Source: Psammoneis japonica | Taxonomy: Eukaryota | Direction: 5' to 3' | Assembly: GCA_008632985.1 (NCBI GenBank) | Contig: QPGO01000020.1 | Span: 186,001 to 250,000 of the forward strand | Length of the DNA stretch: 64,000 nt | Shown here: piece by piece, positions 1 through 64,000 of the stretch | Position numbering within the stretch: position 1 is the stretch's first letter | Layout: every line of letters begins with the position of its first letter | Program-made: the position numbers and the translations under genes | Notes under the pieces: generated by a model | What the model was told of the DNA's origin: nothing | What the model saw: only the letters and a program-made list of their open reading frames with translations | Databases searched by the model: none

Positions 1-1
1 T

Positions 2-874
2 GTTCAGCGGCCCTTCGGCATCCTTCACGCGGTTGTTTGTTGTAATTCGATAAGCAATCGCGACGCAAAAGTGCAACTCTTGCTGGATGCTGGGGCGCGC
101 TTGACAGATCGAGACGGACGAAGTGGTTGGACCCCCTTGTACGCAGCATGCGTGTGTGGGCGTGCATCCACGGCTCGAATCCTCGTGTCACACGGTGCGG
201 CAGTCGAGGAAAGATGCAGGGATTCCACAGCTCTTCACGCTGCCGCGAGAGAAGGACATGGTGATGTCTGTCTGGTGCTTCTACGGAATGGCGCTGACGT
301 GAATTCAAAGATTGGAGAAGGTAGCACAGCTCTTCACGCTGCCGCGTTTCAAGGACATGGTGATGTCTGCCTGGTGCTTCTACGGAATGGCGCTGACGTG
401 AATTCAAAGGCTAGCAACGGTTCCACAGCTCTTCATATTGCCGCGTCTCAAGGACATGGTGATGTCTGCCTGGTGCTTCTACGGAATGGCGCTGACGTGC
501 ATTCAAAAGAAACTGAATTTGGTTACACAGCTCTTCACCTTGCTGCATACGAGCCGGACCGCGCATGCATTGTGAAAATGCTGTTGGAGTTTGGCGCTAA
601 TTTGAATGCCCAGTGCGAGTATGGTGACACACCATTGGACATATCCATCTCACGTGGACGCCACGATGTCACCTCTGTCTTGATGGAAGCGCATGGGCGA
701 CAACTTTTGTCGCACGACAACGTTCAGCCAGCCCTCTGGGCCCATGTGTTGGCCACAGTGGGGAACAGGAGTACTGACATGTCCAGAGTGGGCCTTGTTT
801 ACTCTTTGATTCGTGAGAAGCCGGATCTGGTTCAGCCAGGGGATGCGAGAAGGAATAAAAATCGATCTGATTGA
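2..874 (+). CDS. Ankyrin-repeat protein, 5'-partial (frame is open to the window start)
   Basis: Repeated TALHxAAxxGHGDVCLVLLRNGADVN ankyrin motifs; the frame upstream of the GTG at 71 has no stop back to position 2. Confidence 0.9.
   Translation, partial: VQRPFGILHAVVCCNSISNRDAKVQLLLDAGARLTDRDGRSGWTPLYAACVCGRASTARILVSHGAAVEERCRDSTALHAAAREGHGDVCLVLLRNGADVNSKIGEGSTALHAAAFQGHGDVCLVLLRNGADVNSKASNGSTALHIAASQGHGDVCLVLLRNGADVHSKETEFGYTALHLAAYEPDRACIVKMLLEFGANLNAQCEYGDTPLDISISRGRHDVTSVLMEAHGRQLLSHDNVQPALWAHVLATVGNRSTDMSRVGLVYSLIREKPDLVQPGDARRNKNRSD
223..540 (+). repeat. Three near-identical 99-bp intragenic tandem repeats (ankyrin units)
   Basis: cacagctcttca...ggacatggtgatgtctg.ctggtgcttctacggaatggcgctgacgtg recurs at about 99-bp spacing. 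Confidence 0.9.
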
Positions 875-1643
875 TTTCTTCCTGGAGTGTAAAGTCGCTT
901 TACTATATTTTCTATTCTAAAGAAAGCATGGGAGCTAACTTTCTTTATCTAGTTCACTAGAAACTGTACATCCGCTTTTACCTCAGGCTGGGTCGTCATG
1001 CCGTATCAGCATTGATGGAAATTCGTGCTCAGCAACGTACTAAGGCAGAGGCCGAATACGGCAATCCTGCCATGCAACGGAAGGCGGAACATGCCAATCA
1101 AGTGCTACATTGAGAGAAAGGGGAATACAATCAGAGGCTGAGACTGATGGTTGGATTTATCAACAATGAAATATTACAATATCTACTTTAGAGCTATTCC
1201 GATTCGAATGAACTTTGTAAAGGTTGAATGTCAAAAAGTAGCCTGCAGATTTTCGTGCTTGCTCCGCGGCTCGTCACGCCTCAAAGTTGTTGAAGGATCC
1301 CAATAACTGTGGATAGTTTGCTGATAATGAACGAATTCTTGATCGAATATTTCGAATAGTTAAGTTGCGCCGCGTGGTACAATGCAGAGATTGTTGCTAG
1401 TTTTTTATGGTAAATCGCCCTTGTATTGTCGGAAGGTGTAACCAATAAATGTAGAGCCCGTCGTTTCGTTCGGCAAGCAGTGCTCGTCTTCATGTAATGT
1501 CAATCGATGTACGAAACCTGCAAACCAAAACCTCCCATTTTCGCATCCGACATGCTCGCGGGGTATGGGTCATATAAAGGACGGACTCCCAGTGTTCAAC
1601 CCGCCATCTGTATACCGCCTCTTCTTTCTTTCTTTTTTTTGTG

Positions 1644-3225
1644 TCATCTTTTGGGCAAATAGGTCGCCTGCGCAATTTGAATAAACTGCAACAGGTCAGT
1701 CGCTTCTGATATTTCCACTTCAAAATCAGTTCGATTTGACACGCCTGCGGACTGAGCGAAGCAGCGACGAAGTACCGCCGTTGCATGTGTCGAAGAAAAC
1801 CTTAGCTTCTGCTTGATGACATGATTCAATCCGACGTCGTGATTCTTGGAAGAAAGACCCCAAAAAGAGAACGCGGCCTCTTCTTCTTTACCTTGTTGGG
1901 AGAGTGCCTGGATCTGAACCAAGAGTGGAACCAAGTGAATCGTCATGTTAAACGCTCTTCCAAACTCCAGCGCCAAATAGTAGTTGTTTGAAACAGAATC
2001 CACGTCATGATCATCCGGCGTGACGAGCTTGGCACCCTTGCGTTTTAGCTCGGAAATCAAATTGGAAAATTTCAGTTTGCTTCCAGGTGTCAGTAAGACA
2101 CGACTACTGAACGGAATGGCAGAAATCTCAGCGTCCTCGCCATCGTTGGTGGGGTATTCCATCTTCTTGGTCCATGCGTCCTCAAGCGACACCTTCCTAT
2201 CTTCCGCGTTGTTGTTGTTCTTGGCTTCTGTAGTTGCGGCGCTAGTTATTTCCTCCAATCTACGTGTTGCGGCTATTGCAACATCATGGCATTTAGCCAA
2301 AACATTGTCTGGAACACCGGTCCTTTTGTCCTTTAAAGTCAAGAACGCAAAATGCACCTGGGAAGCAGCACGCAACTTGTCCAATGAGCCAAGGCCTCGT
2401 TTCGTATGTACAGCTTATCGCTCTGCTGCTGCCGCGTCGGTGGCGGGATGGGTTTTGCCACAATCTTCATGGACTCTTGCAATGTCGAAAGTAACAACTC
2501 GTCATTCTGTGAGAGAAGCGGATCATCAGCTGTTGCTTTTCGTGTTGCGTCAGACAATGCCGAGCTCGTTTTCGCTTCACTGATTTGTGGTTGGAGTTTT
2601 TCGATGGTTTCCTTTAGAAATCTGGCTTTGCGTACTTGACAACATGAGAACGAATATTCTCAACGCGTTGCTCCAATAACTGCGCTAATTTCTCAACCGA
2701 CGCAGTGGTACTAATCGCAGCAGTTGTGTCTGTGTTCTTGTCTGATAACACACGCAACTCTATCGCCCATTGTTTTGCATTTTCGGTATGATCTCTGAGC
2801 TGCTTTGCCTTGGTGACTCCGTGCTTCTCTTTGACAAATCTTAAAGCGTCGTGGGAGCACTCGACAATTAATTTCAAGGCGTCCCCGTATTTCTGCTTTA
2901 GCTGAAGCAAACGTTCCTGCACAATCTTATCACTGGTTTCCGGTGTAGCTGCCGGTGGCTTGTAGCTTTTTTTGAGCTTCTTGAGCCTCTTCTGGATGCG
3001 TTTACGATAGTCAGCAAGAGAAGTCGCAGTCGTAAACATGGTATTCTCAAAGTCTGTGGCCAAGCGTAGTTTGGTGGCAAAGGTAGCTCCGGGTTCAAGT
3101 GATGCTAAGATCTTGGCGATTTCACGAACTTCTCGGTTTCTGTAAGATTGTTCTACGGAGCTTCTCCATTCGTCTGAGTTGCTCACTGTTGAGCTTCCCG
3201 ATGGCAGAGGTGGCGTTGTAGACAT
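1644..3225 (-). pseudogene. Protein with N-terminal KIX-like (Mediator Med15-type) helical domain, broken by two apparent frameshifts
   Basis: WRSSVEQSYR...ATDFENTMFTTATSLADYRKRIQKRL resembles the KIX_2 domain. Three co-directional ORFs (2614-3258, 2339-2557, 1644-2384) join by frameshifts near 2615 and 2385 with no intron signals. Either a pseudogene or assembly indels. Confidence 0.55.
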
Positions 3226-5237
3226 GGTATAGTAGCTTGGCGAAGTCTTATGGAGCACGACCTTCTTTTTCTCTTGACTTTATTTTTTTGTTGCTGCTAG
3301 CTGCTAGTTGTCACTGTGTTGCTGCTGTTGTCTTTTGCAAATTGTGAGGGAAAATGTGAGTTGACAACAACACACAACGATCAACGATTGGCGATACAGT
3401 AGGGCTACTCTACTAGAGAGGGCCCTAGCTAGCTAGCAGTAGCAACGGTCATGATTCCATTTTCAGAATTTTGTATTCTCCCATAGGACTTCCCACAGGA
3501 CTTCCGTAGTCCCACAGGACTTCCGCAGTCCCACGACTAGACTTGGTGTTGTGGCGAACGGAAAGAACCAAGGTCTGCCATGGTGGTTTTGACAGGTTTT
3601 TTGGATTGTTGCAAAACAATGTGCGTGGCGCTGCTGGCGTGAAACCCAGGCCTCATAAATGCGTGACTTCAAACTGGCACGGCAGGCGCGCTCCGGATAA
3701 GCGTACAGACCATCACCGCGGTGACAACACGGAGAACTTGTCAAAAAACCGCCGGAGCCGACGATGACATTGACGCGGTAGATAAGGTGTCTAAACATTC
3801 GTCGTTTTTTGGACCATTACAACAGAAGCTCTATTAGACCCTCATAGATATACGGTTGTAATCATCCATTCGGAGACACACATTTTGGTGAGAAACATTG
3901 AAACATGCCGTTGCACCCGTTCGTGACGCCATGTTGCATGCAGACAACGCATCAGCTCACCATTTGCCGGATATTCGGCACCCACTGAGTTAAAGTCCAA
4001 GTTTATAAAAAGGCAAGTAAATATAAAATCAAAATTGTGTTGCCAGCATGTCCAAGGCTCACCACTTGTTGTCTCACTGCCGCTGCAGCCAATTCTTGTT
4101 GTCTTTCCTAGCATGAGCACATCGCCGAATCCAACGTCGTCGTCACATCGTCAAACCCATTTCATCAATGGTGTTGACCAGACGAGTATTTTTGAAGACT
4201 TTAATAAAGCAACTGTAATGCATTCAGCCAAGTATTCTTGAATGGGAGAGAGTCGGGCGGATGAGAGTGAAAATGAAGAATGAAGTTGGTGTACGGTTCA
4301 AGAAAAAAGCAGTCAAACAACGTTGACAAAATATTCTGATGCTGTTATTCTATAGAATGATAAATAATAGTGAATAGTGCTCCTCCCTGGCTTGTATATA
4401 CTCTAGATTGATCGCAAAGACACAAATGTCAAATATGAAAATAGAAAAGTGTGGCTTGTGAATGAGTATTCGTGGATTACTTCACCCATTTATAGCATGA
4501 CAGAGGTCAGATATAGTTGTCACGAGGTCAAAGACAAATTAGAAAGTAGAACATTGCCATAAAATCGGTTTGTGATGATGTTATCATCATCTAATCTCGG
4601 TGTCGAGAACGGGTCAATTTCACTTCATCGTACAGCGAGTCACGTGTTTTGAATCCCGTATGAACCATTCGACTCAAAATTTTGGTAGAATTAGCTAGAC
4701 TTTGACCCCAGTTAGAGCCACAAAATACACGAGATATGAGCATTATCGGTCTCATACTCTTTAAACGGATGTCTTGCGAGAATGTAACAGGTGTGTATTG
4801 TTCATGGCACCTGGTATTTCAAAATAGAACTAACTTTTCGTGGAGCACCTTTATTACACGGGCAAGTGCGAGAGTCAATATTTAGTGATTGGTTAGTAAC
4901 TAACGTTCACCCCCATTCTAGGTCCCCAAAAGTGTCATGAACTTCGTATCTGAATACTATTAGTCGATCGAGGTGGGTATTTCGTTAAAAACGGGGGGTT
5001 AATTTTTACACGTGGCATCACGAAGCTGGGACGGAAAGCTGCGGCGTGCTGCTTTGGCTTTGGATTTTGGCCGGAACACGGACAATGGATGGACGCTGCG
5101 AAGGGGATCGATGGTTCGCTGGATGTGAAAGATGAGGAGCACCCTCTCGTTGTCATGCTAGCTTAACGAATCACAATCTTGTACAGTAGAGTATTTCGTA
5201 TGTTTGAAAAAGTTAAAGCTCTCACTAGTAGAGATAG

Positions 5238-6265
5238 CTAGTATCTTTCTTTCATTCTTTTGGCAACATTTCTCATATTGTTGTACACCTTTCCCGGAGG
5301 TGCACCAAGAATCAAGTCACAGATAGCGTTACGAGCCAGCCGTATGTTACTATAAGATCCAAGCATGTGGATGCGAGTATCAGCAATAACAATTCGAGTC
5401 CGTGTCGCGTTCTCAATGGCAAATCTGGTCTTTCCATCCTGCCCAGCAATTCGACCAACAGCCCGACTCAAGTGGTCACCTCTCAACATTTTCACGTCCG
5501 TGACGGAAAAGGATTCAATATACAAATCATCCAATCGCAACAAAGCTACTGCGTCCTGAACATCAAAGCCAAGCATGAAGGCTGCAACGAAATCAGCTCC
5601 CTTTTGGAGAGCTCCAGTATCTATGGTATGCGGCGACGTCTTCATCTCTACGGACCTCGTCTTTGTATTGAAGCGAACCTAAAGAAAGTAGAATAAAAGA
5701 GTATAAATATGCTGTGTGAGAGAGGTGCAATAAGTATCGCCACACGTAGACAGAAATATTCATGGCTCGGCGCATCAGACCGCGACTAGACGCCGCACCA
5801 TGCTTCATCCTCGAATAACACACTGGATTTTCGGAGGGTTTGTGTTCTTTCGAACGTCCAAAAACAGCAGTGGCTCTAAGAAGCGTTCGGCAACTTTCAT
5901 CACGCGCACGAGATAAGAACCGTGGTTCAGAAAACAAAAGTTCCGCTACTCGCCTGCAATTTTAGGTACTCCACCAACGGTGTTAGAATTTGCTCCCACG
6001 TTTCTCGAAGCGGCGTGTAACGATGAGCCGGGCATCTGACACGGCGATATTCCACCTTGTTTTGGGATGCCTGCATGGCATTGAGCTTGGGAAACACCGG
6101 CTGCTGCTCGTCATCCTCCTCGTTCTGTTGCTCCTTTGCAATTGAGGCGCTTTGCAGAATCCGACTCTGAACGACTGAGGCATCAATCGTAGTCTTCGCA
6201 TTACTCATGACCATGTTGTCGGATTCGTCCAACGTCATTGTTGCATCCTCCTCCATTGCAGTCAT
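5238..6265 (-). CDS. PNO1: Pre-rRNA-processing KH-domain protein PNO1/DIM2; 2 exons, GC-AG intron 5953-5679
   Basis: Motifs RRVRCPAHRYTPLRETW, LKLQ|VRFNTKTRSVEMKTS, DHLSRAVGRIAGQDGKTRFAIENATRTRIV and LILGAPPGKVY; splicing CAG|gcgagt...tttag|GTT keeps the frame. Confidence 0.93.
5770..5907 (-). ncRNA. Candidate intronic box C/D snoRNA in the PNO1 intron
   Basis: Minus strand reads GCGC-GTGATGA (box C, 5903-5897) ... AGGATGA (C'-like) ... CTGA (box D, 5778-5775)-T-GCGC, giving a terminal stem. Box D lies about 96 nt upstream of the 3' splice site. Confidence 0.5.
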
Positions 6266-6695
6266 GTTGTTTACAGCTCTATCGAGGCTCGATCCAGGTG
6301 AATGTTGATGAGATGTGTCGTTGTGGTCGTTGGGAAATTTGTGACGACCAAGAATCATCATCCCTCCAGTGGTCGTGCGATAGGTCATGGGTCAATGGTC
6401 ATTCACATTTTATTCAGATCTGAAGGATTTCAATCAAACGTCCTTCATCGCCAGGTCGGAGGGAAAAAACGCACAAGAAAAGCATTTCAAAAGCGACACA
6501 ACACGGCCGCCGCCACGTGCGCCAACGACGACTATTACCTTACGTGTCATTCGTTTTAAAAAAGTGAGGCAAAATCAAGCTCATTCTACCATCGCCAATT
6601 CGGCTGCTCTTTCAATAAAGTATACGACAAAAAGTGTTGAAATCACCACTGGTGGCGTTAGACAATAACTTTGCTTTCAAGTCAAGTCGAGAAAA

Positions 6696-8087
6696 ATGAA
6701 GAGACATACGTCATTGATTCATGGAGCTCTTGTCGCCCTATTTGCTTCATCGATTTTGCTACCCAATAAACAATTCGCTATCGCGTACACCGTAAATACT
6801 CCATTCACAGCAGCTGCAACGACTGTGTCACGTTTCTCGCCAAGGATGCCGTCTCGTTTCTTTACTCACACAAATGCAGTGAGTCGTTTCTGCCAGGAAG
6901 GACCATGGCGGACAACACGAAAATCGACTACTGCTCTTTCCATGAAGGCCAGTGCTCCTCTTCCTTATCCTGTACGAGTGACTGTCATGGGAGGTGGAAA
7001 CTTTGGTTTGGCATTGGCATCCGTTTGTGGTCGACAGGGAATTCCGGTAACTCTGCTTGTGCGAAAGGAAGAAGTGGCTGAAGCCATCAACAACAATCAT
7101 ACGCACCCGAAATATGCTCCCGACATTCCGATTCCAGTGTCAGTTCGAGCAACGACAGATCCGGAATCAGCTCTTTCGGATGCCACCTATGTCATTCACG
7201 CCGTTCCAGTACAATACAGTCGAGCATTTCTCGACTCAATCAAGGAGTACCTGCCTGCATCGACTCCAGTACTTTCAGTGAGCAAAGGCATTGAAACCAC
7301 AAGTCTCGGATTCATGAATGATATTCTCAAAGATTGTCTCGGCGAGGAACGACCGTATGCATTCTTGTCTGGCCCATCCTTTGCCAAGGAAATTCGCATG
7401 GGCGTTGCCACAGCGGTTGTGATTGCTTCCGAGGACCTGGATTTGGCAAGGGATTTGGCCGAACTCCTCTCGGATGATCGATTCCGTTGTTTTACTTCCA
7501 AAGATGTAATGGGCGTTGAGATTGGTGGTGCTGTCAAAAATGTGATTGCGCTCGCAGCTGGCATGTGCGAGGGTCTCGGGCTAGGCACAAACACAAAGAG
7601 TACGTTGGTCACACGAGGTTGCGGGGAAATGAGAAGGTTAGGTCTCACATTTGGAGCTCAACCAAGCACCATTGCGGGTTTGTCTGGTGAGTAAAATATG
7701 GCACACATTGCTGGAATGTTACATTGTGACGGTTACTCGTATCTCACATTGTCGGTTCATGCAGGCGCTGGAGATACGTTTGGAACGTGCTTTGGACCGC
7801 TCTCACGAAATCGAAAGTTCGGCTTTGAACTTGGGGAAGGGAAATCTATGGAGGAAATCCTATCGAGTACGTCAGAAGTGGCTGAAGGCGTAGATACCTC
7901 CATTGCTCTTGTGCGTCTCATTAAAACTAAAGTCCGAGGGTACCGACTGGATCTCAAGTATCCAATTCTGTTTGCAGTCGCAAGTGTGCTAGAGGGAAAG
8001 ACGACGCCTCAGGAAGGATTAGAGGGATTTATGAATATGCCCATGCAAATGGAAAACTTTGACGAAAAGGATGTTAGTGTTTCCTAA
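6696..8087 (+). CDS. gpsA: NAD(P)-dependent glycerol-3-phosphate dehydrogenase, probably plastid-targeted; intron 7687-7764
   Basis: VMGGGNFGLALA, SKGIE, LSGPSFAKE, GGAVKNVIALAAG and GLSG|AGDTFGTC...SRNR motifs; signal peptide followed by AIAYT and a Ser/Thr/Arg-rich transit-like region. Confidence 0.93.
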
Positions 8088-8250
8088 CATGTACTGTAGC
8101 TAGTTCACACAAAGGATCGTACATTCGCTACCATGTAAAAATGATCACTAGAGTTTCATCATCCTGCACTGTGTTCCTTTCGTGTTCCCCATATTTGAAC
8201 GAGCAACTTGTTTATGAGAGGATTCCATACGAGCTCCCTCTGACCCGCTT

Positions 8251-9804
8251 TTACGATCGCCGCTTCAAAAGACGTTTCATCTCCTTCTTTAGTGCGGCTT
8301 CTCGCACCTTGTGTTCTTTGACATCAGCCGTAAGGCGCTCGATGGTTTCATTTTTGTCCTTGACTCGCTGCGCCACAGTCAACACTTCGTTTTGTAATCG
8401 CTCCATTACGGATTTACTGACTCCCAATCGTCCACCCGTGTCCTTGCTGCTGCGAAGCAAAGACACTTCGTCTTGCAGTTTTTCGTATTGTGTCCTCATG
8501 CGTTTCAGATCTCTAGTTTTGACCATGAGTGATTCTTCAAGTTCCGACGTATCCTGTTCCTCTCCAAGTTGTTTGATTTGATCGGATAAACTCTCTTCCA
8601 CTTGTTCCATAGCTGCCCGAGCTTCTTCTTGAATTTCCCTAATCTTATCCATCATCTTGGTGTCAACAGCAGAGCCCCGGTAGCTGCTTGCCCGTCCCTT
8701 ATCGTTCTTGAGCGATCCCAACTGATTTCTCAATTTGAGTTCAATCAACAAGAGCGCGACCTTGACTTGTCCGTGTACCAATGATGCAGTCTCCAACGTT
8801 GATAAGAGACGCTCTCCATCGTGGCCCACGTCTTGACTATCCGATGGCTTGAGTTTGTCAATCACATCTTCCAAGCCTTGAATTGAATCATCCGCTTTTT
8901 CCCATACGTGAGCCACTCGTTCCAACGTTTCCATCGTCTCTTGCCGATCAGCTGTCAGGCTATCCATAGCTTGTACTGCGTCAATGGCACCCTTCTTTTT
9001 GAGTTCGTCCAGCTCTTCAGATAACTTCTGAGCTCTTTCCTCCAGCTTTTCGTTTTCCTCCTCCAACCGCGCCACTCCATCCGCAGTTTCGTTCTCTACT
9101 TCCACCAATTGATTCCTTAATTCGACCTTGTCTTGTTCAAGCGCTTCAACCATTTTCAGTAGCTGTTTTGCTTGAGCATCATTCGCTCCGCCGCCGTGCT
9201 GAGGTGTATCCATATCGTCGTCGTCGTTTTCGTTTTGCTTTCCGCTCTTGAGTTGTTCTTCGTATGCGATTTCCAACTGTCGCTTCTCGTTATCAAGCGT
9301 AGCCATTTGATTCATGAGTTCCATTTCCATACGGCACTTATCGTCCATGACATCCCCAATCTCTTCCTTTAGAGACTTGACAACTTCATCGCATGATTTC
9401 TTCACCATGCTGATTTGATTGTCCAGAATACCGACCGTCTGCATGGACTTGCTCAGCTGCGACTGTATGTGAAGGACATAGGGCGCATCCAACGACACGG
9501 GCAGTTCATCGGGATCTTCCATTTGTGTCTCCATTTCTCTCATGTCCCTGAGCAGCTCTGACATGCGATCCTCGGCAGCCTCCTTGTCTCTTCGAAGCGA
9601 ATCGCACTCGAGACGCATCCAATAAATATCTTCCTTGTGCTTGATTTGCGCAGCGCCGATTTCACTCCTCAACAAATTCAGCTCTTCAGTCTGTCGCTGC
9701 TTTTGACGCTCCAACACGGCAATTCGTGAATCCTTTTGTCTCAATTTATCCTCCATTTCAAGATGGTTCGCGCTGTCGTTTGCCTGAGGAGGCATGGATG
9801 CCAT
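8251..9804 (-). CDS. Long coiled-coil protein, function unknown
   Basis: 517-aa intact ORF with E/K/L/Q-rich heptad pattern. Confidence 0.8.
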   Translation of the reverse strand: MASMPPQANDSANHLEMEDKLRQKDSRIAVLERQKQRQTEELNLLRSEIGAAQIKHKEDIYWMRLECDSLRRDKEAAEDRMSELLRDMREMETQMEDPDELPVSLDAPYVLHIQSQLSKSMQTVGILDNQISMVKKSCDEVVKSLKEEIGDVMDDKCRMEMELMNQMATLDNEKRQLEIAYEEQLKSGKQNENDDDDMDTPQHGGGANDAQAKQLLKMVEALEQDKVELRNQLVEVENETADGVARLEEENEKLEERAQKLSEELDELKKKGAIDAVQAMDSLTADRQETMETLERVAHVWEKADDSIQGLEDVIDKLKPSDSQDVGHDGERLLSTLETASLVHGQVKVALLLIELKLRNQLGSLKNDKGRASSYRGSAVDTKMMDKIREIQEEARAAMEQVEESLSDQIKQLGEEQDTSELEESLMVKTRDLKRMRTQYEKLQDEVSLLRSSKDTGGRLGVSKSVMERLQNEVLTVAQRVKDKNETIERLTADVKEHKVREAALKKEMKRLLKRRS

Positions 9805-12469
9805 GGCACGAATTTGATTCCGACTGTTCTTTTTAGCGAAAGTTTCGATCTGGCAACGGTCTTTGTTGTCACAGTGCAGTAATATGCTGGCGATTTATGC
9901 TCTCCACTAGTCTTGGGTAGTTCCTCCCAGCGATGTAATCACGCGGCAGCAACCTGCTTTCTCATGGTTTTTCGCGACTGGGTGTTCCCGCAAGGAGCAG
10001 GAACAAGGCACAAAGGCACGTTGAGTTGTGCGTGACGGTTGCTAAGATGAATATATCCACGACTTAGAATAAAGATGAAATTTTCAACCACAACATATAA
10101 TTAAAAAAAATTTGGTATGGTTTGGATATCTCTCTATTTATCTAATAATACTTCTCCCGCCATTTTGCTCAACGGTCGCGTCGGTCTGTCTTTGCTCCAC
10201 CGCACCAAAAACGAGCGACGCAAGCCGCAAACACGACACTCTGACAACGAAACACACCGAACACAGTGGCGGGTCCTGCATGGGAACAACTCCAACATCG
10301 TGGAAATGAGTTTTTTCACGATTTTCTCTCACCCGCATGGCTGAAATCTGGCTTAAATCAGATTTTGTTATGACTGTCGTCATGCAGCAGGAGGAAAACG
10401 TTGGAATGCTCCATCCACAAAGCAAGACAGTGACGCCACCTCTTGCTTTTTGCTGGCAGCAACATGAGTGCAAGAAGCCAGCACACAAGGGGGGAAAACA
10501 GCATGCAATGACTTTGAACCAGCTTCATTTTGGGGCAAATTAGAAGCACAAGAGCATTGTTGGAAGCAGCAAGCTGTCACTCAAGTCATCTCCCGAGAGC
10601 CAGCAAAACAGCGCTTGCTCTTTTTCCTCTGCTGAGATTTCATTGGTCAAAACATCCACAGTGGGCCCATGTTGCTCTTTCCTCCAAAATTTTGCTCTGA
10701 ACTCACCCACAAATCTGCACCGGAAAAGCAGCGTGCCAGCGAGATGGCTGCAGCGGCATTTTTTGTGGCTGGCAAAGTCGGGCCACACACAAAAAAGGCA
10801 CTGAGAGAATGATGCCATGTTTGTGTCACAATCTCCAAACAATCAAGCCAAGCAATGAGCAGCTGCACAGCTGCAGCAATTTGTCTGCCCCACGCACATG
10901 TCCTGCATGGGGCTTGGTCATTGCATGGGTTCTTCTTTTCCCCTCATGCATCTTGAGCTTGGCTGCAAAGCAGAACGGTGCCATTGAAAACAAGTGCATG
11001 GAGCATCAAGCACAAGTTGAGTGGGGAGGCTGAGCTGGAGCTGCCATGTCTTGCACAGTCCATTTTCCAGTTGGCAAGTTTTCTTCTGCTCAGCTCACAT
11101 CACTCCGCCCACTCTGGAGTCTGTGTGTTGCTCTTTCTCATCACCCTGCTTGCCCCAGAGTTTGTGCAAAGAAGAGCAGTGTGTGCAGCAAAGTTGAGAG
11201 GTGCAAAAAAGCCAAGAGAGTGATTTGCTCATCACCTGTGATCAAGCTGACCAAGATCCTGCTCATTTGTCAGAACCACATTGCTGAGAACTTCATTTTG
11301 CTTTGTCATTTTTTGTGAGGCCCAAATGAGAACAATGACAAGCCATTCACATTTTGTGGCAGACTTGTGGCAAAGCAATGCAATTGCTGCTTGGCTGCAA
11401 GCTGCCCCAGACACCATCTCAAACACATGCAACAACATTTGCGGCCTCAGATCTTTCACTTCTTCTCTTTTTTGCCATGTTGAGCAGCCAGAGCTCAGCA
11501 CACACACTTGCGGAACAAAAGAGATCAGATGAAAAAGCCCATTTGTCAAAAAGAAGCCTCCTCTTTAAAGAGCAGTCTCTTTCTGCAACCCATGGATCAT
11601 TCCTCATGGCAAACAGTCTGTTGCAGCTGACATGTCACCCATGTGTTGGATCAAGACATTGTGGCTGTGCCAAGAAAAGAACTGCACACTGTTGAAACAG
11701 CAGTCAAATGGGCTGCAGACAGCGCCAGCTTCAGTTTGCCACAGTGAAAAGCACATGCAGCAAGTGCTTGACCATCTGAGCACACCACAAGACCATGTCT
11801 TTGTGAGTTGTGCCCACAGTCCTCAAGCTGTGCAGTGACTGAATGACCACTCAAGCACCACTTTGCATTGCTCTCATCAAGATTTCTTTGGCAAAACCAG
11901 ATGGGGTGGCTCTGTCAGAAGAACCAAAGTCCACCCACACACCAACAAGCACAGCTTTTTCTGCAGATCTGCAGCCAAAGTGGACAGGGCAAGATGACTG
12001 TGCATTTGTTGCTGAAGTGAAAAAAAGACAGCCACAAAAGAGCAAAAAATGGCACAGCTTGGGTGCAGCTGCACTCTTCTTGCAACAACTCAAGGCCCAA
12101 TGATGCAGCTCATGTGACCATGTCAGAAGCTTGGCTTGATGTGCCAACAAGAAGTCTCATGCATTTGGTGCGCAGCTTCTTTGGTGGCTGTGACAAGGAA
12201 ATGGCATCTCACAGGGACACAGAGCATGCAGTGTTGAACTTCCAACACAGACACAAGCTTGCTGAAAACATGTTTGGACAGAGAAGAGCAAGTGGCAGTC
12301 AGCAAAGAGCATTGCTCCATCAAAGCACCCCTTTTGATGTTGGCTCTGGATGCAAAGAGACAATGGGAGCAAGAAGAAGCAAGAGTGTTTCTTCAAGAGA
12401 TTTCCAGCTCAGGAGCACACATCTGCAGCAGGGATCTGAGCCAAGACAAAATCAACTGGACACTTCACT

Positions 12470-14012
12470 GAATGACTGTGTCTTGTTGTCCACAGCAGAC
12501 ACATTTGTTTGCAAATGAAGAGAGTGGAGACATGACATTGAATGCTTCAATGACCAACAATGTCAGATTTGTCAACCTCAGGGAGAAGGACATCCTCGTT
12601 GCTCTTGGGCTTTGCTTGGTCATTCATGACTGGCGAACCATCATGACTCAGCGACATCCATGTGATTGTTGCAAAATGTCTCATCAGCATCATCTTCATT
12701 GTGACCGCCTCTCCAATCAACTTGACAACAGTGCTTGCAGTCCACAAATGGCTGGGTGCAACAGGTGGAGAGTGCACAACATTGCACGGTTCATCATCAT
12801 CAGCAACACATTCTGTCTTGCACTTGTTGTCTTTGTGCTTTGTCATCCAATTCTTCATGAGCTGATCAAGTTGAAGATGTGGTTTGCCACCAATCCAAGG
12901 ACATTCACTGTTTGTCTGCAAAGACTTTGAGCAATGGCACAAATGGTTGAGCTGTTTTGTTGAACTCAGGGGAGACCACCGATTTGAAGATGATCCAGCA
13001 TGGGGTGAGGTTCTTGCATCCTTTTGATCCAGCATTCAAGGGTTGACTGCATGTGATGTGAAGGAAATTGCCAAGCACATGATTGCATCCAGGCCTGGCA
13101 ACACTGGACCAAAGGAAAGCAACATTCCAAGCAATGCAACCTGTGCTGCTGCCACTGATCTTGACAGGAATGCTGTCAATGATGGCATTTTTAAGAATGT
13201 GCTAGAGAGAACACACTCAAAAACTCTTCCACAGCCACCACCTCCAAGTTGCGCCATTGTCTTCAGAGCAAGCAACCTCAAGTGGAAAAAGCAGAACACA
13301 AGGTGTGAGCATGATGTGGATTTTCAAGATGAGCTGTCCAAGGACATTTTGTTTGCAGCCTGCCCAGATGCCCATGTCAAGCAAGGTGGCAATGAATCCA
13401 GACATGTGGGCCCACACTTCTCAAGCTCTGCCATGGCCGCCCTCCCTCTCATGACAAGATTTTGAGAAAAGCTGAAGGAAGGTGTTTCTTTGAAAGATTT
13501 GGGTTGATGAGGATTGATGGTTGCTGGGTGAGGTTGGCCTGCTGTGTTTCACAAGTTGAGCCCTCTGGCTGTCTTGAGGCATGAGAAGAAAGCAGGGGGG
13601 GTTTCATGTGGCTCCAAGGAGAGAGACATGCATTGTCAACTTTCCTGTTCATGCCGTGGGTTTCATTGACAAAAGAACTCCAAAAATCTGTCAGAGGATG
13701 CAGATGACCCAGTTCCCAGTTTTGTGCAACCACACAACAACTGTGCACAAGCTCCAGGGCAGGACAATTGAGAGCCTGGTTGTCAACAACTCAGACTGCA
13801 GAGACAACTGGGTTTTGTGTGGTGTTCTGTCTAGAGTGACAACAAGAAAGGGACTTTGTCTCAGAAAGAAGCTTGATGGCAAGAAAATGAAGGACATGTC
13901 ATTGGCACTGAATGAGTTCCTTGGTCACTTCAGGCACACAAGAGGGCTTCAAGAAGGCTCTCTGGCTGCTGCTGCTGCTGCTGCAAATGACTGTGCCAGG
14001 CACTGCAACTGA
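12470..14012 (+). mobile_element. Degenerate PIF1-family helicase, probably a Helitron-type relic
   Basis: Collinear frameshifted motifs: IVTAS...GATGGECTTLHG, ELRGDHRFEDDPAWGEVL, DRNAVNDGIF, QFPVLCNHTTTVHKLQGRTIESL and VLSRVTTRKGL. Confidence 0.72.
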
Positions 14013-16149
14013 AGAGTGCAATTGTTGGACATGGATTTTTAACACATCATGCAGTGGTCCTTGTCAGGTGCAGAAATGATGTGGTTGAGTTGTTTGTGCA
14101 CGATCCTCAGTTTGAAAGCAACCAAGTGATTGTTGGCACAAAAAGCACAAGATCCAAAAATTCATCTCTCAATGGAAAAGAAGTGATGCATCATGTTCGC
14201 CGATGCAGGCAAACAATTGAAAGACAAAAGTGACAGCCATTCAAACATTTGCAAACAATGACCTTGAAATGGAAAAATGGCCGATTGATTGGCCAGGAGT
14301 CAATGGCATCCCAGCCAGAAATGATTGATGCAACACGAAATTTGGCATTTTTTGTTGTTGTTGTCAGAGTGATTTTTGTGAAGTCCCAAAGCCTTCAAAA
14401 GTCATTGGATGCTTTTTGTGTGCAAAGACTGCTTGCAAATTTGACCATTTTGAAAGTGGTTGACCCCAAACCCCAGCTTCATCTCATCTGCCTGTCTCCG
14501 GCCACCCAGTTGGGGATCAGGGCAGGGGGGAAGACACAGATGAGTTTTGAAAGGTTTCTCACACAATGAGTGCAAGTGGTGCTTCTGCAATGTCTTGAGC
14601 TGTGCACATGGCCTTCAACATCTGGAAAACATTGTGGCTCTTGTTCAGACTTACCCTCTCTTGTTCAGAATTGTTTGTTCTTGACAAGTTGACAAGCCCT
14701 TGATGTTTGTCAACAAAGGGAGTTTAATTGTTGTTTCAACCTCCCAAGTGGGATTTAACAGTTGACACAAATGGGCCGCATTGTGCACACATTCTTGTCA
14801 GTTTTTCACATCGGCTCATTTTAACATCATTTTTGCATCCACCCACAATTGCACTGACCTTCCAAGCAGGAAACAACAGTTGACAAAACTTGTCACACTT
14901 GCGTTTGTTTCTGTCTCACTTGACAGCTGTGTGTTCACAACAACTTTCTGACATTGCTCGTTTCTGCCTGACAATGGTGATGTTCAACTGCGTTGTTAAC
15001 CTGATTGTGCATCGGCTGTGTGCTGCTCATCATCTGATTTGCAAATGTCCCATTTTGTCATTTCTACACTGCACACCAAACAATGCTCTCTTTTTCCCTT
15101 TCTTGTTTTTCTCCTGCGTTCCACTGGCTCCTGCTGTCCTTTGCAGTTCCCACACAATGGGTGTGATGTTTTGGTCCTTGTGCCCTCCCTTGCAACCACT
15201 CTCACTCTCTCCATGATTGTCTGCACCAGGCAACAACATTGCCCTGCAATGATCTGTTTTAAGTTCCTGTTGTGTGGCAGGCCAAAGCATCACCTGCAAC
15301 AAAAGAAAACTTTGTGCCAATGATCAGGTTTTGTGCATTTTTGTGTTTCTCACAATCTCATCTCATGTGCTGCTTCTGCTCACCTTTGCACCCTTTCCCA
15401 TTGCTGGTCTTCCATTGTTGCAGCTCAGGTCATGTGCCCAAATGTCTGTGTGCAAAAATGTGCACAAGTGTCAGTCATTTGCACTGCATGCCCGATCTCC
15501 ATGCACTCGCCACTTGTTTTTCTCACCTTGTGTCCTGCATTTTTTTCCATCCCATCCGCAATGATGCTGCTGCCTGTCCCCACAGCTTTCATTGTCAAGA
15601 CATTGGATGTCACTTGAGTTTGCTTTTTTTGTCTTGTGAGTGAGCAACAATTTGTGTTTTTGGCCAAAATGCAAGCCTGACCATCAGTTGATTCCTGTTG
15701 GCATCTCTTTTTCAGCAACAATTTTGTTCAAAAATTGATGATTTTGTTGCAACACAATGGTTTGAATGATTTGAAACTGCCTCAATGAATCATTCAGTTG
15801 TTGATGTCACACATGCATTCAATGACTTTGATTTCATCATGTTGGTGTGTTCTTGTTGAGATTGAAATTTTCACACTCATGCTGCACACTCCCAGCTCCG
15901 GGACCTCAATCAACACCTTTTTGATGTTTGGTGTGTTCAACAATTGCCGCTGCCACCAAGACAATTGCCTCTCTCCAGAAAGCTCAGAAACAGACCCTTC
16001 ATGCCAGTGAAATGACCAACTTTGGAGATGAATCTTGAAAAGAAAGTGCACAACTTAAAGGTGGGTCATGTGCTTCTGCTCTCTCTTGGTTTTCCGTCCA
16101 AACAAAAGACAGGGAACACCATGAATTTCCATTCACTGACTCCCTGCCC

Positions 16150-17530
16150 TGGTCATTGTTGGCTCCTCTGGGACACAATGGAGGCACTCAAGGCCATCCA
16201 AAGACAGCTGGGTGCTTGCACTGTCACATGGTGCAGAAAGCTCCCTTGTCTCTGCAGGTGAGGTGGCTGGGCCAAAGCAAGCCAATCACATCAGATGGAA
16301 AAGGGGCTGCATTGGTCCAAGACCAGGCTTTTCCTTCCCAGCCATTGTTGTTCTTGCCTCCTCAGGGACCCAATGAAGTCTCTTGTGACCATCCCAAGAC
16401 AACTGAGTGCTTGTGCTGTCACACAGACAGCTCCCTTGTCTTTCTTGCAAGTTGGTTCTTGGCTGGGCCAAACCCAGTCATGTCAGAGAGACACCAAGGT
16501 GCTGCACTGACACAAGACAAGGCCCTTGCTTCCTGGCCATCAGTGTTGTTGGCTTCTCTAGGATCCAATGAAATCACCAAAAGCCATCCCAAGACAACTG
16601 AGCACTTGCACTGTTGCACAGATGGTTCCCTCATCCTTCTTGCAAGGCGGTTCTTGGCTGGGCCAAACCCAGTCATGTCACAGAGACAAGGTGCTGCACT
16701 TGCAGAAGACAAGGCATTTGCTTCCCAGCCATTGTTGTTGTTGTAAAAAAGCCATCCTAAGACAATGGAGCACTTGCACTGTTGCACAGATGGTTTTCTT
16801 GTCCTTGCAAGTTGGCTGGCTGGGCCAAACCCAGTGATGTCAGAGAGACAAGGGGCTGCATTGACACAAGACAAGGTCTTTGCTTCCCAGCCATCAATGT
16901 CACTGCATTGTCTGGGACCCAATGGAGTCACCCAATGCCATCCCAAGACAATGGAGCAATTGTGCTGTCACACAGATGGTTTTCTTGTCTCTGCAGGTTG
17001 GCTGGATGGGCCAAAGTCAGCCACCATGTCAAAGAGACAAGGTGCTGCATTGATAAAAGACAAGGCATTTGCTTCCCAACCGTTGCTGTCATTGCATCCT
17101 CTGGGACCCAATGGAGTCATCCAATGCCATCCCAAGACAACAGAGCAATTGTGCTGTCACACAGACTTTCTTCTTGTCCTTGCATGTGGGGTGGCTGGGG
17201 GCCAAAGAACCCAGTTATGTCAAAGAGACAGGGTGCTGTGTTGACACAAGACAAGGCCTTTGCTTCCCAACCATTGTTGTCATTGCATCCTCTGGGACCC
17301 AATGGAGCAATCTAATGCCATCCCAAGACAACGGAGGAGCACTTGCACTGTCACACAGATTGTTTTCATGTCTTTGCAGGTGGGGTGGCTGGGCCAAAAA
17401 ACCCAGTCATGTCAAAGAGACAGGGTGCTGTGTTGACACAAGACAAGGCCTTTGCTCCCCAACCATGGTTGTTGACATGTCCCTTGCAACCCAGCAGAGT
17501 GCTCCAATGCAATCCCAACACAACTGCACA
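16150..17530. repeat. Tandem array of about seven diverged ~190-bp units
   Basis: ccatcccaagacaa...gctgggccaaacccagtcatgtca.agagaca...gacacaagacaaggc.tttgcttccca recurs near 16194, 16389, 16584, 16752, 16938, 17127 and 17318. Confidence 0.9.
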
Positions 17531-19241
17531 CCTCCTTTGCTGCATCTGTGGGCCTCATGCTTCCACACCTTGTGCAGCTGGGCATCTTCTTGTTTGTGAA
17601 GTGATCGTGCAACGGGGAAGCTGCTGCCCAAGACATGTCTTGCAACTTCCCAAATCAAGAGTGCAAAGACACCACAATTGAGCCAACACACTCAACAAAT
17701 GCAGACTGAGTGCATTTGGGGTGCATGTCATGAAGGCAGCAACTCAAACCAATGTGCATTTGAGGCAATGATGATGATCTGGCCAGGCATTTGGCAAATG
17801 TTTGCTGGGACATGGGGACACCACCACATTCTCCATTTTAGCTTCTCAAATGGAGTTGGCCTGTGTGCCATGCACCATCCACCCAGCAAGCCTGTTGCTC
17901 CAACTTGAGACACCAAGACATGTCATCAAGCTCAACATCAGAATGAACCCCTTGGAACTGAGGATTTGTGGCTGATGAACTCTGGCCATTGTCTTCATTT
18001 GCAGCAATGGTGACAGGGAAGAAGATGAAACAATCTTCCCAGTCTCTGTCATCTGGCAGTGGCTTTCTAAGCAGTGGAGCCATTGCTTGCTTCATGAGAC
18101 ACAAAGACCATGCCATGGCAAGTTTAAATCTAAGCTGCTCCTCTTCCTGCTGGTGTTCCCAGTGTTTCTCTTCCTGAAGCACTGGGGGTGTGCTTTCCAA
18201 AGTCATCATCAGGGTTGAGGCCAAAATGAACAAAGAAAGAAGAACACTGGAGATGACTTTGAAAATGTCTTTGGAGAGCATGCTTGTTGTTGTTGTCATT
18301 GTCACACATCCAACCAGGACAACAAAGCGGATTGTGACAGGGGCATGCCATTGTTGCTGTTGGTTGTTAGATCGGAGGATGAGTTGTGCAGTGTCCAGCA
18401 GGAAAAAAGGACAGGTGCAGCAGAGACAGAGTAAAGCAAAGGCAGAGAGCTGACAAAATGGAAGAAAAAGGAAACAAATGAAGCTGTTCTTGAGAGGTTT
18501 AAAATGAGCCACACAGGCAACTAAAACAAAGGCAGAGATCTGACAAATGGAGGGGGGGGGAATGAATGAAGCTGTTCTTGACAAGAGTTCAAAATGAGGA
18601 CAAAATGAGCAACACAGGCAACTTCACACAATGCTTTTGGGCCATGTCTGCATTGCCATTGCTGTGATTTTTGACAAAAATGCTCCTCACACCAATGAAA
18701 TCAATTCTTTTTCTTTCCCAAATGCAGACATGCACCGCAACTCAAGTCAACCATGGGATTGGTTGCAGCGGCAGCAACATTTGACACCAAGTGCAAAAAA
18801 CACCTGGAGAGCATGTTAAAATGTCATTGTGATTGTGAGGTGTGTGTCCCAAGAAAGGCATCTTCATTCAAAGCCTTTGATCATCATCTGAACTTTTCAC
18901 TCTCATCTTCTTTGTTTCTTCTGCATCGGACACTGCAGCAAATGTTTTGAAGGTCTAAAATGGAGTGCACTGTGCAGACACCCATGACTTGGATGGCACA
19001 TTCTAAAAAGATGACAGAGAAAGGCATGCACTCTTTCTTTGGTTTTGTTTTCCATGTCAAAAATGGAAGCAAGCGTGGCAATCCTTGCCTGTCACGATCA
19101 TCTGTGGCAATCAATTGCCTCAATGCCTCAATGTCTGTGTCAATCAATGCAAAAGTTTCAATCAATGGCTCAAATGTCACCCTCTGTGACTTAAGGAGAC
19201 TGTCCAGGGCAGTTGTCAGGTGTCAAAAATTTGTGCGAGTT

Positions 19242-19517
19242 TGACAGAAATTGAAGGCAAATGGCAAGAATTCAAACAACAACTCCTCACTGCTGTCTAA
19301 ACAGCAGATGAGTCTCCGCTCAGAGACCGTTGCAGGAGCCGAAAGACGTGTGAGTCGGTGTGATCGGGCTACTGTTGTTGTTCTTGTGAGCCTTGTGGCT
19401 CGAAAGCAAACTACATCGTGCGTGAACGCGCAGAACTAAAGCACACAAAACTGTGCGCGGTAAACTAAACAGCGCGCGACACTTCGCGCGCATCCAAATC
19501 CTGTTCAAATCCTGTCA
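19242..19517 (-). repeat. 3' LTR of the copia element
   Basis: tgacagaaa...aaatcctgtca; 266 of 276 positions match 26080-26355 in manual alignment. Confidence 0.97.
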
Positions 19518-22500
19518 CTCCCCAGTTTGCTTGAGGAGCCACAGAAACAGATTCGACTTCGGATGGAATGAAGTTCCAGAACATGAGGGGGCGGAGAAGG
19601 TCCCAGATTTGGGAGTGACCCCAATGCTTGCTGAGAATGTCAGCAGGGTTGCGGGAGCCTTCGATGAAGTGGAACTCAAGGTAACCAGAGGCAATTGCCT
19701 CACGCACACGGTGGAACGATAGTGCGGTGTGTCGCTTGTGTAACTTGGAGTGCGGGATGGTGGCACTGTCTACAACCGACTTGTTGTCACCGAACATGCA
19801 ACCAACATTGCGGATCGGGATGCCAAGGCAGCGCAGGGTGATGCGCAGGTCGATAATCTGCTCAACACAATTCCTTGCGGCAACAAATTCAGATCCACAG
19901 GTTGCAGTCTCCACGGTGGCTTGTTTCTTGGAGAACCAATCAGCCGGGAATTTGTTGAGGAAGTGGAGCATTCCCATGACAGAGCGTCCGGTGAGCATGC
20001 AATGGCACAAGTTTGCATCGACGCAGTGGGTGGCAGTGACGAACTTGCCAAGGGGCGGTGGAGCGTCCTTCGGGATCATCTCTTCTGCTTCACCATACAC
20101 GGAATGCATCCATTCATGGGCCGGAGCAGGGAGATCCGAACAGTCGGGCTCTTCCGTGCGAACGCGGAGAGCACCGTGTCGCATCTTGGAGAGGCACCCA
20201 CAGACGTGTTTGGCACGATCCAAGTGGCCTTGACGGGGCGCAGCTCGGAAGCTAGAGAGTGACATGACAGCCGTGGCAATGTCAATTCGACCAAGGGACA
20301 CTGCCCATTGGAGTGAACCAACAAGAGACTGGAACTTGTGAATGCCATCGGGTCCCAGCAGTTTGGAAGTGTCCAGTTCGGGGTGGTCACCCTTCTCTAG
20401 AGGTGACAGGGCGTTGGTGGCAGGTTTCTCCCCAAACAGTCGGGCGCAACTGTCGACCATGCGCTCGATGTACTTGCGCGGAGACAGGCACAAGGTTCCG
20501 TCGGGGTCCCGGGAAAAGTCGCAACCCAGATGGAACTCAATGGGTCCCGCACCCTTGAGCTTGAACTTGCACTTTTCCGTGAGAGTGTCGACGAAAGATT
20601 GAGGGTCCTTCATGGCAATGGCGAGGTCATCCACATAAACGGCAATGCATTCACAGTGGTCGCCGTTCCTGCGCATCCAAATGTCGGGTTCGGCGCGGCA
20701 GGGGAAGAAGCCTTCAGCTCGCAGGCAGTCGGCGAAGTGCTCGTGCCAGCGGAGACCGGAGCTGCGCAGTCCATGCAGTGCCTTGTGGATGACAAGGATG
20801 TGTCCTTCGAGTTTGCCAAATTCGGGTCCAGCTACAATGTAAAGCTTCTCCTTGGTGGTGGCTTCAAGGTGGGCATTGCCAATGTCGGTGGCCCATGTCT
20901 CCAGCTCGTTGAGTTCGGCCAGGAAAATCATCAGCCGAAGGCCACGGAGGGAGACTACTCCGGAGTAGACACTGTCGACAGGTACGTCCGTGAGGTGCCC
21001 GTCGGCTACGAGTCGTGCCTTGTGGCGACCGTCGTGTTTCACGTCGCACACCAGGTGCACTCGGATCTTCTTGTGTCCCGCAGGAGGAGTGGAAGACTTG
21101 AAGGGCCCGCAGTCATGGAAGACTTTGCATTCGTCGAGTTGGTCCATCTCGAGATTAGTTGCGTCTCCCCACTTGCGGTTGCCGTTGCGTTCGTCCAGTG
21201 ACATGGCGTGTTTGCAGTTCCGGGGAACTTCGTATCCGCACTTGTGGCGAGGTGCAGTGCGGAAGGAGCGAAGCTTGGCTTGGTTGGCCATGCGAAGTGG
21301 CTTCTTTTGGCGCCTCGCGACAGTGCGGAACCGCTTCCAGCCATCCGTGTCGAGGAGTCCGTTCTCTCGTGCATAGATGGCACAGGTGACGGGGTCGTCC
21401 TTGGCGATGATGGCAAGAGGCTCGGACGTGATCTCCCCACTTTCCCATTCAAGCATGATGTTGTAGCTTGAGCCTTTCCAGGTTGGGTCGTGAGGCTTCA
21501 GAGGTCCTTCGTGTGATGCGATGCGTCGAAATTTCCAAATGGTGGTGTCTTCGTCTTCTTGCTCAATGTGATTCATGATGTCATTGCAGGCAAGGACTTC
21601 CTCGTATTCGTCATTGTTGACAGAGCAGACGAACTTAGTGAGCTCGGGATTGCCGTTCACTTTCCATTCGTGGTCTTCGACGGCCTTGACGATGCGAGCT
21701 CTGTGGCGTTGTCCGTCCTCTTGTGGCTGCATGAGGAAGGTGCGTCCAATGATGTCTTGCGGATCGAAAACTGGCATCTTGGGTGTCCTGATCTCCCCAT
21801 CAGGAGAATCGACGGGGTTGTCGTCATGGCGAGATTTGATGATGGGTTCAGGTGGCTCCCCATCAGGAGGATCAAGACGCAGGTTTCGAACGGCAGGATC
21901 GGGGGCAGCGGAGCGAACGTTGGACCGGCAGAGGATCTTCTGAGTCTCGTCAGATAGGATCTTGAAGGTCATCTGGTGGCCGACGTGCTCAGCAATGCCA
22001 ACGAAGCGTCCACACAACTCACGGGATTCGGACGGCCAATCAGAGTCATCGAGGTGGAAGTGCACTGGTTCCCACCAGTGAAAGCGAAGCAATGGGCTGA
22101 TGTCCGGGGTGGATCCAGTGAGAGTCTCGAGGGGCGTGCGCCAGTGGAGACGTGGGGACGCTGTGTGGTTGAGCATGAAGCACACGTGCATGAGCGCCAG
22201 CAGCCATGTGTGGGCGGGCGAACCAAAACGGTCCATGACAGTGTTCGCCATGCGCTTCACGGTCTGGCATCGACGCTCGGCAAAGTTTTGGTGTTGCTGG
22301 TGAGGCTCACTTTGCCAGCTGGAGATGAAGAGGGCGCGTGGGATCCCGAGCACTTTGTTGCTGATCTCAACTTGAGCACGGTCGCTAATGAGTTTGGATG
22401 GGGCACCACGTTCACGGATCTGATCCTCGAGTGTGTTGACAAACTCTTTGTCCGTCTCAGTGCCGCAGACGTCAGTGACGGTAGACTCGGTGCCAACAAA

Positions 22501-25134
22501 CAGTTGGGCGCTGGTGCAACCAGAGTCGACGGCCGGGGTGTCGGCACAAACGGTGTCAGTGGCGATGGGCTCGTTGCGGCGGTGCACATTAAGGGCGGGG
22601 TTGGGTGATTTGCAGGCCTTGCGAAGGTGTGTACCGGCGGGCATGCGGGCGCACTGCGTGGTGCAGTCAAAAGTGCGACGGACCGCATCGGTGGGTGGGA
22701 AGCCAAAGTGAGGCCGAAGAGACTCGAAGGGGGGGTCCTTGGGCTGTGCAGTGCGCTCCGGAGGTGGAACGTCATCGCCCTGGGGGTCAATCGCATGTAG
22801 ATGACACTCGGAGAACACGTCGTCGTTCGGAATGAGGTGATCATCGAGGGCGGACGCGTGATCGGCAGACAAGGAAGCGGACAAGATGGTCTCGTTGACA
22901 ACGACACGGTGACGGCAGTTGCCGCATTCGTCAAATGGGTTGGCGGTGGGATCGTCCTGTGGGTCAGAGATCGCGTCGCACCACTGGTCGTCGTCAGTGA
23001 CAGAGTGATCGAGGACGGAAGGGTCCCATGTGTCATCACCGGTGAGGATGACATGGGGCAGGGTGTCCCATTCGGCGTCAGTGTAAGGTCGCATGGCAAC
23101 ATGAGGCAGGCCAGCCTTGATGTCAATGGGGATGACATAGCCATCAGGAGTGGCAATGCGTTGCAAGCCGTTGGGCACCTTGACAGAGCGATCGTTGACA
23201 TCCTGTTTGCACCATTCGAGCTGGCCACAGGAATGGATGGTCTTGCCCTTTCCCGTGCATGCGCACTGATGGAGGATGGCGATGACGGGACCACGCTGGG
23301 TCTCAATGACGGCACCAGCTGTGACAATGGGGATGTCCACCAATTGGTGATCGTCAATGCCCTGAACATCGACTTGGCGAGAGGTGCGTGCAATGACGCG
23401 AACGTCGTCGCCAGCAATGCCGCCGTTGGCCCCACGATCGACCAGAGCACCAGTGCGTGTGGAGCGATGAGCAGAGGCAGAGCAAATGACATTGTGGTTG
23501 TTGACGCGGCGGCAAGTGCGGCCATTGAGTTCCATGTCATCTGCAGAAGCTGGCGGGGCAGAGGAAGCGGCGGATGGCCCCGGTCAACTGGCATTGGGGG
23601 CTTGGTTAGGAGACAACAGACGTTGCAGATCACCGGGTGGCAGTGGCTTGCGCTTGGTGAGGTGCGCCAGGATGGGATCATCCGAAGTGGCGTCCACATG
23701 TGGGGCGGAGTCACCAGAGTCAGCAGGAGTCGTGTTGGACAAGTTGACATCACCGTCACTCCCAAGGCGTTGGTCGTGAAGGTTGGCCGCAACAGACTCA
23801 TGGCAGTTGCTGGCTCGCGGGTTGCGGGGAGGTGGACGAGAATGCTCAAGGATGATCGCCTTGGAGGAATCGGGCAACGAATCCCAGAGCCGTTGGTGGT
23901 CGGGAGGGAGACGTCTCCATTGGACACCGGTGAGGCTGGGACCGCGGGTGCAGGCAGCATTGGCTTGAAGGACGTCAACGTCGCTGTCAATGTCGTAGAA
24001 CACATCGTCGGACGGTTCCTCGGAGTGGACGTCGTGTGCGTGTGTGGCGCATCGGGGAGCTCGAGGTGTCGTCTTGGGTTGAAACGTGCTGTCGCACTGA
24101 GCTGCCGCGGAGAGGAGCAAGCCACAGTGTTGATCGCATGTGAGGCTCTTGCCACTCTGCGTGCGATGCTGATCAGCTTGGTTCTTGACAGCACGGAGTT
24201 CCTCGACAGGGTGCATGGCATTCTCGAGCATGACGCGCTTCTGTCCTTCAGAGAAGTGGTCACTGGCCGGGATGAGTGCCTCGCACTTGCGCAACTGATC
24301 TTGCCAATGAAGGATGAACCCGTGGGTCGGACCTTTCCAAGTGCCATCACCAAGACGTGCGGTGGTGAGGCACGTGAGCAGGGTGGAGGACTCGACAGAT
24401 GCGCGGGTGGAGGCAAGCGCGCACTCAGACAAGGAGCGGCAGACGGTCTGTGCGTCAGAAGACCCCACATTTTCGCGAATGAGAGCCTTGCCCTTGTCGG
24501 TGAGAAGGATGCGTTCGAAGACGGCAAACATGTGCTTTTGCTGTTCAGCAAAGAGCAGTTTGTCTTCGGGGCTGGTCGGTTTGTACGACGAGTCTAGAAT
24601 GCACTCGACGTCTTGGGCACGGGCTTGTGCCACAAGTGAGGTGTGCCAAGTGTGCCACTGCTTGTCGGATTTGAGAGCCGTGAAAGCGGTGGGATCACGC
24701 TTGATGCCTCGCTTGAAGTCTCGCACCAGGTCGCGTGCCTTGGTCGGGTTGGTGACATGTGGAGGTGCAAGGGGTGAGCTGCCGATGGACACAGAAGACA
24801 TGCAGTCGGGGCTGAGGCGGTGGGCAAGGAACTCGTCATGCGCGAACAAAGAGGAGTCGTTGGCAACGTCAAGACCTTTGTGTGCTTTGACAATGCACAG
24901 ACTAACCAGTGCTGCCAACATGTTCTTGTAACCACGGGGCAAAGGGATTGCATCAGTGCCGTTGTCATGCTCAAGCGAGTCGATTTGGGACGGCATGAAC
25001 GTGAACAGTTCCTGATGCGAGTCCGTGCCGTCTTGGGCCAAAGCCAAACGAAGAGGACTCCCAGCACCTTGGGCAAGCACGGTTCCAACAACATGCTCGA
25101 AACCATCGGTTTGTTGCTGACGAGTGAGAACCAT
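19465..25134 (-). pseudogene. Copia gag-pol polyprotein, single frame interrupted by one TGA (23586-23584) and riddled with Tyr->Cys/His changes
   Basis: ORFs 23584-25164 and 19465-23535 are in the same frame. Protease LVDRGANGG, integrase IATDT...ISDRAQ...QNFAER, RT KARLVA / DIGNA / AVYVDD, RNase H FSKKQATVETA.GSEF and NPADILSK. Confidence 0.93.
19518..19530 (-). promoter_or_regulatory. Polypurine tract
   Basis: Minus strand GCAAACTGGGGAG lies directly before the TGACAGG start of the 3' LTR. Confidence 0.7.
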
Positions 25135-26064
25135 GGCAGACAAAAGTGGTGTCAGGACAATCAATTCTGGTTGGGAAGCGAAGGCAGACTCGAAACTTGG
25201 GTGAGAACAGACTTGACTTGAAACAGACTTGACTTGAAATCTTGAACTATCTTAAAATCAGAAGTCGCCGGGCTTTGTCACCCCGTTCGTTGTTGAGTGC
25301 TAAACTTCCCATCCGGTCCGCAGAGTTGTGCCGGCACGTCCGAACCCGCAGCCAGCGGCGCTTTGGGTTGCTTGCGAGCGGAGCAGTGGGTTGCAAACCC
25401 CTGCAGGTGAGCTGACTGGAGGTGGACAAGACCCCCGAACCGTTCTTTTTTTACATCAGTTGGATTTCCCGATCAGGCTGGCCAGTTGATGCAGGCGTCA
25501 GGCACTGTGGACGAACGAACAAATGCGGGAAAGCACCCTCGCCCCAACGCAGGCTGCAATCACGGCCACTTGCTCTCACAGTCGTCCTCGTGGACCTAGT
25601 GGAACTGTAGAGCACCAGTAGTCCGGGGTAGATCAGGTGCAATGGACTCGGTGTGCTTGTAGAGTGGCAGCAAAACCGTAGTCCGAAGAGTGGATAAAGG
25701 TTCTTGGCCGTGAAGATATGTATATATATATGTGTATATGTCTTCAGCGACTAAGATCCTTGAATGTGTAGGGTTCTTGACCGTTAACCGAGGAATAGGT
25801 ATATCAAGGGATGTTGATCAAGGATAGACTTGGATATGACCGTTGAATATAAGTCTTCAGCGACCAAAGGTAGTATAATCAATCCAGATATCCAGCGGTA
25901 AGGAGACTTGACGGTGACGTTAACTTCCTGCCGATGCCCTGGTATTGAATGCGCGTAGACTTGCCGATGTATGTAGAATATATACGGAGGTCCACGTAGA
26001 ATTGAAATAGCGTCGTTGGTAAATCAACGACGACGATGGCGGTTGCTCAATGGGTTGACAATGA

Positions 26065-26079
26065 GCAAGACTGTTAATC
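26065..26079 (-). promoter_or_regulatory. Putative primer-binding site complementary to a tRNA-Asn(GTT) anticodon arm
   Basis: The plus strand next to the 5' LTR reads GCAAGA-CTGTTAA-TC, the pattern of an anticodon stem with a CT-GTT-AA loop; no TGG (CCA-complement) follows the LTR. Confidence 0.55.
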
Positions 26080-26355
26080 TGACAGAAAATGAAGGCAAAT
26101 GGCAAGAATTCAAACAATAACTCCTTACTGCTGTCTAAATAGCAGATGAGTCTCCGCTCAGAGACCGTTACAGGAGCCGAAAGACGTGTGAGTCGGTATA
26201 ATCGGGCTACTGTTGTTATTCTTGTGAGCCTTGTGGCTCGAAAGCAAACTACATCGCGCGTGAACGCGCGGAACTAAAGCACACAAAACTGTGCGCGGTA
26301 AACTAAACAGCGCGCGACACTTCGCGCGCATCCAAATCCTGTTCAAATCCTGTCA
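26080..26355 (-). repeat. 5' LTR of the copia element
   Basis: Direct repeat of 19242-19517, followed by the TSD GAGTT. Confidence 0.97.
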
Positions 26356-29300
26356 GAGTTCCTGAGGAGCCGCGAGCAGTTGGACATCGGATCCTGTGAA
26401 CATGCCAGCTCCAACCAAATTGATTCAGAGCATGGCTTGCATTGTTCATGTTGTCTGCAAAGAGGTGTTTTCAAGTGGTCAACACTTCCAAGATCAGGAT
26501 CAAACTGCAGAAAATGCTGCCAGTGACAATTGAATGACAACAGCTGGCCAGAGCCCTTCTGTTGGACACCCATTTTCATTGTTTTGCATGCACGGAATGA
26601 TGCGCAATTTGTCAGCTGTCAACAATGTGGGTTGAACACTGTGCAGCATTCCAGGAAGCATCTGCTGCACAGAAGGACATTGAACATGAGCAACAGCAAG
26701 AACCAACAAAGACAATCAGCGCCATTTTTAAACCTGAAAGGTGGGTTTGATCCAGGACTTGGTGAGTGTGCAGGCAGCTCTCTCTGCCAGGCTCCAAGCA
26801 CTGGAAATCATCGCTGCAATGATGAGAACGGCTTTGTCAAAGAGCAGTGTCATAAAGTGCTGTGTCTCAAGAGTCTTGTCAACTGACGCATTGTGCAAAG
26901 CTTGCTTGAGTGCCTTTCAGAAACATGTCGCCAAGCTCACTTCCCTTCACCACAACAGATTGAACCAGCAGACTGCAGCACACAGAGAAAACACTCATGT
27001 GAGCCACACAGGCAACAACTTGAACAAAGGCAGAGATCCGACAAATGCTGGAAGGAAAAAACAAATGAAAGTGTTCCTGACAAGTGTTTAAAATGTGGAC
27101 AGAATGAGCCACACAGGCGACTTAAATTGAGCAAAAAAGATTCATTTCTGCTAAAAAACAAAATTGGCAATTGTGTGTGTTGAAGATCTGTGGATGCAAG
27201 CAGCACGCATGTGAACAATTTCAATCATTGACAAGTTGCACTCTCTTGTCAAGTGCAGAAACTTGTTGTGGACAAATCAAGTGCAAGTCAAAATGTCAAG
27301 AACAAGCAGTTGATCCAGATGAGCAAACTTTCAAGAGTTGTGCAGAGCCTCAGTCTGTGATGGCTCTCTGCCCTTTGCAGCTGGAGCTGCCCAGCTGGGC
27401 TGGCAAAAACTCTGAACAGATTTGTCAGTGCTGCTGGCAGGCACTTGGTTGCCTTCTGAGACAGCTCTGCCAGAACTTCTTGTGGCACACGCACACACCT
27501 CTGGGGGCTGAAAGGCACCCACTGCTGGTCTGAGAGAGCAGGTCTTCTTGTGAAGTGTTGCAAGGCATGCATGTTGACGGAGCTCTGGCAACCTCCATTG
27601 GAGAGATGTGCCACCCAAGTGGCAGCTGTGGTGGGCTTTGTTTGCACAATCTGGTCACTGCTTGCACCTGCCACCTCTGTCATGACTCTGCAGCAAAACA
27701 GTGCAGGAACAGAGTGCGTGTGTCTGCTCTCTTCACACAACTTTGGCTTTGCTCAAAGTGCGCACATTTGCAGTCAGAGCACCCTCCTTGTCATTGCACT
27801 GTTTCTGTGCACATGTGTCACACTTGAGAACAAGCTGACTGTGATGAAAAATCTGCTCAAATCTGAGCCACATTGCCCCTGCCTTCTCCTCAACTTGAAA
27901 CTTGAGCCATCACCCAAGCACAACCTGTGCACTGCTTTGCCCCAGCTCCTCCTCCAATCCTGCACTTTTGTGCGCACACTTCTTTCCACCAAACTGACCC
28001 AACAAAGGACAAAGATGATGGTGCATTGGTGTGCTGGGTGTGTGCAGCAACATGAGGAGAGTGCAGCAGAGCATGACACTTGTTTGAGCAGGGGGGCAAT
28101 GGAGCACCATCAAATGAAGCATCTGTGCAGCTGGAGGAAAGCTCTCTGTCATCTCCACTCCCTTGTTTGCACTCTTAACATCATCTTGCCACCTCCTCCT
28201 CCTCCTCCTCCTCCTCAGAGGTTTTGGCTTTGTTGCTCAGTCAGCTTGAGCCATTGGGAACTCATGGGCTCTTGTGCTGTGCTCTTGTGCTTCAACATCT
28301 TGCCCCACTGTGACCTCCTCTTCTCCCCCAAACACAATGTGGTGCTCCCCTCATCATCTGAGCTGAGCTCCCTTTTCTTCACCTCAGCATCTCCCAAGTT
28401 GTTGAGCTGCTGTCATTGTGAACATTTGTGCATCATTTGCAATTTTTGAATTGCTCGCTTCTTTGTGTGTGTGCCTCATTTTTGGCAGGCACCTGCTGCT
28501 GAGCTGCTGTCTCCAGAGAGATGACCCACTGCAGGCATTGCACAGGGGTGCCTCTGCATTGCCTCTGGGATTGTTGGCTTCAATGCTTTGCAGATCTCCT
28601 GCCCATGTGACAGTGCATGATGTGTTTTTGTTGACCACTCATTGTGTGACAACAAGAAATCAGCAAATGCCTGCCACAGACACACTCCTGAAGAACATTG
28701 CACATTTTTCATCTGCCCAAAGAACATTTCTGCATGACTTCCACATGCACCCATGGCTTCTGCACAGTTTTCAGTGCAAAAAATCACAACTTGGCACTCA
28801 CACATGATGATGGAAACCTTCCACCAAGCAGGAGCAAACACAGCACTTTTGTTCAAAAAGAAATTGCACAAGGCACACAAACCCAAGATCTGGAAAGAAT
28901 CTCTAAACATGTGGGCTTGTTGCCATCCCACAGGAAGCTGGTTGACAGGCGAGACAGTGAAGATTGCCTTGGCTCTTTCCTTGTTCTAAAAATGACAATT
29001 GAGTGCAAAGAGGCAAAACTGGCAAGACAGTCTTCACATTGACTTGAAACCACTCAAGGAGTGTGGAATTGGGGCAACAAAGTGGACAAGGGCCATGGTT
29101 CAGCAAAGCAGCAGTGGCATTGATGCTGATGGGAGCATTTGACAGAAAGTGCACAATTTCAAGAGATGCAGCCACTCTTGTGAAACAAAATGCCAAAACA
29201 ATCTGGCCTCTTGAACAGAGCTCAAGAAATGCAACAACCGGTGGTTTTGAGCTGCTGCTTTTGCCACTGATTTTCTGACAGTTGCTTGGGTTTGACAGCA

Positions 29301-31693
29301 ACACTCACAAACTGATCTGAGCACAAAAGCAAGGAGCCATCAGCATGACAGCAGCTTGTTGAGCTGTGATGGGGAGCAGACAGGAGAGGATCTGCAAGGT
29401 GCCAGTCAGATGATTCATGGACAGTTTTTCCAACGGCACTTGCCAGAGTCAAAGCCAGCAACAAACTGCAACATTGACAAAGCCTTTGTGCCCCTCTTTT
29501 GTTTCCACATGCATGGCAACAGCACCCAGAGCCATCCACAACACATGGACATTTTCAGTTGATTGCTGGCCTGCCAGCCCCAAACTAGACAGCAAGGTGC
29601 TGCACCTGGGCACCTTCAAAAGTTGCAGCTGCCTGTGTCTTGTCTGTTCACAAAAATGACAGAAAAGATGGAGCAACAACATGGGTGAGAAGAGTGAAAG
29701 TGTGCCCAAATCAACAAAACAGTCAATTGAGGGTCACATCTCCATGTGGTTGTGCACAGGCCATTCTGCCCAAAACATGTGAGTGACCCAAACACACCTT
29801 GAAGCCAACACAACAAACCTGGTGCCACACTGCTCACTGATCATGCTCCCATTTCAATGACACAAACCTGTCTCAGGGGTTAGAAGTGCAGAGCAAAGAA
29901 GACAAAGCAAATGAAACACTGCCAAATGACAACAACAACATCATCAGCACACAGCATGATGCCAGCTCAGCAGTCATTGATGTGTTTGTCCAGAGTCACT
30001 GCATCTGTTGTGAAACAATGAACACACATTTGACAGCAAAATGGAGACAACATTGTGGATGTCTCACCTGTTGCAAAGATGAGGTGACAACAGCAGAAGC
30101 AATGCAAAAGTGCCATGGCTGCTGCTGCAGCAATTTTGTGCAGAGCACAGTGCAAAAAATGGCGCCTTTGTGTCACACCACATTTTCCAGTTTTCATTCT
30201 TTGGGCAGGTTGGCTCAGTGTGTCAAATGTGTGATGATCCATGGGAGATTTTTTTCTCCCCCTTCTCACACAAATTGCAGAGCTGCTGAGAGGAGCACTG
30301 TCTTTCAATGACTTTGGCATCATTTTTGGGTCTGCTGCCATCACAGAACAGCTCATGTCTGCTGAAGAATTTTTCTTTTTTCTGACAATTTTTTGCACAC
30401 TCATGAATTGTCAGTTCTGCTGTCATTTTTCATGAGTGTGTCAGCAAATGTGTGTCCAGTTTTTTTCATTTTTCTGATGATTTTCATGTGCTCAAAATTG
30501 TCAGTTTTGTTTTCATCCATGCACGGGCATTGCCACACACACATCCCAAGCCTTTCATTTTTCCAGTGATTCTGATGGAGTTGAAAATGAAAAACAAATG
30601 CTGCAATGATGCAACAAGGAGGCAGTGATGACAAACCTTCTGCAGGCCCCACCTTCCTTGCTGCCTCCCCTTGCCAGCCCATGTTTTCTTTGCTCACTCT
30701 TCTGTGCCCACCTGGCCAACTGCCTGTCATCTTTCCAGCTCACCTTCTCTCTCTCTCTTCTGTAAGCTGCATGTCCTCACCACCACCCCCTGGACCTTCA
30801 CTCAATGCTCTCTGTGTCTGTGTGGTTGCCACACTGCCCTCTTGATCCTTTTGGCAACCATGCCTTTTTGTGCACCAAGATGCGCACAACAAAAGCCCCC
30901 TGTCCAGGCATGCAAGAGAGAGAGAGAGAGAGAGAGAGAGGCGCCATCTGAGCCCCCCCCCTTCTTGCATGTCTTCTTGCTCAAACCAACAGGCTTTTTC
31001 TCCCACTGCCCTTTGGGGCATCCTGCTGATGTTGGCACATGACATGTCCCCAGATCCACCCCTCTTTGTGCCCCTTCTGCGCACCATTTTCTTGCCATTG
31101 CTGCTGCTGTGCCTTGACTCTTCTTCATCCTCTGTGTCTCATTTGCCTGCCCCAAAACGACCTCCTTGCCAATGCTCAAATCAGCTGTGCCCAGGAGGAC
31201 AAGCTCCTTGGGTGCGACACACCAGCCTCCTCACATGGCTCCTCCATCGTCATCGCCTCTTTCAGCCAAGCCAGCCCCCCCCCCCCCCCTCCCCTTTGCA
31301 GTTGACCACATTCTTGGGGGCATCGGGTGCCATTTTCATGTGTTCTCCCACTTGGGGCATCCAAAGTTTTCTCGCCTCCTCCACCTGGGCTGCTCCTCTC
31401 CTGTCCCCCTCCTGAACCTCCCTGGACTGACTCTTTTGACACCATTCTGGCTCTTCACGGCCCACCAAGCCTCCCTTTTCGCTTCTCGCTCCCCCCAGAT
31501 CTCCTCAGCCTCAATCTTGGTGTTGCCCTCTCTGATCATCTCTCTTCCCTCACATCTCGCCTCTGCCGCATGATGCAGCAAAGACGACTCCTTCCCCCCT
31601 TCTGTCCGCACTTCCCATGCCCGCTTCGCCGCGCCCGCTGCGCGATCACGCATGTTGGCTTGACATGGAGTTGAAAGTTGGAACACAGTATGG

Positions 31694-31880
31694 AAACGCC
31701 ATGAGCAGTCCAAGCAAAGAGGTTTTTCTCGCCCCGTTCAATCCAACCTGCGAGCACGCTCAGGACGTTGCCCTCGGCTTTCTAAAATTGACTGGCAAAG
31801 ACGTTTTGTTTGATTTGGGTTGTGGTGACGGTCGTTTACTTGTGAAAGCAATTAGGCAAAGCCCTGTTGGTCTACGTTAA
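31694..31880 (+). pseudogene. 3'-truncated duplicate of the methyltransferase gene at 40002
   Basis: 31694-31878 matches 39995-40179 with one mismatch (DLG versus DMG codon), then hits TAA at a junction. Confidence 0.92.
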
Positions 31881-33135
31881 ATCTCTTCGCCGATAAAACC
31901 GGCCGTGAGGCAATCGCTAGCGGTCGACTTTCGGGCCTTGACTTGATTTTGAAGATCACCACAAGTCACCGGAAAACCACTATCCACACGCACAAGTGTG
32001 TCCTCCTGGGACTCGTCGATTAAACTTCCGTCCGGGCAGCGAGTATCACAAAAGTTTTCACAGCCGCAATCGGTCGCAAATTTCTGGAATTCCTCTTCGC
32101 ATCGACTGGAATTAAACACCGCTCGTGCCGCCGACTCTAACTCTCCACAGTTCATGCCAGGCTCGGACAAGAAAAAGTCGGGAGCCGTTACGGGGCTGCC
32201 ATCGGGGCACACAGTGCATGGGGTCTTAAGCGGGATAGGCGTAGTTGCGTTGGCACAACCACATTCTGCAGCAAAGGCTTGAAATACTTGTTCGCACTGA
32301 ACAGAATCAAATACATTCGTTGCCGCCGACTCTAGCTCTCCACACGTCAAACCCGATTCGGACAAGAAAAAGTCTGGCGTGGATACGGAGTTGCCGTCGG
32401 GACACACTGTACACGCAAAACGGGTGGGAGGTGCAGTGACAGGCACCGGTACAGCTGATGGCATCAATGCAGTCGGAGGAAGCTCCACTGTAAATGGAAC
32501 TAGGGTTGGTGACGATTGCGGAACACCTCTTGTAATAAGGTTCTGAGCAATACCTACATCATTTCCGAAATAAATCTCGTAAAAGCCGCCAATCAATCCA
32601 TCCCCGCCGGCATCCGTAATATTATAGACACATTCACTTCCCGCAACAAGCTCGACGGCGATTTCCAGCCGAAAGCTTGGAATCAATACACCAATTGGTA
32701 AAAATGCATAAGATCCTTCTGGAACAGCCTGGATTTCAACTCCGTCACATTCTAGCCTCCATCCAGTCTCTTGAGGGGCTGTGTCGAGCTGTACGACCAA
32801 CGTGACAAAGCTCAAGGCGGTAGGAGCCGGACTCGAGGTCGGCGACATTGTATCCACAGGATTACCGCCATCACCGCTGGACCTGGTTCCAATGACTACA
32901 CCCACGATAATTCCAACCAAAGCCACGACCAAACATATCAATGTAAGTACAATGGATCTCCGTTTGTACCATGGCTTGTACTCGACAGCCTTGGCCGCCA
33001 CACGGGGTGGAAGATCCTCGTCACTCTGTGGCTGTACTCCTTCTCAACCATCTGCTCCTCGTTGCCCAGTATTATTGGCTTCCTCGTCCTCATCCACCAA
33101 GAATGCAACATGTGGGATTTGCACGTGTCCTGCAT
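31877..33135 (-). pseudogene. Single-pass membrane protein with Cys-rich extracellular repeats; premature stop and truncated 3' end
   Basis: KPWYKRR followed by a hydrophobic helix, PTxxP linkers and repeated CTVCPDG...CGELE...CGC modules. An in-frame TGA near 33046 interrupts the upstream acidic region, and the ORF ends exactly at the 31878 junction. Confidence 0.65.
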
Positions 33136-33498
33136 GTTTGCAAGCGGATAACAAGATGTTGTGGATTGATTTCAATCAAAAAAGTTACATGTTACAATGA
33201 ACGGCTGCATCAAGTTTCGAGAGTGATGACGTCGCATGACGTTATTTTTTACACAGTGTTGTGGTAAAGAATGTACGCATGACGTGAACATACCAGACCT
33301 ACGGCTCTAGTGTCCCCCCTGACTCATGTACATACAGTAGTGTAAATAAAACGCAAGTTGAGCCGACAGCCCAACGGTTTTTTTTTTTCAAACTCAAACC
33401 GCCGGATCAAAAACCAACGGCGAGGCGTACCACCAAAACCGCACAATCGTCACAAACGACAACGACAAAGCAAAGAAGAGAGACTTCGATACAAAAGC

Positions 33499-34662
33499 AT
33501 GATGCATAACATGGTGCACAAGATGATTTTCAGCTGGCTGTGGCCTGCCTTGTCCTGGGTGGCTCAGGCAATCATGGCTCCGTTGACGTTGAAAATGAGG
33601 GAGAGCGAGATGGGCACCATCGGAGTTAGATTTGACTTTGCAGATTTTGCAAATCGTCCACACAATCGTGGTAAGAGGTTCTTTTCTTCATTCCGTTCAA
33701 TCCAAGGATGTGTTTGGCGTTTGAAAGTCTTCCCCGGGGGCAGCAACCAGTCCGCAACAGACCCGGAATACGTTAGCATTTATTTGGATCGCGTCGACAC
33801 CGGCCGCGACCCGGTCAATGCACGAATCACTTTTCGAACCGGGGATCTTACCAACAGTTTCCGTCACAGCTTCAGCGGGTACGATAGTTTTGGACTTCCG
33901 AATTTTGGAACTCGTGCTTTTGTTCTTGATCCAGAGAACAAGTGCATCCAGAACGGCGTTTTCAAAGTGTACGTTGACTTTGAATTTGACAGGTTTTGGT
34001 GTCCCTCTGACACCCTCAAGGAGGACATCATTGGTGTGTTTGACAACAAGGCCTTGGCTGATGTAACGTTCTTGGTGGACAGGGAATCTTTCAGAGCTCA
34101 CAAATTGATTCTCGCTGCTCGGGCGCCCGGGCTTTATGAAATTGCGGCAGAGTTTCAACCCGGTGCGAAGATCGAAATTCCCAATGTCGACCCATCAATC
34201 TTTGGGGCGTTTCTGGGCTTCTTGCACTCAGACGAGCTCCCACAGGACATGAATGTCGAAACCGCCATGGGACTGCTCGAAGTGGCTGACAAGTACAACA
34301 GCTCTAACCTGAAGTTCAAGGTGGAGTCCAAACTCGCAGCAACCAAAATTCCTGATGACAAGGTATTGGATATGCTTGTTTTTGCAGACAGCAAGAACTG
34401 TCCTCTCCTCAAGGAGGCAGCCATGGACCACTTTGTTTCCAACAAGCAGGCCGTAATGAAATCTCATGCATTTCAGTCCTTGGAGTCACCTGACTTGTTC
34501 CGGGAGTTAATGGTGGCATTTACAAGCCCAAGGACGTATGCTGAAGACATTCCAGAAAATATGAGGGTTGGCACTCTGCGAAGAGAGCTTCACGAGGCGG
34601 GGCTCGACGTGGATGGCTCTCGTGAAACGCTGATCAAGCGTCTCAAGACAAGCACCAACTAG
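33499..34662 (+). CDS. MATH-BTB/POZ (SPOP-like) protein with C-terminal SAP-like motif; start codon uncertain
   Basis: WRLKVFPGG...YVSIYL (MATH), ADVTFLV..FRAHKLILAARAP (BTB), and LRRELHEAGLDVDGSRETLIKRL. Confidence 0.9.
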   Translation: MMHNMVHKMIFSWLWPALSWVAQAIMAPLTLKMRESEMGTIGVRFDFADFANRPHNRGKRFFSSFRSIQGCVWRLKVFPGGSNQSATDPEYVSIYLDRVDTGRDPVNARITFRTGDLTNSFRHSFSGYDSFGLPNFGTRAFVLDPENKCIQNGVFKVYVDFEFDRFWCPSDTLKEDIIGVFDNKALADVTFLVDRESFRAHKLILAARAPGLYEIAAEFQPGAKIEIPNVDPSIFGAFLGFLHSDELPQDMNVETAMGLLEVADKYNSSNLKFKVESKLAATKIPDDKVLDMLVFADSKNCPLLKEAAMDHFVSNKQAVMKSHAFQSLESPDLFRELMVAFTSPRTYAEDIPENMRVGTLRRELHEAGLDVDGSRETLIKRLKTSTN

Positions 34663-35034
34663 CTCCATTACCGTGATGCCGCAGCTCCAGCTAGAGATAT
34701 GCTGGCTGCTGGGGCTATGATGGGGACTGTTTGTACCAACATCCGTGCGCTTTTATTTTTCGTTGCAAGTTTTTGCATGCTTCAATGCAAGATATTTTAC
34801 AGCTATCTGGACCGGGCTGGACTCGGGTCAGTGAGTTTACAACAACGAACCGCCACTTGTGTCGGCATTGGTAGAAAAGACTGCAAAATTGATACTCAGT
34901 AGTACTTTTATATACCCAAGCCACACAGTAGGAATATTCCATGCATTCGCACTCTCTAGCTAGTAGACGACAACAGATGAAAACAATAACACGTAAATTA
35001 GTCATTTCAACCTAATACCGAGAAACCAAAAGCC

Positions 35035-35178
35035 TATAACCAGGATGGAGAGAATATTGACAGCATGAGCGTCGGTATCTTGTGCGAACAGCTCAGTGAG
35101 GCGGGTTCCGACGTTGACGGTTCCCGCGAAACGCTTGTTCAGCGTCTCAAGGAGCTTCGTGAAAATATCTCTGGATAG
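35035..35178 (+). pseudogene. Isolated 3' fragment of a BTB-SAP paralogue
   Basis: Translates as NIDSMSVGILCEQLSEAGSDVDGSRETLVQRLKELRENISG*, similar to the end of the 33499-34662 protein. Confidence 0.7.
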
Positions 35179-35382
35179 GGCTCGCTCGCGCCTCGAAGCA
35201 CTGACTATCCAAGTCTCCGACAGCATTTCAAGTGGTGAACAGCTCCGTACTATATTGGCATTGAGTACGAGCAGTTGTGCATATGAGTCACTCATTTTGG
35301 AGTACTATGCTGAACAGAATTAGTAACGACATCTAAACCACTTACTCTAACTCTCAATAGCGCCTTCGCGACTAAACACGCG

Positions 35383-38300
35383 TCAACCCTTGAGAAAGCC
35401 GGCAAGAGTATTGGGTGGCGGTTTCAACATATCCGGCATGAACTTGACTTGAAGAGAATTACACGCAAACAAGGCCTGCCCCACCTTCTTTTCGCAGACC
35501 GGAAGACGCGTTCCATACACTCGCATCAGGGTTGCATTCTCAAAGACCCCGTCTTGATTGGCATTAGCGTCCTTTTGCAACAAGAAGCGACTCACAAACT
35601 GCGACTGCTTGTAGGTGACTTGCATGGCGGTACGGTCCTTGCCGCTCTTGCAAAAGACAACGTCCCCGCCACCCAAGCGCTGTGCCACAAAGGCAGCCTC
35701 GTCGACAATACCGTGAACCATTTTCCCCGCCGACGACATGACCTTGGCATGAAGCGACGTCATGAGGGGATGAATCGTCTGTTGTTGTTGCTGCTGAGTA
35801 GAAGAGATATCCAACAAATTGCCCGACGGCGCCACGGGTGAAATCATGTGCGCATAATTATTCATTTTGCGACACGCTTCCATATTCAATTGAATCAAGA
35901 CATCATTGTCGGGAGTGCCGACATCGTCGTCTTCATCATCAATGAATGCACCACCCGTTGCTTCTTGCCCATCGTCTCGTGAATTCAAATTCTGCTTGGC
36001 GTGTGCACCCCACTGACGAATATCGACTCCCACTTGATACAAGAGCGGATACAAGCGCACCGACGCGCCGTTGCGTAGTGGCTCTGGAATACGCTGCTCA
36101 TAATACAAGTGATCCATTCCGATTTCCAATCGATACTGCGTCGTGGAACCCTTGCCGGTATACGAGATTTGTACCCATTGCAAGTAGGGTGAATGCGGAA
36201 CCGCCACTCTCGTTCCCGCCGTGCTGGGTTCATTGCCCGACACCAAGACAATTTCCACCATACTCAGCATGGAAATACCCACGCGTCTTCAATCATGCCC
36301 AATTCCTTCCCAGCCGCACTCAATAGACCCTCAAAGGCCACAAGATAACCGTGTCGTTTCCACAGATCCGGCCATCCCTGTTGCAACTTTGTCACATCCG
36401 ACAGACTTGTCAAGTACGTACTCACGGCAATGCCGAGTGCTTGCGAAAAGCAATTGGCACGACGAACCGCACACGTCCAAGTCAAGGATGCCAAGTGTTG
36501 TGTAGTTTCAAACACTCTCCAACGCTTGGCCGCAATGTCGGCATGACGTGCCGACACGTGTGTCGTGCCTGGAACCGATGATAAATACTGTCCAACCGCA
36601 GCAATGAGAATCGATTGAGCCTGTTCCAAGGTTCTTGCCAATTCCAATCGTTTCGCTTCGAGTCGTCGTAATCCACCACGAATGGTTCCCACCGCTGTCG
36701 TGGTGGTGCCATCTCCTAGATAATTTCCAAAATTCCGTGCATGATCCGCCGGTGCACCGCACGTGACATTGGAAAACATGGCATTGGAATGTGGTGCCGC
36801 CGATCCTTGTTGCAATACCTGCAGAGATAACGATTGTACGTGTACATTAAAACCAATACCCGCCAAAGTCTCCTCCATGCGACTCGAACTCGGACGAAAG
36901 GGTTTGGGCGACATGTCTTGCCAACTTTGGACAGAAACGTCGTGCAATTTACCCGCCAATCCATTTTGGTACAGATCCAATCGTTCTTGCAACAATTGCA
37001 CGTCTTTGTTTCGTTCTTGTTGAATGTGAGCTTGTAAGTGAGCATGCGTAATAAAATTACCCATGGTTTGCAATTGCGAAATACGCAATTGTTTGGCTTG
37101 ATCCAGGCTTTGTAGTGGTGTTGGGGCAGATGATGGACACGGCATGGTATCATAATCCAAAACGGGCAAGGTACCCGTATCTTCCAAGAGTGTATCCAAT
37201 CCCACCAAGGATACCAATCCACCCCGTGCCGAAACAATCGTAGGTGCTGCTGCAGTATCAACATCATCCATGCCAATGACCACTTTGAGTTGCAAATCAC
37301 CCATTTTTTGATTGGCTGCATTGTATACCGGAATGGAAATGACTTGTTGTTGTTGTTGTTTTGAAATACACGACTCGAGACTCAACAAGGCTTGCCACGT
37401 TTCTTCCAATGGTTGTTGCATGGAATTGACATTATTTGGTCGTCCTGCTCCCGCAGTATTATTGTATGCAATACGCAATTGAAATCGCAACGTTCCCAAT
37501 AACACATCATGAGACGAATTACGCAACGATGGCAATACTCCACTCGAGTCCTTTTTCATAATTTTGGCATGAAACGGAACCGATGAAGATTCAACAAAAT
37601 CAGGCAACGCCTGTGTATGGACCGCTAATTTGGTTCCGGGAGGAGAGAGTTCCACTTCAAAAATGGAATCGGGACGTTGCCACGAAAGTGATGTCGTGAC
37701 GGTCAAGGTTGTTTCTTGTTGTTGCAGTAGCAATAGATACCCCATTCCAACATGAACATGGGCATTGCGTCCCTCCATGGAATCGTGACGATTCGCCAAT
37801 AAGGAGTGGGATACACTCTTGGCGTGTTCCAAGGAAATCTGGGAAGCCTCCTTGAGCAAGCCCGCATAGGCGGTTGCCAGAGGCAACACGACGGAACTTT
37901 CGATACACCGTTCCGTGGCCACGAGCCAACTACTACTACTCGAAGCATTAGCAGTAGTATTGACATAACCATACGACGCATCCAGAGGCAAATTGTAAAT
38001 ACCCTGATTATTGTATCCGGATGGATTCGTCAAACTCCATCCCAATCCACACAAGACGGGATGTTTTAAATCCGTCACGATACAACATTGCAATTGTCCA
38101 CCCACCACCACGTGGGATTGTAATTCTACAAAATCAAAACCAAACGTTCCACCCGATTGTGTTAGAGTTTGTTCCAATACTGTACGATTCAAAACACCGG
38201 AGGATGCGACCAAGTAATTCTTGGTGGCAATGCTTTTCAAACCCGATCGAATCCAAAGTTTTACAACAAATTCTTGTACTGAATATTTGGCACGACAAGT

Positions 38301-38864
38301 GGAATGACAAAATTCGATTTCTGGTCGAGAGAAGGATGTGCGTACCGAATCCGTCATGCAAAGCAGTTCATTCTGAGGAGTATACAATCCCACGACGTAA
38401 AAGTCACTTATACCCGAAGACGCCTTGATGGCCATGGTTTGCATGCCGCGTTCAATCTTGCTCGTTGTCTTTTTGAGACCCGACATTAATTTTTTCGAGA
38501 GTTTTTGTTTTTGTGGTGGTTGTTGTACAGTAGGAGCAGTGCTTTCTGTTAGAAACGAAAAGGGATCATTGCTGTCGGATGATGCCTGTTGCTGTTGTTG
38601 TTCTGTAGCAGTTGTAGTTGTTGGAACAACAACTGAAGCAGTACCACTACTGCTAATCGCCCCATTACTAGCACTACTACTACTTTTCAAGACGGTCTCA
38701 ATTCCACCCTTACTAGCACTACTACTACTTTTCAAGACGGTCTCAATTCCACCCTTGACACAACATTGATGAGCTTGAACAAAGACCAACAAACGATTGG
38801 CAGGTTCGACATATTGTTTTTCTAGCGTTGAAATGGGACTGTATCCCGAGTATCCAAAAGACAT
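35383..38864 (-). CDS. Inositol polyphosphate 4-phosphatase-like protein with a frameshift near 36270
   Basis: GAPADH, FSQAL, FEGLLSAAGKELGMIED, LYQVGVD and the catalytic CX5R motif CKSGKDRT; a 45-bp tandem duplication at about 38665-38755 (KGGIETVLKSSSSAS twice). Confidence 0.82.
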
Positions 38865-39041
38865 GATGTGTTGGAGAATGTTGTGTGAGTGATACGATAG
38901 AGGGACTCTAACGATTGCAACACTCTCTAGTAGAGAGTAGTACCTCTCAATAGACAGTAGGCACTCCCAGAAATAACAATGACCTTCGGTGCGATTTTTT
39001 TTTTCTTGGCAAAAAAAAAAAAACGCATCTCTCATGGCATT

Positions 39042-39292
39042 TCATCGTGGAACCCCACAAATACGTGGGGACCCGCAACCCGGAAATGTGTAGAGTTGTA
39101 CGTGCATGTATGGGGACTGTTTACGTAGGTTTTGTACCAGCGCTATCTCGCGAACTAGGCGTTTTTTCGAAATTTTGTCGTAGAAACTGTACCAGTTTTG
39201 CGTATGTAGGCTACATGTTTCAGTACCACATACAAAAATGCGCGTAGACCTCTACAGGAGGGTCCCCGCGTATTTGTGGGGTTCCACGATGA
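39042..39292. mobile_element. MITE, 251 bp, 33-bp TIRs, 5-bp TSD GCATT
   Basis: tcatcgtggaaccccacaaatacgtggggaccc (39042-39074) is the reverse complement of 39260-39292 with one mismatch; GCATT at 39037-39041 and 39293-39297. Confidence 0.85.
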
Positions 39293-39400
39293 GCATTGAG
39301 CATGCGCAAAGACTCCCCCCCTTCTGTCCGCCCGCACCACACATGCCCGGACGCTGCGCCGCTGCTGCGCGATCTATCACGCATGTTGGCTTGACGCTTG

Positions 39401-39936
39401 CTACTGAAACGCAAAATTTGCGAATCGCAAATTAATTTATAAAAACAAATAGCTCGAATTTTTTCACGATGAAAGCACGTGCGAGGTCTCTGAGTGCTTC
39501 ATTTTTCGCTTCAAATGAGCAAATGCTACTGTTTCGACAACCGAAGGTCTGTAAGTGACATGAAATAACAAACCAATCGGATTATTATCATTATGAAGAG
39601 CTATAAGACGTTTTGTTTGTGAGGAAAGGCGGTGTAATCATCCAAAAAGGTCATTTTTGTTGAAATCTTGCAATGCGTCGGCATGAGTTGCTGTCACGAG
39701 AAGGCAATTTCCTTTGAAAATAAGGATTTCTTGTCATTTCTCGTGCATCATATCTTTTCTTAATCGAAGTAGAAAGAACGCCTGCACCTTGAATTGCACC
39801 AGAGGATGTTGGCCGCGTCGCAAAGACTGTCTTGGAGGGTGACAAGGGTCGTTTCTCGACTCGCCGCGCGACGATTGTGCGGGGATTCGGAATTTGTCGC
39901 AAATTTTGCGATGTCGCAAATTTTTCGATTCGGTAG
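39401..39936. mobile_element. MITE, 536 bp, imperfect ~32-bp TIRs, 4-bp TSD CTTG
   Basis: Left end ctactgaaacgcaaaatttgcgaatcgcaaa versus reverse complement of right end ctaccgaatcgaaaaatttgcgacatcgcaaa; CTTG at 39397-39400 and 39937-39940; absent from the paralogous upstream region at about 31650-31700. Confidence 0.75.
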
Positions 39937-40001
39937 CTTGTTGGCGGGCCATGTATGGAACATAAATAAACAGGAGTATATGTTTGAAACACCAAAACGC
40001 C

Positions 40002-40625
40002 ATGAGCAGTCCAAGCAAAGAGGTTTTTCTCGCCCCGTTCAATCCAACCTGCGAGCACGCTCAGGACGTTGCCCTCGGCTTTCTAAAATTGACTGGCAAA
40101 GACGTTTTGTTTGATATGGGTTGTGGTGACGGTCGTTTACTTGTGAAAGCAATTAGGCAAAGCCCTGTTGGTCTACGTTGCGTTGGAATTGAAATCGATC
40201 CGACGTTTGTCGAGCGTGCCAATCAAAGGGTTGCATCGCTCAAGCTGCCGACGCAAAACACTGAACCATCTCAACTGATCGACATTCGACACGGGGATGT
40301 TCTAGAAGAAATTTCGTTTGCGCCAGAACTATCGAAGCAAGAGAAAAGAGACGACATAACGTCACTAACCTTGTTGCAAGATGCGACTGCCGTGTTTTTG
40401 TACCTGCTCCCTGCAGGACTGCGAAAAGTTACTCCAGAATTGCAAGAAATAATGAATACAAGAAGTAGCATGAGAATTGTCAGCTACATGTTTGCCGTTC
40501 CGGGATGGAAACCTACAGCTGTCGACCGTTCCACAAAGGGTGGGTGTCCAGTGTACTTCTACTCTCGCACTGCCGACAGTCCTACTCCGCCGACGAAGGA
40601 CTCCCCTACCCCTACTAGCTCGTAA
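40002..40625 (+). CDS. Class I SAM-dependent methyltransferase (FAM173/ATPSCKMT-like protein-lysine methyltransferase family)
   Basis: LAPFNPT, FDMGCGDGR, VGIEIDP, AVFLYLLP and RIVSYMF motifs. Confidence 0.85.
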   Translation: MSSPSKEVFLAPFNPTCEHAQDVALGFLKLTGKDVLFDMGCGDGRLLVKAIRQSPVGLRCVGIEIDPTFVERANQRVASLKLPTQNTEPSQLIDIRHGDVLEEISFAPELSKQEKRDDITSLTLLQDATAVFLYLLPAGLRKVTPELQEIMNTRSSMRIVSYMFAVPGWKPTAVDRSTKGGCPVYFYSRTADSPTPPTKDSPTPTSS

Positions 40626-40861
40626 AGCTCCCTAGTCTCATTCGCTTCACAAAACTCATTCTTTTGACTGTGCCTTCATCTGATAAAGGGATAGATTTTT
40701 TCACACTTCTCGACAGAGCACAGCAGAGCAGCAGCTATCTCGTACTCCTATCAGCATAACTAGAAGTGCATGAATTTGATTAAACACGTACTAAGACTAG
40801 GGCACTACCGGTATTACTTTCCTTGAAGTTATGGCACTGTCGATCGATTTTAGTGCCCAAG

Positions 40862-41512
40862 TTAATGCTTCGGTGCACCGCGAAAGGGATTGATGCGCGT
40901 GAAAATGACGTGGCCACGAAAGTAATGCTGAAAGGCACCAGCAACATGAGCAGGTACCAGATATTTGCCGTAAATTCCCAATTGCTTGTGAATCTTGAAG
41001 CTCTGTGAAAAAAAAAAAGAAAAAGGCTGAACGGGTTAGCAACAAGTCTGTGGATCTCAAAACGATGAAGAAGAAGAGTCTGATTGGTTCGAATTCCTCA
41101 CATTCTTGGCGATTGTCCCATTGGGAGTAGCAGCACCTGCAAAGGTAGTTCCAAAGAAAGGTAGTCCCTTTCCTCCAAAGTATCCCATGGCTATTCCCGT
41201 AGCAGGCATGATTGTCATAAAGGCATAGAGCGCGTAGTGCGTAATGTTAGCCACAGAATGCTCCAGGTGGCCGGATCCTTCGACCCCGGGAATATCGTAC
41301 TTGACTCTGTTAAAGATGCGATACGCAAGTCGTGGAGCCACAATGAGCCCGGTCAAAAGGCCCAACGACTTGTGGCGATACATGAGCTCCCCCTTCTGTT
41401 CCTTGGGAGCGGCTTGAGCTTGCATTACCGTGGCGATGCAACCTGTCAGCGGAAGCGCCACCATCCAATGAAAGTACGAAGCCCCCTTTGAGTAGACAGC
41501 AGGATGACTCAT
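40862..41512 (-). CDS. Cytochrome b561 (bacterial YceJ/CybB-type); intron 41101-41003
   Basis: FHW, HKSLG, HYALY...PATG, and after splicing IHKQLG...HVAGAFQH; four haem-ligand His residues. Confidence 0.9.
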
Positions 41513-42034
41513 GATGACGATGTGATTGTCGTTGCCCGGCTAACGTAACTACTATACTTCGGAATAAGTGCTGACACTTCTTAATTCTCAATCAACAGAA
41601 CAACAACAAGCGCACACAACAGAAGACGCGTTGTTGATGTTGCTCGAGCGGTGAATCCAAAAAATCCGGAAGACGTCCCCTGTTCCTGCGATCTTTTCCT
41701 GCCCAGAAGATGTACTGGATACTGTGTAGAAACGACAGAATTGTTTTGTCCGTGAGGCAGTTTGTCTTTGTATTTTCCAGTGTCGTCTCAACCAGTGTCT
41801 GTGCGTGTGTGAAGCACTCTGAACTCTCTCCTCGCTCCGCACTCACCGCCATGATGATGCGGCCGCGGGGTTCTTTGTTATCTTCTCACTTTTAATGCTC
41901 CGCTGTTTCAAGACTTGACAATGGCGAAGCAAGACAAAAGAGTGTCAGCTAGAATGGATGAAGGACTGAAAATACGTCAGAGGAGAAGACGGCAAAGATT
42001 GGAGACTGGTGTCGAGCCGCCAATTCCGGAGTCG

Positions 42035-43802
42035 ATGTTCTCAACATGCCGATTTCTAGTGTTTGTCTGCCTATCACTGACTGCCAATGCCAGACACATG
42101 GGGGCATTTGGTAGACCACATCTTTGTCAATATTTTATTCCCTTCGACTCCGAAGAAGATTGTGGGATTCGTCCGAACGAGCAATTGACTTCCGCTGGCG
42201 AGATACGAGGCGGAAGCCATACACGGCATCCCCTGCGAAGAATAAAAAGGGTTTTTGCAAATAAGAACGAGACTGAGCATCATCCCATACAACTCGATCT
42301 TGAAAAGGAACGACTTGGATCTTTTCTTCGTCGCGAGATTCAAAAGGGTACAGGCGCAGCCTTGTGTGCTCTCGGATTTCTGTACTCAACGACTACAGCT
42401 CTCGTGACAGACAGAACTCAATTTCGTCGATGGCGACCCACTGTTGCTTCAATAAAGTCGTACTTGCAAACGAGTGGAATTGATGCAGAGTTGTACAAGG
42501 CAATTTCGTTCCGATTGTTGGAAAATCTAATTATTCTGAGCCGTATTCAACAGGCTTCGTTGAACGGAAAGGACCGAAGAGATCAAGCGATTGTGACTAG
42601 TGTGGCACACCATTCTCATGATACCACTCCAACCCCGGAAGAAGCAGCAAGATACATGAGGTATGCCACTGCAAGCTACGGAAAAGACATGATTCGAGCT
42701 GCGCAAGTGCACGTTCATGGGAAGCTGGACACGCAACTTGCTCCCTTGACCAAGGCAAAAATTAGCAAGCACATTCGTATTCCGGAAGAGGACATTATTT
42801 TGATGGACGTCAGTCACGGGGGACAGATTCATCATTTGCGTCATTTTGTTGCAATTGACCATGAACATCAGGCTGTTGTGCTTGCGATTCGCGGATCTTT
42901 CAGTGTCGCCGACATGATTGTTGACGCTGCTGCGTTTTCACGTAAGTTATACCAGTAATGCTATTGCTAAAGGAGCGAAATCGAAAACGATTATTTGTCT
43001 CTAATCCATCTTTTCTGTACAAAATGGTAGGACCCTTTTGTGGCGGAGAAGCGCATTCGGAAATTGCGAATCAAGCGGAAAGAGTTTGGGCTGTGGCAGA
43101 AAGAGCTGTGTTGGATGCTTTACAGGCAAACGACGGGTACGAGTTAGTCATCACTGGCCATTCGAGCGGCGCTGCTGCGGCGTGTCTTGTGAACATCCTG
43201 TGCCATTCAAAGCAGCTGCTACCTGGGTGTAAAATACGTTGCTTTGCGTTCGCGTCTCCTCCTGTCTTTACACCGCTCAAGAATGCTTCCAACGCAGTAC
43301 GAAGCACTACACACTACGTTTATCAACAAGATGTGAGTGTCACCCTTCTTCTGAGTCTACATCAAAGTAGCGTCATTTCGCTGATTATATTTGTGTGCTT
43401 TGTCTTTATCATTATTTATAGGTAGTCCCATTCTTGTCGGCTGACTCAGTACGGCGATTGCTGGCTTCTATCCATGAGGTCGAAGCTCACACCAGGTATA
43501 TGGGTTGGGGATCACGAACAAAGCTTGCAACCGGTAGAGCGACTCCTGATGTCTCTCTGGTTGAAGCAGTAATGCAAGCATCTGCTAAAAGCCCGCCCCC
43601 CAGGCCTGGGGCACCCACTTTATCCGTACCAGCCTCATCGACCATATGGATTCATGAAGATCGCAAGAAACAAGGACAGTACAATGTCAAACAATGTGAT
43701 CCACTTTCTCTATCGACTCTAGGCATCTTTGTCCATCCAAACATGATGATCGATCATTTTCCACCAAGATATGAACACGCTCTGAATTCAATAGATTTTT
43801 AA
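42035..43802 (+). CDS. Lipase class 3 (DAG-lipase-like), 3 exons; start uncertain
   Basis: RYATASYG, VVLAIRGS, AHS, ITGHSSGA nucleophile elbow, FASPP, D|VVP and DH; GT-AG introns at about 42943-43031 and 43333-43421. Confidence 0.85.
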
Positions 43803-43809
43803 TGATTCA

Positions 43810-44343
43810 TTAGAGGCTCTTGAGCTTTTCCTCCCATTCATCGACGCCCCAACTAGAATCAGTGTCTGGCACAAGCTTCTCATCGATGACATGCTTCGGA
43901 GTGCCATAGATTCCGTAACCAAGTGCATACTTATGCTCTGTATAGGCAGGTTTGACAGCCTTTTCCCAGTCATGAATGTTATCCAAGAACACCTTCTTTG
44001 TGAATTCTTCCTTGTCCAAGACTCCCGCTTTGTCCGCGATGCTTGCAAACACTTCGTCAATTTCGGATTTCTTTGCGTCTCCGAGAGCAGCGTTCATGAA
44101 TGATTCTTGCTGTCTAAAGCATGTATCCTCAAATGCTACGCGTGCGTCCTTCCCCTTATATGTTTCTACCAAGGACGCTGCACACTGGGCGGTAAAGGCT
44201 TGCGGATGAAAGGCAAGAGACGTAATGTGCCTCGAAAATATAAATTCCTTACCGAAGCGTTCTTGAATTTCCGGTAACTTCTCCCAAAACTTTTTCGAGT
44301 AGGGGCACTGGAGATCTAAGAAGTATTTCCATGTTTTCGTCAT
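43810..44343 (-). CDS. DsbA/thioredoxin-fold protein
   Basis: FLDLQCPYS, FHPQA and GIYGTP (cis-Pro loop) motifs. Confidence 0.85.
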   Translation of the reverse strand: MTKTWKYFLDLQCPYSKKFWEKLPEIQERFGKEFIFSRHITSLAFHPQAFTAQCAASLVETYKGKDARVAFEDTCFRQQESFMNAALGDAKKSEIDEVFASIADKAGVLDKEEFTKKVFLDNIHDWEKAVKPAYTEHKYALGYGIYGTPKHVIDEKLVPDTDSSWGVDEWEEKLKSL

Positions 44344-44751
44344 CTTCTGCTAACTTGCTTCTCAATATTATACTTACAACGTTGTGGACAGGGACGAAGG
44401 AAGGTAGGGCTAGGAGGAAGGATGTCGAAATGAATAAACTTGGAATGAAAACGCAGCTCGCGCTGCTTTCCAAAAAAGCGCGGGAAGAGTGCGGAAAGGG
44501 CAATATTCATGGCCAGGATGTCATACCAGATTGCGTAGAAATCGACTAAAATTTCAAAAAACTGCTGCCAACCGAGTTCCTACCGGTACTACTGTACAAT
44601 ACCGAAGCTAATGAGTGCATACAGTAGCTCTACTCTACTAGCTACTAATAGACAATCAGCCGAACCTTCGGGAAGGACGAGATACACCACCCGATACTGA
44701 GCTACACTACCTATTCCTGGTCTCAACAAACTTATGCTGGAGTGGCAGCAC

Positions 44752-45462
44752 CTACTTCACATCAAACTGCTCGGACTGGCATATAGATGAAACATGTTCT
44801 TGGACGACCCGACGCCATACCTTGTATCCGGCATCATTTAGATGCAACCCATCACTCTTGAAATATTTTTCTTGGGCTCTCGCCTTTCCTCCGAGTATAG
44901 CCCCTGATATCGATCCAGTTTCGTCACAGAACATAGTGAGAGAGTCCACAAAGCAAATGCGGTTGGCGTGTTCGTGGTTGCTGCATGCTCGTTTCATTGC
45001 TTTTGAAAGTTTGACATACTGTTTTCAGCTTGAGACATCACCACCATGCTGATGCAACCATGGCTCGAATTTTGGCCCCAAAAACACCAGATGTCTCTTC
45101 AAACTGTTTCCTGAACGAACTTGGTCGCCTTGAACAGACGAGAAAACGGCTTCAAGAAGATCTCTAAATGATGACATGATTTCGTCTAGCGCGACTTGAT
45201 TTCCAACATCGTTTTCACCAGCGCACACTACCAGTATCTGAAACGCCGTTTCTTTTTTGCTGACTTTATTTTGCGTCTCTTCTAACCACGACCTTACACT
45301 CGTGACAACTGCGTCCAGGGTAGCACCTCCACGACCATTCACGAATGGTGCGCTACATGTAGCAACTTCTTCCTCCTTCCGTGATCCGCAGATACATCGA
45401 GGTAGCAGCTCATCAGGCCACTGGGCAATATCAGAGTCACCGATAAAGCCGAGGAGAGCCAT
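44752..45462 (-). pseudogene. SGNH/GDSL hydrolase with in-frame premature TGA at 45027-45025
   Basis: FIGDSD, GGAT, CAGEND and DGLHLN..GY blocks; the two ORFs are in one frame, separated by SS*KQY (probably CGA->TGA). Confidence 0.8.
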
Positions 45463-45479
45463 GCTTGGTACCGCCCATT

Positions 45480-48400
45480 TAAAATAGAAGATTAAGGAAG
45501 CCTATGTAGAGCGGAAGGTAACAGCAGAGGGAGGCACGGAGGTAGCTGTAGAGACGGTAGAGTAAAAGGGTCGATGGATGCAAGACGAAGGGCGTTTTGT
45601 GGAAGGTATGGGTGAGGAGGGGGCAGGGAGAGAGGAGGTGAATCGGAGGATGTGCGTAGAAAGGTGAAGAACAACGTTGTAGCCAAGAGTTTGGGTGGCC
45701 CACTGGGATGGGGTGGCTGTACGGTAGGTGCTTCCAAAGCGATCGGCGGACAGGCGACGCCATGCGGAGTCAGCAGAGGGAAGGATTGCAGACGGAGACG
45801 ACAAAGCGTAGAGGAAGGCGGAGTAGGAGGCATCGGAGTGACGAAGGTCAGAGGAAGAGGACCAGGGTGGCTTGGGCTGAGAGCAGACGGGGGGGGATGT
45901 AGAACCAAAGAGCAAGCGGTGGGCAAAGTAGCCGAGACCACCAAGGTGATCGACAGTGAAGGGGAGCAGGAAGATGCCATTGTTGTTGAGCGAAGAAACA
46001 ACAAGGGATCCATCGGCAGAGGAAGTGGAGGGGCCAAGAAACTTCAATCTCGCGCTCGAGTGGTGTGCCTCAGTTAAGACAGGAGAAGAGGGGGCAGGCA
46101 GACCTGGAGGAGGGCGAGAGGAAGCTTGAGGGACGGTGACGTCCACTGCAATGCAGTGATGGCGGGAGGGAGCGGAAAGGGAGGCGGGAGGGGGGATAGA
46201 AATGCCGACATCGGCGGGACGGAGAAGCGGGCGGGTGGGGAGCAGGTTGGTGGGTTCAAGATGAACGTCATTGGGGGATCGACAGAACTCTGCAAGAGGA
46301 CCCAAAGTTTGGGCTAGGATGAAAACAGCGTCACGGAGACCATTGGAAAGCTTGGACTTGTGAGCACGGTGGCAAGAAAAGGCATGATCACCACAGGCGT
46401 CCAGAATGGCATGGCCACAGGGACAGGGAGTGTTGACAAGGGACGGAGGAAGGATGGGGAGACGAAGCTTACGAAGGGCGGCGACAGCGCAAGCGTCCGA
46501 AGAAAGGCGGGAGCTTGGAAAGCGACGAGAGAAGGAATGAAGAGGAAGGCTTGCAAGCGGAGATGGCAATGAAGGGAGTGAAGATTGCACGTCGTAAGAT
46601 GAGTTAGCAAGGATGGAGGTCACTGCTTGTTGCTGATGTTCGTGGTGGAGACGACGGGCCAGGCCGGGGAGAGTGGCCGATTTAACCAGGGTGGCCAAGG
46701 AAGAAGAGGAAAGGGTAGAGGCGGAAGCCAGAACGGGAGCACAACGGCGGAAGAGCGTGTAGAGTCGCAGGGAAGAGCGAGGGTTGGACCAGGAAGACAG
46801 GGAGAGCCGAAAGCAGCGCGGAAGGGAAACAGAAGCGCCAGAGGGCAGGCTGACACCGTGCGAAGCAAAGCGGAACGAGCGGAGAAGCGACACCAAGAAG
46901 GAAGGAATGGCGGCAGCTGTGGGGTCCCGGAGACCAAACCCGCCTGAGGAGGCAGGAAGGAAGGCGATGGCAATAGAGTGGTCGGGAAAAGGAGCGGTGA
47001 AGGAAGTGACGTAGTGTAGAAAGCGGTGAGCAATGGTGAGGAGGAAATCTTGAAACGGAGAGGTCCAGAGAAAGGGGTCGGAAGGATTGTCGGGGTCGAA
47101 GTTGCAGCAGAAGTCAGCTCCAAGGAGGTGAGCAGAGGATGGAACAAAACAGTGCTTGAAGAGTTGAGCCTGGGTTTGTTTGTCATGGAGACGGGTGAGA
47201 AGCACATCAACTTTGTCGGAGAGAGTAGAGGAGGTGTCGGAGAGGAAGGAGGTGGCGAAGTCGTGGGAGCCGAGGGGCTGTCCAAGGAAGCGAACACCAG
47301 AGGTGAGTTCGGGGTTGTAAGAGGGGTCATTGGCAGGGTTTAGGAAGGAAAGTGCAGCACGGAGAGAATCGGCACGGGAAGGGGGAAGAGCAGGGATGGG
47401 GCTAACACCGGCAATGGAGGTGAGGATCTTGGTTTTACGGAGGTTGAGGGAGATTCCGCAGGGGGCACCGAGGGCGGAGAAGCGTTCAAGGAACCATGGG
47501 AGTACAGAATGGGGAAGGAAGGCATGAGCATCGTCAATGTAGGAGCCAACTGAGACAGAGGAACGGCCAGGGATACGTTCTTGAAGTTCTTGGTTAATCG
47601 GACGAAGAACCAGAGAGAGGACTGGGCTGGTGAAGACAGGGCCGAGTGGGCATCCTTGGGCAAATCCCTCTTCTTGAAGAAAGGAGCCCCAGGAAGAATC
47701 GGGTCGGCGACACCAACATGTGTTGGAACTTTGACATAGAAGGTCAAAAAAGGAAGCAGAGGATGAAAGGCAGGGGTGGAAGTGAGAACGTGTCGACAGG
47801 CATCTCGAGATGCTTCATTGAACATGTTGACGAGGTCAAGAAGAAGAAGAGCCTTGGCAGGGTCGGCAGAAGAAAGATGTCGTTCAATGTTGGCAAGAGC
47901 AGAGTGCATGAGATGATCGAGGCCACCTTTGACACCAATGCCAAATTGGCCATCTGGGAGGAGGCATTCGGCAAATGCAGAACCAAAGAGAGTCATGACG
48001 ACGGAGCCGGCGATGCGACGAAGAGCAGTGCCGACGCCAATGGGGCGAAGCTTGTTGAGGTCGCTGGCATCTTTGTGCAAAGCGACAAAGCAGTTCGAAG
48101 CAAATGAGGAATGGACGGAGGAAGGAATGGAGCCGTGGAGCAGAAGAAGGACAATCTCACGAAAGGATGACAAGCAGGGGCATTGAGCAACACCTGTTGG
48201 GGTTTTGGTAGAATGGAGGGCGCAGGACTTGAAAAGGTCGGTAGAATCAGCAAAAACACCGGCAGCAGTCCCAGGCTCACATTTGGAGAGAGCGGAAAGA
48301 AGAGCATCGGAGGAGAGCTCAACAGGCTCATTGTGAAGGGAGGAGGCCGAGCGAGTTGAAGGAGGATCAGGCAGGTTGGAGGGGTGCAGGCGAGGAGGGT

Positions 48401-51400
48401 AGAGCTTGAGGATGGCAGGAAGGCGTTCAGGAGTAACGGCAGCAACAGGAAGCGCAGAGGTGAGCTTGGAGTGGGCCGAGTGAAAGTCATCTTCGTCGGC
48501 GCAAACTTGAGCGGAGTGGCAACAGGTGGAAGCAGAAAAGTCGGGGGAAGATGAGGAGAGGCGTGGCGCATGGGAGTGGGCTTCGTGGCAGAGTTGGCGA
48601 ATGCAGCCACGGCGGAAGAGGGACAAGCGGGAGGCAATGGCAGGGCCAAACTTGGAGCGTGGTGGGACAGGAGCAAGAATGAGAGCTTCAAAGAGTAAGA
48701 GCAGCTTCCAGAAGGGAGCAGAGTCACGTTGCCACGTAGGAATGAGGTGGGAGGGGTCAGAGAGAGGCTGGGAGGCGGCTGGTGCCCAGCTTGTCACATG
48801 ATGAAGAGCAGAGCAGAGTTCCTTGCGGGCGGAGGACGAGAGCTTGCGGTGGCAGGAAGCCCGGAAAGGCGGAGGCTCGAGTGCAAGAGCATGGAGCCAT
48901 TGTAGCGAGGGGCCCCAGTCACCTAGATCATGGAAGGACGAGAGAACAATGTCAGTGTCAAGGGAAGAGCGAGGAGCGAAGTGCTTGTTCTGCAAGTGAT
49001 TGCGAAGGTGGGTGGCAGACAGGCAGGTGCATTGGCTACGACTGCAATGCCTGCAGACATGTGAACCAGCGGCATCGAAGAAGGACGCAGGTGCATGAGA
49101 AAGCGAGAGGCGAGGATGCTCCTGGCAAAGATGGCTGCGCACAGAAGCAGGAAGGGATGATGCATCAATGGAAGGAGGGGACCAGGAGCAGAATGGGCAA
49201 GTTAGCAGGGCACGGGCTTCGGTGGGTTCCACGAGGCGATGAGGTCGCGGAGGGAGTCGACATCAGGGGCTGCAGCCCGGATGGCTTCTTCGTAGAAAGG
49301 TTGCCAGGTGGAAAGGCGGGCCGGGCAGCAAGCACCTACGAAGGCATCAAGGACATCCAAGAGTTCCATCTCGCGCTGGGACTGCTGGGGAGAAACCGAG
49401 TCATCAGATTCGGTCTGCACAATTGCATCGGGAGCGGTGGGGGGCGGAGAGGTCTGCAAAACTACAGTGGGAATGGCGGGGGGCGGAGAGAGAGCATCGG
49501 GAGAAGAGTGGGGGACGTTTGGAGGGAGGAGGCTCGGTGGTGAGGGAGCGGGCTTGGGGAGGATGGGAGGAAGGAGATGCAGCAGCAGGGAGCGGATCTT
49601 GGGGCTTGGGGAGCTGCCAGTCTTGAGCAAGCAGCTCAAGGGCACGACATGAGAAAGAATCTCAGAGAGGGAGCGGGCGGCTGAAGAGCAGCAGAGGCGT
49701 AGGATGGGGAAGTCACACTGTCGTCATGGGTGGATTCTGCCGCAGAGGCAAGGAGATCCAAGGGAAAGCCGGGACAGTCATGTGGGTTGGCATCCATGAG
49801 AGCAATTGTGCACGGAGACGGGAAAAAGAGCAGCTTGCACTTGATTGGGAGGGAGTCATGAGCAGAGAAGATGGGGGTGAGGGAGTGAAGATTGGTTGCA
49901 GCAAGGAGACGACTGATGCCAGGTTGGGTGAGAGGAAGAAGAAGACGGTCAGAGATGACCACTTTCATGTTGCTCTGATGTGAAATGAGCTCGGAGAGGG
50001 CGTTGCAGGTGGAAGCAAAGTTGGCCGGGGCTGGGAAGGGAATGATGGCAGCAGAGGTCCCCAGGATGGAGAAGGAGGCAGGTGGCGCATTGGATGGATT
50101 GGTGACATGAAGTGGGGTGTTCCAGATGGCATCGGAGGCAGTGGAAATGTAAAAAACCAGAAGAGAGCGGCGTCGCGCCTGGGCCGAGTTAGCGGGGCAT
50201 TGCGAAGGACGAATTCCAACGAGATTGAGAAAGGCAGGACAGTCTCGGAAGGATTGAAGGATGGGATTGGTCGCAGTGCTGGAGATCTTGCCAACAAGGA
50301 AGGAATAAAGGCGGGATGAAAGAAACTCAGAGGTGCGTCGAGAAGAACCGCAGAGGGTTGGAGAGGGGCCAGCAAGGACACCATGAGCCTTTTCTTCGAA
50401 AGAGTTGCAGGCCGGGATCACAAAGGTGCAGTGCCGAGCCCAAGGATTGTCCACAGCCGAAACCGGAGAGAAGTCAGGGTGGAGAAAATTGGAAGGGGAG
50501 CTGGCGGAGCGGAAGGGGGTGAAGTGCGACGCAGGGTGCAGATGCCATTTCTGAAGGAGAAAAGAGAGTGCTTGGCTGCGGAAGGATTCGAAGGAAAAGG
50601 TGGCACCGTCGGGGGTCACCGGGTGAAGAGTGACGTGAAAGTAGGACGCCCACTGATTCTGGTGAGGATGGGAGCGCTTCTTGGTTTTGGCAAGCGTCAC
50701 AGAGCCAAGAGTGAGGAGGAGCGGAGAGACGCGCCGGCTGTGATGCTCCAGCATCTTAAGAATGATGTCACGAATGACATCAGACGTGAGAGCAATGGCA
50801 GGCACGTCAGGCAGGTCAGTAGGATGAAGGACCTGAGCTAAAAGCTTAACATCAGCAGGAGGAGCGGAGGCGAGAGTAGACATGATCAAGCGGGAAGAGA
50901 AAGTTGCAGAGAGTCGTTGTTGTGTGCGGATCGCCAAAAACAGCGACAAGGTCACAGAACGTGTAGAAAGATAGGAGGAGGGAAGGTGAGGGCATGACGT
51001 GGGCAATCGTACACGAATGATCGTAGAGGATGCATAGAAACATAGGGAGGAAGGCACAAGCAGAAGCGCGAAGGGAGTCATGGAAGAGAAAGGGGCAGTA
51101 GAGAGGGCCGAAGGGTAGGGGAAGCTGTAGAGGAGTACGGAAGCAATCGTGTTCGAAGGGGCGTAGAAAGGCATGTGGAACGATAGGAGAGGAGTCATAA
51201 CTAAAGTCGCGAAGGGAGTCATGGGAGGAAGGGGGGCAATTGAAGGGATTGCTGGAGGAGGAAATGGGGAAGAGGTCAGGGAGCAGAGAGGGGCCATAGG
51301 GAAAAGAAACGAACAAGGCAGAGAGGGAGAGAGGGCATAAGGAAGAGCAGAAAGGGAAATGGCAGGGGGCAGTTGTTGGGATGAAGAAAGGGAGTGAGGA

Positions 51401-51700
51401 AAAGTGAAAGGGCAATGGAATGAGCAGTTGGAAGGGCGATTGGCAATCGTGGAAACTGGGGGCCGGTAGAAGGGGCGTAGAAATGTACAGGCGAGAGGAG
51501 CGAAGGGAGTGACCGAAAGGGAATGAAGAAAGGAGACGATGGCAAAGGTAAGAACGGTAGGGAAAAGGATCCGCAAAAAGAAGGATGGCCATGGCGGAGG
51601 GTCGGGAGGCCACTTCGGGAGGTGTAGCAAAGAGCTACTGCATCCATCATGGGACGCCATCGTCATACGAATTACCATTTATGAAGGGAAAGGAAACATG
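45480..51700 (-). mobile_element. CRE-like non-LTR retrotransposon (zinc fingers, RT, restriction-like endonuclease), frameshifted; ends approximate
   Basis: C2H2 fingers CPFC...HLCQEH and CRHC...HLQNKH; RT motifs LRPIGVG..LRR, QFGIG, LDLVNMFN, GFAQGCPLGP and GSYIDD (about 47530-47545); CCHC plus RLE motifs CPCG...GDHAFSC, RPADV and AVDVTV. Confidence 0.9.
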
Positions 51701-53515
51701 TTTCTGCTTTGCAAGTCTCCGCGTGGTGCGCCACAACCTCTCACCGCACCGCCCGTTTTCCGTGTTTTGTTTTTTACGTGTATTATTTTGCTACCGGCCG
51801 GTAGTAACCGTCGTACCGTCGTCCCGTCGTCCGGGAAGAACTCTGTAGCAAGGACCGTATGAGTTAGCCGGGGTAGGGCTAGTTGGTCGCGCACGTTTGG
51901 GTTCGATGTGATGAGCAACTAGCCATACCCTGCAGGAAGAGCTGTTGGTGGCGCGCGAGCAGAAGCAACAAAGCAAAGAACACGGCGTGGGTCAAAACGT
52001 AGTAAAATGACGCAACAACAAGCAACGAGAAGAAACCCAACTTGACCCATGAATACAGCGCATACATATTGTCCAACCACTTCAATAGTATCTCGTATTC
52101 CCAACTTGTAGATGAGGGGACGGCGTTCGCGTTTCTCGCCATGGTGTTGTTGTGCGTTATCGTGTTGTTTGCGCGCGAAGAACACGGGATCTATTTATCC
52201 GATAGTACTCTGTTTTGGTAATAGTAGATGTTTTACTATATACAATATGAGGATATTTTGAGAAGCGCTTCGGGGCGACTTTGTTCGGACCGTTAAATAG
52301 AAATTTTTTTTATACAGATTCTAAAATGTGTTACGGGGTGTTCCTCACTTTTTTGAATTTGGGTATGTATATTTTAAAGACCAAAGAAATGTTAATGATA
52401 TGTAAAATCCTCAGAGACCAACATAAATTTATGTTCCATGTAGACCGCGTAGATTGTGTACCGGCGGAAAATCCACCGCCTGTCAACTCATCAGTAGTAA
52501 TTCTACGTATATTCTACTTACACCTCACACACGCACACACGCCTACACAGTCTAATAACCGCGCACACGTGCGCGAGATCATGAGGAGCTCTACTCTAGT
52601 TAGTTAGAGAGTCTAGGCCCTACTTTTATGTACTTCTACCCTCTAGGCCTCTAGTAGAGAGGGCTCTCTACTAGCTCTAGGCTAGAGAGAGGATCGTGTT
52701 GAGTGACACCACAAACTCATCGTCATTGTTCATTGTAGACCTAAATCTCGGACAAAGTGGTGAAGTAAAAGTCAGGTTTTGCGCTTATTTAGTAAAAGTA
52801 GCGTAGTACTTTACTTAGACAGCTTGACTCCAGAGTGAATGGCAATGCCTGGTGCCAACATTCGAAAATTCATTGTGAGAAGTAACGGCCTCCGAATTGA
52901 GAGATTATAGGTTGATAGTGATGCAATACGGGAGGCAGCTCCGTTTTCGACTTTTTGACCAGCTCACATCGGTTTGGTCGTCACAAGATGCTGTTGAGGT
53001 GTGAATACGTTTTTTGCATTCTGGTCTTCGCTTCGCATTATCCTCCAAGTTTGATAGGTCGGCTTTGCTGAGCCTTTCAACGCTGGGACAGATGCCCCAT
53101 TGAATGAAACAGTCCTTGATATCAGCTGACAGTTGCTTCTTACATCGGGTTTGATGATCGCGTCACTCCAGACAATAGACAACACTACCATGTTCTTGTG
53201 ATTACAGCCAGAATCGCTGCCTTGCCTACTTCGCACTACACGCATCGCCTTCTACGCAAGAAGGCAGGCAAGAATTCAACTCTATTACTTTAAACACTGC
53301 TCGACGTAGAGGCGTCTGCGACAACCACAACAGTGGCGACTTTGAAGTGGAAGCGACCTATAATCCTCGGGAGAAACGAACACAACAGCCAATTGAGCTC
53401 ATCTGCTTTCTCTTTTCCTCGCAACTGAAATCCAAACGTGTCTTGTAACATATAGTACTTGTTGAGGGAAAAATGAAGCTTCTGTCATAAACGGCTATCC
53501 GACGCTCATTGTTCA

Positions 53516-53860
53516 TCAGAAATGCCAAACCGTGTAATCCCCAGTCAACAAGTACTCAACTGATCGCTTTGTGAGTACAGCAATATTTGCGAGCAAGTCT
53601 AAGCCAAAGAGTAACACAAAGGGTGCAACAATAAGGGTCCCAGGCTTTGACGTGTCAAAAAACATTCTTGACTCATCCTTCTCGTCCTTGCCGTCAACAC
53701 CCTTTTTTGCACGGTGTTCCATCGATTGAACGTTCATTCTTTTTTCAGGACCAACATATCTTGGAACGATTCTGTGATTGTGAACTTGAGGAGACAGGAA
53801 AGCCCAAGAGGCATGGAGGATGACGAAGAGGAGGATTCCGACACGAGGCATTATTGTCAT
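53516..53860 (-). CDS. Small hypothetical protein, probably plastid-targeted, one hydrophobic helix
   Basis: Signal peptide ending ASWA-F (ASAF-type motif); C-terminal PGTLIVAPFVLLFGLDLLANI segment. Confidence 0.65.
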   Translation of the reverse strand: MTIMPRVGILLFVILHASWAFLSPQVHNHRIVPRYVGPEKRMNVQSMEHRAKKGVDGKDEKDESRMFFDTSKPGTLIVAPFVLLFGLDLLANIAVLTKRSVEYLLTGDYTVWHF

Positions 53861-54219
53861 GAGTCAACGATGAAAAAATGATGAAGCCCTTGCGTCTTGC
53901 GTCGCATGCTTCTGTGCCGCGTCGCGTCATCATAATCATCTGCCAATCTTCTTTCCGCGCGAGCACATCGCTGGCAGCTCGACGATCTCGAATCATCTCG
54001 ACAGACTTTCAACTTGTCATCAGGCGCGGCAGTCGTCAAGAACTCTAGGCCCTATGTACTATGTTGCGACTGTTTGAATTTCCAAAGATCAAAAGGCAAA
54101 AAGATGCTATGGAGAGCGCAGATTCCGACAAAATTGTTACAAAGAATGCATCGTCAGACCAAACTACAGCATGATATTTGTATTTTTCACTAATAATCGA
54201 ATGTAAACAGACAGTCTAT

Positions 54220-56021
<1,802 letters not shown>

Positions 56022-56309
56022 CGTCAGTCTGAAAATGCCGACAAGGATGTGTGCGGAGAAAGATCGGGGCACAGCGAGCATTCCTCTGTACAATTCTACG
56101 TAACTTCAGTACATGCGCGAAACAACCGCGGTGAGCTCCAATGAAATCGCTCGAACCGAACCCAAAAGCACGTAGACTTCCAGTACAAAACGCAGTAGAA
56201 CGATCGACGGCAGCAAGCAGACGGTGTGTGCAGCAGTACCGCCCGGTACACTCGATCGCAGTATCGATCGTCGCGTCGGCACTTTTTCAAGGACCCAGTG
56301 GTATTCACC

Positions 56310-56903
56310 ATGATGCTGGCTCGGACTTCCCTTTCTGCGATTCGCCGCTCGGCAGCGCGAGCCATGAGTACAGAGGCTGCTGCTACCTCTGGAAAAATGA
56401 CGCTGAACTTTAATCTTCCGCACGAAACGATCTACAGCAATGTCGAGGTCTCGAGCGTAATTGTCCCCGGTGCTGCTGGCGAGTACGGTGTTACCGCTGA
56501 TCACGTTCCCGTCGTGGCGCAACTCAATCCAGGAGTCTTGCAGATTTTCCATGATGCCGGGGAAGCCGAAGAATACTTTGTCGCTGGTGGCTTTTCCCTT
56601 ACGCATCCAAACTCTGTCACGGTATGTTGCTCTTTTAGCGAGAAGTCGTTGAATACGATAAATTGGCATTTCCATATTCAATTCTATTACCTTTTCTAAT
56701 CTTTCACAACTGTGCAGGATATTGTTTGTCCAGAGGCGGTCAAGCTGGATGATATCGATTCGGCGGCAGTCACAAGCAATTACGATGCTGCCAAGTCGGC
56801 TTATAATTCCGCAGAAGCAGGTTCAATCGCACAAGCGGAGGCACAAGTGGATATGGAAGTCAACCGAGCTATGGGTGCAGCTCTTGGACTCACTCTTGCG
56901 TAG
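56310..56903 (+). CDS. ATP16: Mitochondrial F1-ATP synthase delta subunit; intron 56622-56717
   Basis: Arg-rich presequence; VPGAAGEYGVTADHVPVVAQLNPGV and YFVAGGF motifs; C-terminal helical hairpin. Confidence 0.93.
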
Positions 56904-57008
56904 ATCAAACGTTGGTCCTCGTGTAAAATGCTGTCAAGCTAGTTCAGTTGAGAAAATTTGCGGTTACTCTATCGTTCTCAACATTACTTCACAAGTAGGA
57001 CCTAGTTG

Positions 57009-59127
57009 CTACGCCCACAAAATTAGTGACCCTCGTTTGTCGACCGAAGCAACTTGCTGCCCGTTGGAGCCGCCTCGTCCCCACGCAAATCCGCCAACTC
57101 CACACGTGTGACTGCTAACTCTTGTTTTCAAACCTGCGTCCGCTACTCGCCATACAAAAATGTCACCGGAAGAGTTGCAACCCGCAGCTGCATACGTGCC
57201 TGGCGAGCAAAACCAAAACACAGCGGGAAATGTTAGTGACACGGCCCCCGGTGAGACGAAACAATTCACACTCGATTAACCTTTCTTACCATCGGGGCTA
57301 AATGAGCTCGCCGAATAAGAAAAACTTGTCTTGAAATCCACATGCTCAAGCGTCCGAATAGTCTTGCAAGTTCGAACATCCACGACACGGAGGCAAGAGT
57401 CTTTTCCATTGGTCAGCAGTTGAGTTGTATTTGTGGGATGAAATTGTACGCTAGTCACGGACGCTGCATGGAGATCAGGAATCTCCGCTGCTCGCTCTCC
57501 ACTTCGAATGTCCCAGAAACGAACACCTCCGTCCATGTGTCCAGATACAGCAGTACACGCATCGGGTCCAACCTCTACGCAATTCGAGGTGGAACTGTGT
57601 CGCAGTGTGGTTGTCTGGCGATATGTGTTGCGTGAAACTACAAGTAAATGCCAGGGAATAGAAATACAGACGCGACTTGAGTAAGAAGAAAAAGTGACAA
57701 GTTGCGTACAAGGTGGCGAGAGCGCTACCATACTCACTGTCCCAAAGTTTCAACGAACGATCGGCGGAGCCAGATATCACTCCCTTTTCTCCGTTTAGCA
57801 GTCTGACGCAAGTTATCTTGTTCCCATGACCGACCAAGTGATGTATCTGTGTATGCGGAGAAAGAAGGCGAGGATAAGATTAAGATGGAAGTATGGCTTC
57901 AGCGTTTCTCGCCGATGGGAAGAAGATTGGCTTCTAATTACCATGCGTTCTGTTTTCAAACTCCACACTCGACACGTCTTATCACTGCCACCCCCGACGA
58001 CAAGTCCTCCAACGATATCGCATGATACAAGCGTATGCCCAGTCCCACCCCGTAGTGTCGCCTTGAGTGAGCCACTACCGGTATCCCACACCTTGACAGT
58101 GGAGTCGTTTCCGCACGAGGCGAGCAGATTCGTGGTGCCGCCCCCGTCGTATCTTAGAGGAATAACAAACATGACTTTGTTAGAAAATCTTCACAACGCC
58201 CACCACACGCTGTCCAGAGCGACTAGTATCTGGGTAGACTTACCTAACGCATGAAGCCTCTGACGAATGCGCTTGAATCGTATGCTTCGGTTGTGACGGA
58301 ACGTTTACTCCGACTGCCGCAAACTTTCGACCTGCTTCTTCTGGTTCTTGTTCGGGTTTGCTAACTTCACTGCCCACAATCTTACCAAACCATGATTTAG
58401 ATGGTGATCGCTTTTGCTCTTGCTTGTGTAACGTCCGCATCATGTCCCGTTCCGCCTTGAGCTGGTCCACCATTTTTGTGAGCTTTGATACCTCCTCCAT
58501 TACTTTTTCCTTTTCGGTCACAACCCTCTCTACCAGCTTGTTATTTTCCTTTTTCAGTACATCGTTTTCTTCTTGAAGAGTCCTAATTGTGGTCTTGAGA
58601 CCCCTGTACTGTTGCTCCGCCAAATCAGTGCGAGATTGTGATTCCTGTAAGTCGAGGGCCACCTTTTGAATCACTGTCTCGTTCTGGTCAATTTCATGCT
58701 TCAAGTCGGCAATTATTTTGCCTTGAGCGGCATTCAAATCCTTCATGCTTGCCAAATCTTTTTGTGTCTCCAACGCCCGCTCTGTATCTTCCGCGTGACT
58801 CTTTAATTTCCGATGAAGTTCCTCTTGCACGGATTCTAACTTATCTCGGAGCCGTGCCTCACTTCTGAGTGCTGCAGTAGCGGCTGCAGAAGATACCGGA
58901 GCCGCCGCGCTTTTTCCAACACCACCGCTTGCATTGCTTGGACCACCGCCAATGCTTACATCGAGTAACTCTTCCTGTAGTGACGCACATTGGCGTTCCA
59001 ACAAATCACATTTCGATTGAAGCGCCTCGACCAAATTCTGCAGCGCGGCGTTGGAAGCATGCACCGAAAGAAAAGGAGTAGTTTCGACCGCAGTCCGTTC
59101 TAGCAGCAAATCGTGTATTTCTTGCAT
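57009..59127 (-). CDS. ATG16: Autophagy protein ATG16-like (N-terminal helix, coiled coil, WD40 repeats), multi-exon
   Basis: Coiled-coil exon followed by WD40 exons (DSTVKVWD, GHGNKITC, DRSLKLWD, SGHMDGGVRFWD, FSPDG) separated by GT-AG introns. Confidence 0.82.
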
Positions 59128-59887
59128 TGTGAAACGTAACTCTCAGGCGGAAGACGGATAGCAAGTGATGATTACCATACAAAGAAGTCTGGTTATCGTG
59201 CATCAATCCTCAAACAAAAGAACCATCAACACGACTTCGATCATTGTTGCGAAGCAAGCTTTCCAGTGTCAAGTGTCTGTCTGGCTCCCGCATACCGCAT
59301 TGCCCAATCGCGCCAAAAATTAGAAAGCAACTAAACTTGAAAACTGGAATGAGCGCAAGGTCGAAAAGGGAAGAATCATCAATGGAAGCCAGATTGTCGG
59401 ATGTGATTCTGTGTTTTGGCGGGCGACACATTACGTCGATTTCCTTGACCTGGTCAAGTATTCGGAAACTTCGCGTTTCGCGTTGGTGCGTGCTAATGCG
59501 ATTTTCCTCAGCTGGCTAGATTCATTCAACACAAGCCGATACGACTATTTCGTTCAAAGCATCGTAGCTCATATTATATGGTTAAGTGGACTTACATGTA
59601 CAGCGTAATGAAAAATATAAAACTAATGTATTTTCCATTGCCGTAAAGATCAAGTCAATCGTTGAGGCGAACAGAAGCAGGTGCAAGCAAGAGATGTGCG
59701 TTCGTGCAATTTAGACTAGAAGTTGCTTCTTGAATTGATTTTAAGCGATCACGAGCTGCTGTCCAAGACTGACTGCGTTCGATGGCTGAACGGCCTTTTC
59801 AAGAAATGTGATACATTGCCGTACGTCTTCAACCAGATACTACTGTGGGCTGTGATTGTATTCACTACGGCATGCTGGTGCTCGCTC

Positions 59888-62759
59888 TCAATCAGTTTCT
59901 GCGCCTTGAGGTTTAGGCTCGATTGCCTCTGCAATTGCCAAATTCGCTTCTGACAACGCTTTTCTTGTTGCTTCGGGCAACGAATTGGATTGTTCCGCCC
60001 GGTATGCAGCACGCTTCAGAAGACCAGCGCTGAGTCGTCGGCCTAGGGCGGTGAGCCCAGGCAGCTGGTCCGTCACTATCTTCCTGGTATCTTCGTCTGC
60101 CAATGCATTAACGATTTTTGGGTTAACGGCGGGAAGCGACGTTGAAATGCCTGCAGCTCCATCATTCAGCTGGTTCGCAAAACTGCTCCGAAGTCCTTGA
60201 TCTCTTTCGTTGTCCTTGTCCGAGACATATTTGGTGCTTACTATCTGCGCACTCAGCGCATCGCTAAGTTCGCGGGCTGTCGAAAGAACCTGTTCATCTT
60301 CGCTATTCAAAGAAACTAGCTCTTCAATAATCTCGGGGAGAGCCGCTGGCCTTTCGATTAGTTGTGTCTTGATCGAGTCCGGGAGAGTGTTGTATAGCGC
60401 ACTGTTTACCTTTACGATTTCCTTTGGAGCCCGTAGTGCTGCAGCGGCGGCCTTCGCGGCTGGGTTGTCCACCAGAACCGTTCGCAGTGCCGATCGTGCC
60501 ACCGCGTCACCTAGCTTCGCACTCTCTTCGACAACAATATCTTGAATAGTTGAGCCCTCGGGATCCAAAAAGAGCTTTGCAAACTCGGCAATTGCAACAG
60601 ATTGACCCTTTCCATCCCGGTCGGCGTCGGCAATAAAGGCCGTATACTCCGTGAAGCCCTCAGACATCTCAAGAAGCTTGCCCGGTGATAAACCACGAGG
60701 CTTTTGAAGGGCAGTCCCTGCACCAGCTTGCACGATTTCAACGGAGGAAGGCGTAGAACCACTGGATTCTCCTTCTGAATCCAAACCAAGCATACTTCTC
60801 AACGCCTTTTTGGCTCGCGGGTTTCGATCAACAAAGAGACGTCGGGACAAGTAGGGATAGCATTCTTGTACAATTGCATAGTTCTCATCGACACTCAAAC
60901 CAATACCTTCTAGTGTCGAAAACGCTCGAGCAACATACAATACATACGGAGGTAACTGGAATAGCTCCCTGTTGCGACGGCTCATTTCCTCCATGACATT
61001 AGTTACTCCCTTTACATCCACTCCTTCTGATGCGAGTTGCTCTTCCATCCTCTGCAACATTTCTGCTCTTGCTGCCTTTTGAAGCTCTTCGTCAGAGAGT
61101 TCTGCACCATACCTGTCCTGGAATTCAGCCTTCACACGTTCTTGGATTTTCTTTGGTCCCCCCCCAGCCGACAATTGCCGAAAGGCGAATGAAAGTCCTT
61201 CTGTAATCCCGCTATTTTTCAGTCGCTCTGGTGTAACATTTTCTGGAGTAAACCCGAGATTGATAAAGTCATTCGGAATTGCATCATAGTCTTCAGTGTT
61301 GATGTGAGCTATAAATTCCAACAGCGCATACTGCAAGTCTTTAGGAACGTCCAACGTCATGCCCCAATCTAAAATGCACAATCTTCCATCTTGCGTTCTT
61401 AGAAGGTTTCCGGGATGCGGACTGGGAAGAAGTGGGGCGTCAGACAACAAAGATGAGCTGTTGACGTGACAGTAAGTGTCATCAAAACGCAGTGTAACTT
61501 ACTCGCAGTGAAGCGTGCCGGTGTCGAGGAGCATTGTCAAATATGCCCCAATTGCAACGCCACACAAACGTGGAACATCATTTGATTGATAGTATCAAGT
61601 CGAGTTCCTTCGACCCATTCCGTAACCAACACCTTGTCCTTCACTAGCTCATCTACAATAGTTGGGGCGCAGACAGCGTCCAGGCCCTTTTCTCTCATTG
61701 CAGCTTCAAATGTTTTAGTGTTTTCTGCTTCCAACCGATAGTCCGTTTCTGCCACGAACCCTCTACCCCACTCATCGACCAGGGCAACAGCAATGTCAAT
61801 ATCCTGTTGATCCGTCTTTAGGCCATTCACAGCGTTCTGCAAAACGGTTTGGACAGGCGACAACAGGCGCAGAATGAATAAATCCAACGCAATTTCTGAT
61901 AGAATACCGGGGCGCTGAACTTTGACAGCCACTTCTTTTCCGTTGCTTGCTAAATTCCCTTGTAAACTTGCCCGATCGAAGCTGATGCAATGGGTTTCTC
62001 AGAGAGCGACGAGAACACTTCACCTAGATCCGATACTCCGAGTTCTTTCTTCAATATTTCATAGGCTTCTGCCGAGTCAAATGGCGATACTGCGTCTTGG
62101 AGCTGCCTCAACTCTAGTGCATATGGAGCAGGGATCAAGTCCGTTCGAATCGACAGAGCTTGACCAAGCTTAATGAACGTCGGTCCCAACTGCTCGCACA
62201 AGATCAATGCCTCCTTGCCCGAGCCGGCTCAGCCTTTTTAAGAGCAGTGTACTCTTCATCCTTGAAAAGCTTGCCGAGGACTAACCAATCAAAAAGAATG
62301 CCAGTATTGAATGCTCCTGACAACAAGCCGAGCTTCAAAATACGCTTCAGTACCAGCAGAGGGCGCTTGCCATATACTCTTGACTGGCGGCGGGACTGTA
62401 TGTGTTGGTGCCCGGCTCAAAAGGGCATCGAGCGATGAAAAGTCAATGGGCGCATCAATCCACGATTTCAACGCTGCGCCAAAGACCAAGGCGCCAATCG
62501 CCGCGCCGTGCCACGTCGGGTTGGTGTCAATCAAGTCATTAATTAGGGAAGGAAGATTTTGGTACTGAACAACATTGCTGTCGAATGCCGTGAGTTGAGC
62601 AGATGCATCTGTCAAAAACGTTGCCACAGCCTCTTCGGAGGGTAAGAACGAATATTTCAGCAGTGTTAAACTTGGTGGACGAACCGTTGACGATGGGGCA
62701 AAGGAGCGTGATGTGCCTGCAAGAAACAGCACGCTGACGGCCGCTGTGAAACCTCTCAT
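59888..62759 (-). CDS. ABC1/UbiB atypical kinase, plastid-type presequence; several single-base frameshifts in the 5' part
   Basis: LGPTFIKLGQALS, IASASIGQVY, VAVKVQRP, LHCD|PHPGN and LDWG motifs; frame breaks near 62375, 62210, 61955 and 61590. Confidence 0.88.
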
Positions 62760-63332
62760 TTCGTCTCTCTAGGCGTTTGTTATTCGATGGCGAAACGATG
62801 TGAGGCTGGGGCGGCTGCGATGTGAAGCTGGGGCCACTGCGCTGTTCCCCTGCCGTCCCCTGCGGTGATGAGAGAGGGTGGATCTGGGGTTGCTGCGTTG
62901 TTGTTCCTCCACTGCATTCTGACCTGGTGTATGACAGTGACTGTAGACTAAATAGGCCTACAGTAGGAATGTTATGATGATTGAGTCGTGGTGGCGGAAC
63001 ATGCATCTCGCGCGACTGCGAATCAATCTCTCAAATCAAATCATCACGCAGAAGAATTCGAATCTTGTCAAAATGACTTTCTGGGACTCAATCCACGACC
63101 AAGACCTAGGCTACGGTACGTGTGTTGGAGCCGCGGCCACGTCACCTCGTTCAGACTCCAACTCATCGCGATTTCGTCATCATTTGTTGTCGCCGGGAAC
63201 AGTTTGGAACGATTCGATAAACAAACTGACATCACTTCCGGTGTCGCTACATACGTCGCATTTCTCATTTTGCCTATCGTTTGTTGCCAGAACCCTCGTT
63301 TACTACATTTTGCTGCTCAATCAATTGAAGTC

Positions 63333-64000
63333 ATGACATGCTCCTGCAAGAAGTGCAGTGAAAAGTTTGGCGATGCCGTTGACGATGGCATTGCTGGAGC
63401 GTATGGAAAGCTCGGGTCCTTCGTTGGCCATCGCCCCAGACTTACGATTATCATTTCTTTTATTATTGCTGCCATCTTTGGTGTCGGCTTCATGAACTTC
63501 ACCACGGAGAGCCGACCCGAAAAGCTGTGGGTGCCCCAAGGAACGCAAGCAGAAGTGGAGCAGGAAATCTTCGAGACCTACTGGAGCTCTACCGCTCGTT
63601 TTCAGAACATAATTGTTCAACCAAGCCAAGGGGAGAACGTGTTGACCCAGACTGCCCTGGAAGATGCGATGCGCATGCACACGGAAATCGAAACCAAGGT
63701 TGCAACCGTCGAGAATGAAAAGTATGTTCTTACAGACTTGTGTACCAAGAGTGGAGGTACATGCGTGGACCAGTCCGCAGGACCGGTCTGCCAGTGCCGC
63801 ATTACAAGCATTCTAAAGAGCTGGGACTACTCGCTCGAAAAGCTTCAGAATGACACAGACTTTATGGCTACGCTTCAACAGTACGGCACTCGTGAGGACC
63901 TTGAGGCCGTCTTGGGAAACTCGGTCTGGACGGACGATGACCAGCTGGTGTCCGCCGAGGCGTTCAGTTTGTCGTACTTTCTTGAGGACCGATCCAAGGT
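63333..64000 (+). CDS. Patched/NPC1-family membrane protein, 3'-partial
   Basis: The frame from ATG 63333 gives AYGKLGSFVGHRPRLTIIISFIIAAIFGVGFMNFTTESRPEKLWVPQGT...ENVLT...DLC and runs off the window. Confidence 0.82.
   Translation, partial: MTCSCKKCSEKFGDAVDDGIAGAYGKLGSFVGHRPRLTIIISFIIAAIFGVGFMNFTTESRPEKLWVPQGTQAEVEQEIFETYWSSTARFQNIIVQPSQGENVLTQTALEDAMRMHTEIETKVATVENEKYVLTDLCTKSGGTCVDQSAGPVCQCRITSILKSWDYSLEKLQNDTDFMATLQQYGTREDLEAVLGNSVWTDDDQLVSAEAFSLSYFLEDRSK

Follow-up and report, generated by a model that had tools for sequence, protein, structure and literature searches.

Which process could remove almost every TpA from transposon-derived DNA on a chromosome and spare the host genes beside it? 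The question is raised by a 64,000-nucleotide stretch of the Psammoneis japonica assembly, referred to here as the window, in which the best-matching named proteins are of diatom origin. The original prediction had described a TA-poor, transposon-derived block at 10380-31600 and proposed a repeat-restricted conversion of A:T to G:C at TpA on both strands.

Composition of the TA-poor domains and reality of the bases

Between 10545 and 13190 exactly one TA was found (at 11566), the same count as given before, whereas by our own arithmetic about 190 would be expected from base frequencies. The old hypermutated sequence consists of a left part at 10380-19241 (observed/expected ratio, o/e, of TA 0.05, CG 0.12, CA 1.83, TG 1.81) and a right part at 26356-31300 (TA 0.03, CG 0.10, CA 1.74, TG 1.97), which retain 43 TA in total. 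Both parts were formerly one block that was later split by a Copia retrotransposon. The flanking host genes are indeed normal, with o/e values of 0.56-0.62 for TA, 1.12-1.23 for CA and TG and 0.99-1.03 for CG, and the left part has the same GC content (0.47) as these flanks. The left edge is sharp, as had been claimed, with the final TA at 10369 and dense CG continuing up to 10434. On the right, a GC-rich stretch (31301-31689) with no TA, in which CG is normal again, reaches as far as the next host gene. None of 106 scanned ORFs of at least 70 amino acids (116 were found in both old blocks) gave a credible Pfam match, the sole hit being below the curated cut-off.

The loss of TA as such was described correctly, but the parallel near-absence of CG in the two old parts had been overlooked. 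Likewise, the 21-kb block is TA-poor but not uniform, as 19242-26355 is a younger, nested Copia element with normal CG. The flagged range moreover misses a second TA-poor region, an RVT_1-type retroelement on the minus strand at 45500-51500 (plus strand 64-77% purine), whose interior at 46000-50500 has a TA o/e of 0.05-0.38 and a CG o/e of 0.5-0.96, with TA at about 0.8 at both ends. Within this one 64-kb window, three transposon-derived domains thus have TA o/e values of 0.03-0.23 versus the 0.56-0.62 of the gene-bearing flanks.

Added together, the o/e values of the four pyrimidine-purine steps come to 3.8 in the blocks and 4.0 in the flanks; with TA and CG down and CA and TG about doubled, this nearly unchanged sum fits transitions alone. 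TG and CA are equally frequent in the old blocks (976 TG to 1033 CA on the left, 551 to 585 on the right) and follow each other in random order (runs test, z = -0.83 and +0.21), which indicates many independent events that hit both strands.

Modified TA and CG sites might have been miscalled by a long-read base-caller, or repeats might have been damaged by polishing. In favour of this, TA and CG are both palindromic, as methylation sites are, and the domains have sharp edges; the records do not give a library type for the public runs, including the run X1 used here, which may share its sample with the assembly. Contigs of X1 were nevertheless built from exact 31-mers (word depth 66-73, longest contig 315 kb), so that noisy long reads could not have produced them. 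One of 6516 nt spans 9000-12782 across the left edge (3.8 kb, one difference) and another of 3768 nt spans 27170-28999 of the right block (1.8 kb, no difference), and the agreement of these high-depth contigs with the assembly argues that the TA loss is not a base-calling artefact. Single-copy parts are furthermore immune to repeat-polishing errors. On platforms that rely on a polymerase, 5mC is called as C and 6mA as A. Strand-symmetric miscalls at CG should moreover leave TA in the consensus, from which TA is absent. We therefore regard an artefact as very improbable and largely refuted. At CpG 12104 the X1 contig and the assembly differ by T/C, which is the only hint of ongoing change.

Read depth in X1 gave no support for a restriction to repeats: 10334-12334 and 27676-28999 have single-copy depth (66-74) and are converted as fully as the multi-copy parts. 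Elsewhere in the old block the depth is 5-45 times the single-copy value, and hypermutation itself could have made former copies too unlike to pass the 85% likeness threshold.

Polarity and timing of the mutations

The Copia LTR retrotransposon at 19242-26355 lies on the minus strand and is bounded by a 5-bp target-site duplication (19237-19241 on the left, 26356-26360 on the right; identical at both LTR ends). Its gag-pol body (RVT_2; 19465-25251) consists of two ORFs in the same frame with one TGA between them and has a TA o/e of 0.14 and a CG o/e of 0.90 at a GC content of 0.575. In the 5′ untranslated region (25252-26079) TA is at normal levels beyond about 25500 (o/e 1.05-1.23), and the last 0.9 kb or so of the element, which comprises this region and the 5′ LTR (about 25500-26355), has normal TA with o/e 0.6-1.2. 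LTRs of one element are identical at insertion. Here the mutated 3′ LTR (19242-19517; 6 TA, 19 CG) and the unmutated 5′ LTR (26080-26355; 13 TA, 21 CG) differ at ten sites, namely seven with TA versus TG (4) or CA (3), two with CG versus TG/CA, and one transversion. All nine mutated states derived from TA or CG are confined to the 3′ LTR; the 5′ LTR keeps TA or CG. The 3′ LTR has lost 7 of 13 TA and the 5′ LTR none of 13 (Fisher p=0.005), and with 2 of 21 CG lost the per-site loss is about eightfold lower for CG than for TA (log scale, own arithmetic). The expected enrichment of substitutions at TpA is hence found in seven of the ten LTR differences.

Only these LTR differences are certainly post-insertion. 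Part of the TA loss in the Copia body may have been inherited from an already mutated, trans-mobilised parent, and Copia is a high-copy repeat (summed family depth in X1 about 70,000-130,000 versus 66 for unique sequence) in which short-read polishing could have distorted the assembled copy.

Conserved residues of the transposon proteins give the same polarity. Over 851 conserved columns from 120 homologs, Copia gag-pol has kept 9 of 48 conserved Tyr, and 33 are now Cys or His (24 TGY Cys, 9 CAY His); other residue types are 77-100% kept (Arg 58/62). Homolog P0271 has Tyr at 70 positions; there the Copia copy in the window carries 28 Cys and 14 His, and each of 80 metagenome relatives carries 0-1 Cys and 0-3 His. 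The RVT_1 element has kept 2 of 12 conserved Tyr (6 Cys, 1 His) and 22 of 24 Arg. A third case is the decayed 3′ remnant of a Helitron Rep/helicase gene with a PIF1-like helicase domain (12827-13964, plus strand), located by tblastn of 416 proteins that phmmer returned at E≤0.001; the long homologs P0010 and P0065 contain both Helitron_like_N and PIF1. All four of its conserved Tyr are replaced (2 Cys, 1 Phe, 1 Leu), and TGA and CAC were found at conserved Arg. Public metagenome sets already contain Tyr-free Helitron-like "proteins". Within the old block, a tandem array at 16141-17524 comprises seven units of about 190 nt that are 71-77% alike; in their alignment 15 of 183 dinucleotide columns show both TG and CA, compared with 0-7 in the controls (seven double-transition pairs).

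These observations bear on whether the DNA ever contained TA and CG. Foreign DNA, or DNA under selection such as nuclease or restriction avoidance, might have lacked both from the beginning, and CpG and UpA suppression by selection has been described for RNA viruses. The LTR differences, the Tyr to Cys/His changes in three transposon proteins and the TG/CA alternation in the tandem units indicate instead that TA and CG were once present and later lost, which refutes such an intrinsic composition and leaves it the least probable of the explanations considered. Nor are related elements equally TA-poor: the pol regions of metagenome Copia relatives have a TA o/e of 0.45-1.03 and a GC content of 0.41-0.54 (0.575 in the mutated body), and several relatives combine a CG o/e of 0.21-0.5 with ordinary TA. 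The LTR pair, the Tyr loss, the tandem units and the interleaving of TG and CA together uphold the proposed conversion of TA to TG or CA by A:T to G:C changes on both strands of transposon-derived DNA after insertion.

The retroelements could also have arrived already mutated, through ADAR-, ADAT- or APOBEC-style editing of their RNA or cDNA before integration. A reverse-transcription gradient could give the TA-normal 5′ ends seen in both retroelements, the very high depth of the Copia family would allow a mutated body to be inherited, and sense A>G (Tyr to Cys) prevails over T>C (Tyr to His) by 24:9 in Copia and 6:1 in RVT_1. The 24:9 excess is explained equally well by TAY context or strand bias, and a test of the preceding base was not significant (purines 6/9 versus 10/24). 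The parts spared are the Copia 5′ LTR and 5′ untranslated region and both ends of the RVT_1 element, so that targeting does not track element borders. Editing before integration appears unlikely, however, as the two LTRs of a single insertion differ by seven TA and two CG sites with both TG and CA outcomes, and as the remnant of a DNA transposon (the Helitron) and the stretches of single-copy depth in the old block are fully converted. The tandem units moreover resolve the same sites differently, TG and CA are balanced and interleaved in the old blocks, and in Bigelowiella natans de novo changes are reported to arise in chromosomal DNA.

Sequence context and possible chemistry

The few surviving TA are not a random sample. 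In the old blocks 35 of 43 lie in TTAA, CTAA/TTAG or CTAG, whereas in the flanks 271 of 1530 do so (Fisher p=8e-19). What remains per kb is 1.99 TAA, 0.83 TAG, 0.18 TAC and 0.11 TAT, the latter two being reduced to about 1% of the flank level, and gains are larger for TGC (+14.9) and TGT (+13.0) than for TGA (+6.7) and TGG (+6.0). The surviving TA point to 5′-TAY as the favoured target.

A footprint alone does not reveal its chemistry, and a sequence-specific replication or repair error in silenced chromatin could be considered, with a polymerase that puts C opposite T at TA or with a modified A or T that mispairs. The affected domains are those expected to be heterochromatic, and symmetric modification of the palindromic TA would give equal hits on both strands. 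Pol eta, a known mutator of A:T, targets WA, yet AA is not depleted (o/e 1.21-1.23 in the blocks, 1.16-1.20 in the flanks), which makes the previously suggested Pol-eta-type WA>WG synthesis unlikely. No polymerase that strictly requires T-A-pyrimidine is known to us, and the extreme efficiency at TAC and TAT also speaks against an error of this kind, to which we give a small but not negligible probability.

We consider it very likely that a TpA-specific mutation process acted in place on the chromosome. That its chemistry was adenine deamination on DNA has, in our judgement, about an even chance. As a whole, an in-place TpA process with deaminase chemistry and a role in defence, of which the window would preserve a historical footprint, is probably the best explanation. 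Locally targeted A:T to G:C changes at 5′-TA-3′ on either strand of transposon-derived DNA would yield TG or CA, with TAY lost first and TAA last, and would continue until nearly no TA remained. Proteins would be ruined through Tyr to Cys/His changes without new stop codons. The enzyme might be TadA/ADAT2-like or of another type with a deaminase fold; drawn to silenced chromatin as genome defence, it would convert A to hypoxanthine, which is read as G. In the same domains CG would decay more slowly to TG/CA, through the usual deamination of 5-methylcytosine where transposons are methylated. A time series then results, from Copia and the RVT_1 element, in which TA is lost but most CG remains, to the old block, in which both are lost. 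As stated before, the window holds no candidate enzyme: Pfam scans of the larger flank ORFs (13, then 71 of at least 90 amino acids, selected from 117 listed by leaving out overlapping frames) yielded no deaminase-like gene.

A broader possibility, to which we attach only a low probability, is that one chromatin- or homology-guided deaminase, possibly ADAT2-like, attacks both A and C, with TA fast and CG slow, and is common to diatoms and chlorarachniophytes as an ancient SAR-wide "reverse RIP". TA and CG loss have a common left border in the old block, and the only two CG changes of the LTR pair sit in the LTR that has also lost TA. Against it stand the roughly eightfold gap in rate and the common occurrence of CpG-only decay in related elements, and the CpG methylation known from diatom transposons already suffices to explain the CG loss. 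If true, a single SAR-wide system would disable transposons without stop codons and make them GC-rich. For the window itself, we retain the in-place TpA process alongside ordinary CG decay.

Relation to known systems and significance

In our literature search we found no report of TpA hypermutation in diatoms. The original prediction knew of no such system at all; a 2026 preprint now reports TpA-only hypermutation for Bigelowiella natans, where, in mutation-accumulation lines, de novo TpA>TpG/CpA changes occurred only in integrated viral DNA (Mettrop et al., bioRxiv 10.64898/2026.01.13.699255). According to this preprint the targets are NCLDV and virophage DNA, TpA-depleted genes are enriched in reverse transcriptase and DDE domains, and an ADAT2-like candidate is named, with citation of ADAT2 enzymes reported to act on DNA. 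As in B. natans, A>G or T>C at TpA gives TpG or CpA depending on the strand, host sequence beside the targets mutates normally, and TpA is depleted in the long term with a gain of CpA and TpG. Unlike that rhizarian, the host here is a diatom (stramenopile), and the targets are Copia, an RVT_1 retroelement and a Helitron-bearing block instead of giant-virus inserts. The loss is near saturation (TA o/e 0.03-0.05), compared with a Rho of 0.45 given for the B. natans NCLDV region. In our window CG too is depleted in the oldest parts, and a pyrimidine is preferred at +1; in the main text of the preprint the term "CpG" does not occur, nor do "trinucleotide", "context", "downstream" or "flanking".

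Like RIP in Neurospora and other fungi, the process inactivates mobile DNA permanently through transitions in a dinucleotide context, within sharp domains and with genes spared. RIP, as is well established (see the abstract of PMC7296669), changes C to T mainly at CpA, which makes TpA and lowers GC. Here TpA is destroyed and GC is raised in the Copia body, so that RIP alone is insufficient as a cause, as had been argued. The same applies to CpG decay, which cannot remove TA, although a CG>TG/CA loss limited to transposon DNA (o/e 0.10-0.12 versus about 1.0) resembles methylation and decay of diatom transposons, whose methylation by DNMT5a is described in PMC9998398.

With APOBEC/ADAR editing the process shares deaminase-type transitions, a neighbour preference and crippled retroelement copies; according to the Discussion of the B. 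natans preprint, ADARs prefer a U on the 5′ side of the edited A. Such editing precedes integration and affects a single strand of RNA or cDNA, whereas both strands, differing LTRs and non-retroelement DNA are affected here. The proposed A-to-I chemistry after a 5′ pyrimidine would resemble TadA/ADAT2 and TadA-derived editors. The natural TadA target loop is U-A-C-G. Natural ADAT2 targets are tRNA anticodons, and activity on algal chromosomal dsDNA is hypothetical. Engineered TadA-8e A48E is listed in a review as editing A in a "YAC" context (PMC13109818).

TpA-targeted hypermutation has so far been reported in one preprint and from one organism; here its saturated footprint is seen on ordinary diatom transposons. 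Gene annotation and the dating of transposons can be misled by converted copies, which keep long ORFs and pass for proteins in gene prediction. The window offers young and old targets side by side, with the LTR pair as a clean internal clock, and any candidate enzyme must reproduce the rule that TAY is lost fast and TAA slowly. A chromosomal adenine deaminase with this rule, if real, would be of interest to base editing. As diatoms belong to a different supergroup lineage and have great ecological weight, our results suggest that the process is likely widespread beyond one alga.

Composition and structure of the TA-depleted block

The near-absence of TA dinucleotides that the original prediction had claimed for positions 10380-31600 proved to be real and far beyond chance. 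Within 10545-13190, where a single TA had been noticed by eye, exactly one was counted (at 11566), and 1-kb windows contained 0-9 TA in 11001-18001 and 27001-30001 versus 25-67 in the flanks. The observed/expected (o/e) ratios in the left part of the block (block A, 10380-19300) were 0.05 for TA, 1.83 for CA, 1.81 for TG and 0.12 for CG, and in the right part (block B, 26400-31300) 0.03, 1.74, 1.97 and 0.10, respectively, compared with 0.56-0.62 for TA, 1.12-1.23 for CA/TG and 0.99-1.03 for CG in three gene-bearing flanks. The near-loss of CG in both blocks had been overlooked initially. GC content is the same in blocks and flanks (0.47-0.48), AA is not depleted (o/e 1.21-1.23 in the blocks), and the o/e ratios of the four pyrimidine-purine steps sum to 3.8 in the blocks versus 4.0 in the flanks, as predicted for a conversion of TA and CG to TG/CA by transitions. 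Since 31301-31689 contains zero TA with normal CG, the borders of the two depletions differ on the right side. An (AG)13 microsatellite (30915-30940) and a long C-run (31265-31285) are located close to the right end of the block. The host genes on either side are unaffected and normal, as had been stated, among them a KIX-domain gene, PNO1, glycerol-3-phosphate dehydrogenase, a BTB/MATH gene and subunit B of the V-ATPase (54220-55737, minus strand). The latter shares 90-92% identity with named proteins of diatoms (Conticribra, Cylindrotheca, Stephanocyclus) versus 84-85% with those of other ochrophytes, which assigns the window to a diatom; there was no identical match, and the protein atlas gave family-level matches only.

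The flagged 21 kb are indeed transposon-derived, but they consist of a nest of elements rather than a single one. A Copia-type LTR retrotransposon (19242-26355, minus strand; RVT_2 domain, E 2e-26), whose 276-bp LTRs are 96% alike and have TG...CA termini, is enclosed by a perfect 5-bp target-site duplication (19237-19241 and 26356-26360). Blocks A and B were therefore formerly one contiguous block of ~13.8 kb, and this old block occupies the whole gap between two host genes. Only the 3′ remnant of a Helitron Rep/helicase gene (12827-13964, by homology) and a tandem array of ~190-nt units (16141-17524) are recognisable within it. No credible Pfam match was found in the 106 scanned of 116 old-block ORFs of at least 70 aa; the single match, to Hemotin, was sub-threshold and was rejected. 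Searched against PDB sequences, the helicase ORF gave weak PIF1-like matches only (E 0.002-0.7). An open frame on the minus strand reaches both sides of the Copia insertion (18887-19241 and 26356-26618), and the best protein atlas score for ORF 18887-19222, 0.81, was at chance level. The Copia body (19500-25200) has a TA o/e of 0.14 with normal CG (0.90) and a GC content of 0.575, and TA is normal in its 5′ UTR and 5′ LTR (about 25500-26355). Outside the flagged range we identified an RVT_1-type retroelement (about 45.5-51.5 kb, coding on the minus strand) with TA o/e of 0.05-0.38 and CG of 0.5-0.96 in its interior (46.0-50.5 kb) and TA-normal ends. The coding strand of this element (45500-51500) is extremely pyrimidine-rich, the plus strand being 64-77% purine, and the encoded proteins have a high content of Ser, Leu, Pro and Ala; since Pro/Leu/Ala richness is common to its four database homologs, it is a family trait.

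The bases themselves were compared with public sequencing runs. Of the words sampled from block A, 68% are present in the run X1, whose contigs (word depth 66-73, the longest 315 kb) include one of 6516 nt that spans the left edge (9000-12782) with a single difference and one of 3768 nt that reproduces 27170-28999 with none, which makes a sequencing or assembly artefact highly improbable. Since such contigs can be built only from accurate reads, and since 5mC and 6mA are called as C and A on polymerase-based platforms, a base-calling artefact as the source of the TA loss is very unlikely, with the caveat that X1 possibly stems from the assembly's own sample and that no library type is recorded for it. 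The sole difference, at 12104 (TG in the window, CG in the contig), could reflect either a polymorphism by CpG transition or a difference from assembly or polishing within the hypermutated block. Two further runs, X2 and X3, match small parts of the window only. Small X2 contigs show ~90% match to 18887-19241 and 26356-26618, with CG/TA where the window has CA/TG; compared by eye, they have a loose end before 26564 and, at 26421 and 26427, CG or TA versus CA or TG in the window. These contigs give a hint, not a count, of a less-mutated relative of the Copia-flanking sequence in the same sample. Among 40 listed of 913 differing places, a subset too selective to be informative, the window had TG/CA versus TA/CG elsewhere in 12 and the reverse in 4.

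Loss of TA and CG in place

Four independent lines of evidence, namely the LTR pair, conserved tyrosines, relatives and other elements, show that TA and CG were once present and were lost in place. Both LTRs of one insertion are identical at integration. Those of the Copia element now differ at 10 sites, seven of which have TA in the 5′ LTR (at 26080) versus TG (four) or CA (three) in the 3′ LTR (at 19242), while two have CG versus TG/CA and one is a transversion. TA was lost at 7/13 sites in the 3′ LTR versus 0/13 in the 5′ LTR (Fisher p=0.005) and CG at 2/21 versus 0/21, which on a log scale corresponds to a per-site loss ~8 times faster for TA than for CG. Editing before integration is an improbable source of this pattern: the LTR differences, and they alone, are certainly post-insertion, while private and inherited changes in the body are not separable in a family with a summed X1 depth of ~70,000-130,000.

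Comparison of the Copia protein with 120 homologs (54-66% identity, 851 conserved columns) revealed that conserved Tyr was kept in only 9/48 columns, the others now being 24 TGY (Cys), 9 CAY (His), 5 Phe and 1 Trp, while other residue types were kept in 77-100% of their conserved columns (Arg in 58/62). An in-frame TGA (23584-23586) lies within a variable region and is uninformative. At the 70 Tyr positions of the homologous protein P0271 the window's Copia has 28 Cys and 14 His, versus 0-1 Cys and 0-3 His in each of the best 80 of 325 metagenome relatives. None of these 80 was hypermutated, the set being a control rather than a survey because it holds the best matches only and because Tyr is part of one of the two patterns used to find them. 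With a TA o/e of 0.45-1.03 in their pol regions (GC 0.41-0.54) these relatives show that TA-poverty is no trait of the Copia family; the original prediction had raised the possibility that active relatives are equally TA-poor. An intrinsic composition of the DNA as the cause of the depletion is hardly credible.

The other elements show the same pattern. The RVT_1 element kept conserved Tyr in 2/12 columns (6 Cys, 1 His) and Arg in 22/24, and the Helitron remnant kept Tyr in 0/4, with conserved Arg seen as TGA and CAC. Among the seven units of the tandem array, TG occurs in some and CA in others at 15/183 dinucleotide columns, compared with 0-7 columns for seven control double-transition pairs, as expected if the units had converted an ancestral TA or CG independently of one another.

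Sequence context, CpG loss and targeting

TG and CA occur at similar frequencies in blocks A and B and are randomly interleaved (runs test z = -0.83 and +0.21), which indicates that both strands were hit in many separate events without strand-coordinated tracts. The surviving TA in the old blocks lie predominantly within TTAA, CTAA/TTAG or CTAG (35/43 versus 271/1530 in the flanks, Fisher p=8e-19). Residual frequencies per kb were 1.99 for TAA (flank level 8.5), 0.83 for TAG (8.7), 0.18 for TAC (12.5) and 0.11 for TAT (10.6), and gains were larger for TGC (+14.9) and TGT (+13.0) than for TGA (+6.7) and TGG (+6.0). From these contexts the target is best described as the A of 5′-TAY-3′ on either strand, and TAR sites would be converted mostly via the opposite strand. 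The base preceding the Tyr codon, as a test of strand and context, was a purine in 6/9 versus 10/24 cases, which is not significant.

We attribute the CG loss to a second process that is slower, since the Copia and RVT_1 elements lack most of their TA but have retained most CG while the old block is depleted of both, since several metagenome Copia relatives combine a CG o/e of 0.21-0.5 with ordinary TA, and since diatom transposons are reported to be CpG-methylated by DNMT5a (PMC9998398). A single dual-specificity system behind both losses may be an alternative. Three metagenome Copia relatives (L003, L042, L018) have a CG o/e of 0.21-0.41, TG/CA of ~1.5 and mildly low TA (0.47-0.49). Judged from such sequences, CpG-only decay appears to be common in these Copia elements and separable from TpA loss.

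The restriction to repeats that had been proposed was not established, since 10334-12334 and 27676-28999 are at single-copy depth in X1, while 12335-19004 is at ~4-45 times that depth; independent hypermutation would itself drive copies apart. TA loss spared the two ends of the RVT_1 element as well as the 5′ LTR and 5′ UTR of the Copia element, for which open chromatin at promoters, a requirement for homology in the flanks or small-RNA guidance are possible reasons. Two small ORFs in the right flank (39966-40622 and 31536-31877, plus strand) are candidates for SAM-dependent methyltransferase-like proteins. One has weak Pfam Methyltransf matches (E about 4e-5) and the other, with none, we take to be methyltransferase-like only from a glycine-rich motif seen by eye; nothing ties either to the mutation process.

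Relation to known systems and possible mechanism

Enzymatic adenine deamination is proposed as the most economical chemistry, since it would yield the observed transition and since deaminases typically recognise one or two bases next to their target. For TadA, a variant that prefers 'YAC' has been described (review PMC13109818). An error of replication or repair that involves no deaminase, or a modified base, would be an unlikely source of the A:T>G:C changes at TAY.

A comparable case is given in a 2026 bioRxiv preprint on mutation-accumulation lines of Bigelowiella natans (10.64898/2026.01.13.699255), in which 231/302 new mutations fell in two integrated viral regions, were there almost exclusively A>G/T>C and all at TpA, and arose at about 6e-7 per site per generation; an ADAT2-like gene was proposed as the candidate enzyme. 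The main text of the preprint makes no mention of CpG, diatoms or wider sequence context, and our full-text literature searches found no description of TpA hypermutation in diatoms. The process described here appears to be of the same kind but at saturation, on ordinary transposons and with trailing CpG decay. The footprint is a further case of a very recently described kind of process and not a new kind.

Helitron-helicase-like proteins from public metagenome protein sets (P0112, P0105, P0061, P0015, P0043, P0102) contain no or nearly no Tyr, one example having 0 Tyr in 734 aa, and the conserved Tyr columns of their relatives are mostly Cys, His or Phe in them. The TpA-erasing footprint is probably also present in other public assemblies, where it would be annotated as protein.

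The best-supported explanation is a targeted A:T>G:C process of the B. natans kind, which would act in place at TAY on silenced mobile DNA and would be trailed by CpG decay. The case adds a second major lineage to the phenomenon and provides an internal clock as well as a sequence rule that can be tested.

Follow-up and report, generated by a model that had tools for sequence, protein, structure and literature searches.

Differences between the two LTRs of a diatom Ty1/copia element as the probable footprint of TpA-specific hypermutation on both strands of transposon DNA

Fungal RIP converts CpA into TpA, lowers GC content and creates stop codons. It is diagnosed by TpA/ApT ratios of at least 0.89 and (CpA+TpG)/(ApC+GpT) ratios of at most 1.03. 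ADAR and APOBEC activities operate before integration and on one strand, leaving the same changes in both LTRs (G-to-A or C-to-T in the case of APOBEC); since reverse transcription makes both LTRs from shared templates, such editing cannot make them differ. Diatom transposons, for their part, are subject to CG methylation.

A different kind of process was just described in Bigelowiella natans, where 230 of the 231 mutations recorded by mutation-accumulation lines in two integrated viral regions were A-to-G/T-to-C changes (Mettrop et al., 10.64898/2026.01.13.699255). According to that account, all these changes were at TpA and yielded TpG or CpA, and the targets were integrated giant-virus and virophage DNA (10.64898/2026.01.13.699255). 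The locus described here is a new member of this kind, found in a diatom (a stramenopile), whereas B. natans is a chlorarachniophyte and thus a rhizarian. In both cases the changes are almost exclusively A-to-G/T-to-C and confined to TpA, with TpG or CpA as the product depending on the strand, and TpA shows a clustered long-term depletion with a gain of CpA+TpG (10.64898/2026.01.13.699255). Likewise, reverse transcriptase and DDE endonuclease domains were reported to be over-represented among TpA-poor coding sequences of B. natans (10.64898/2026.01.13.699255), and the targets here include retroelements. Compared with what is described for B. natans, the diatom targets comprise two retroelements, one of them an LTR retrotransposon, and 14 kb of island DNA of unidentifiable nature; TA is erased much more fully (TA observed/expected ratios, hereafter obs/exp, of 0.02-0.19 instead of 0.45 in the giant-virus region; 10.64898/2026.01.13.699255); old DNA has also lost CpG; and a sharp internal border spares the 5' LTR and leader. 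The B. natans process was followed in real time in mutation lines, whereas here LTR divergence and the differences within a tandem array give an indirect view of new mutation in chromosomal DNA. A full-text literature search, with subscription journals outside its scope, returned no report of TpA hypermutation in diatoms.

The window, i.e. the whole 64-kb stretch of DNA that was analysed, comes from a diatom, as indicated by protein identity comparison of an ATP synthase beta-type gene (54220-55659). This gene displayed 92-93% identity to named diatom proteins (Conticribra, Stephanocyclus and Cylindrotheca) and 86-87% to those of the non-diatom ochrophytes Triparma and Phaeomonas. The element under study is a minus-strand Ty1/copia retrotransposon of the diatom CoDi-like type (CoDi being the name used in PMC2806351), with gag (25134-23584), pol (23535-19465) and a purine tract adjoining the left LTR. 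A repeat search returned the LTR pair as a single direct-repeat match of 276 nt (96% identity), and both LTRs carried the TG..CA ends expected for Ty1/copia elements (TGACAG...CTGTCA). The 5-bp target-site duplication is perfect on both sides, so that both LTRs belong to a single insertion. The first-pass annotation had placed TA in the 5' LTR, which holds; as the element lies on the minus strand, this is the right-hand copy in window coordinates.

19237 to 19241, no strand: target-site duplication GAGTT, left
19242 to 19517, minus strand: 3' LTR (left copy), 6 TA, obs/exp 0.35, with CA/TG at 7 sites and TG/CA at 2
19465 to 23535, minus strand: pol frame (1356 aa) with Pfam RVT_2 and with Cys or His in place of conserved Tyr all along
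23584 to 25164, minus strand: gag-side frame, with the ATG at 25134 corresponding to the start of homologues
26080 to 26355, minus strand: 5' LTR (right copy), 13 TA, obs/exp 0.72, unmutated, TATA-like GATTATACC kept (sense strand)
26356 to 26360, no strand: target-site duplication GAGTT, right

The gag and pol frames are split by one TGA (23586-23584), whereas homologues have a single frame of ~1860-1900 aa. A copia-type reverse transcriptase was recognised (Pfam RVT_2, E = 1.9e-26), and no integrase domain rose above the Pfam threshold in this mutated copy. A total of 1833 homologues of the polyprotein were found, with a top identity of 71%, and it was collinear with the family, one tblastn segment spanning residues 1-1850 of P0003. 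The 64-kb window held no further copy of this copia family.

MAFFT alignment and base-by-base comparison of the LTRs gave exactly 10 differences and no gap, reproducing the counts and contexts of the first-pass annotation. Three are C/T (left/right copy) differences in caaYaac, cctYact and aaaYagc, with CA on the left and TA on the right (19280/26118, 19288/26126 and 19302/26140). Four are G/A differences in gttRcag, ggtRtRatc and gttRttc, with TG on the left and TA on the right (19332/26170, 19360/26198, 19362/26200 and 19380/26218). The remaining ones, also noticed at first pass, are two differences at CG (T/C at 19419/26257, left TG, right CG; A/G at 19432/26270, left CA, right CG) and one T/A transversion (19251/26089). 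Outside CpG, A:T in one copy stands against G:C in the other at 7 sites, all of them at TpA (4 as TG and 3 as CA). The chance that at least 7 of 9 evenly spread transitions would fall at TA positions (26 of 276 sites) is P = 2e-6; for the 47 CA/TG sites that count if the polarity is reversed, it is P = 1e-4. TA was located in the same copy in 7 of 7 cases (two-sided binomial P = 0.016). These differences were probably left by TpA-specific A:T-to-G:C hypermutation acting on both strands of chromosomal transposon DNA in this diatom.

The asymmetry of the two LTRs reflected a sharp division of the element:

19242 to 25500, no strand: TA-erased tract, 0-6 TA per 250 bp, interior (19518-25500) with 6.7 TA/kb
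25501 to 26355, no strand: spared end of 855 bp, made of the 5' LTR and ~580 bp of leader, with an intact (TA)5 run

TA density was 40.4 per kb in the background, 3.1 in the old island surrounding the element, 6.7 in the mutated part of the element and 64.3 in its spared part. The boundary lies between 25452 and 25597 according to TA density, which steps from 0-3 to 15-24 TA per 250 bp across ~150 bp; the last protein-polarised change is at ~24372. The spared 5' LTR and leader displayed TA obs/exp of 0.72-1.06 (1.06 for the leader) and TpA/ApT of 0.91-1.0. GC content was ~0.57 in the element interior versus ~0.48 in the surroundings. The 7:0 ratio between LTRs follows from the sparing of these 855 bp.

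A second, purine-skewed retroelement (frames 45505-51678, weak RVT_1) displayed a comparable organization:

45800 to 50700, minus strand: TA-poor tract in the second retroelement, TA obs/exp 0.17-0.26 (2-kb windows 46001-50000)

Among 8 conserved Tyr columns, defined from only 4 homologues, 4 were Cys and 2 were still Tyr in this element. Its ends retained normal TA density, including ~1.1 kb on the 5' side, which suggests that sparing is a property of the process. Within this one 64-kb window, 2-kb windows of genic DNA had TA obs/exp of 0.45-0.75, against 0.02-0.19 in the island and the mutated interior of the copia element. Nearby genes were normal in TA, the loss being limited to transposon and intergenic DNA.

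Since all 7 TA-type changes are in one LTR, it must further be assumed either that the mutated tract ended within the element or that gene conversion came later. With the same polarity, the asymmetry could have been produced by repair: gene conversion or an assembly switch would have overwritten the right 855 bp from an unmutated copy, both ends, or the arriving element, having already been TA-depleted. The jump in TA density within ~150 bp would suit such an event, the intact target-site duplication fits conversion, and 10 of 10 differences could be of the donor-versus-recipient type; the LTR comparison would then set a mutated against an unmutated copy instead of recording change in place. 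Yet no donor copy was found in the 64-kb window, and a 27-nt word from the LTR end had 0 matches in metagenome, genome and viral contig collections. Moreover, the ends of the second retroelement also keep normal TA, and a chimera with two switches in 855 bp that rebuilds the exact junction and the duplication is hard to credit. Overwriting of the right end is thus considered unlikely, if still the most serious competitor of a tract border left by the mutator itself. The first-pass proposal that the changes arose after insertion in chromosomal DNA is supported by the involvement of both strands and by the very fact that the LTRs differ, but gene conversion of the right end could mimic this; the words "at this locus after insertion" therefore fall short of strict proof, and polarity is unaffected. 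The interior may also carry mutations inherited from a source copy, predating the present insertion.

For comparison, 79 related metagenome loci were collected by means of the peptides TVETATYG and TLRYLGVP[IV]; as both contain Tyr, hypermutated relatives would escape and the comparison is biased. With this reservation, TA obs/exp over the whole length was 0.29 for our element, whereas the related loci had a median of 0.69 and went no lower than 0.44, the 3' LTR (0.35) being itself below that whole-locus minimum. One-kb windows with TA obs/exp below 0.25 amounted to 89 of 253 in the 64-kb window versus 1 of 1310 in related loci. In 16 related elements, the LTR and leader region had a median TA obs/exp of 0.78, a median TpA/ApT of 1.17 (0.64-1.94) and 35-76 TA/kb, which makes the composition of the spared end normal for the family. 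TA-type sites accounted for 0-31% of differences in 6 repeat pairs (at least 94% identity and at least 6 differences; a seventh, L013, with 65% identity, is not an LTR pair and was excluded). Neither TA erasure nor TA-dominated LTR differences were detected in the 79 loci. This result is not taken as absence elsewhere, given the Tyr-based fetching, the many 111-127-bp contig-end repeats (five of them 100% identical) that resemble assembly overlaps, and the fact that L056 and L059 are parts of one contig.

The direction of change was examined at the 38 columns in which 80% or more of 60 homologues have Tyr. The present copy displayed 20 Cys, 7 His, 8 Tyr and 3 other residues at these columns, whereas each of the 60 homologues had at most 3 Cys or His there. 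Tyr-to-Cys and Tyr-to-His replacements correspond to TAY becoming TGY or CAY and made up 27 of the 30 replacements at conserved Tyr columns. The reverse was never observed at conserved columns: Tyr occupied 0 of 29 His and 0 of 6 Cys columns, and stops occurred at 0 of 21 Gln and 0 of 24 Trp columns. As read from these alignments, the polarity shown in the coding interior is TA to TG/CA. For the 7 LTR sites, we infer the polarity TA to CA/TG from four lines that agree: the Tyr columns, the family-like composition of the 5' LTR, the TA-poor surroundings and the TATA-like motif, the only one of the LTR, which reads GATTATACC (sense) in the 5' LTR and GATCACACC in the 3' LTR. The ancestral status of TA advanced at first pass is thereby supported.

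The opposite reading, named at first pass as the one that would overturn the proposal, is that a RIP-like C-to-T change at CpA/TpG affected the 5' LTR, the ancestor having had CA/TG and the right copy having gained 7 TA. LTR differences by themselves carry no polarity, and the two RIP indices are indeed 0.91 and 0.96 in the spared leader and 1.00 and 1.09 in the right LTR (which passes the first threshold only), with a genome background of 0.59-0.68 and 1.18-1.27. Yet the TpA/ApT ratios and TA density of the spared end are normal beside those of the 16 related elements, and the conserved His, Cys, Gln and Trp codons of the interior displayed no C-to-T change at CpA. The remainder of the element and the entire island went the opposite way. 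An ancestral LTR at 0.35 would in addition fall short of the whole-locus TA obs/exp of every one of the 79 related loci, and the only TATA-like motif of the LTR would have to arise by mutation. A RIP-like origin is accordingly held to be highly improbable. Like fungal RIP, the process favoured here is aimed at transposons, hypermutates both strands of chromosomal DNA by transitions at specific dinucleotides, works in tracts and leaves diagnostic dinucleotide ratios. It differs by its direction, since TpA is destroyed instead of gained and GC is raised, and by the removal of TAA and TAG, which leaves long open frames on both strands.

The element lies within an intergenic island that contains a tandem array:

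10150 to 31750, no strand: intergenic island around the element, 21.6 kb, nearly free of TA and CG
16159 to 17580, no strand: tandem array with a ~190-bp unit, inside the island, whose commonest difference between copies is CA versus TG at the same dinucleotide

Outside the element, the island had 3.1 TA/kb, and its 2-kb windows displayed TA obs/exp of 0.02-0.16, CG of 0.04-0.45 and CA/TG of 1.5-2.0. Its borders (~10150 and ~31750) are sharp and adjoin the flanking open frames, the CG-poor part being slightly narrower (~10450 to 31200-31450). No credible Pfam domain was found in 32 island frames, a lone Hemotin match (E = 0.0026) being below the cut-off. Copies of the tandem array were 62-95% alike, and pairwise double differences were of the CA-versus-TG type in 98 cases, compared to 18 for the AC-versus-GT control. 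These CA/TG differences arose when a single ancestral YR step decayed independently, on one strand or the other.

CG was affected in another way. In the TA-erased interior of the element it was not depleted (obs/exp 0.90-0.93 in 2-kb windows 20001-26000), which, in a young element, indicates two separate decays, the loss of TA being much the faster. Deamination of methyl-CpG fits the two CG to TG/CA differences between the LTRs and the CG obs/exp of the island, but cannot remove TA.

The intact CG of this interior is also relevant to a sequencing artefact, in which TA and CG of modified transposon DNA would have been miscalled by a long-read basecaller or consensus. TA and CG are the two self-complementary YR steps and typical methylation contexts, which would suit this explanation. 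However, CG should not then have survived inside the TA-erased copia interior; miscalls on both strands would sometimes yield Arg (CGY), which was found at 0 of the 38 conserved Tyr columns; and Illumina mutation-accumulation data of B. natans, as reported, gave the same signature. The island has moreover lost its homology and its tandem copies have diverged as in real old mutation, so that miscalling is given very little credence. Least credible of all is editing before integration, either of RNA (ADAR-like A-to-I, with a 5' U preference) or of cDNA: A-to-G in a TA context fits the ADAR preference for a 5' U/T neighbour (10.64898/2026.01.13.699255), sense-strand A-to-G (Tyr to Cys) outnumbers Tyr to His by 20 to 7, and hypermutated retroelement copies fixed in the genome are common to both situations, but here 7 TA sites set the LTRs apart, both strands are affected (4 TG and 3 CA in the LTR, 7 Tyr to His in the interior, in keeping with the first-pass argument against one-strand editing) and unrelated flanking, non-retroelement DNA as well as a DNA-level tandem array display the same erasure.

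TpA-specific hypermutation of chromosomal DNA would account for the locus as follows. The Ty1/copia element would first have inserted into an island already devoid of TA and CG. Most TA steps would then have been lost along the 3' LTR, pol and gag as far as ~25500, TA becoming TG when the A of one strand changed and CA when that of the other strand did. The 5' LTR and ~580 bp of leader would have been left untouched, so that the LTRs would have come to differ at 7 of 13 original TA steps, in one direction. CG would have decayed to TG/CA separately and more slowly, the simplest cause being deamination of methylated CpG; this decay would have added 2 further LTR differences and, over a longer time, would lie behind the CG loss of the old island. 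By analogy with B. natans, the chemistry would most likely be deamination of DNA adenine to hypoxanthine, which pairs with C. Silenced or foreign chromatin would presumably be the target, the promoter end of the element being protected or reset later.

More broadly, though only tentatively and with the odds slightly against it, diatoms may possess a genome-defence mutator: a DNA-level, TpA-specific adenine-to-guanine editor, a chemical mirror of fungal RIP, that would act on silenced chromatin with sharp borders and spare the 5' promoter and leader of retroelements. It might be the same system as in B. natans, hence old and widespread in SAR, and together with methyl-CpG decay it might drive dead transposons to a TA-free, CG-free end state rich in CA/TG and in long false open reading frames. 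If this is true, a TpA-erasing mutator would extend from one alga to the ecologically dominant diatoms, whose genetic tractability would open its enzyme and targeting to experiment.

Such a process would also bear on dating and annotation. A diatom transposon preprint describes dating by LTR divergence or copy-to-consensus divergence at a genome-wide substitution rate (10.1101/2025.10.24.684338); insertion ages obtained in this manner would be overestimated for diatom retrotransposons. As anticipated at first pass, LTR divergence here is inflated: it amounts to 3.6% (10/276), and to 1.1% (3/276) once TA-type sites are removed. Six-frame stops in the mutated part were 226 TGA, 26 TAG and 18 TAA, compared to 454, 220 and 204 in the background, and long open frames were kept on both strands of mutated DNA (e.g. 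764 and 598 aa). Since TA loss removes TAA and TAG, dead elements retain very long open frames that can pass for genes in annotation. In old targets homology has faded beyond detection, so that repeat content is underestimated.

Several related metagenome copia loci displayed CG obs/exp of 0.17-0.24. The ratio of Tyr-to-Cys over Tyr-to-His type changes was 20:7 in the interior and the corresponding one 4:3 in the LTR, a strand bias that is inseparable from neighbour effects. Finally, 31 of the 43 TA surviving in the old island were in TTAA or CTAA, versus 12% in the background; the NTAA/TTAN class also comprised 5 of the 7 mutated LTR sites, so the context of surviving TA reflects at best a difference in rate.

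The pattern in this window is best classed with the TpA-specific hypermutation that Bigelowiella natans shows in integrated DNA; as a diatom case it is new, apparently unreported, and documented here from one 64-kb window. The sole long direct-repeat pair of the flagged region (276 nt, 96% identical) displayed TG..CA termini, and these, together with GAGTT on both sides and a purine tract (..ctggggag) adjoining the left LTR in sense orientation, identified a single Ty1/copia insertion. Strand and purine tract agree that the right-hand, TA-bearing copy is the 5' LTR, as the first-pass annotation had it.

Main features (positions in the window):
16159-17580, tandem array of ~7 copies, unit ~190 bp, 62-95% identity, inside TA-free, CG-free island
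19237-19241 and 26356-26360, target-site duplication GAGTT on both flanks of the element
19242-19517, left-hand (3') LTR
23535-19465, minus strand, pol frame, 1356 aa (Pfam RVT_2, E = 1.9e-26)
25164-23584, minus strand, gag, long open frame
26080-26355, right-hand (5') LTR
45505-51678, minus strand, frames of a second retroelement (weak RVT_1, E = 7.6e-5, below the Pfam cut-off)

A single tblastn segment (25134-19555) carried the match to the homologous polyprotein P0003 (1859 aa). More than 1800 relatives occurred in metagenome protein sets, the top one being 71% identical across residues 300-1300. No second copy of the element was found within the 64-kb window, and a 27-nt LTR word had no match in three public collections. 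The leader between 5' LTR and gag ATG (25135-26079) was unusually long (~945 bp), and the LTR-adjacent sequence (sense gattaacagtcttgctc), judged by eye, looked unlike copia primer-binding sites. The host is a diatom: the product of an ATP synthase beta-type gene (54220-55659) was 92-93% identical to Conticribra, Stephanocyclus and Cylindrotheca proteins, versus 86-87% for those of Triparma and Phaeomonas, named ochrophytes outside the diatoms.

Alignment and base-by-base comparison of the LTRs gave ten differences without gaps, reproducing both the tally (seven TA-type, two CG-type, one A/T transversion) and the sequence contexts reported from the first reading.

Differences between the LTRs (left-hand positions):
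19280, 19288, 19302: left C (CA), right T (TA)
19332, 19360, 19362, 19380: left G (TG), right A (TA)
19419, 19432: left TG and CA, right CG
19251: T/A transversion

With transitions spread evenly, at least seven of nine falling at the 26 TA positions of the LTR has P = 2e-6; for the opposite polarity, with nine transitions spread evenly and 47 CA/TG positions, P = 1e-4. The TA state lay in one and the same copy at all seven TA-type sites (P = 0.016). TA obs/exp (observed/expected dinucleotide ratio) of the 5' LTR was 0.72, close to the whole-locus median of 79 related metagenome copia loci (0.69), and that of the 3' LTR (0.35) was below their whole-locus minimum (0.44). Likewise, the single TATA-like motif of the LTR (sense GATTATACC) was intact in the 5' LTR and read GATCACACC in the 3' LTR. 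We infer that TA was ancestral at the seven sites; the 3' LTR would have lost seven of its 13 TA steps and two of its 21 CG steps, CA or TG being the presumed product of all nine transitions. The per-step TA loss (7/13, one lineage) would be on the order of 100 times the rate at other sites, the latter being set by one transversion only (1 difference per 208 non-TA, non-CG sites, two lineages). The original reading that TA was ancestral and later lost is supported, its polarity coming indirectly from protein homology and composition.

Polarity was read from the interior adjoining the LTR, where gag and pol were aligned with 60 full-length homologues (the first by id among those above 1700 aa in 120 listed). 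The element deviated at 87 of the 749 columns conserved to at least 80%, and the two commonest replacements put Cys (20 columns) or His (7 columns) in place of Tyr among 38 conserved Tyr columns, at which no homologue carried more than three Cys or His. Since these replacements correspond to TAY becoming TGY or CAY, they report TA to TG and TA to CA. Conserved His was kept at 28 of 29 columns (the single change being to Asp, none to Tyr), Cys at 6/6, Gln at 20/21 and Trp at 22/24, with no stops. CpG decay was slight (Arg to Cys or His at 2 of 55 conserved Arg).

TA counts per 250 bp ranged from 0 to 6 over 19251-25500, then rose to 15, 24 and 13 across 25501-26250 (last sparse TA at 25452, dense TA from 25597), so the erased tract ran from the 3' LTR through pol and gag into the leader, of which it took the initial portion. 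The spared final 855 bp (5' LTR and ~580 bp of leader) held 64 TA/kb and an intact (TA)5 run; obs/exp values in the spared leader were 1.06 for TA, 0.91 for CA and 1.21 for TG. TpA/ApT was 0.91-1.0 in the spared LTR and leader, and a median of 1.17 (0.64-1.94) was recorded for the equivalent region of 16 related elements (35-76 TA/kb, median TA obs/exp 0.78). Judged from its composition, the spared part does not look RIP-mutated. The sparing of the 5' end may reflect protection of promoter and leader, a tract-wise mode of action, or conversion of this end afterwards from an intact copy. The interior could also have been mutated already in the source copy, prior to the present insertion.

TA loss extended beyond the element. 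The surrounding island (~10150-31750) was intergenic, with ordinary open frames at both edges, and its sequence was complex, not that of a simple repeat; a Pfam search of its 32 open frames yielded no credible domain.

Composition of the island outside the element and of genic DNA of the window (obs/exp in 2-kb windows):
TA per kb: island 3.1; genic 40.4
TA obs/exp: island 0.02-0.16; genic 0.45-0.75
CG obs/exp: island 0.04-0.45; genic 0.88-1.15
CA and TG obs/exp: island 1.5-2.0; genic 1.0-1.4

In the young element (2-kb windows, 20001-26000), CG obs/exp stayed at 0.90-0.93 while TA fell to 0.11-0.45, which makes TA loss separate from, and much faster than, CG loss. A basecalling artefact on modified DNA is very improbable: Arg occupied none of the 38 Tyr columns, CG was intact within the TA-erased interior, and homology in the island was truly lost. 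Among the tandem array copies, the commonest double difference was CA versus TG at one dinucleotide (98 pairwise cases, with AC versus GT as control giving 18; 16 alignment columns against 6), a pattern expected if one ancestral TA or CG decayed independently on either strand. The TA-free domain was wider than the CG-poor one by ~300-500 bp per side (10150-10450; 31200-31750), and the two decays may thus differ slightly in borders. In the old island (10500-19241 and 26356-31500), 43 TA steps survived, 17 in TTAA and 14 in CTAA/TTAG, contexts making up only 12% of background TA; ATAT, ATAC and GTAC were absent. The mutator may thus prefer certain flanking bases, or TA may be regenerated in these contexts. 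Long frames overlapped on both strands over 19465-25164 and 10150-31750, e.g. 22257-24551 (minus, 764 aa) and 22801-24597 (plus, 598 aa) inside the copia element. With TAA and TAG almost gone, such frames arise as by-products of TA loss; they are not genes, and could mislead gene prediction.

Within the 64-kb window, TA was removed on both strands of transposon or intergenic DNA, neighbouring genes were unaffected, the process halted at sharp borders, and CG was untouched on the timescale of the copia element. GC was raised (~0.57 in the element interior versus ~0.48 around). The LTRs of a retroelement are identical at integration; as the tandem array and unrelated flanks are also affected, the process would act on chromosomal DNA. 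Its chemistry is most likely adenine deamination in a 5'-TA-3' context, and the process is presumably aimed at silenced or foreign chromatin. The earlier argument against single-strand editing of RNA or cDNA was borne out: the LTRs differ and both strands changed, which pre-integration editing of ADAR or APOBEC type does not explain. Fungal-type RIP, similar in mode of working but opposite in chemistry, was rejected: its C-to-T direction, named initially as the refuting case, was absent at conserved codons.

The second retroelement contained a TA-poor tract (~45800-50700) with normal TA density at its ends. Of eight Tyr columns conserved in at least three of four homologues, four were Cys and two were kept. 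On the minus strand of region 45500-51900 lay three long frames, measuring 770, 640 and 680 aa between stops, for which four distant homologues were found; neither LTRs nor inverted repeats were found in the region. It showed an extreme plus-strand purine skew (GC skew ~0.4, AT skew ~0.3, GC 0.53-0.59), which is not accounted for by TA loss. A retroelement of non-LTR or otherwise unusual type, with a very pyrimidine-rich sense strand, is its probable identity.

The closest known case is the TpA hypermutation of B. natans, as presented in a 2026 preprint (10.64898/2026.01.13.699255). There, the mutation rate of two integrated viral regions exceeded that of the remaining genome ~1000-fold in mutation-accumulation lines, with A-to-G/T-to-C making up 230 of 231 changes in these regions, all 230 at TpA and giving TpG or CpA; reverse transcriptase and DDE domains were over-represented among TpA-poor coding sequences, and an ADAT2-like adenine deaminase was proposed (10.64898/2026.01.13.699255). 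The signature is the same. The diatom case differs from it, or adds to it, in host lineage, targets, completeness of erasure, the internal border and the pairing with CpG loss. No diatom report emerged from a full-text literature search outside subscription journals, nor was TpA hypermutation found by term search in two diatom transposon papers. There are practical consequences for the dating and annotation of diatom transposons. None of the 79 related loci displayed TA erasure (TA obs/exp 0.44-1.02), but the peptide patterns used to retrieve them contained Tyr, so these loci say nothing on how common the process is elsewhere. TA obs/exp was below 0.25 in 1 of their 1310 1-kb windows, versus 89 of 253 in the diatom window. 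Six of these loci, from other organisms (L049, L019, L007, L028, L011 and L065), displayed CG obs/exp of 0.17-0.24, CA/TG of 1.4-1.7 and TA of 0.48-0.53, which is CpG decay with no TA erasure.

What the first reader, a model, noticed from the sequence alone, without database searches (positions are those of the whole stretch)
19465..25134. Transposon proteins disabled by Tyr->Cys/His recoding while frames stay open
Positions that are normally Tyr in copia polyproteins read Cys (TGY) or His (CAY): DIGNAHLEA (NAYL), KALHGLRSSG (KALYGL), DHCECIAVYVDD (YEYI), ETATCGSEF (TYGSE), THCVDANLCH, HWGHSQ and HQCACTGKG. This fixes the direction as TA->TG/CA. The same process turns TAA/TAG into CAA/CAG/TGG/TGA, so it mostly erases stops. 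The pol frame runs through the PPT into the 3' LTR past a CAA that may be a former TAA. The only internal stop is a TGA that fits CGA decay.
Basis: partly seen in the sequence, partly recalled or inferred. Interest (0 to 1): 0.72.

Follow-up and report, generated by a model that had tools for sequence, protein, structure and literature searches.

The report
TA-erasing mutation recodes transposon tyrosines
A young jumping gene in a probable diatom has lost most of its conserved tyrosines because TA steps in its DNA were rewritten to TG or CA after it inserted, which points to a host process that mutates mobile DNA and resembles one reported in a 2026 preprint on an unrelated alga.

Summary
The Tyr->Cys/His recoding is real. 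The element is a high-copy Ty1/copia retrotransposon (19242-26355, minus strand). Of 38 Tyr columns conserved in 120 homologues it keeps 7; 27 read Cys or His, against 49 of 700 other conserved columns changed. Sibling copies carry Tyr, Cys or His independently at these codons, and the two LTRs of single copies differ mainly at TA steps, so TA>TG/CA happened on chromosomal DNA after insertion. It is strand-symmetric, needs an intact TpA, prefers TAY about threefold over TAR, and is 14-22 times as frequent as CpG decay. In 13 of 25 full copies, this one included, the first 670 bases are spared; CpG decay is low there too. The stop-erasure idea fails: the CAA is CAA in every copy and the terminal TAG is mostly kept. 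Frames stay open because T>C and A>G cannot create stops. This copy is also cut by a CGA>TGA stop. Best reading: a host mutator acting in silenced transposon chromatin, probably by adenine deamination; no enzyme identified. Precedent: Bigelowiella natans TpA hypermutation (2026 preprint). This scan noted the same process many times elsewhere in this genome.

The parts
26356..26360 (-). 5' copy of the 5-bp target-site duplication
   Evidence: identical to the 3' copy
26080..26355 (-). 5' LTR, 276 nt, TG...CA ends; keeps 13 TA steps
25690..26355 (-). Spared 5' zone (5' LTR plus start of leader): 6 of 53 TA sites hit and 0 of 41 CpG decayed in this copy
25135..26079 (-). Leader; heavy TA loss begins at about 25690
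23587..25134 (-). gag part of the single polyprotein frame; TA o/e 0.09, Tyr 0.6%
23584..23586 (-). Internal TGA stop from CpG decay; truncates this copy's polyprotein
   Evidence: CGA in 28 of 30 copies
19465..23583 (-). pol part (protease, integrase, RT, RNase H order); RVT_2 at residues 834-1045; 23 of 33 conserved Tyr read Cys/His
   Evidence: protease, integrase and RNase H placed by eye from motifs
19531..19533 (-). CAA codon proposed as a former stop; invariant in all copies seen
19518..19523 (-). Short purine run before the 3' LTR (likely polypurine tract)
   Evidence: function inferred from position
19465..19467 (-). Terminal TAG of the frame, inside the 3' LTR; kept in nearly all copies
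19242..19517 (-). 3' LTR; differs from the 5' LTR at 10 places: 7 TA>CA/TG, 2 CpG decays, 1 transversion
19237..19241 (-). 3' copy of the target-site duplication

Best explanation
After insertion, copies of this retrotransposon are mutated on chromosomal DNA by a host process that changes the A of 5'-TA-3' to G on either strand, fastest in TAY. A hit on the coding strand gives TG, a hit on the other strand gives CA, and either hit destroys the target. In frame, TAY is the Tyr codon, so Tyr becomes Cys or His; the change cannot create stops, so proteins decay by missense. SHOWN: post-insertion, DNA level, both strands, strict TpA, TAY preference, mostly independent in each copy, far above CpG decay, position-dependent sparing of the 5' end. 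INFERRED: targeting follows silenced, CG-methylated transposon chromatin rather than sequence pairing; the chemistry is adenine deamination to hypoxanthine by a TadA/ADAT-type enzyme; the effect is defence.
For: LTR pairs of 25 full copies: 156 single TA-type differences and 34 CA/TG doublets, against 29 CpG and 21 other substitutions. At 197 three-state sites: TA 2442, CA 1700, TG 2422, CG 6 cells, where about 1686 CG would be expected from independent second hits. Transitions per cell: TA 0.283, CG 0.013-0.020, AA 0.003-0.005; transversions at TA 0.0016. No strand bias: intercept 0.03, 95% -0.13 to 0.20. A purine 3' of the A cuts the rate to 0.27-0.30; 35 of 43 TA survivors in old flanking repeats are YTAR against 227 of 1331 in host DNA. 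Same LTR sequence, different fate: 128 hits in 3' LTRs, 28 in 5' LTRs. In spared copies CpG decay is 4/533 in the 5' zone and 244/5941 in the body. TA load tracks CpG decay per copy (rho 0.50, n=59; 0.57, n=25). CG methylation by DNMT5 targets copia elements in Phaeodactylum (PMC9998398, passages). TadA's natural target is U-A-C-G (PMC10586758, section 10). The genome holds TadA-like and ADAT2-like genes and two A_deamin genes.
Against: No enzyme is identified: the 9 PF00383 matches show no expansion or obvious chromatin-reader fusion. Double-stranded sequence cannot tell A>G from T>C on the other strand. The methylation link is indirect: spared versus hit copies differed in 5'-zone CpG decay in one set (3/492 vs 23/530) but not significantly in the full-length set (4/533 vs 5/245, p 0.15; 2/287 vs 2/123 in copies new to that set). 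Site rates do not follow distance to CpG or CpG density, and 500-bp bins of TA loss and CpG decay correlate only weakly (rho 0.35, p 0.2). TA load and CpG decay may both reflect age. Sequence context explains only part of the site differences (rho 0.50). No strand-coordinated runs beyond 4 nt, which a processive single-strand deaminase might leave. Loss of protein function was not tested.
Confidence: 0.6

Rival explanations
1. Same targeting, but the chemistry is on thymine: a TET/JBP-like or other enzyme modifies the T of RTA (5-hydroxymethyl- or 5-formyluracil), which then pairs with G and gives T>C.
For: Fits every count equally, since TAY on one strand is RTA on the other. In dinoflagellates 5hmU marks transposons and preferentially replaces T in TA and TC (PMC11572971, passages). 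That 5-formyluracil causes T>C is recalled, not from a call.
Against: No excess at TC-type steps here (A with 5' G: 0.002 per cell). Dinoflagellate 5fU was not detected in that paper.
Confidence: 0.2
2. A methyl mark on the A of the palindromic TpA (6mA) decays or is deaminated to hypoxanthine, a mirror of 5mC decay at CpG.
For: TpA is palindromic and both strands are hit equally; TA loss co-varies with CpG decay per copy.
Against: The symmetric eukaryotic 6mA known from the search listing is at ApT (PMC7145601, title only). A rate 14-22 times CpG decay is high for passive decay (inference).
Confidence: 0.1
3. An error-prone polymerase (eta- or iota-like) working in repair patches of heterochromatin makes the A>G/T>C changes.
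For: Pol eta favours A>G at TA (recalled). AA is slightly above other A contexts (0.0031 vs 0.0017-0.0020).
Against: TA exceeds AA 50- to 90-fold, transversions are rare, and hits show no strand-coordinated patches; pol eta's WA motif includes AA (recalled).
Confidence: 0.06
4. The changes arise in the element's RNA or cDNA during retrotransposition (ADAR-like editing or RT error).
For: Two lightly hit copies lean to TG (z 2.2 and 2.4) and share hits; the genome has a second A_deamin gene.
Against: The two LTRs of one copy, identical at insertion, differ at TA steps on both strands; no strand bias overall; multi-copy methyltransferase genes and a LINE-like element show the same loss.
Confidence: 0.03
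5. The direction is reversed (RIP-like CA/TG>TA), or it is all CpG decay, or an assembly artefact.
For: CA/TG doublets can come from either TA or CG; CpG decay is present.
Against: Homologues have Tyr at these codons; CG is seen in 6 of 6570 cells at the three-state sites; contigs of a public run match six pieces of the TA-poor flank with no differing letter and show both CA and TG at element sites (that run may be the source sample).
Confidence: 0.01

Closest known systems
TpA hypermutation of integrated NCLDV and virophage DNA in Bigelowiella natans (Mettrop et al., bioRxiv 10.64898/2026.01.13.699255; parts 1-3 of 5 read: abstract to conclusion; supplements not seen)
   Same: TpA>TpG/CpA only, both strands, on chromosomal DNA, confined to foreign sequence; deaminase proposed, not shown; TpA-poor genes there are enriched in RT and DDE domains.
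   Different: Here a stramenopile, not a rhizarian; the target is a young multi-copy LTR family and other repeats, not single-copy viral inserts; depletion is far deeper (TA o/e 0.02-0.16 vs 0.45); TAY preference, spared 5' end and Tyr recoding are not in that text (no 'tyrosine', 'LTR', 'context' or 'diatom'); no per-generation rate here.
Repeat-induced point mutation (RIP) of ascomycetes (abstract openings; rest recalled)
   Same: Dinucleotide-specific transition hypermutation of repeats, both strands, degrades transposons.
   Different: Opposite direction: RIP makes TpA from CpA and (recalled) creates stops; this removes TpA and cannot create stops. Identical LTRs of one copy have different fates, which suits chromatin position better than homology pairing.
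CoDi Ty1/copia elements of diatoms (Maumus et al. 2009, PMC2806351, passages)
   Same: Length 7114 (range 5182-8062), LTR 276 (range 153-844), TG/CA ends, target-site duplication, LTR identity 96% (range 94-100%).
   Different: No TA hypermutation appears in the passages seen; the CoDi group of this element was not determined.
TadA / ADAT2 tRNA adenosine deaminases and derived base editors (PMC10586758, section 10)
   Same: A>G outcome; U/T at -1 and C at +1 in the natural target.
   Different: Natural TadA acts on tRNA and needs G at +2; here T at +1 is as good as C and +2 has little effect.

Membership tests
B. natans-type TpA hypermutation | Changes are A:T>G:C transitions restricted to TpA | tested here: met
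B. natans-type TpA hypermutation | Acts on chromosomal DNA, both strands | tested here: met
   LTR pairs; strand intercept 0.03
B. natans-type TpA hypermutation | Confined to foreign DNA, host genes spared | tested here: met
   TA o/e 0.09-0.16 in the element vs 0.28-0.57 in seven host frames; window profile
B. natans-type TpA hypermutation | About 1000-fold raised rate per generation, active in only some lines | not testable with these tools
   needs mutation-accumulation lines; here TA transitions per cell are over 100 times most non-CpG contexts and load runs from 7% to 79% between copies
B. natans-type TpA hypermutation | Same enzyme or common origin | not testable with these tools
   enzyme unknown in both organisms
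Fungal RIP | C:G>T:A at CpA, raising TpA | tested here: not met
   direction is the reverse
Fungal RIP | Triggered by homology between repeats at the sexual stage | tested here: inconclusive
   5' and 3' LTRs of the same copy are hit 28 vs 128 times, which homology alone does not predict; life-cycle timing unknown
Ty1/copia LTR retrotransposon | LTRs with TG...CA ends and target-site duplication | tested here: met
   perfect 5-bp duplication in 22 of 25 full copies
Ty1/copia LTR retrotransposon | RVT_2-type RT, with integrase before RT | tested here: met
   RVT_2 E 2e-26; integrase position read by eye from acidic motifs, no Pfam hit
CoDi (CoDiI/CoDiII lineages) | RT clusters with named CoDi sequences | not tested
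   the homologues found carry no CoDi names; structural features fall in the published ranges
CoDi (CoDiI/CoDiII lineages) | Diatom host | tested here: inconclusive
   top two Atlas clusters for a host gene are commonest in Bacillariophyta; one gene, no tree

The most novel reading that the evidence does not exclude
This diatom has a dedicated, chromatin-guided genome defence that edits adenines in silenced mobile DNA (a natural genomic A-to-G editor with TAY preference). It would be the mirror image of RIP, destroy transposon proteins by Tyr-centred missense without stops, stay off element promoters that escape methylation, and be shared with chlorarachniophytes, so possibly old within SAR eukaryotes.
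Probability: 0.4. Interest if true: 0.9.

Novelty: new variant of a known kind. Interest (0 to 1): 0.66.

Why it matters
It would extend TpA-specific A:T>G:C hypermutation from one preprint on viral inserts in a rhizarian to transposons of a diatom, and gives testable properties: TAY preference, one hit per site, strand symmetry and a spared 5' end. A natural enzyme that edits adenine in genomic DNA would interest base-editing and genome-defence fields. In practice, LTR-divergence ages are inflated here (156 TA-type singles and 34 doublets vs 21 ordinary substitutions), open frames do not indicate intact elements, and Tyr content or TA o/e can flag hit DNA in other algal genomes.

Tried and rejected
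Stop erasure: rejected; an older TAA>CAA fixed before the family spread cannot be excluded, since homologue tails are mostly 7-30 residues against 36 here. Purifying selection on Tyr codons: none seen; TA is kept at 0.32 of in-frame TAY cells vs 0.43-0.49 in other phases. Nucleosome-like periodicity and CpG-distance effects on site rates: none. Strand-coordinated runs: only at 2-4 nt spacing. Flank effect on the 5' zone: weak and post hoc (rho 0.36, p 0.015 in 45 body-hit copies; 0.20, not significant, in all 50). MT-A70 and Tet_JBP searches of the genome gave no match but had no positive control, so they say nothing. No RNA holder was listed. No solved structure matched the RT piece, so the role of individual Tyr was not mapped. 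Depth was not used as copy number. Literature searches that found no report of this in diatoms: (open-licence PMC and bioRxiv only).
Full report
The element. The finding lies inside a Ty1/copia LTR retrotransposon at 19242-26355 on the minus strand: two 276-nt LTRs, TG...CA ends and a 5-bp target-site duplication, and one gag-pol frame from 25134 to 19465 cut by a TGA at 23584-23586. RVT_2 matches pol residues 834-1045. The family is young and abundant: DNA searches of the genome returned 259-540 candidates, of which 40 per search were scored, at 96-100% identity. The host is probably a diatom: the two best Atlas clusters for a neighbouring host gene are commonest in Bacillariophyta, the element's dimensions fall in the CoDi ranges (PMC2806351, passages), and earlier scan notes say the same. 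No tree was built.

The observation. I compared both frames with the best 120 of 2346 homologues. Of 738 columns conserved in at least 80% of aligned homologues, 38 are Tyr. The window keeps 7, reads Cys at 20 and His at 7, and has family-fixed Phe or Trp at 4; only 49 of the other 700 columns differ. All 120 homologues have 3.1-5.0% Tyr against 0.6-0.9% here. At 25 of the 27 recoded sites some sibling still has Tyr, and at 22 of 27 both Cys and His occur among siblings. This is not a family trait but copy-by-copy decay from TAY.

Direction and level. The window's LTRs differ at 10 places: 7 TA>CA/TG, 2 CpG decays, 1 transversion. I fetched 37 further places found with a query lying between TA sites (37 of 40 rows, leaving out the window and two at contig ends); with the window, 25 of 38 were full length. 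Their LTR pairs hold 156 single TA-type differences, 34 CA/TG doublets, 29 CpG, 21 other substitutions and 36 gap columns. LTRs are identical at insertion (established knowledge), so the changes came later, on DNA. Across 59 aligned rows (a few are two ends of the same copy), 197 three-state sites hold TA 2442, CA 1700, TG 2422 and CG 6 cells; about 1686 CG would be expected if a second hit were independent. One hit therefore removes the target. Transitions per cell are 0.283 at TA, 0.013 at CG (0.020 with shared variants) and 0.003 at AA (0.005), with transversions at TA 0.0016. The first 58 rows were top hits to the window copy and so lean to similar loads.

Specificity. There is no strand bias relative to the element (intercept 0.03, 95% -0.13 to 0.20). 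A model on 174 sites gives the base 3' of the A the largest effect: T 1, C 0.84, A 0.27, G 0.30, supported by cross-validation. Independently, 35 of 43 TA survivors in the old flanking repeats are YTAR, against 227 of 1331 in host DNA. An earlier scan note reached TAY as well (seen). Context explains only part of site differences (rho 0.50), and residuals show no periodicity or CpG-distance effect. Hits are not strand-coordinated beyond 4 nt.

Consequences for the protein. In this copy 100 of 135 TA sites in the frame are hit: 76 change the residue, 53 of them Tyr>Cys/His. In-frame TAY is not protected (TA kept 0.32 vs 0.43-0.49), as expected for decay without selection. No T>C or A>G change makes a stop from a sense codon, which alone explains the open frames. 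The internal TGA is CGA in 28 of 30 copies; all 5 internal stops seen in 4 of 25 full copies are TGA. So stops come from CpG decay, and this copy has one. 21 of 25 full copies also have indel bases relative to the window, real or not. Load runs from 7% to 79% of TA sites, and conserved Tyr kept from 32 to 1 of 34. Mean agreement in CA/TG choice between copies equals the site expectation (0.646 vs 0.645 and 0.656), with a weak lineage signal (rho -0.31 and -0.19; the distance included some CA/TG columns). Two lightly hit copies share 20 hits against 9.2 expected, so partly hit copies can probably still be templates. That the proteins are dead is likely but not tested.

Targeting. Identical LTRs fare differently: 128 hits in 3' LTRs against 28 in 5' LTRs. 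In 13 of 25 full copies the first 670 bases are spared (96 of 686 cells hit vs 1362 of 2046 in the body), with an edge near 25690; the window copy is one of them (6 of 53 vs 92 of 111). CpG decay, a proxy for 5mC, is also low there (4 of 533 vs 244 of 5941, p 9e-6). Against this: the contrast between spared and hit copies was strong in one set (3/492 vs 23/530) but not significant in the full-length set (4/533 vs 5/245). TA load tracks CpG decay per copy (rho 0.50 and 0.57) but not other substitutions (0.17 and 0.32, not significant); age could drive both. In Phaeodactylum, DNMT5 methylates CG in copia elements (PMC9998398, passages). I read this as targeting by silenced chromatin; it is an inference.

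Artefact check. Contigs of one public run match six pieces of the TA-poor flank with no differing letter and show CA and TG alternatives at element sites. The four runs are one sample and may be the assembly's source.

Enzyme. The genome has 9 PF00383 matches, including TadA-like and ADAT2-like genes by my motif reading, with no expansion, two A_deamin genes and 27 C5 methyltransferase matches. TadA's natural target U-A-C-G (PMC10586758, section 10) resembles TAY at -1 and +1 only. A thymine-side route remains open: dinoflagellate 5hmU marks transposons and favours TA and TC (PMC11572971, passages). The MT-A70 and Tet_JBP searches had no positive control.

Known systems. The closest is TpA>TpG/CpA hypermutation of viral inserts in Bigelowiella natans (bioRxiv 10.64898/2026.01.13.699255; parts 1-3 of 5 read; word check; supplements not seen and they may hold wider context). 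It works like that system in chemistry and confinement; shared origin is untested. It is not RIP: the direction is reversed. Searches found no report for diatoms in the held library, which lacks most subscription papers. This scan has noted the process many times on other pieces of the same genome; those are unchecked notes and were not counted as support.

Verdict. Real, strong and well polarised; a new variant of a kind known from one preprint. Interest 0.66.

Noticed in passing
window 45500-53000, minus strand: LINE-like element (weak RVT_1 hit) with a TA-poor body (46000-51000) and TA-rich DNA at its 5' end (51000-53000); may be the same spared-5'-end pattern in another element class.
   Followed up: partly
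window 10500-19200 and 26400-31400: Old repeat debris with both TA and CG almost gone and sharp edges at about 10500 and 31500; surviving TA are mostly YTAR.
   Followed up: partly
L112:1069-2163, L113, L114: Multi-copy C5 DNA methyltransferase frames in DNA with TA o/e 0.07-0.10 and 0-0.5% Tyr, while other C5 methyltransferase loci are normal; possibly carried by a mobile element and hit by the same process.
   Followed up: partly
L118:503-2216 and L117:1112-2649: Two A_deamin-domain genes; one reads ADAT1-like and the other more ADAR-like by a recalled active-site motif; no RNA-binding domain found in the pieces scanned.
   Followed up: partly
L063:1327-2055: Bacterial-type TadA-like deaminase with a hydrophobic N-terminus, perhaps organelle-targeted; label from motif reading.
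   Followed up: no
element-wide, e.g. window 24596, 24585, 21465: Some TA sites are kept in 97-100% of copies although their context is favourable (for example GTAC, CTAC); unexplained by the context model.
   Followed up: partly
L032-L060 over window 21500-26355: Shared non-TA variants form mosaic blocks between sub-lineages, suggesting recombination or template switching.
   Followed up: no
L070-L106: 21 of 25 full copies have inserted or deleted bases in the frame relative to the window copy; real or assembly error not resolved. Several copies are nested, tandem or internally deleted.
   Followed up: no
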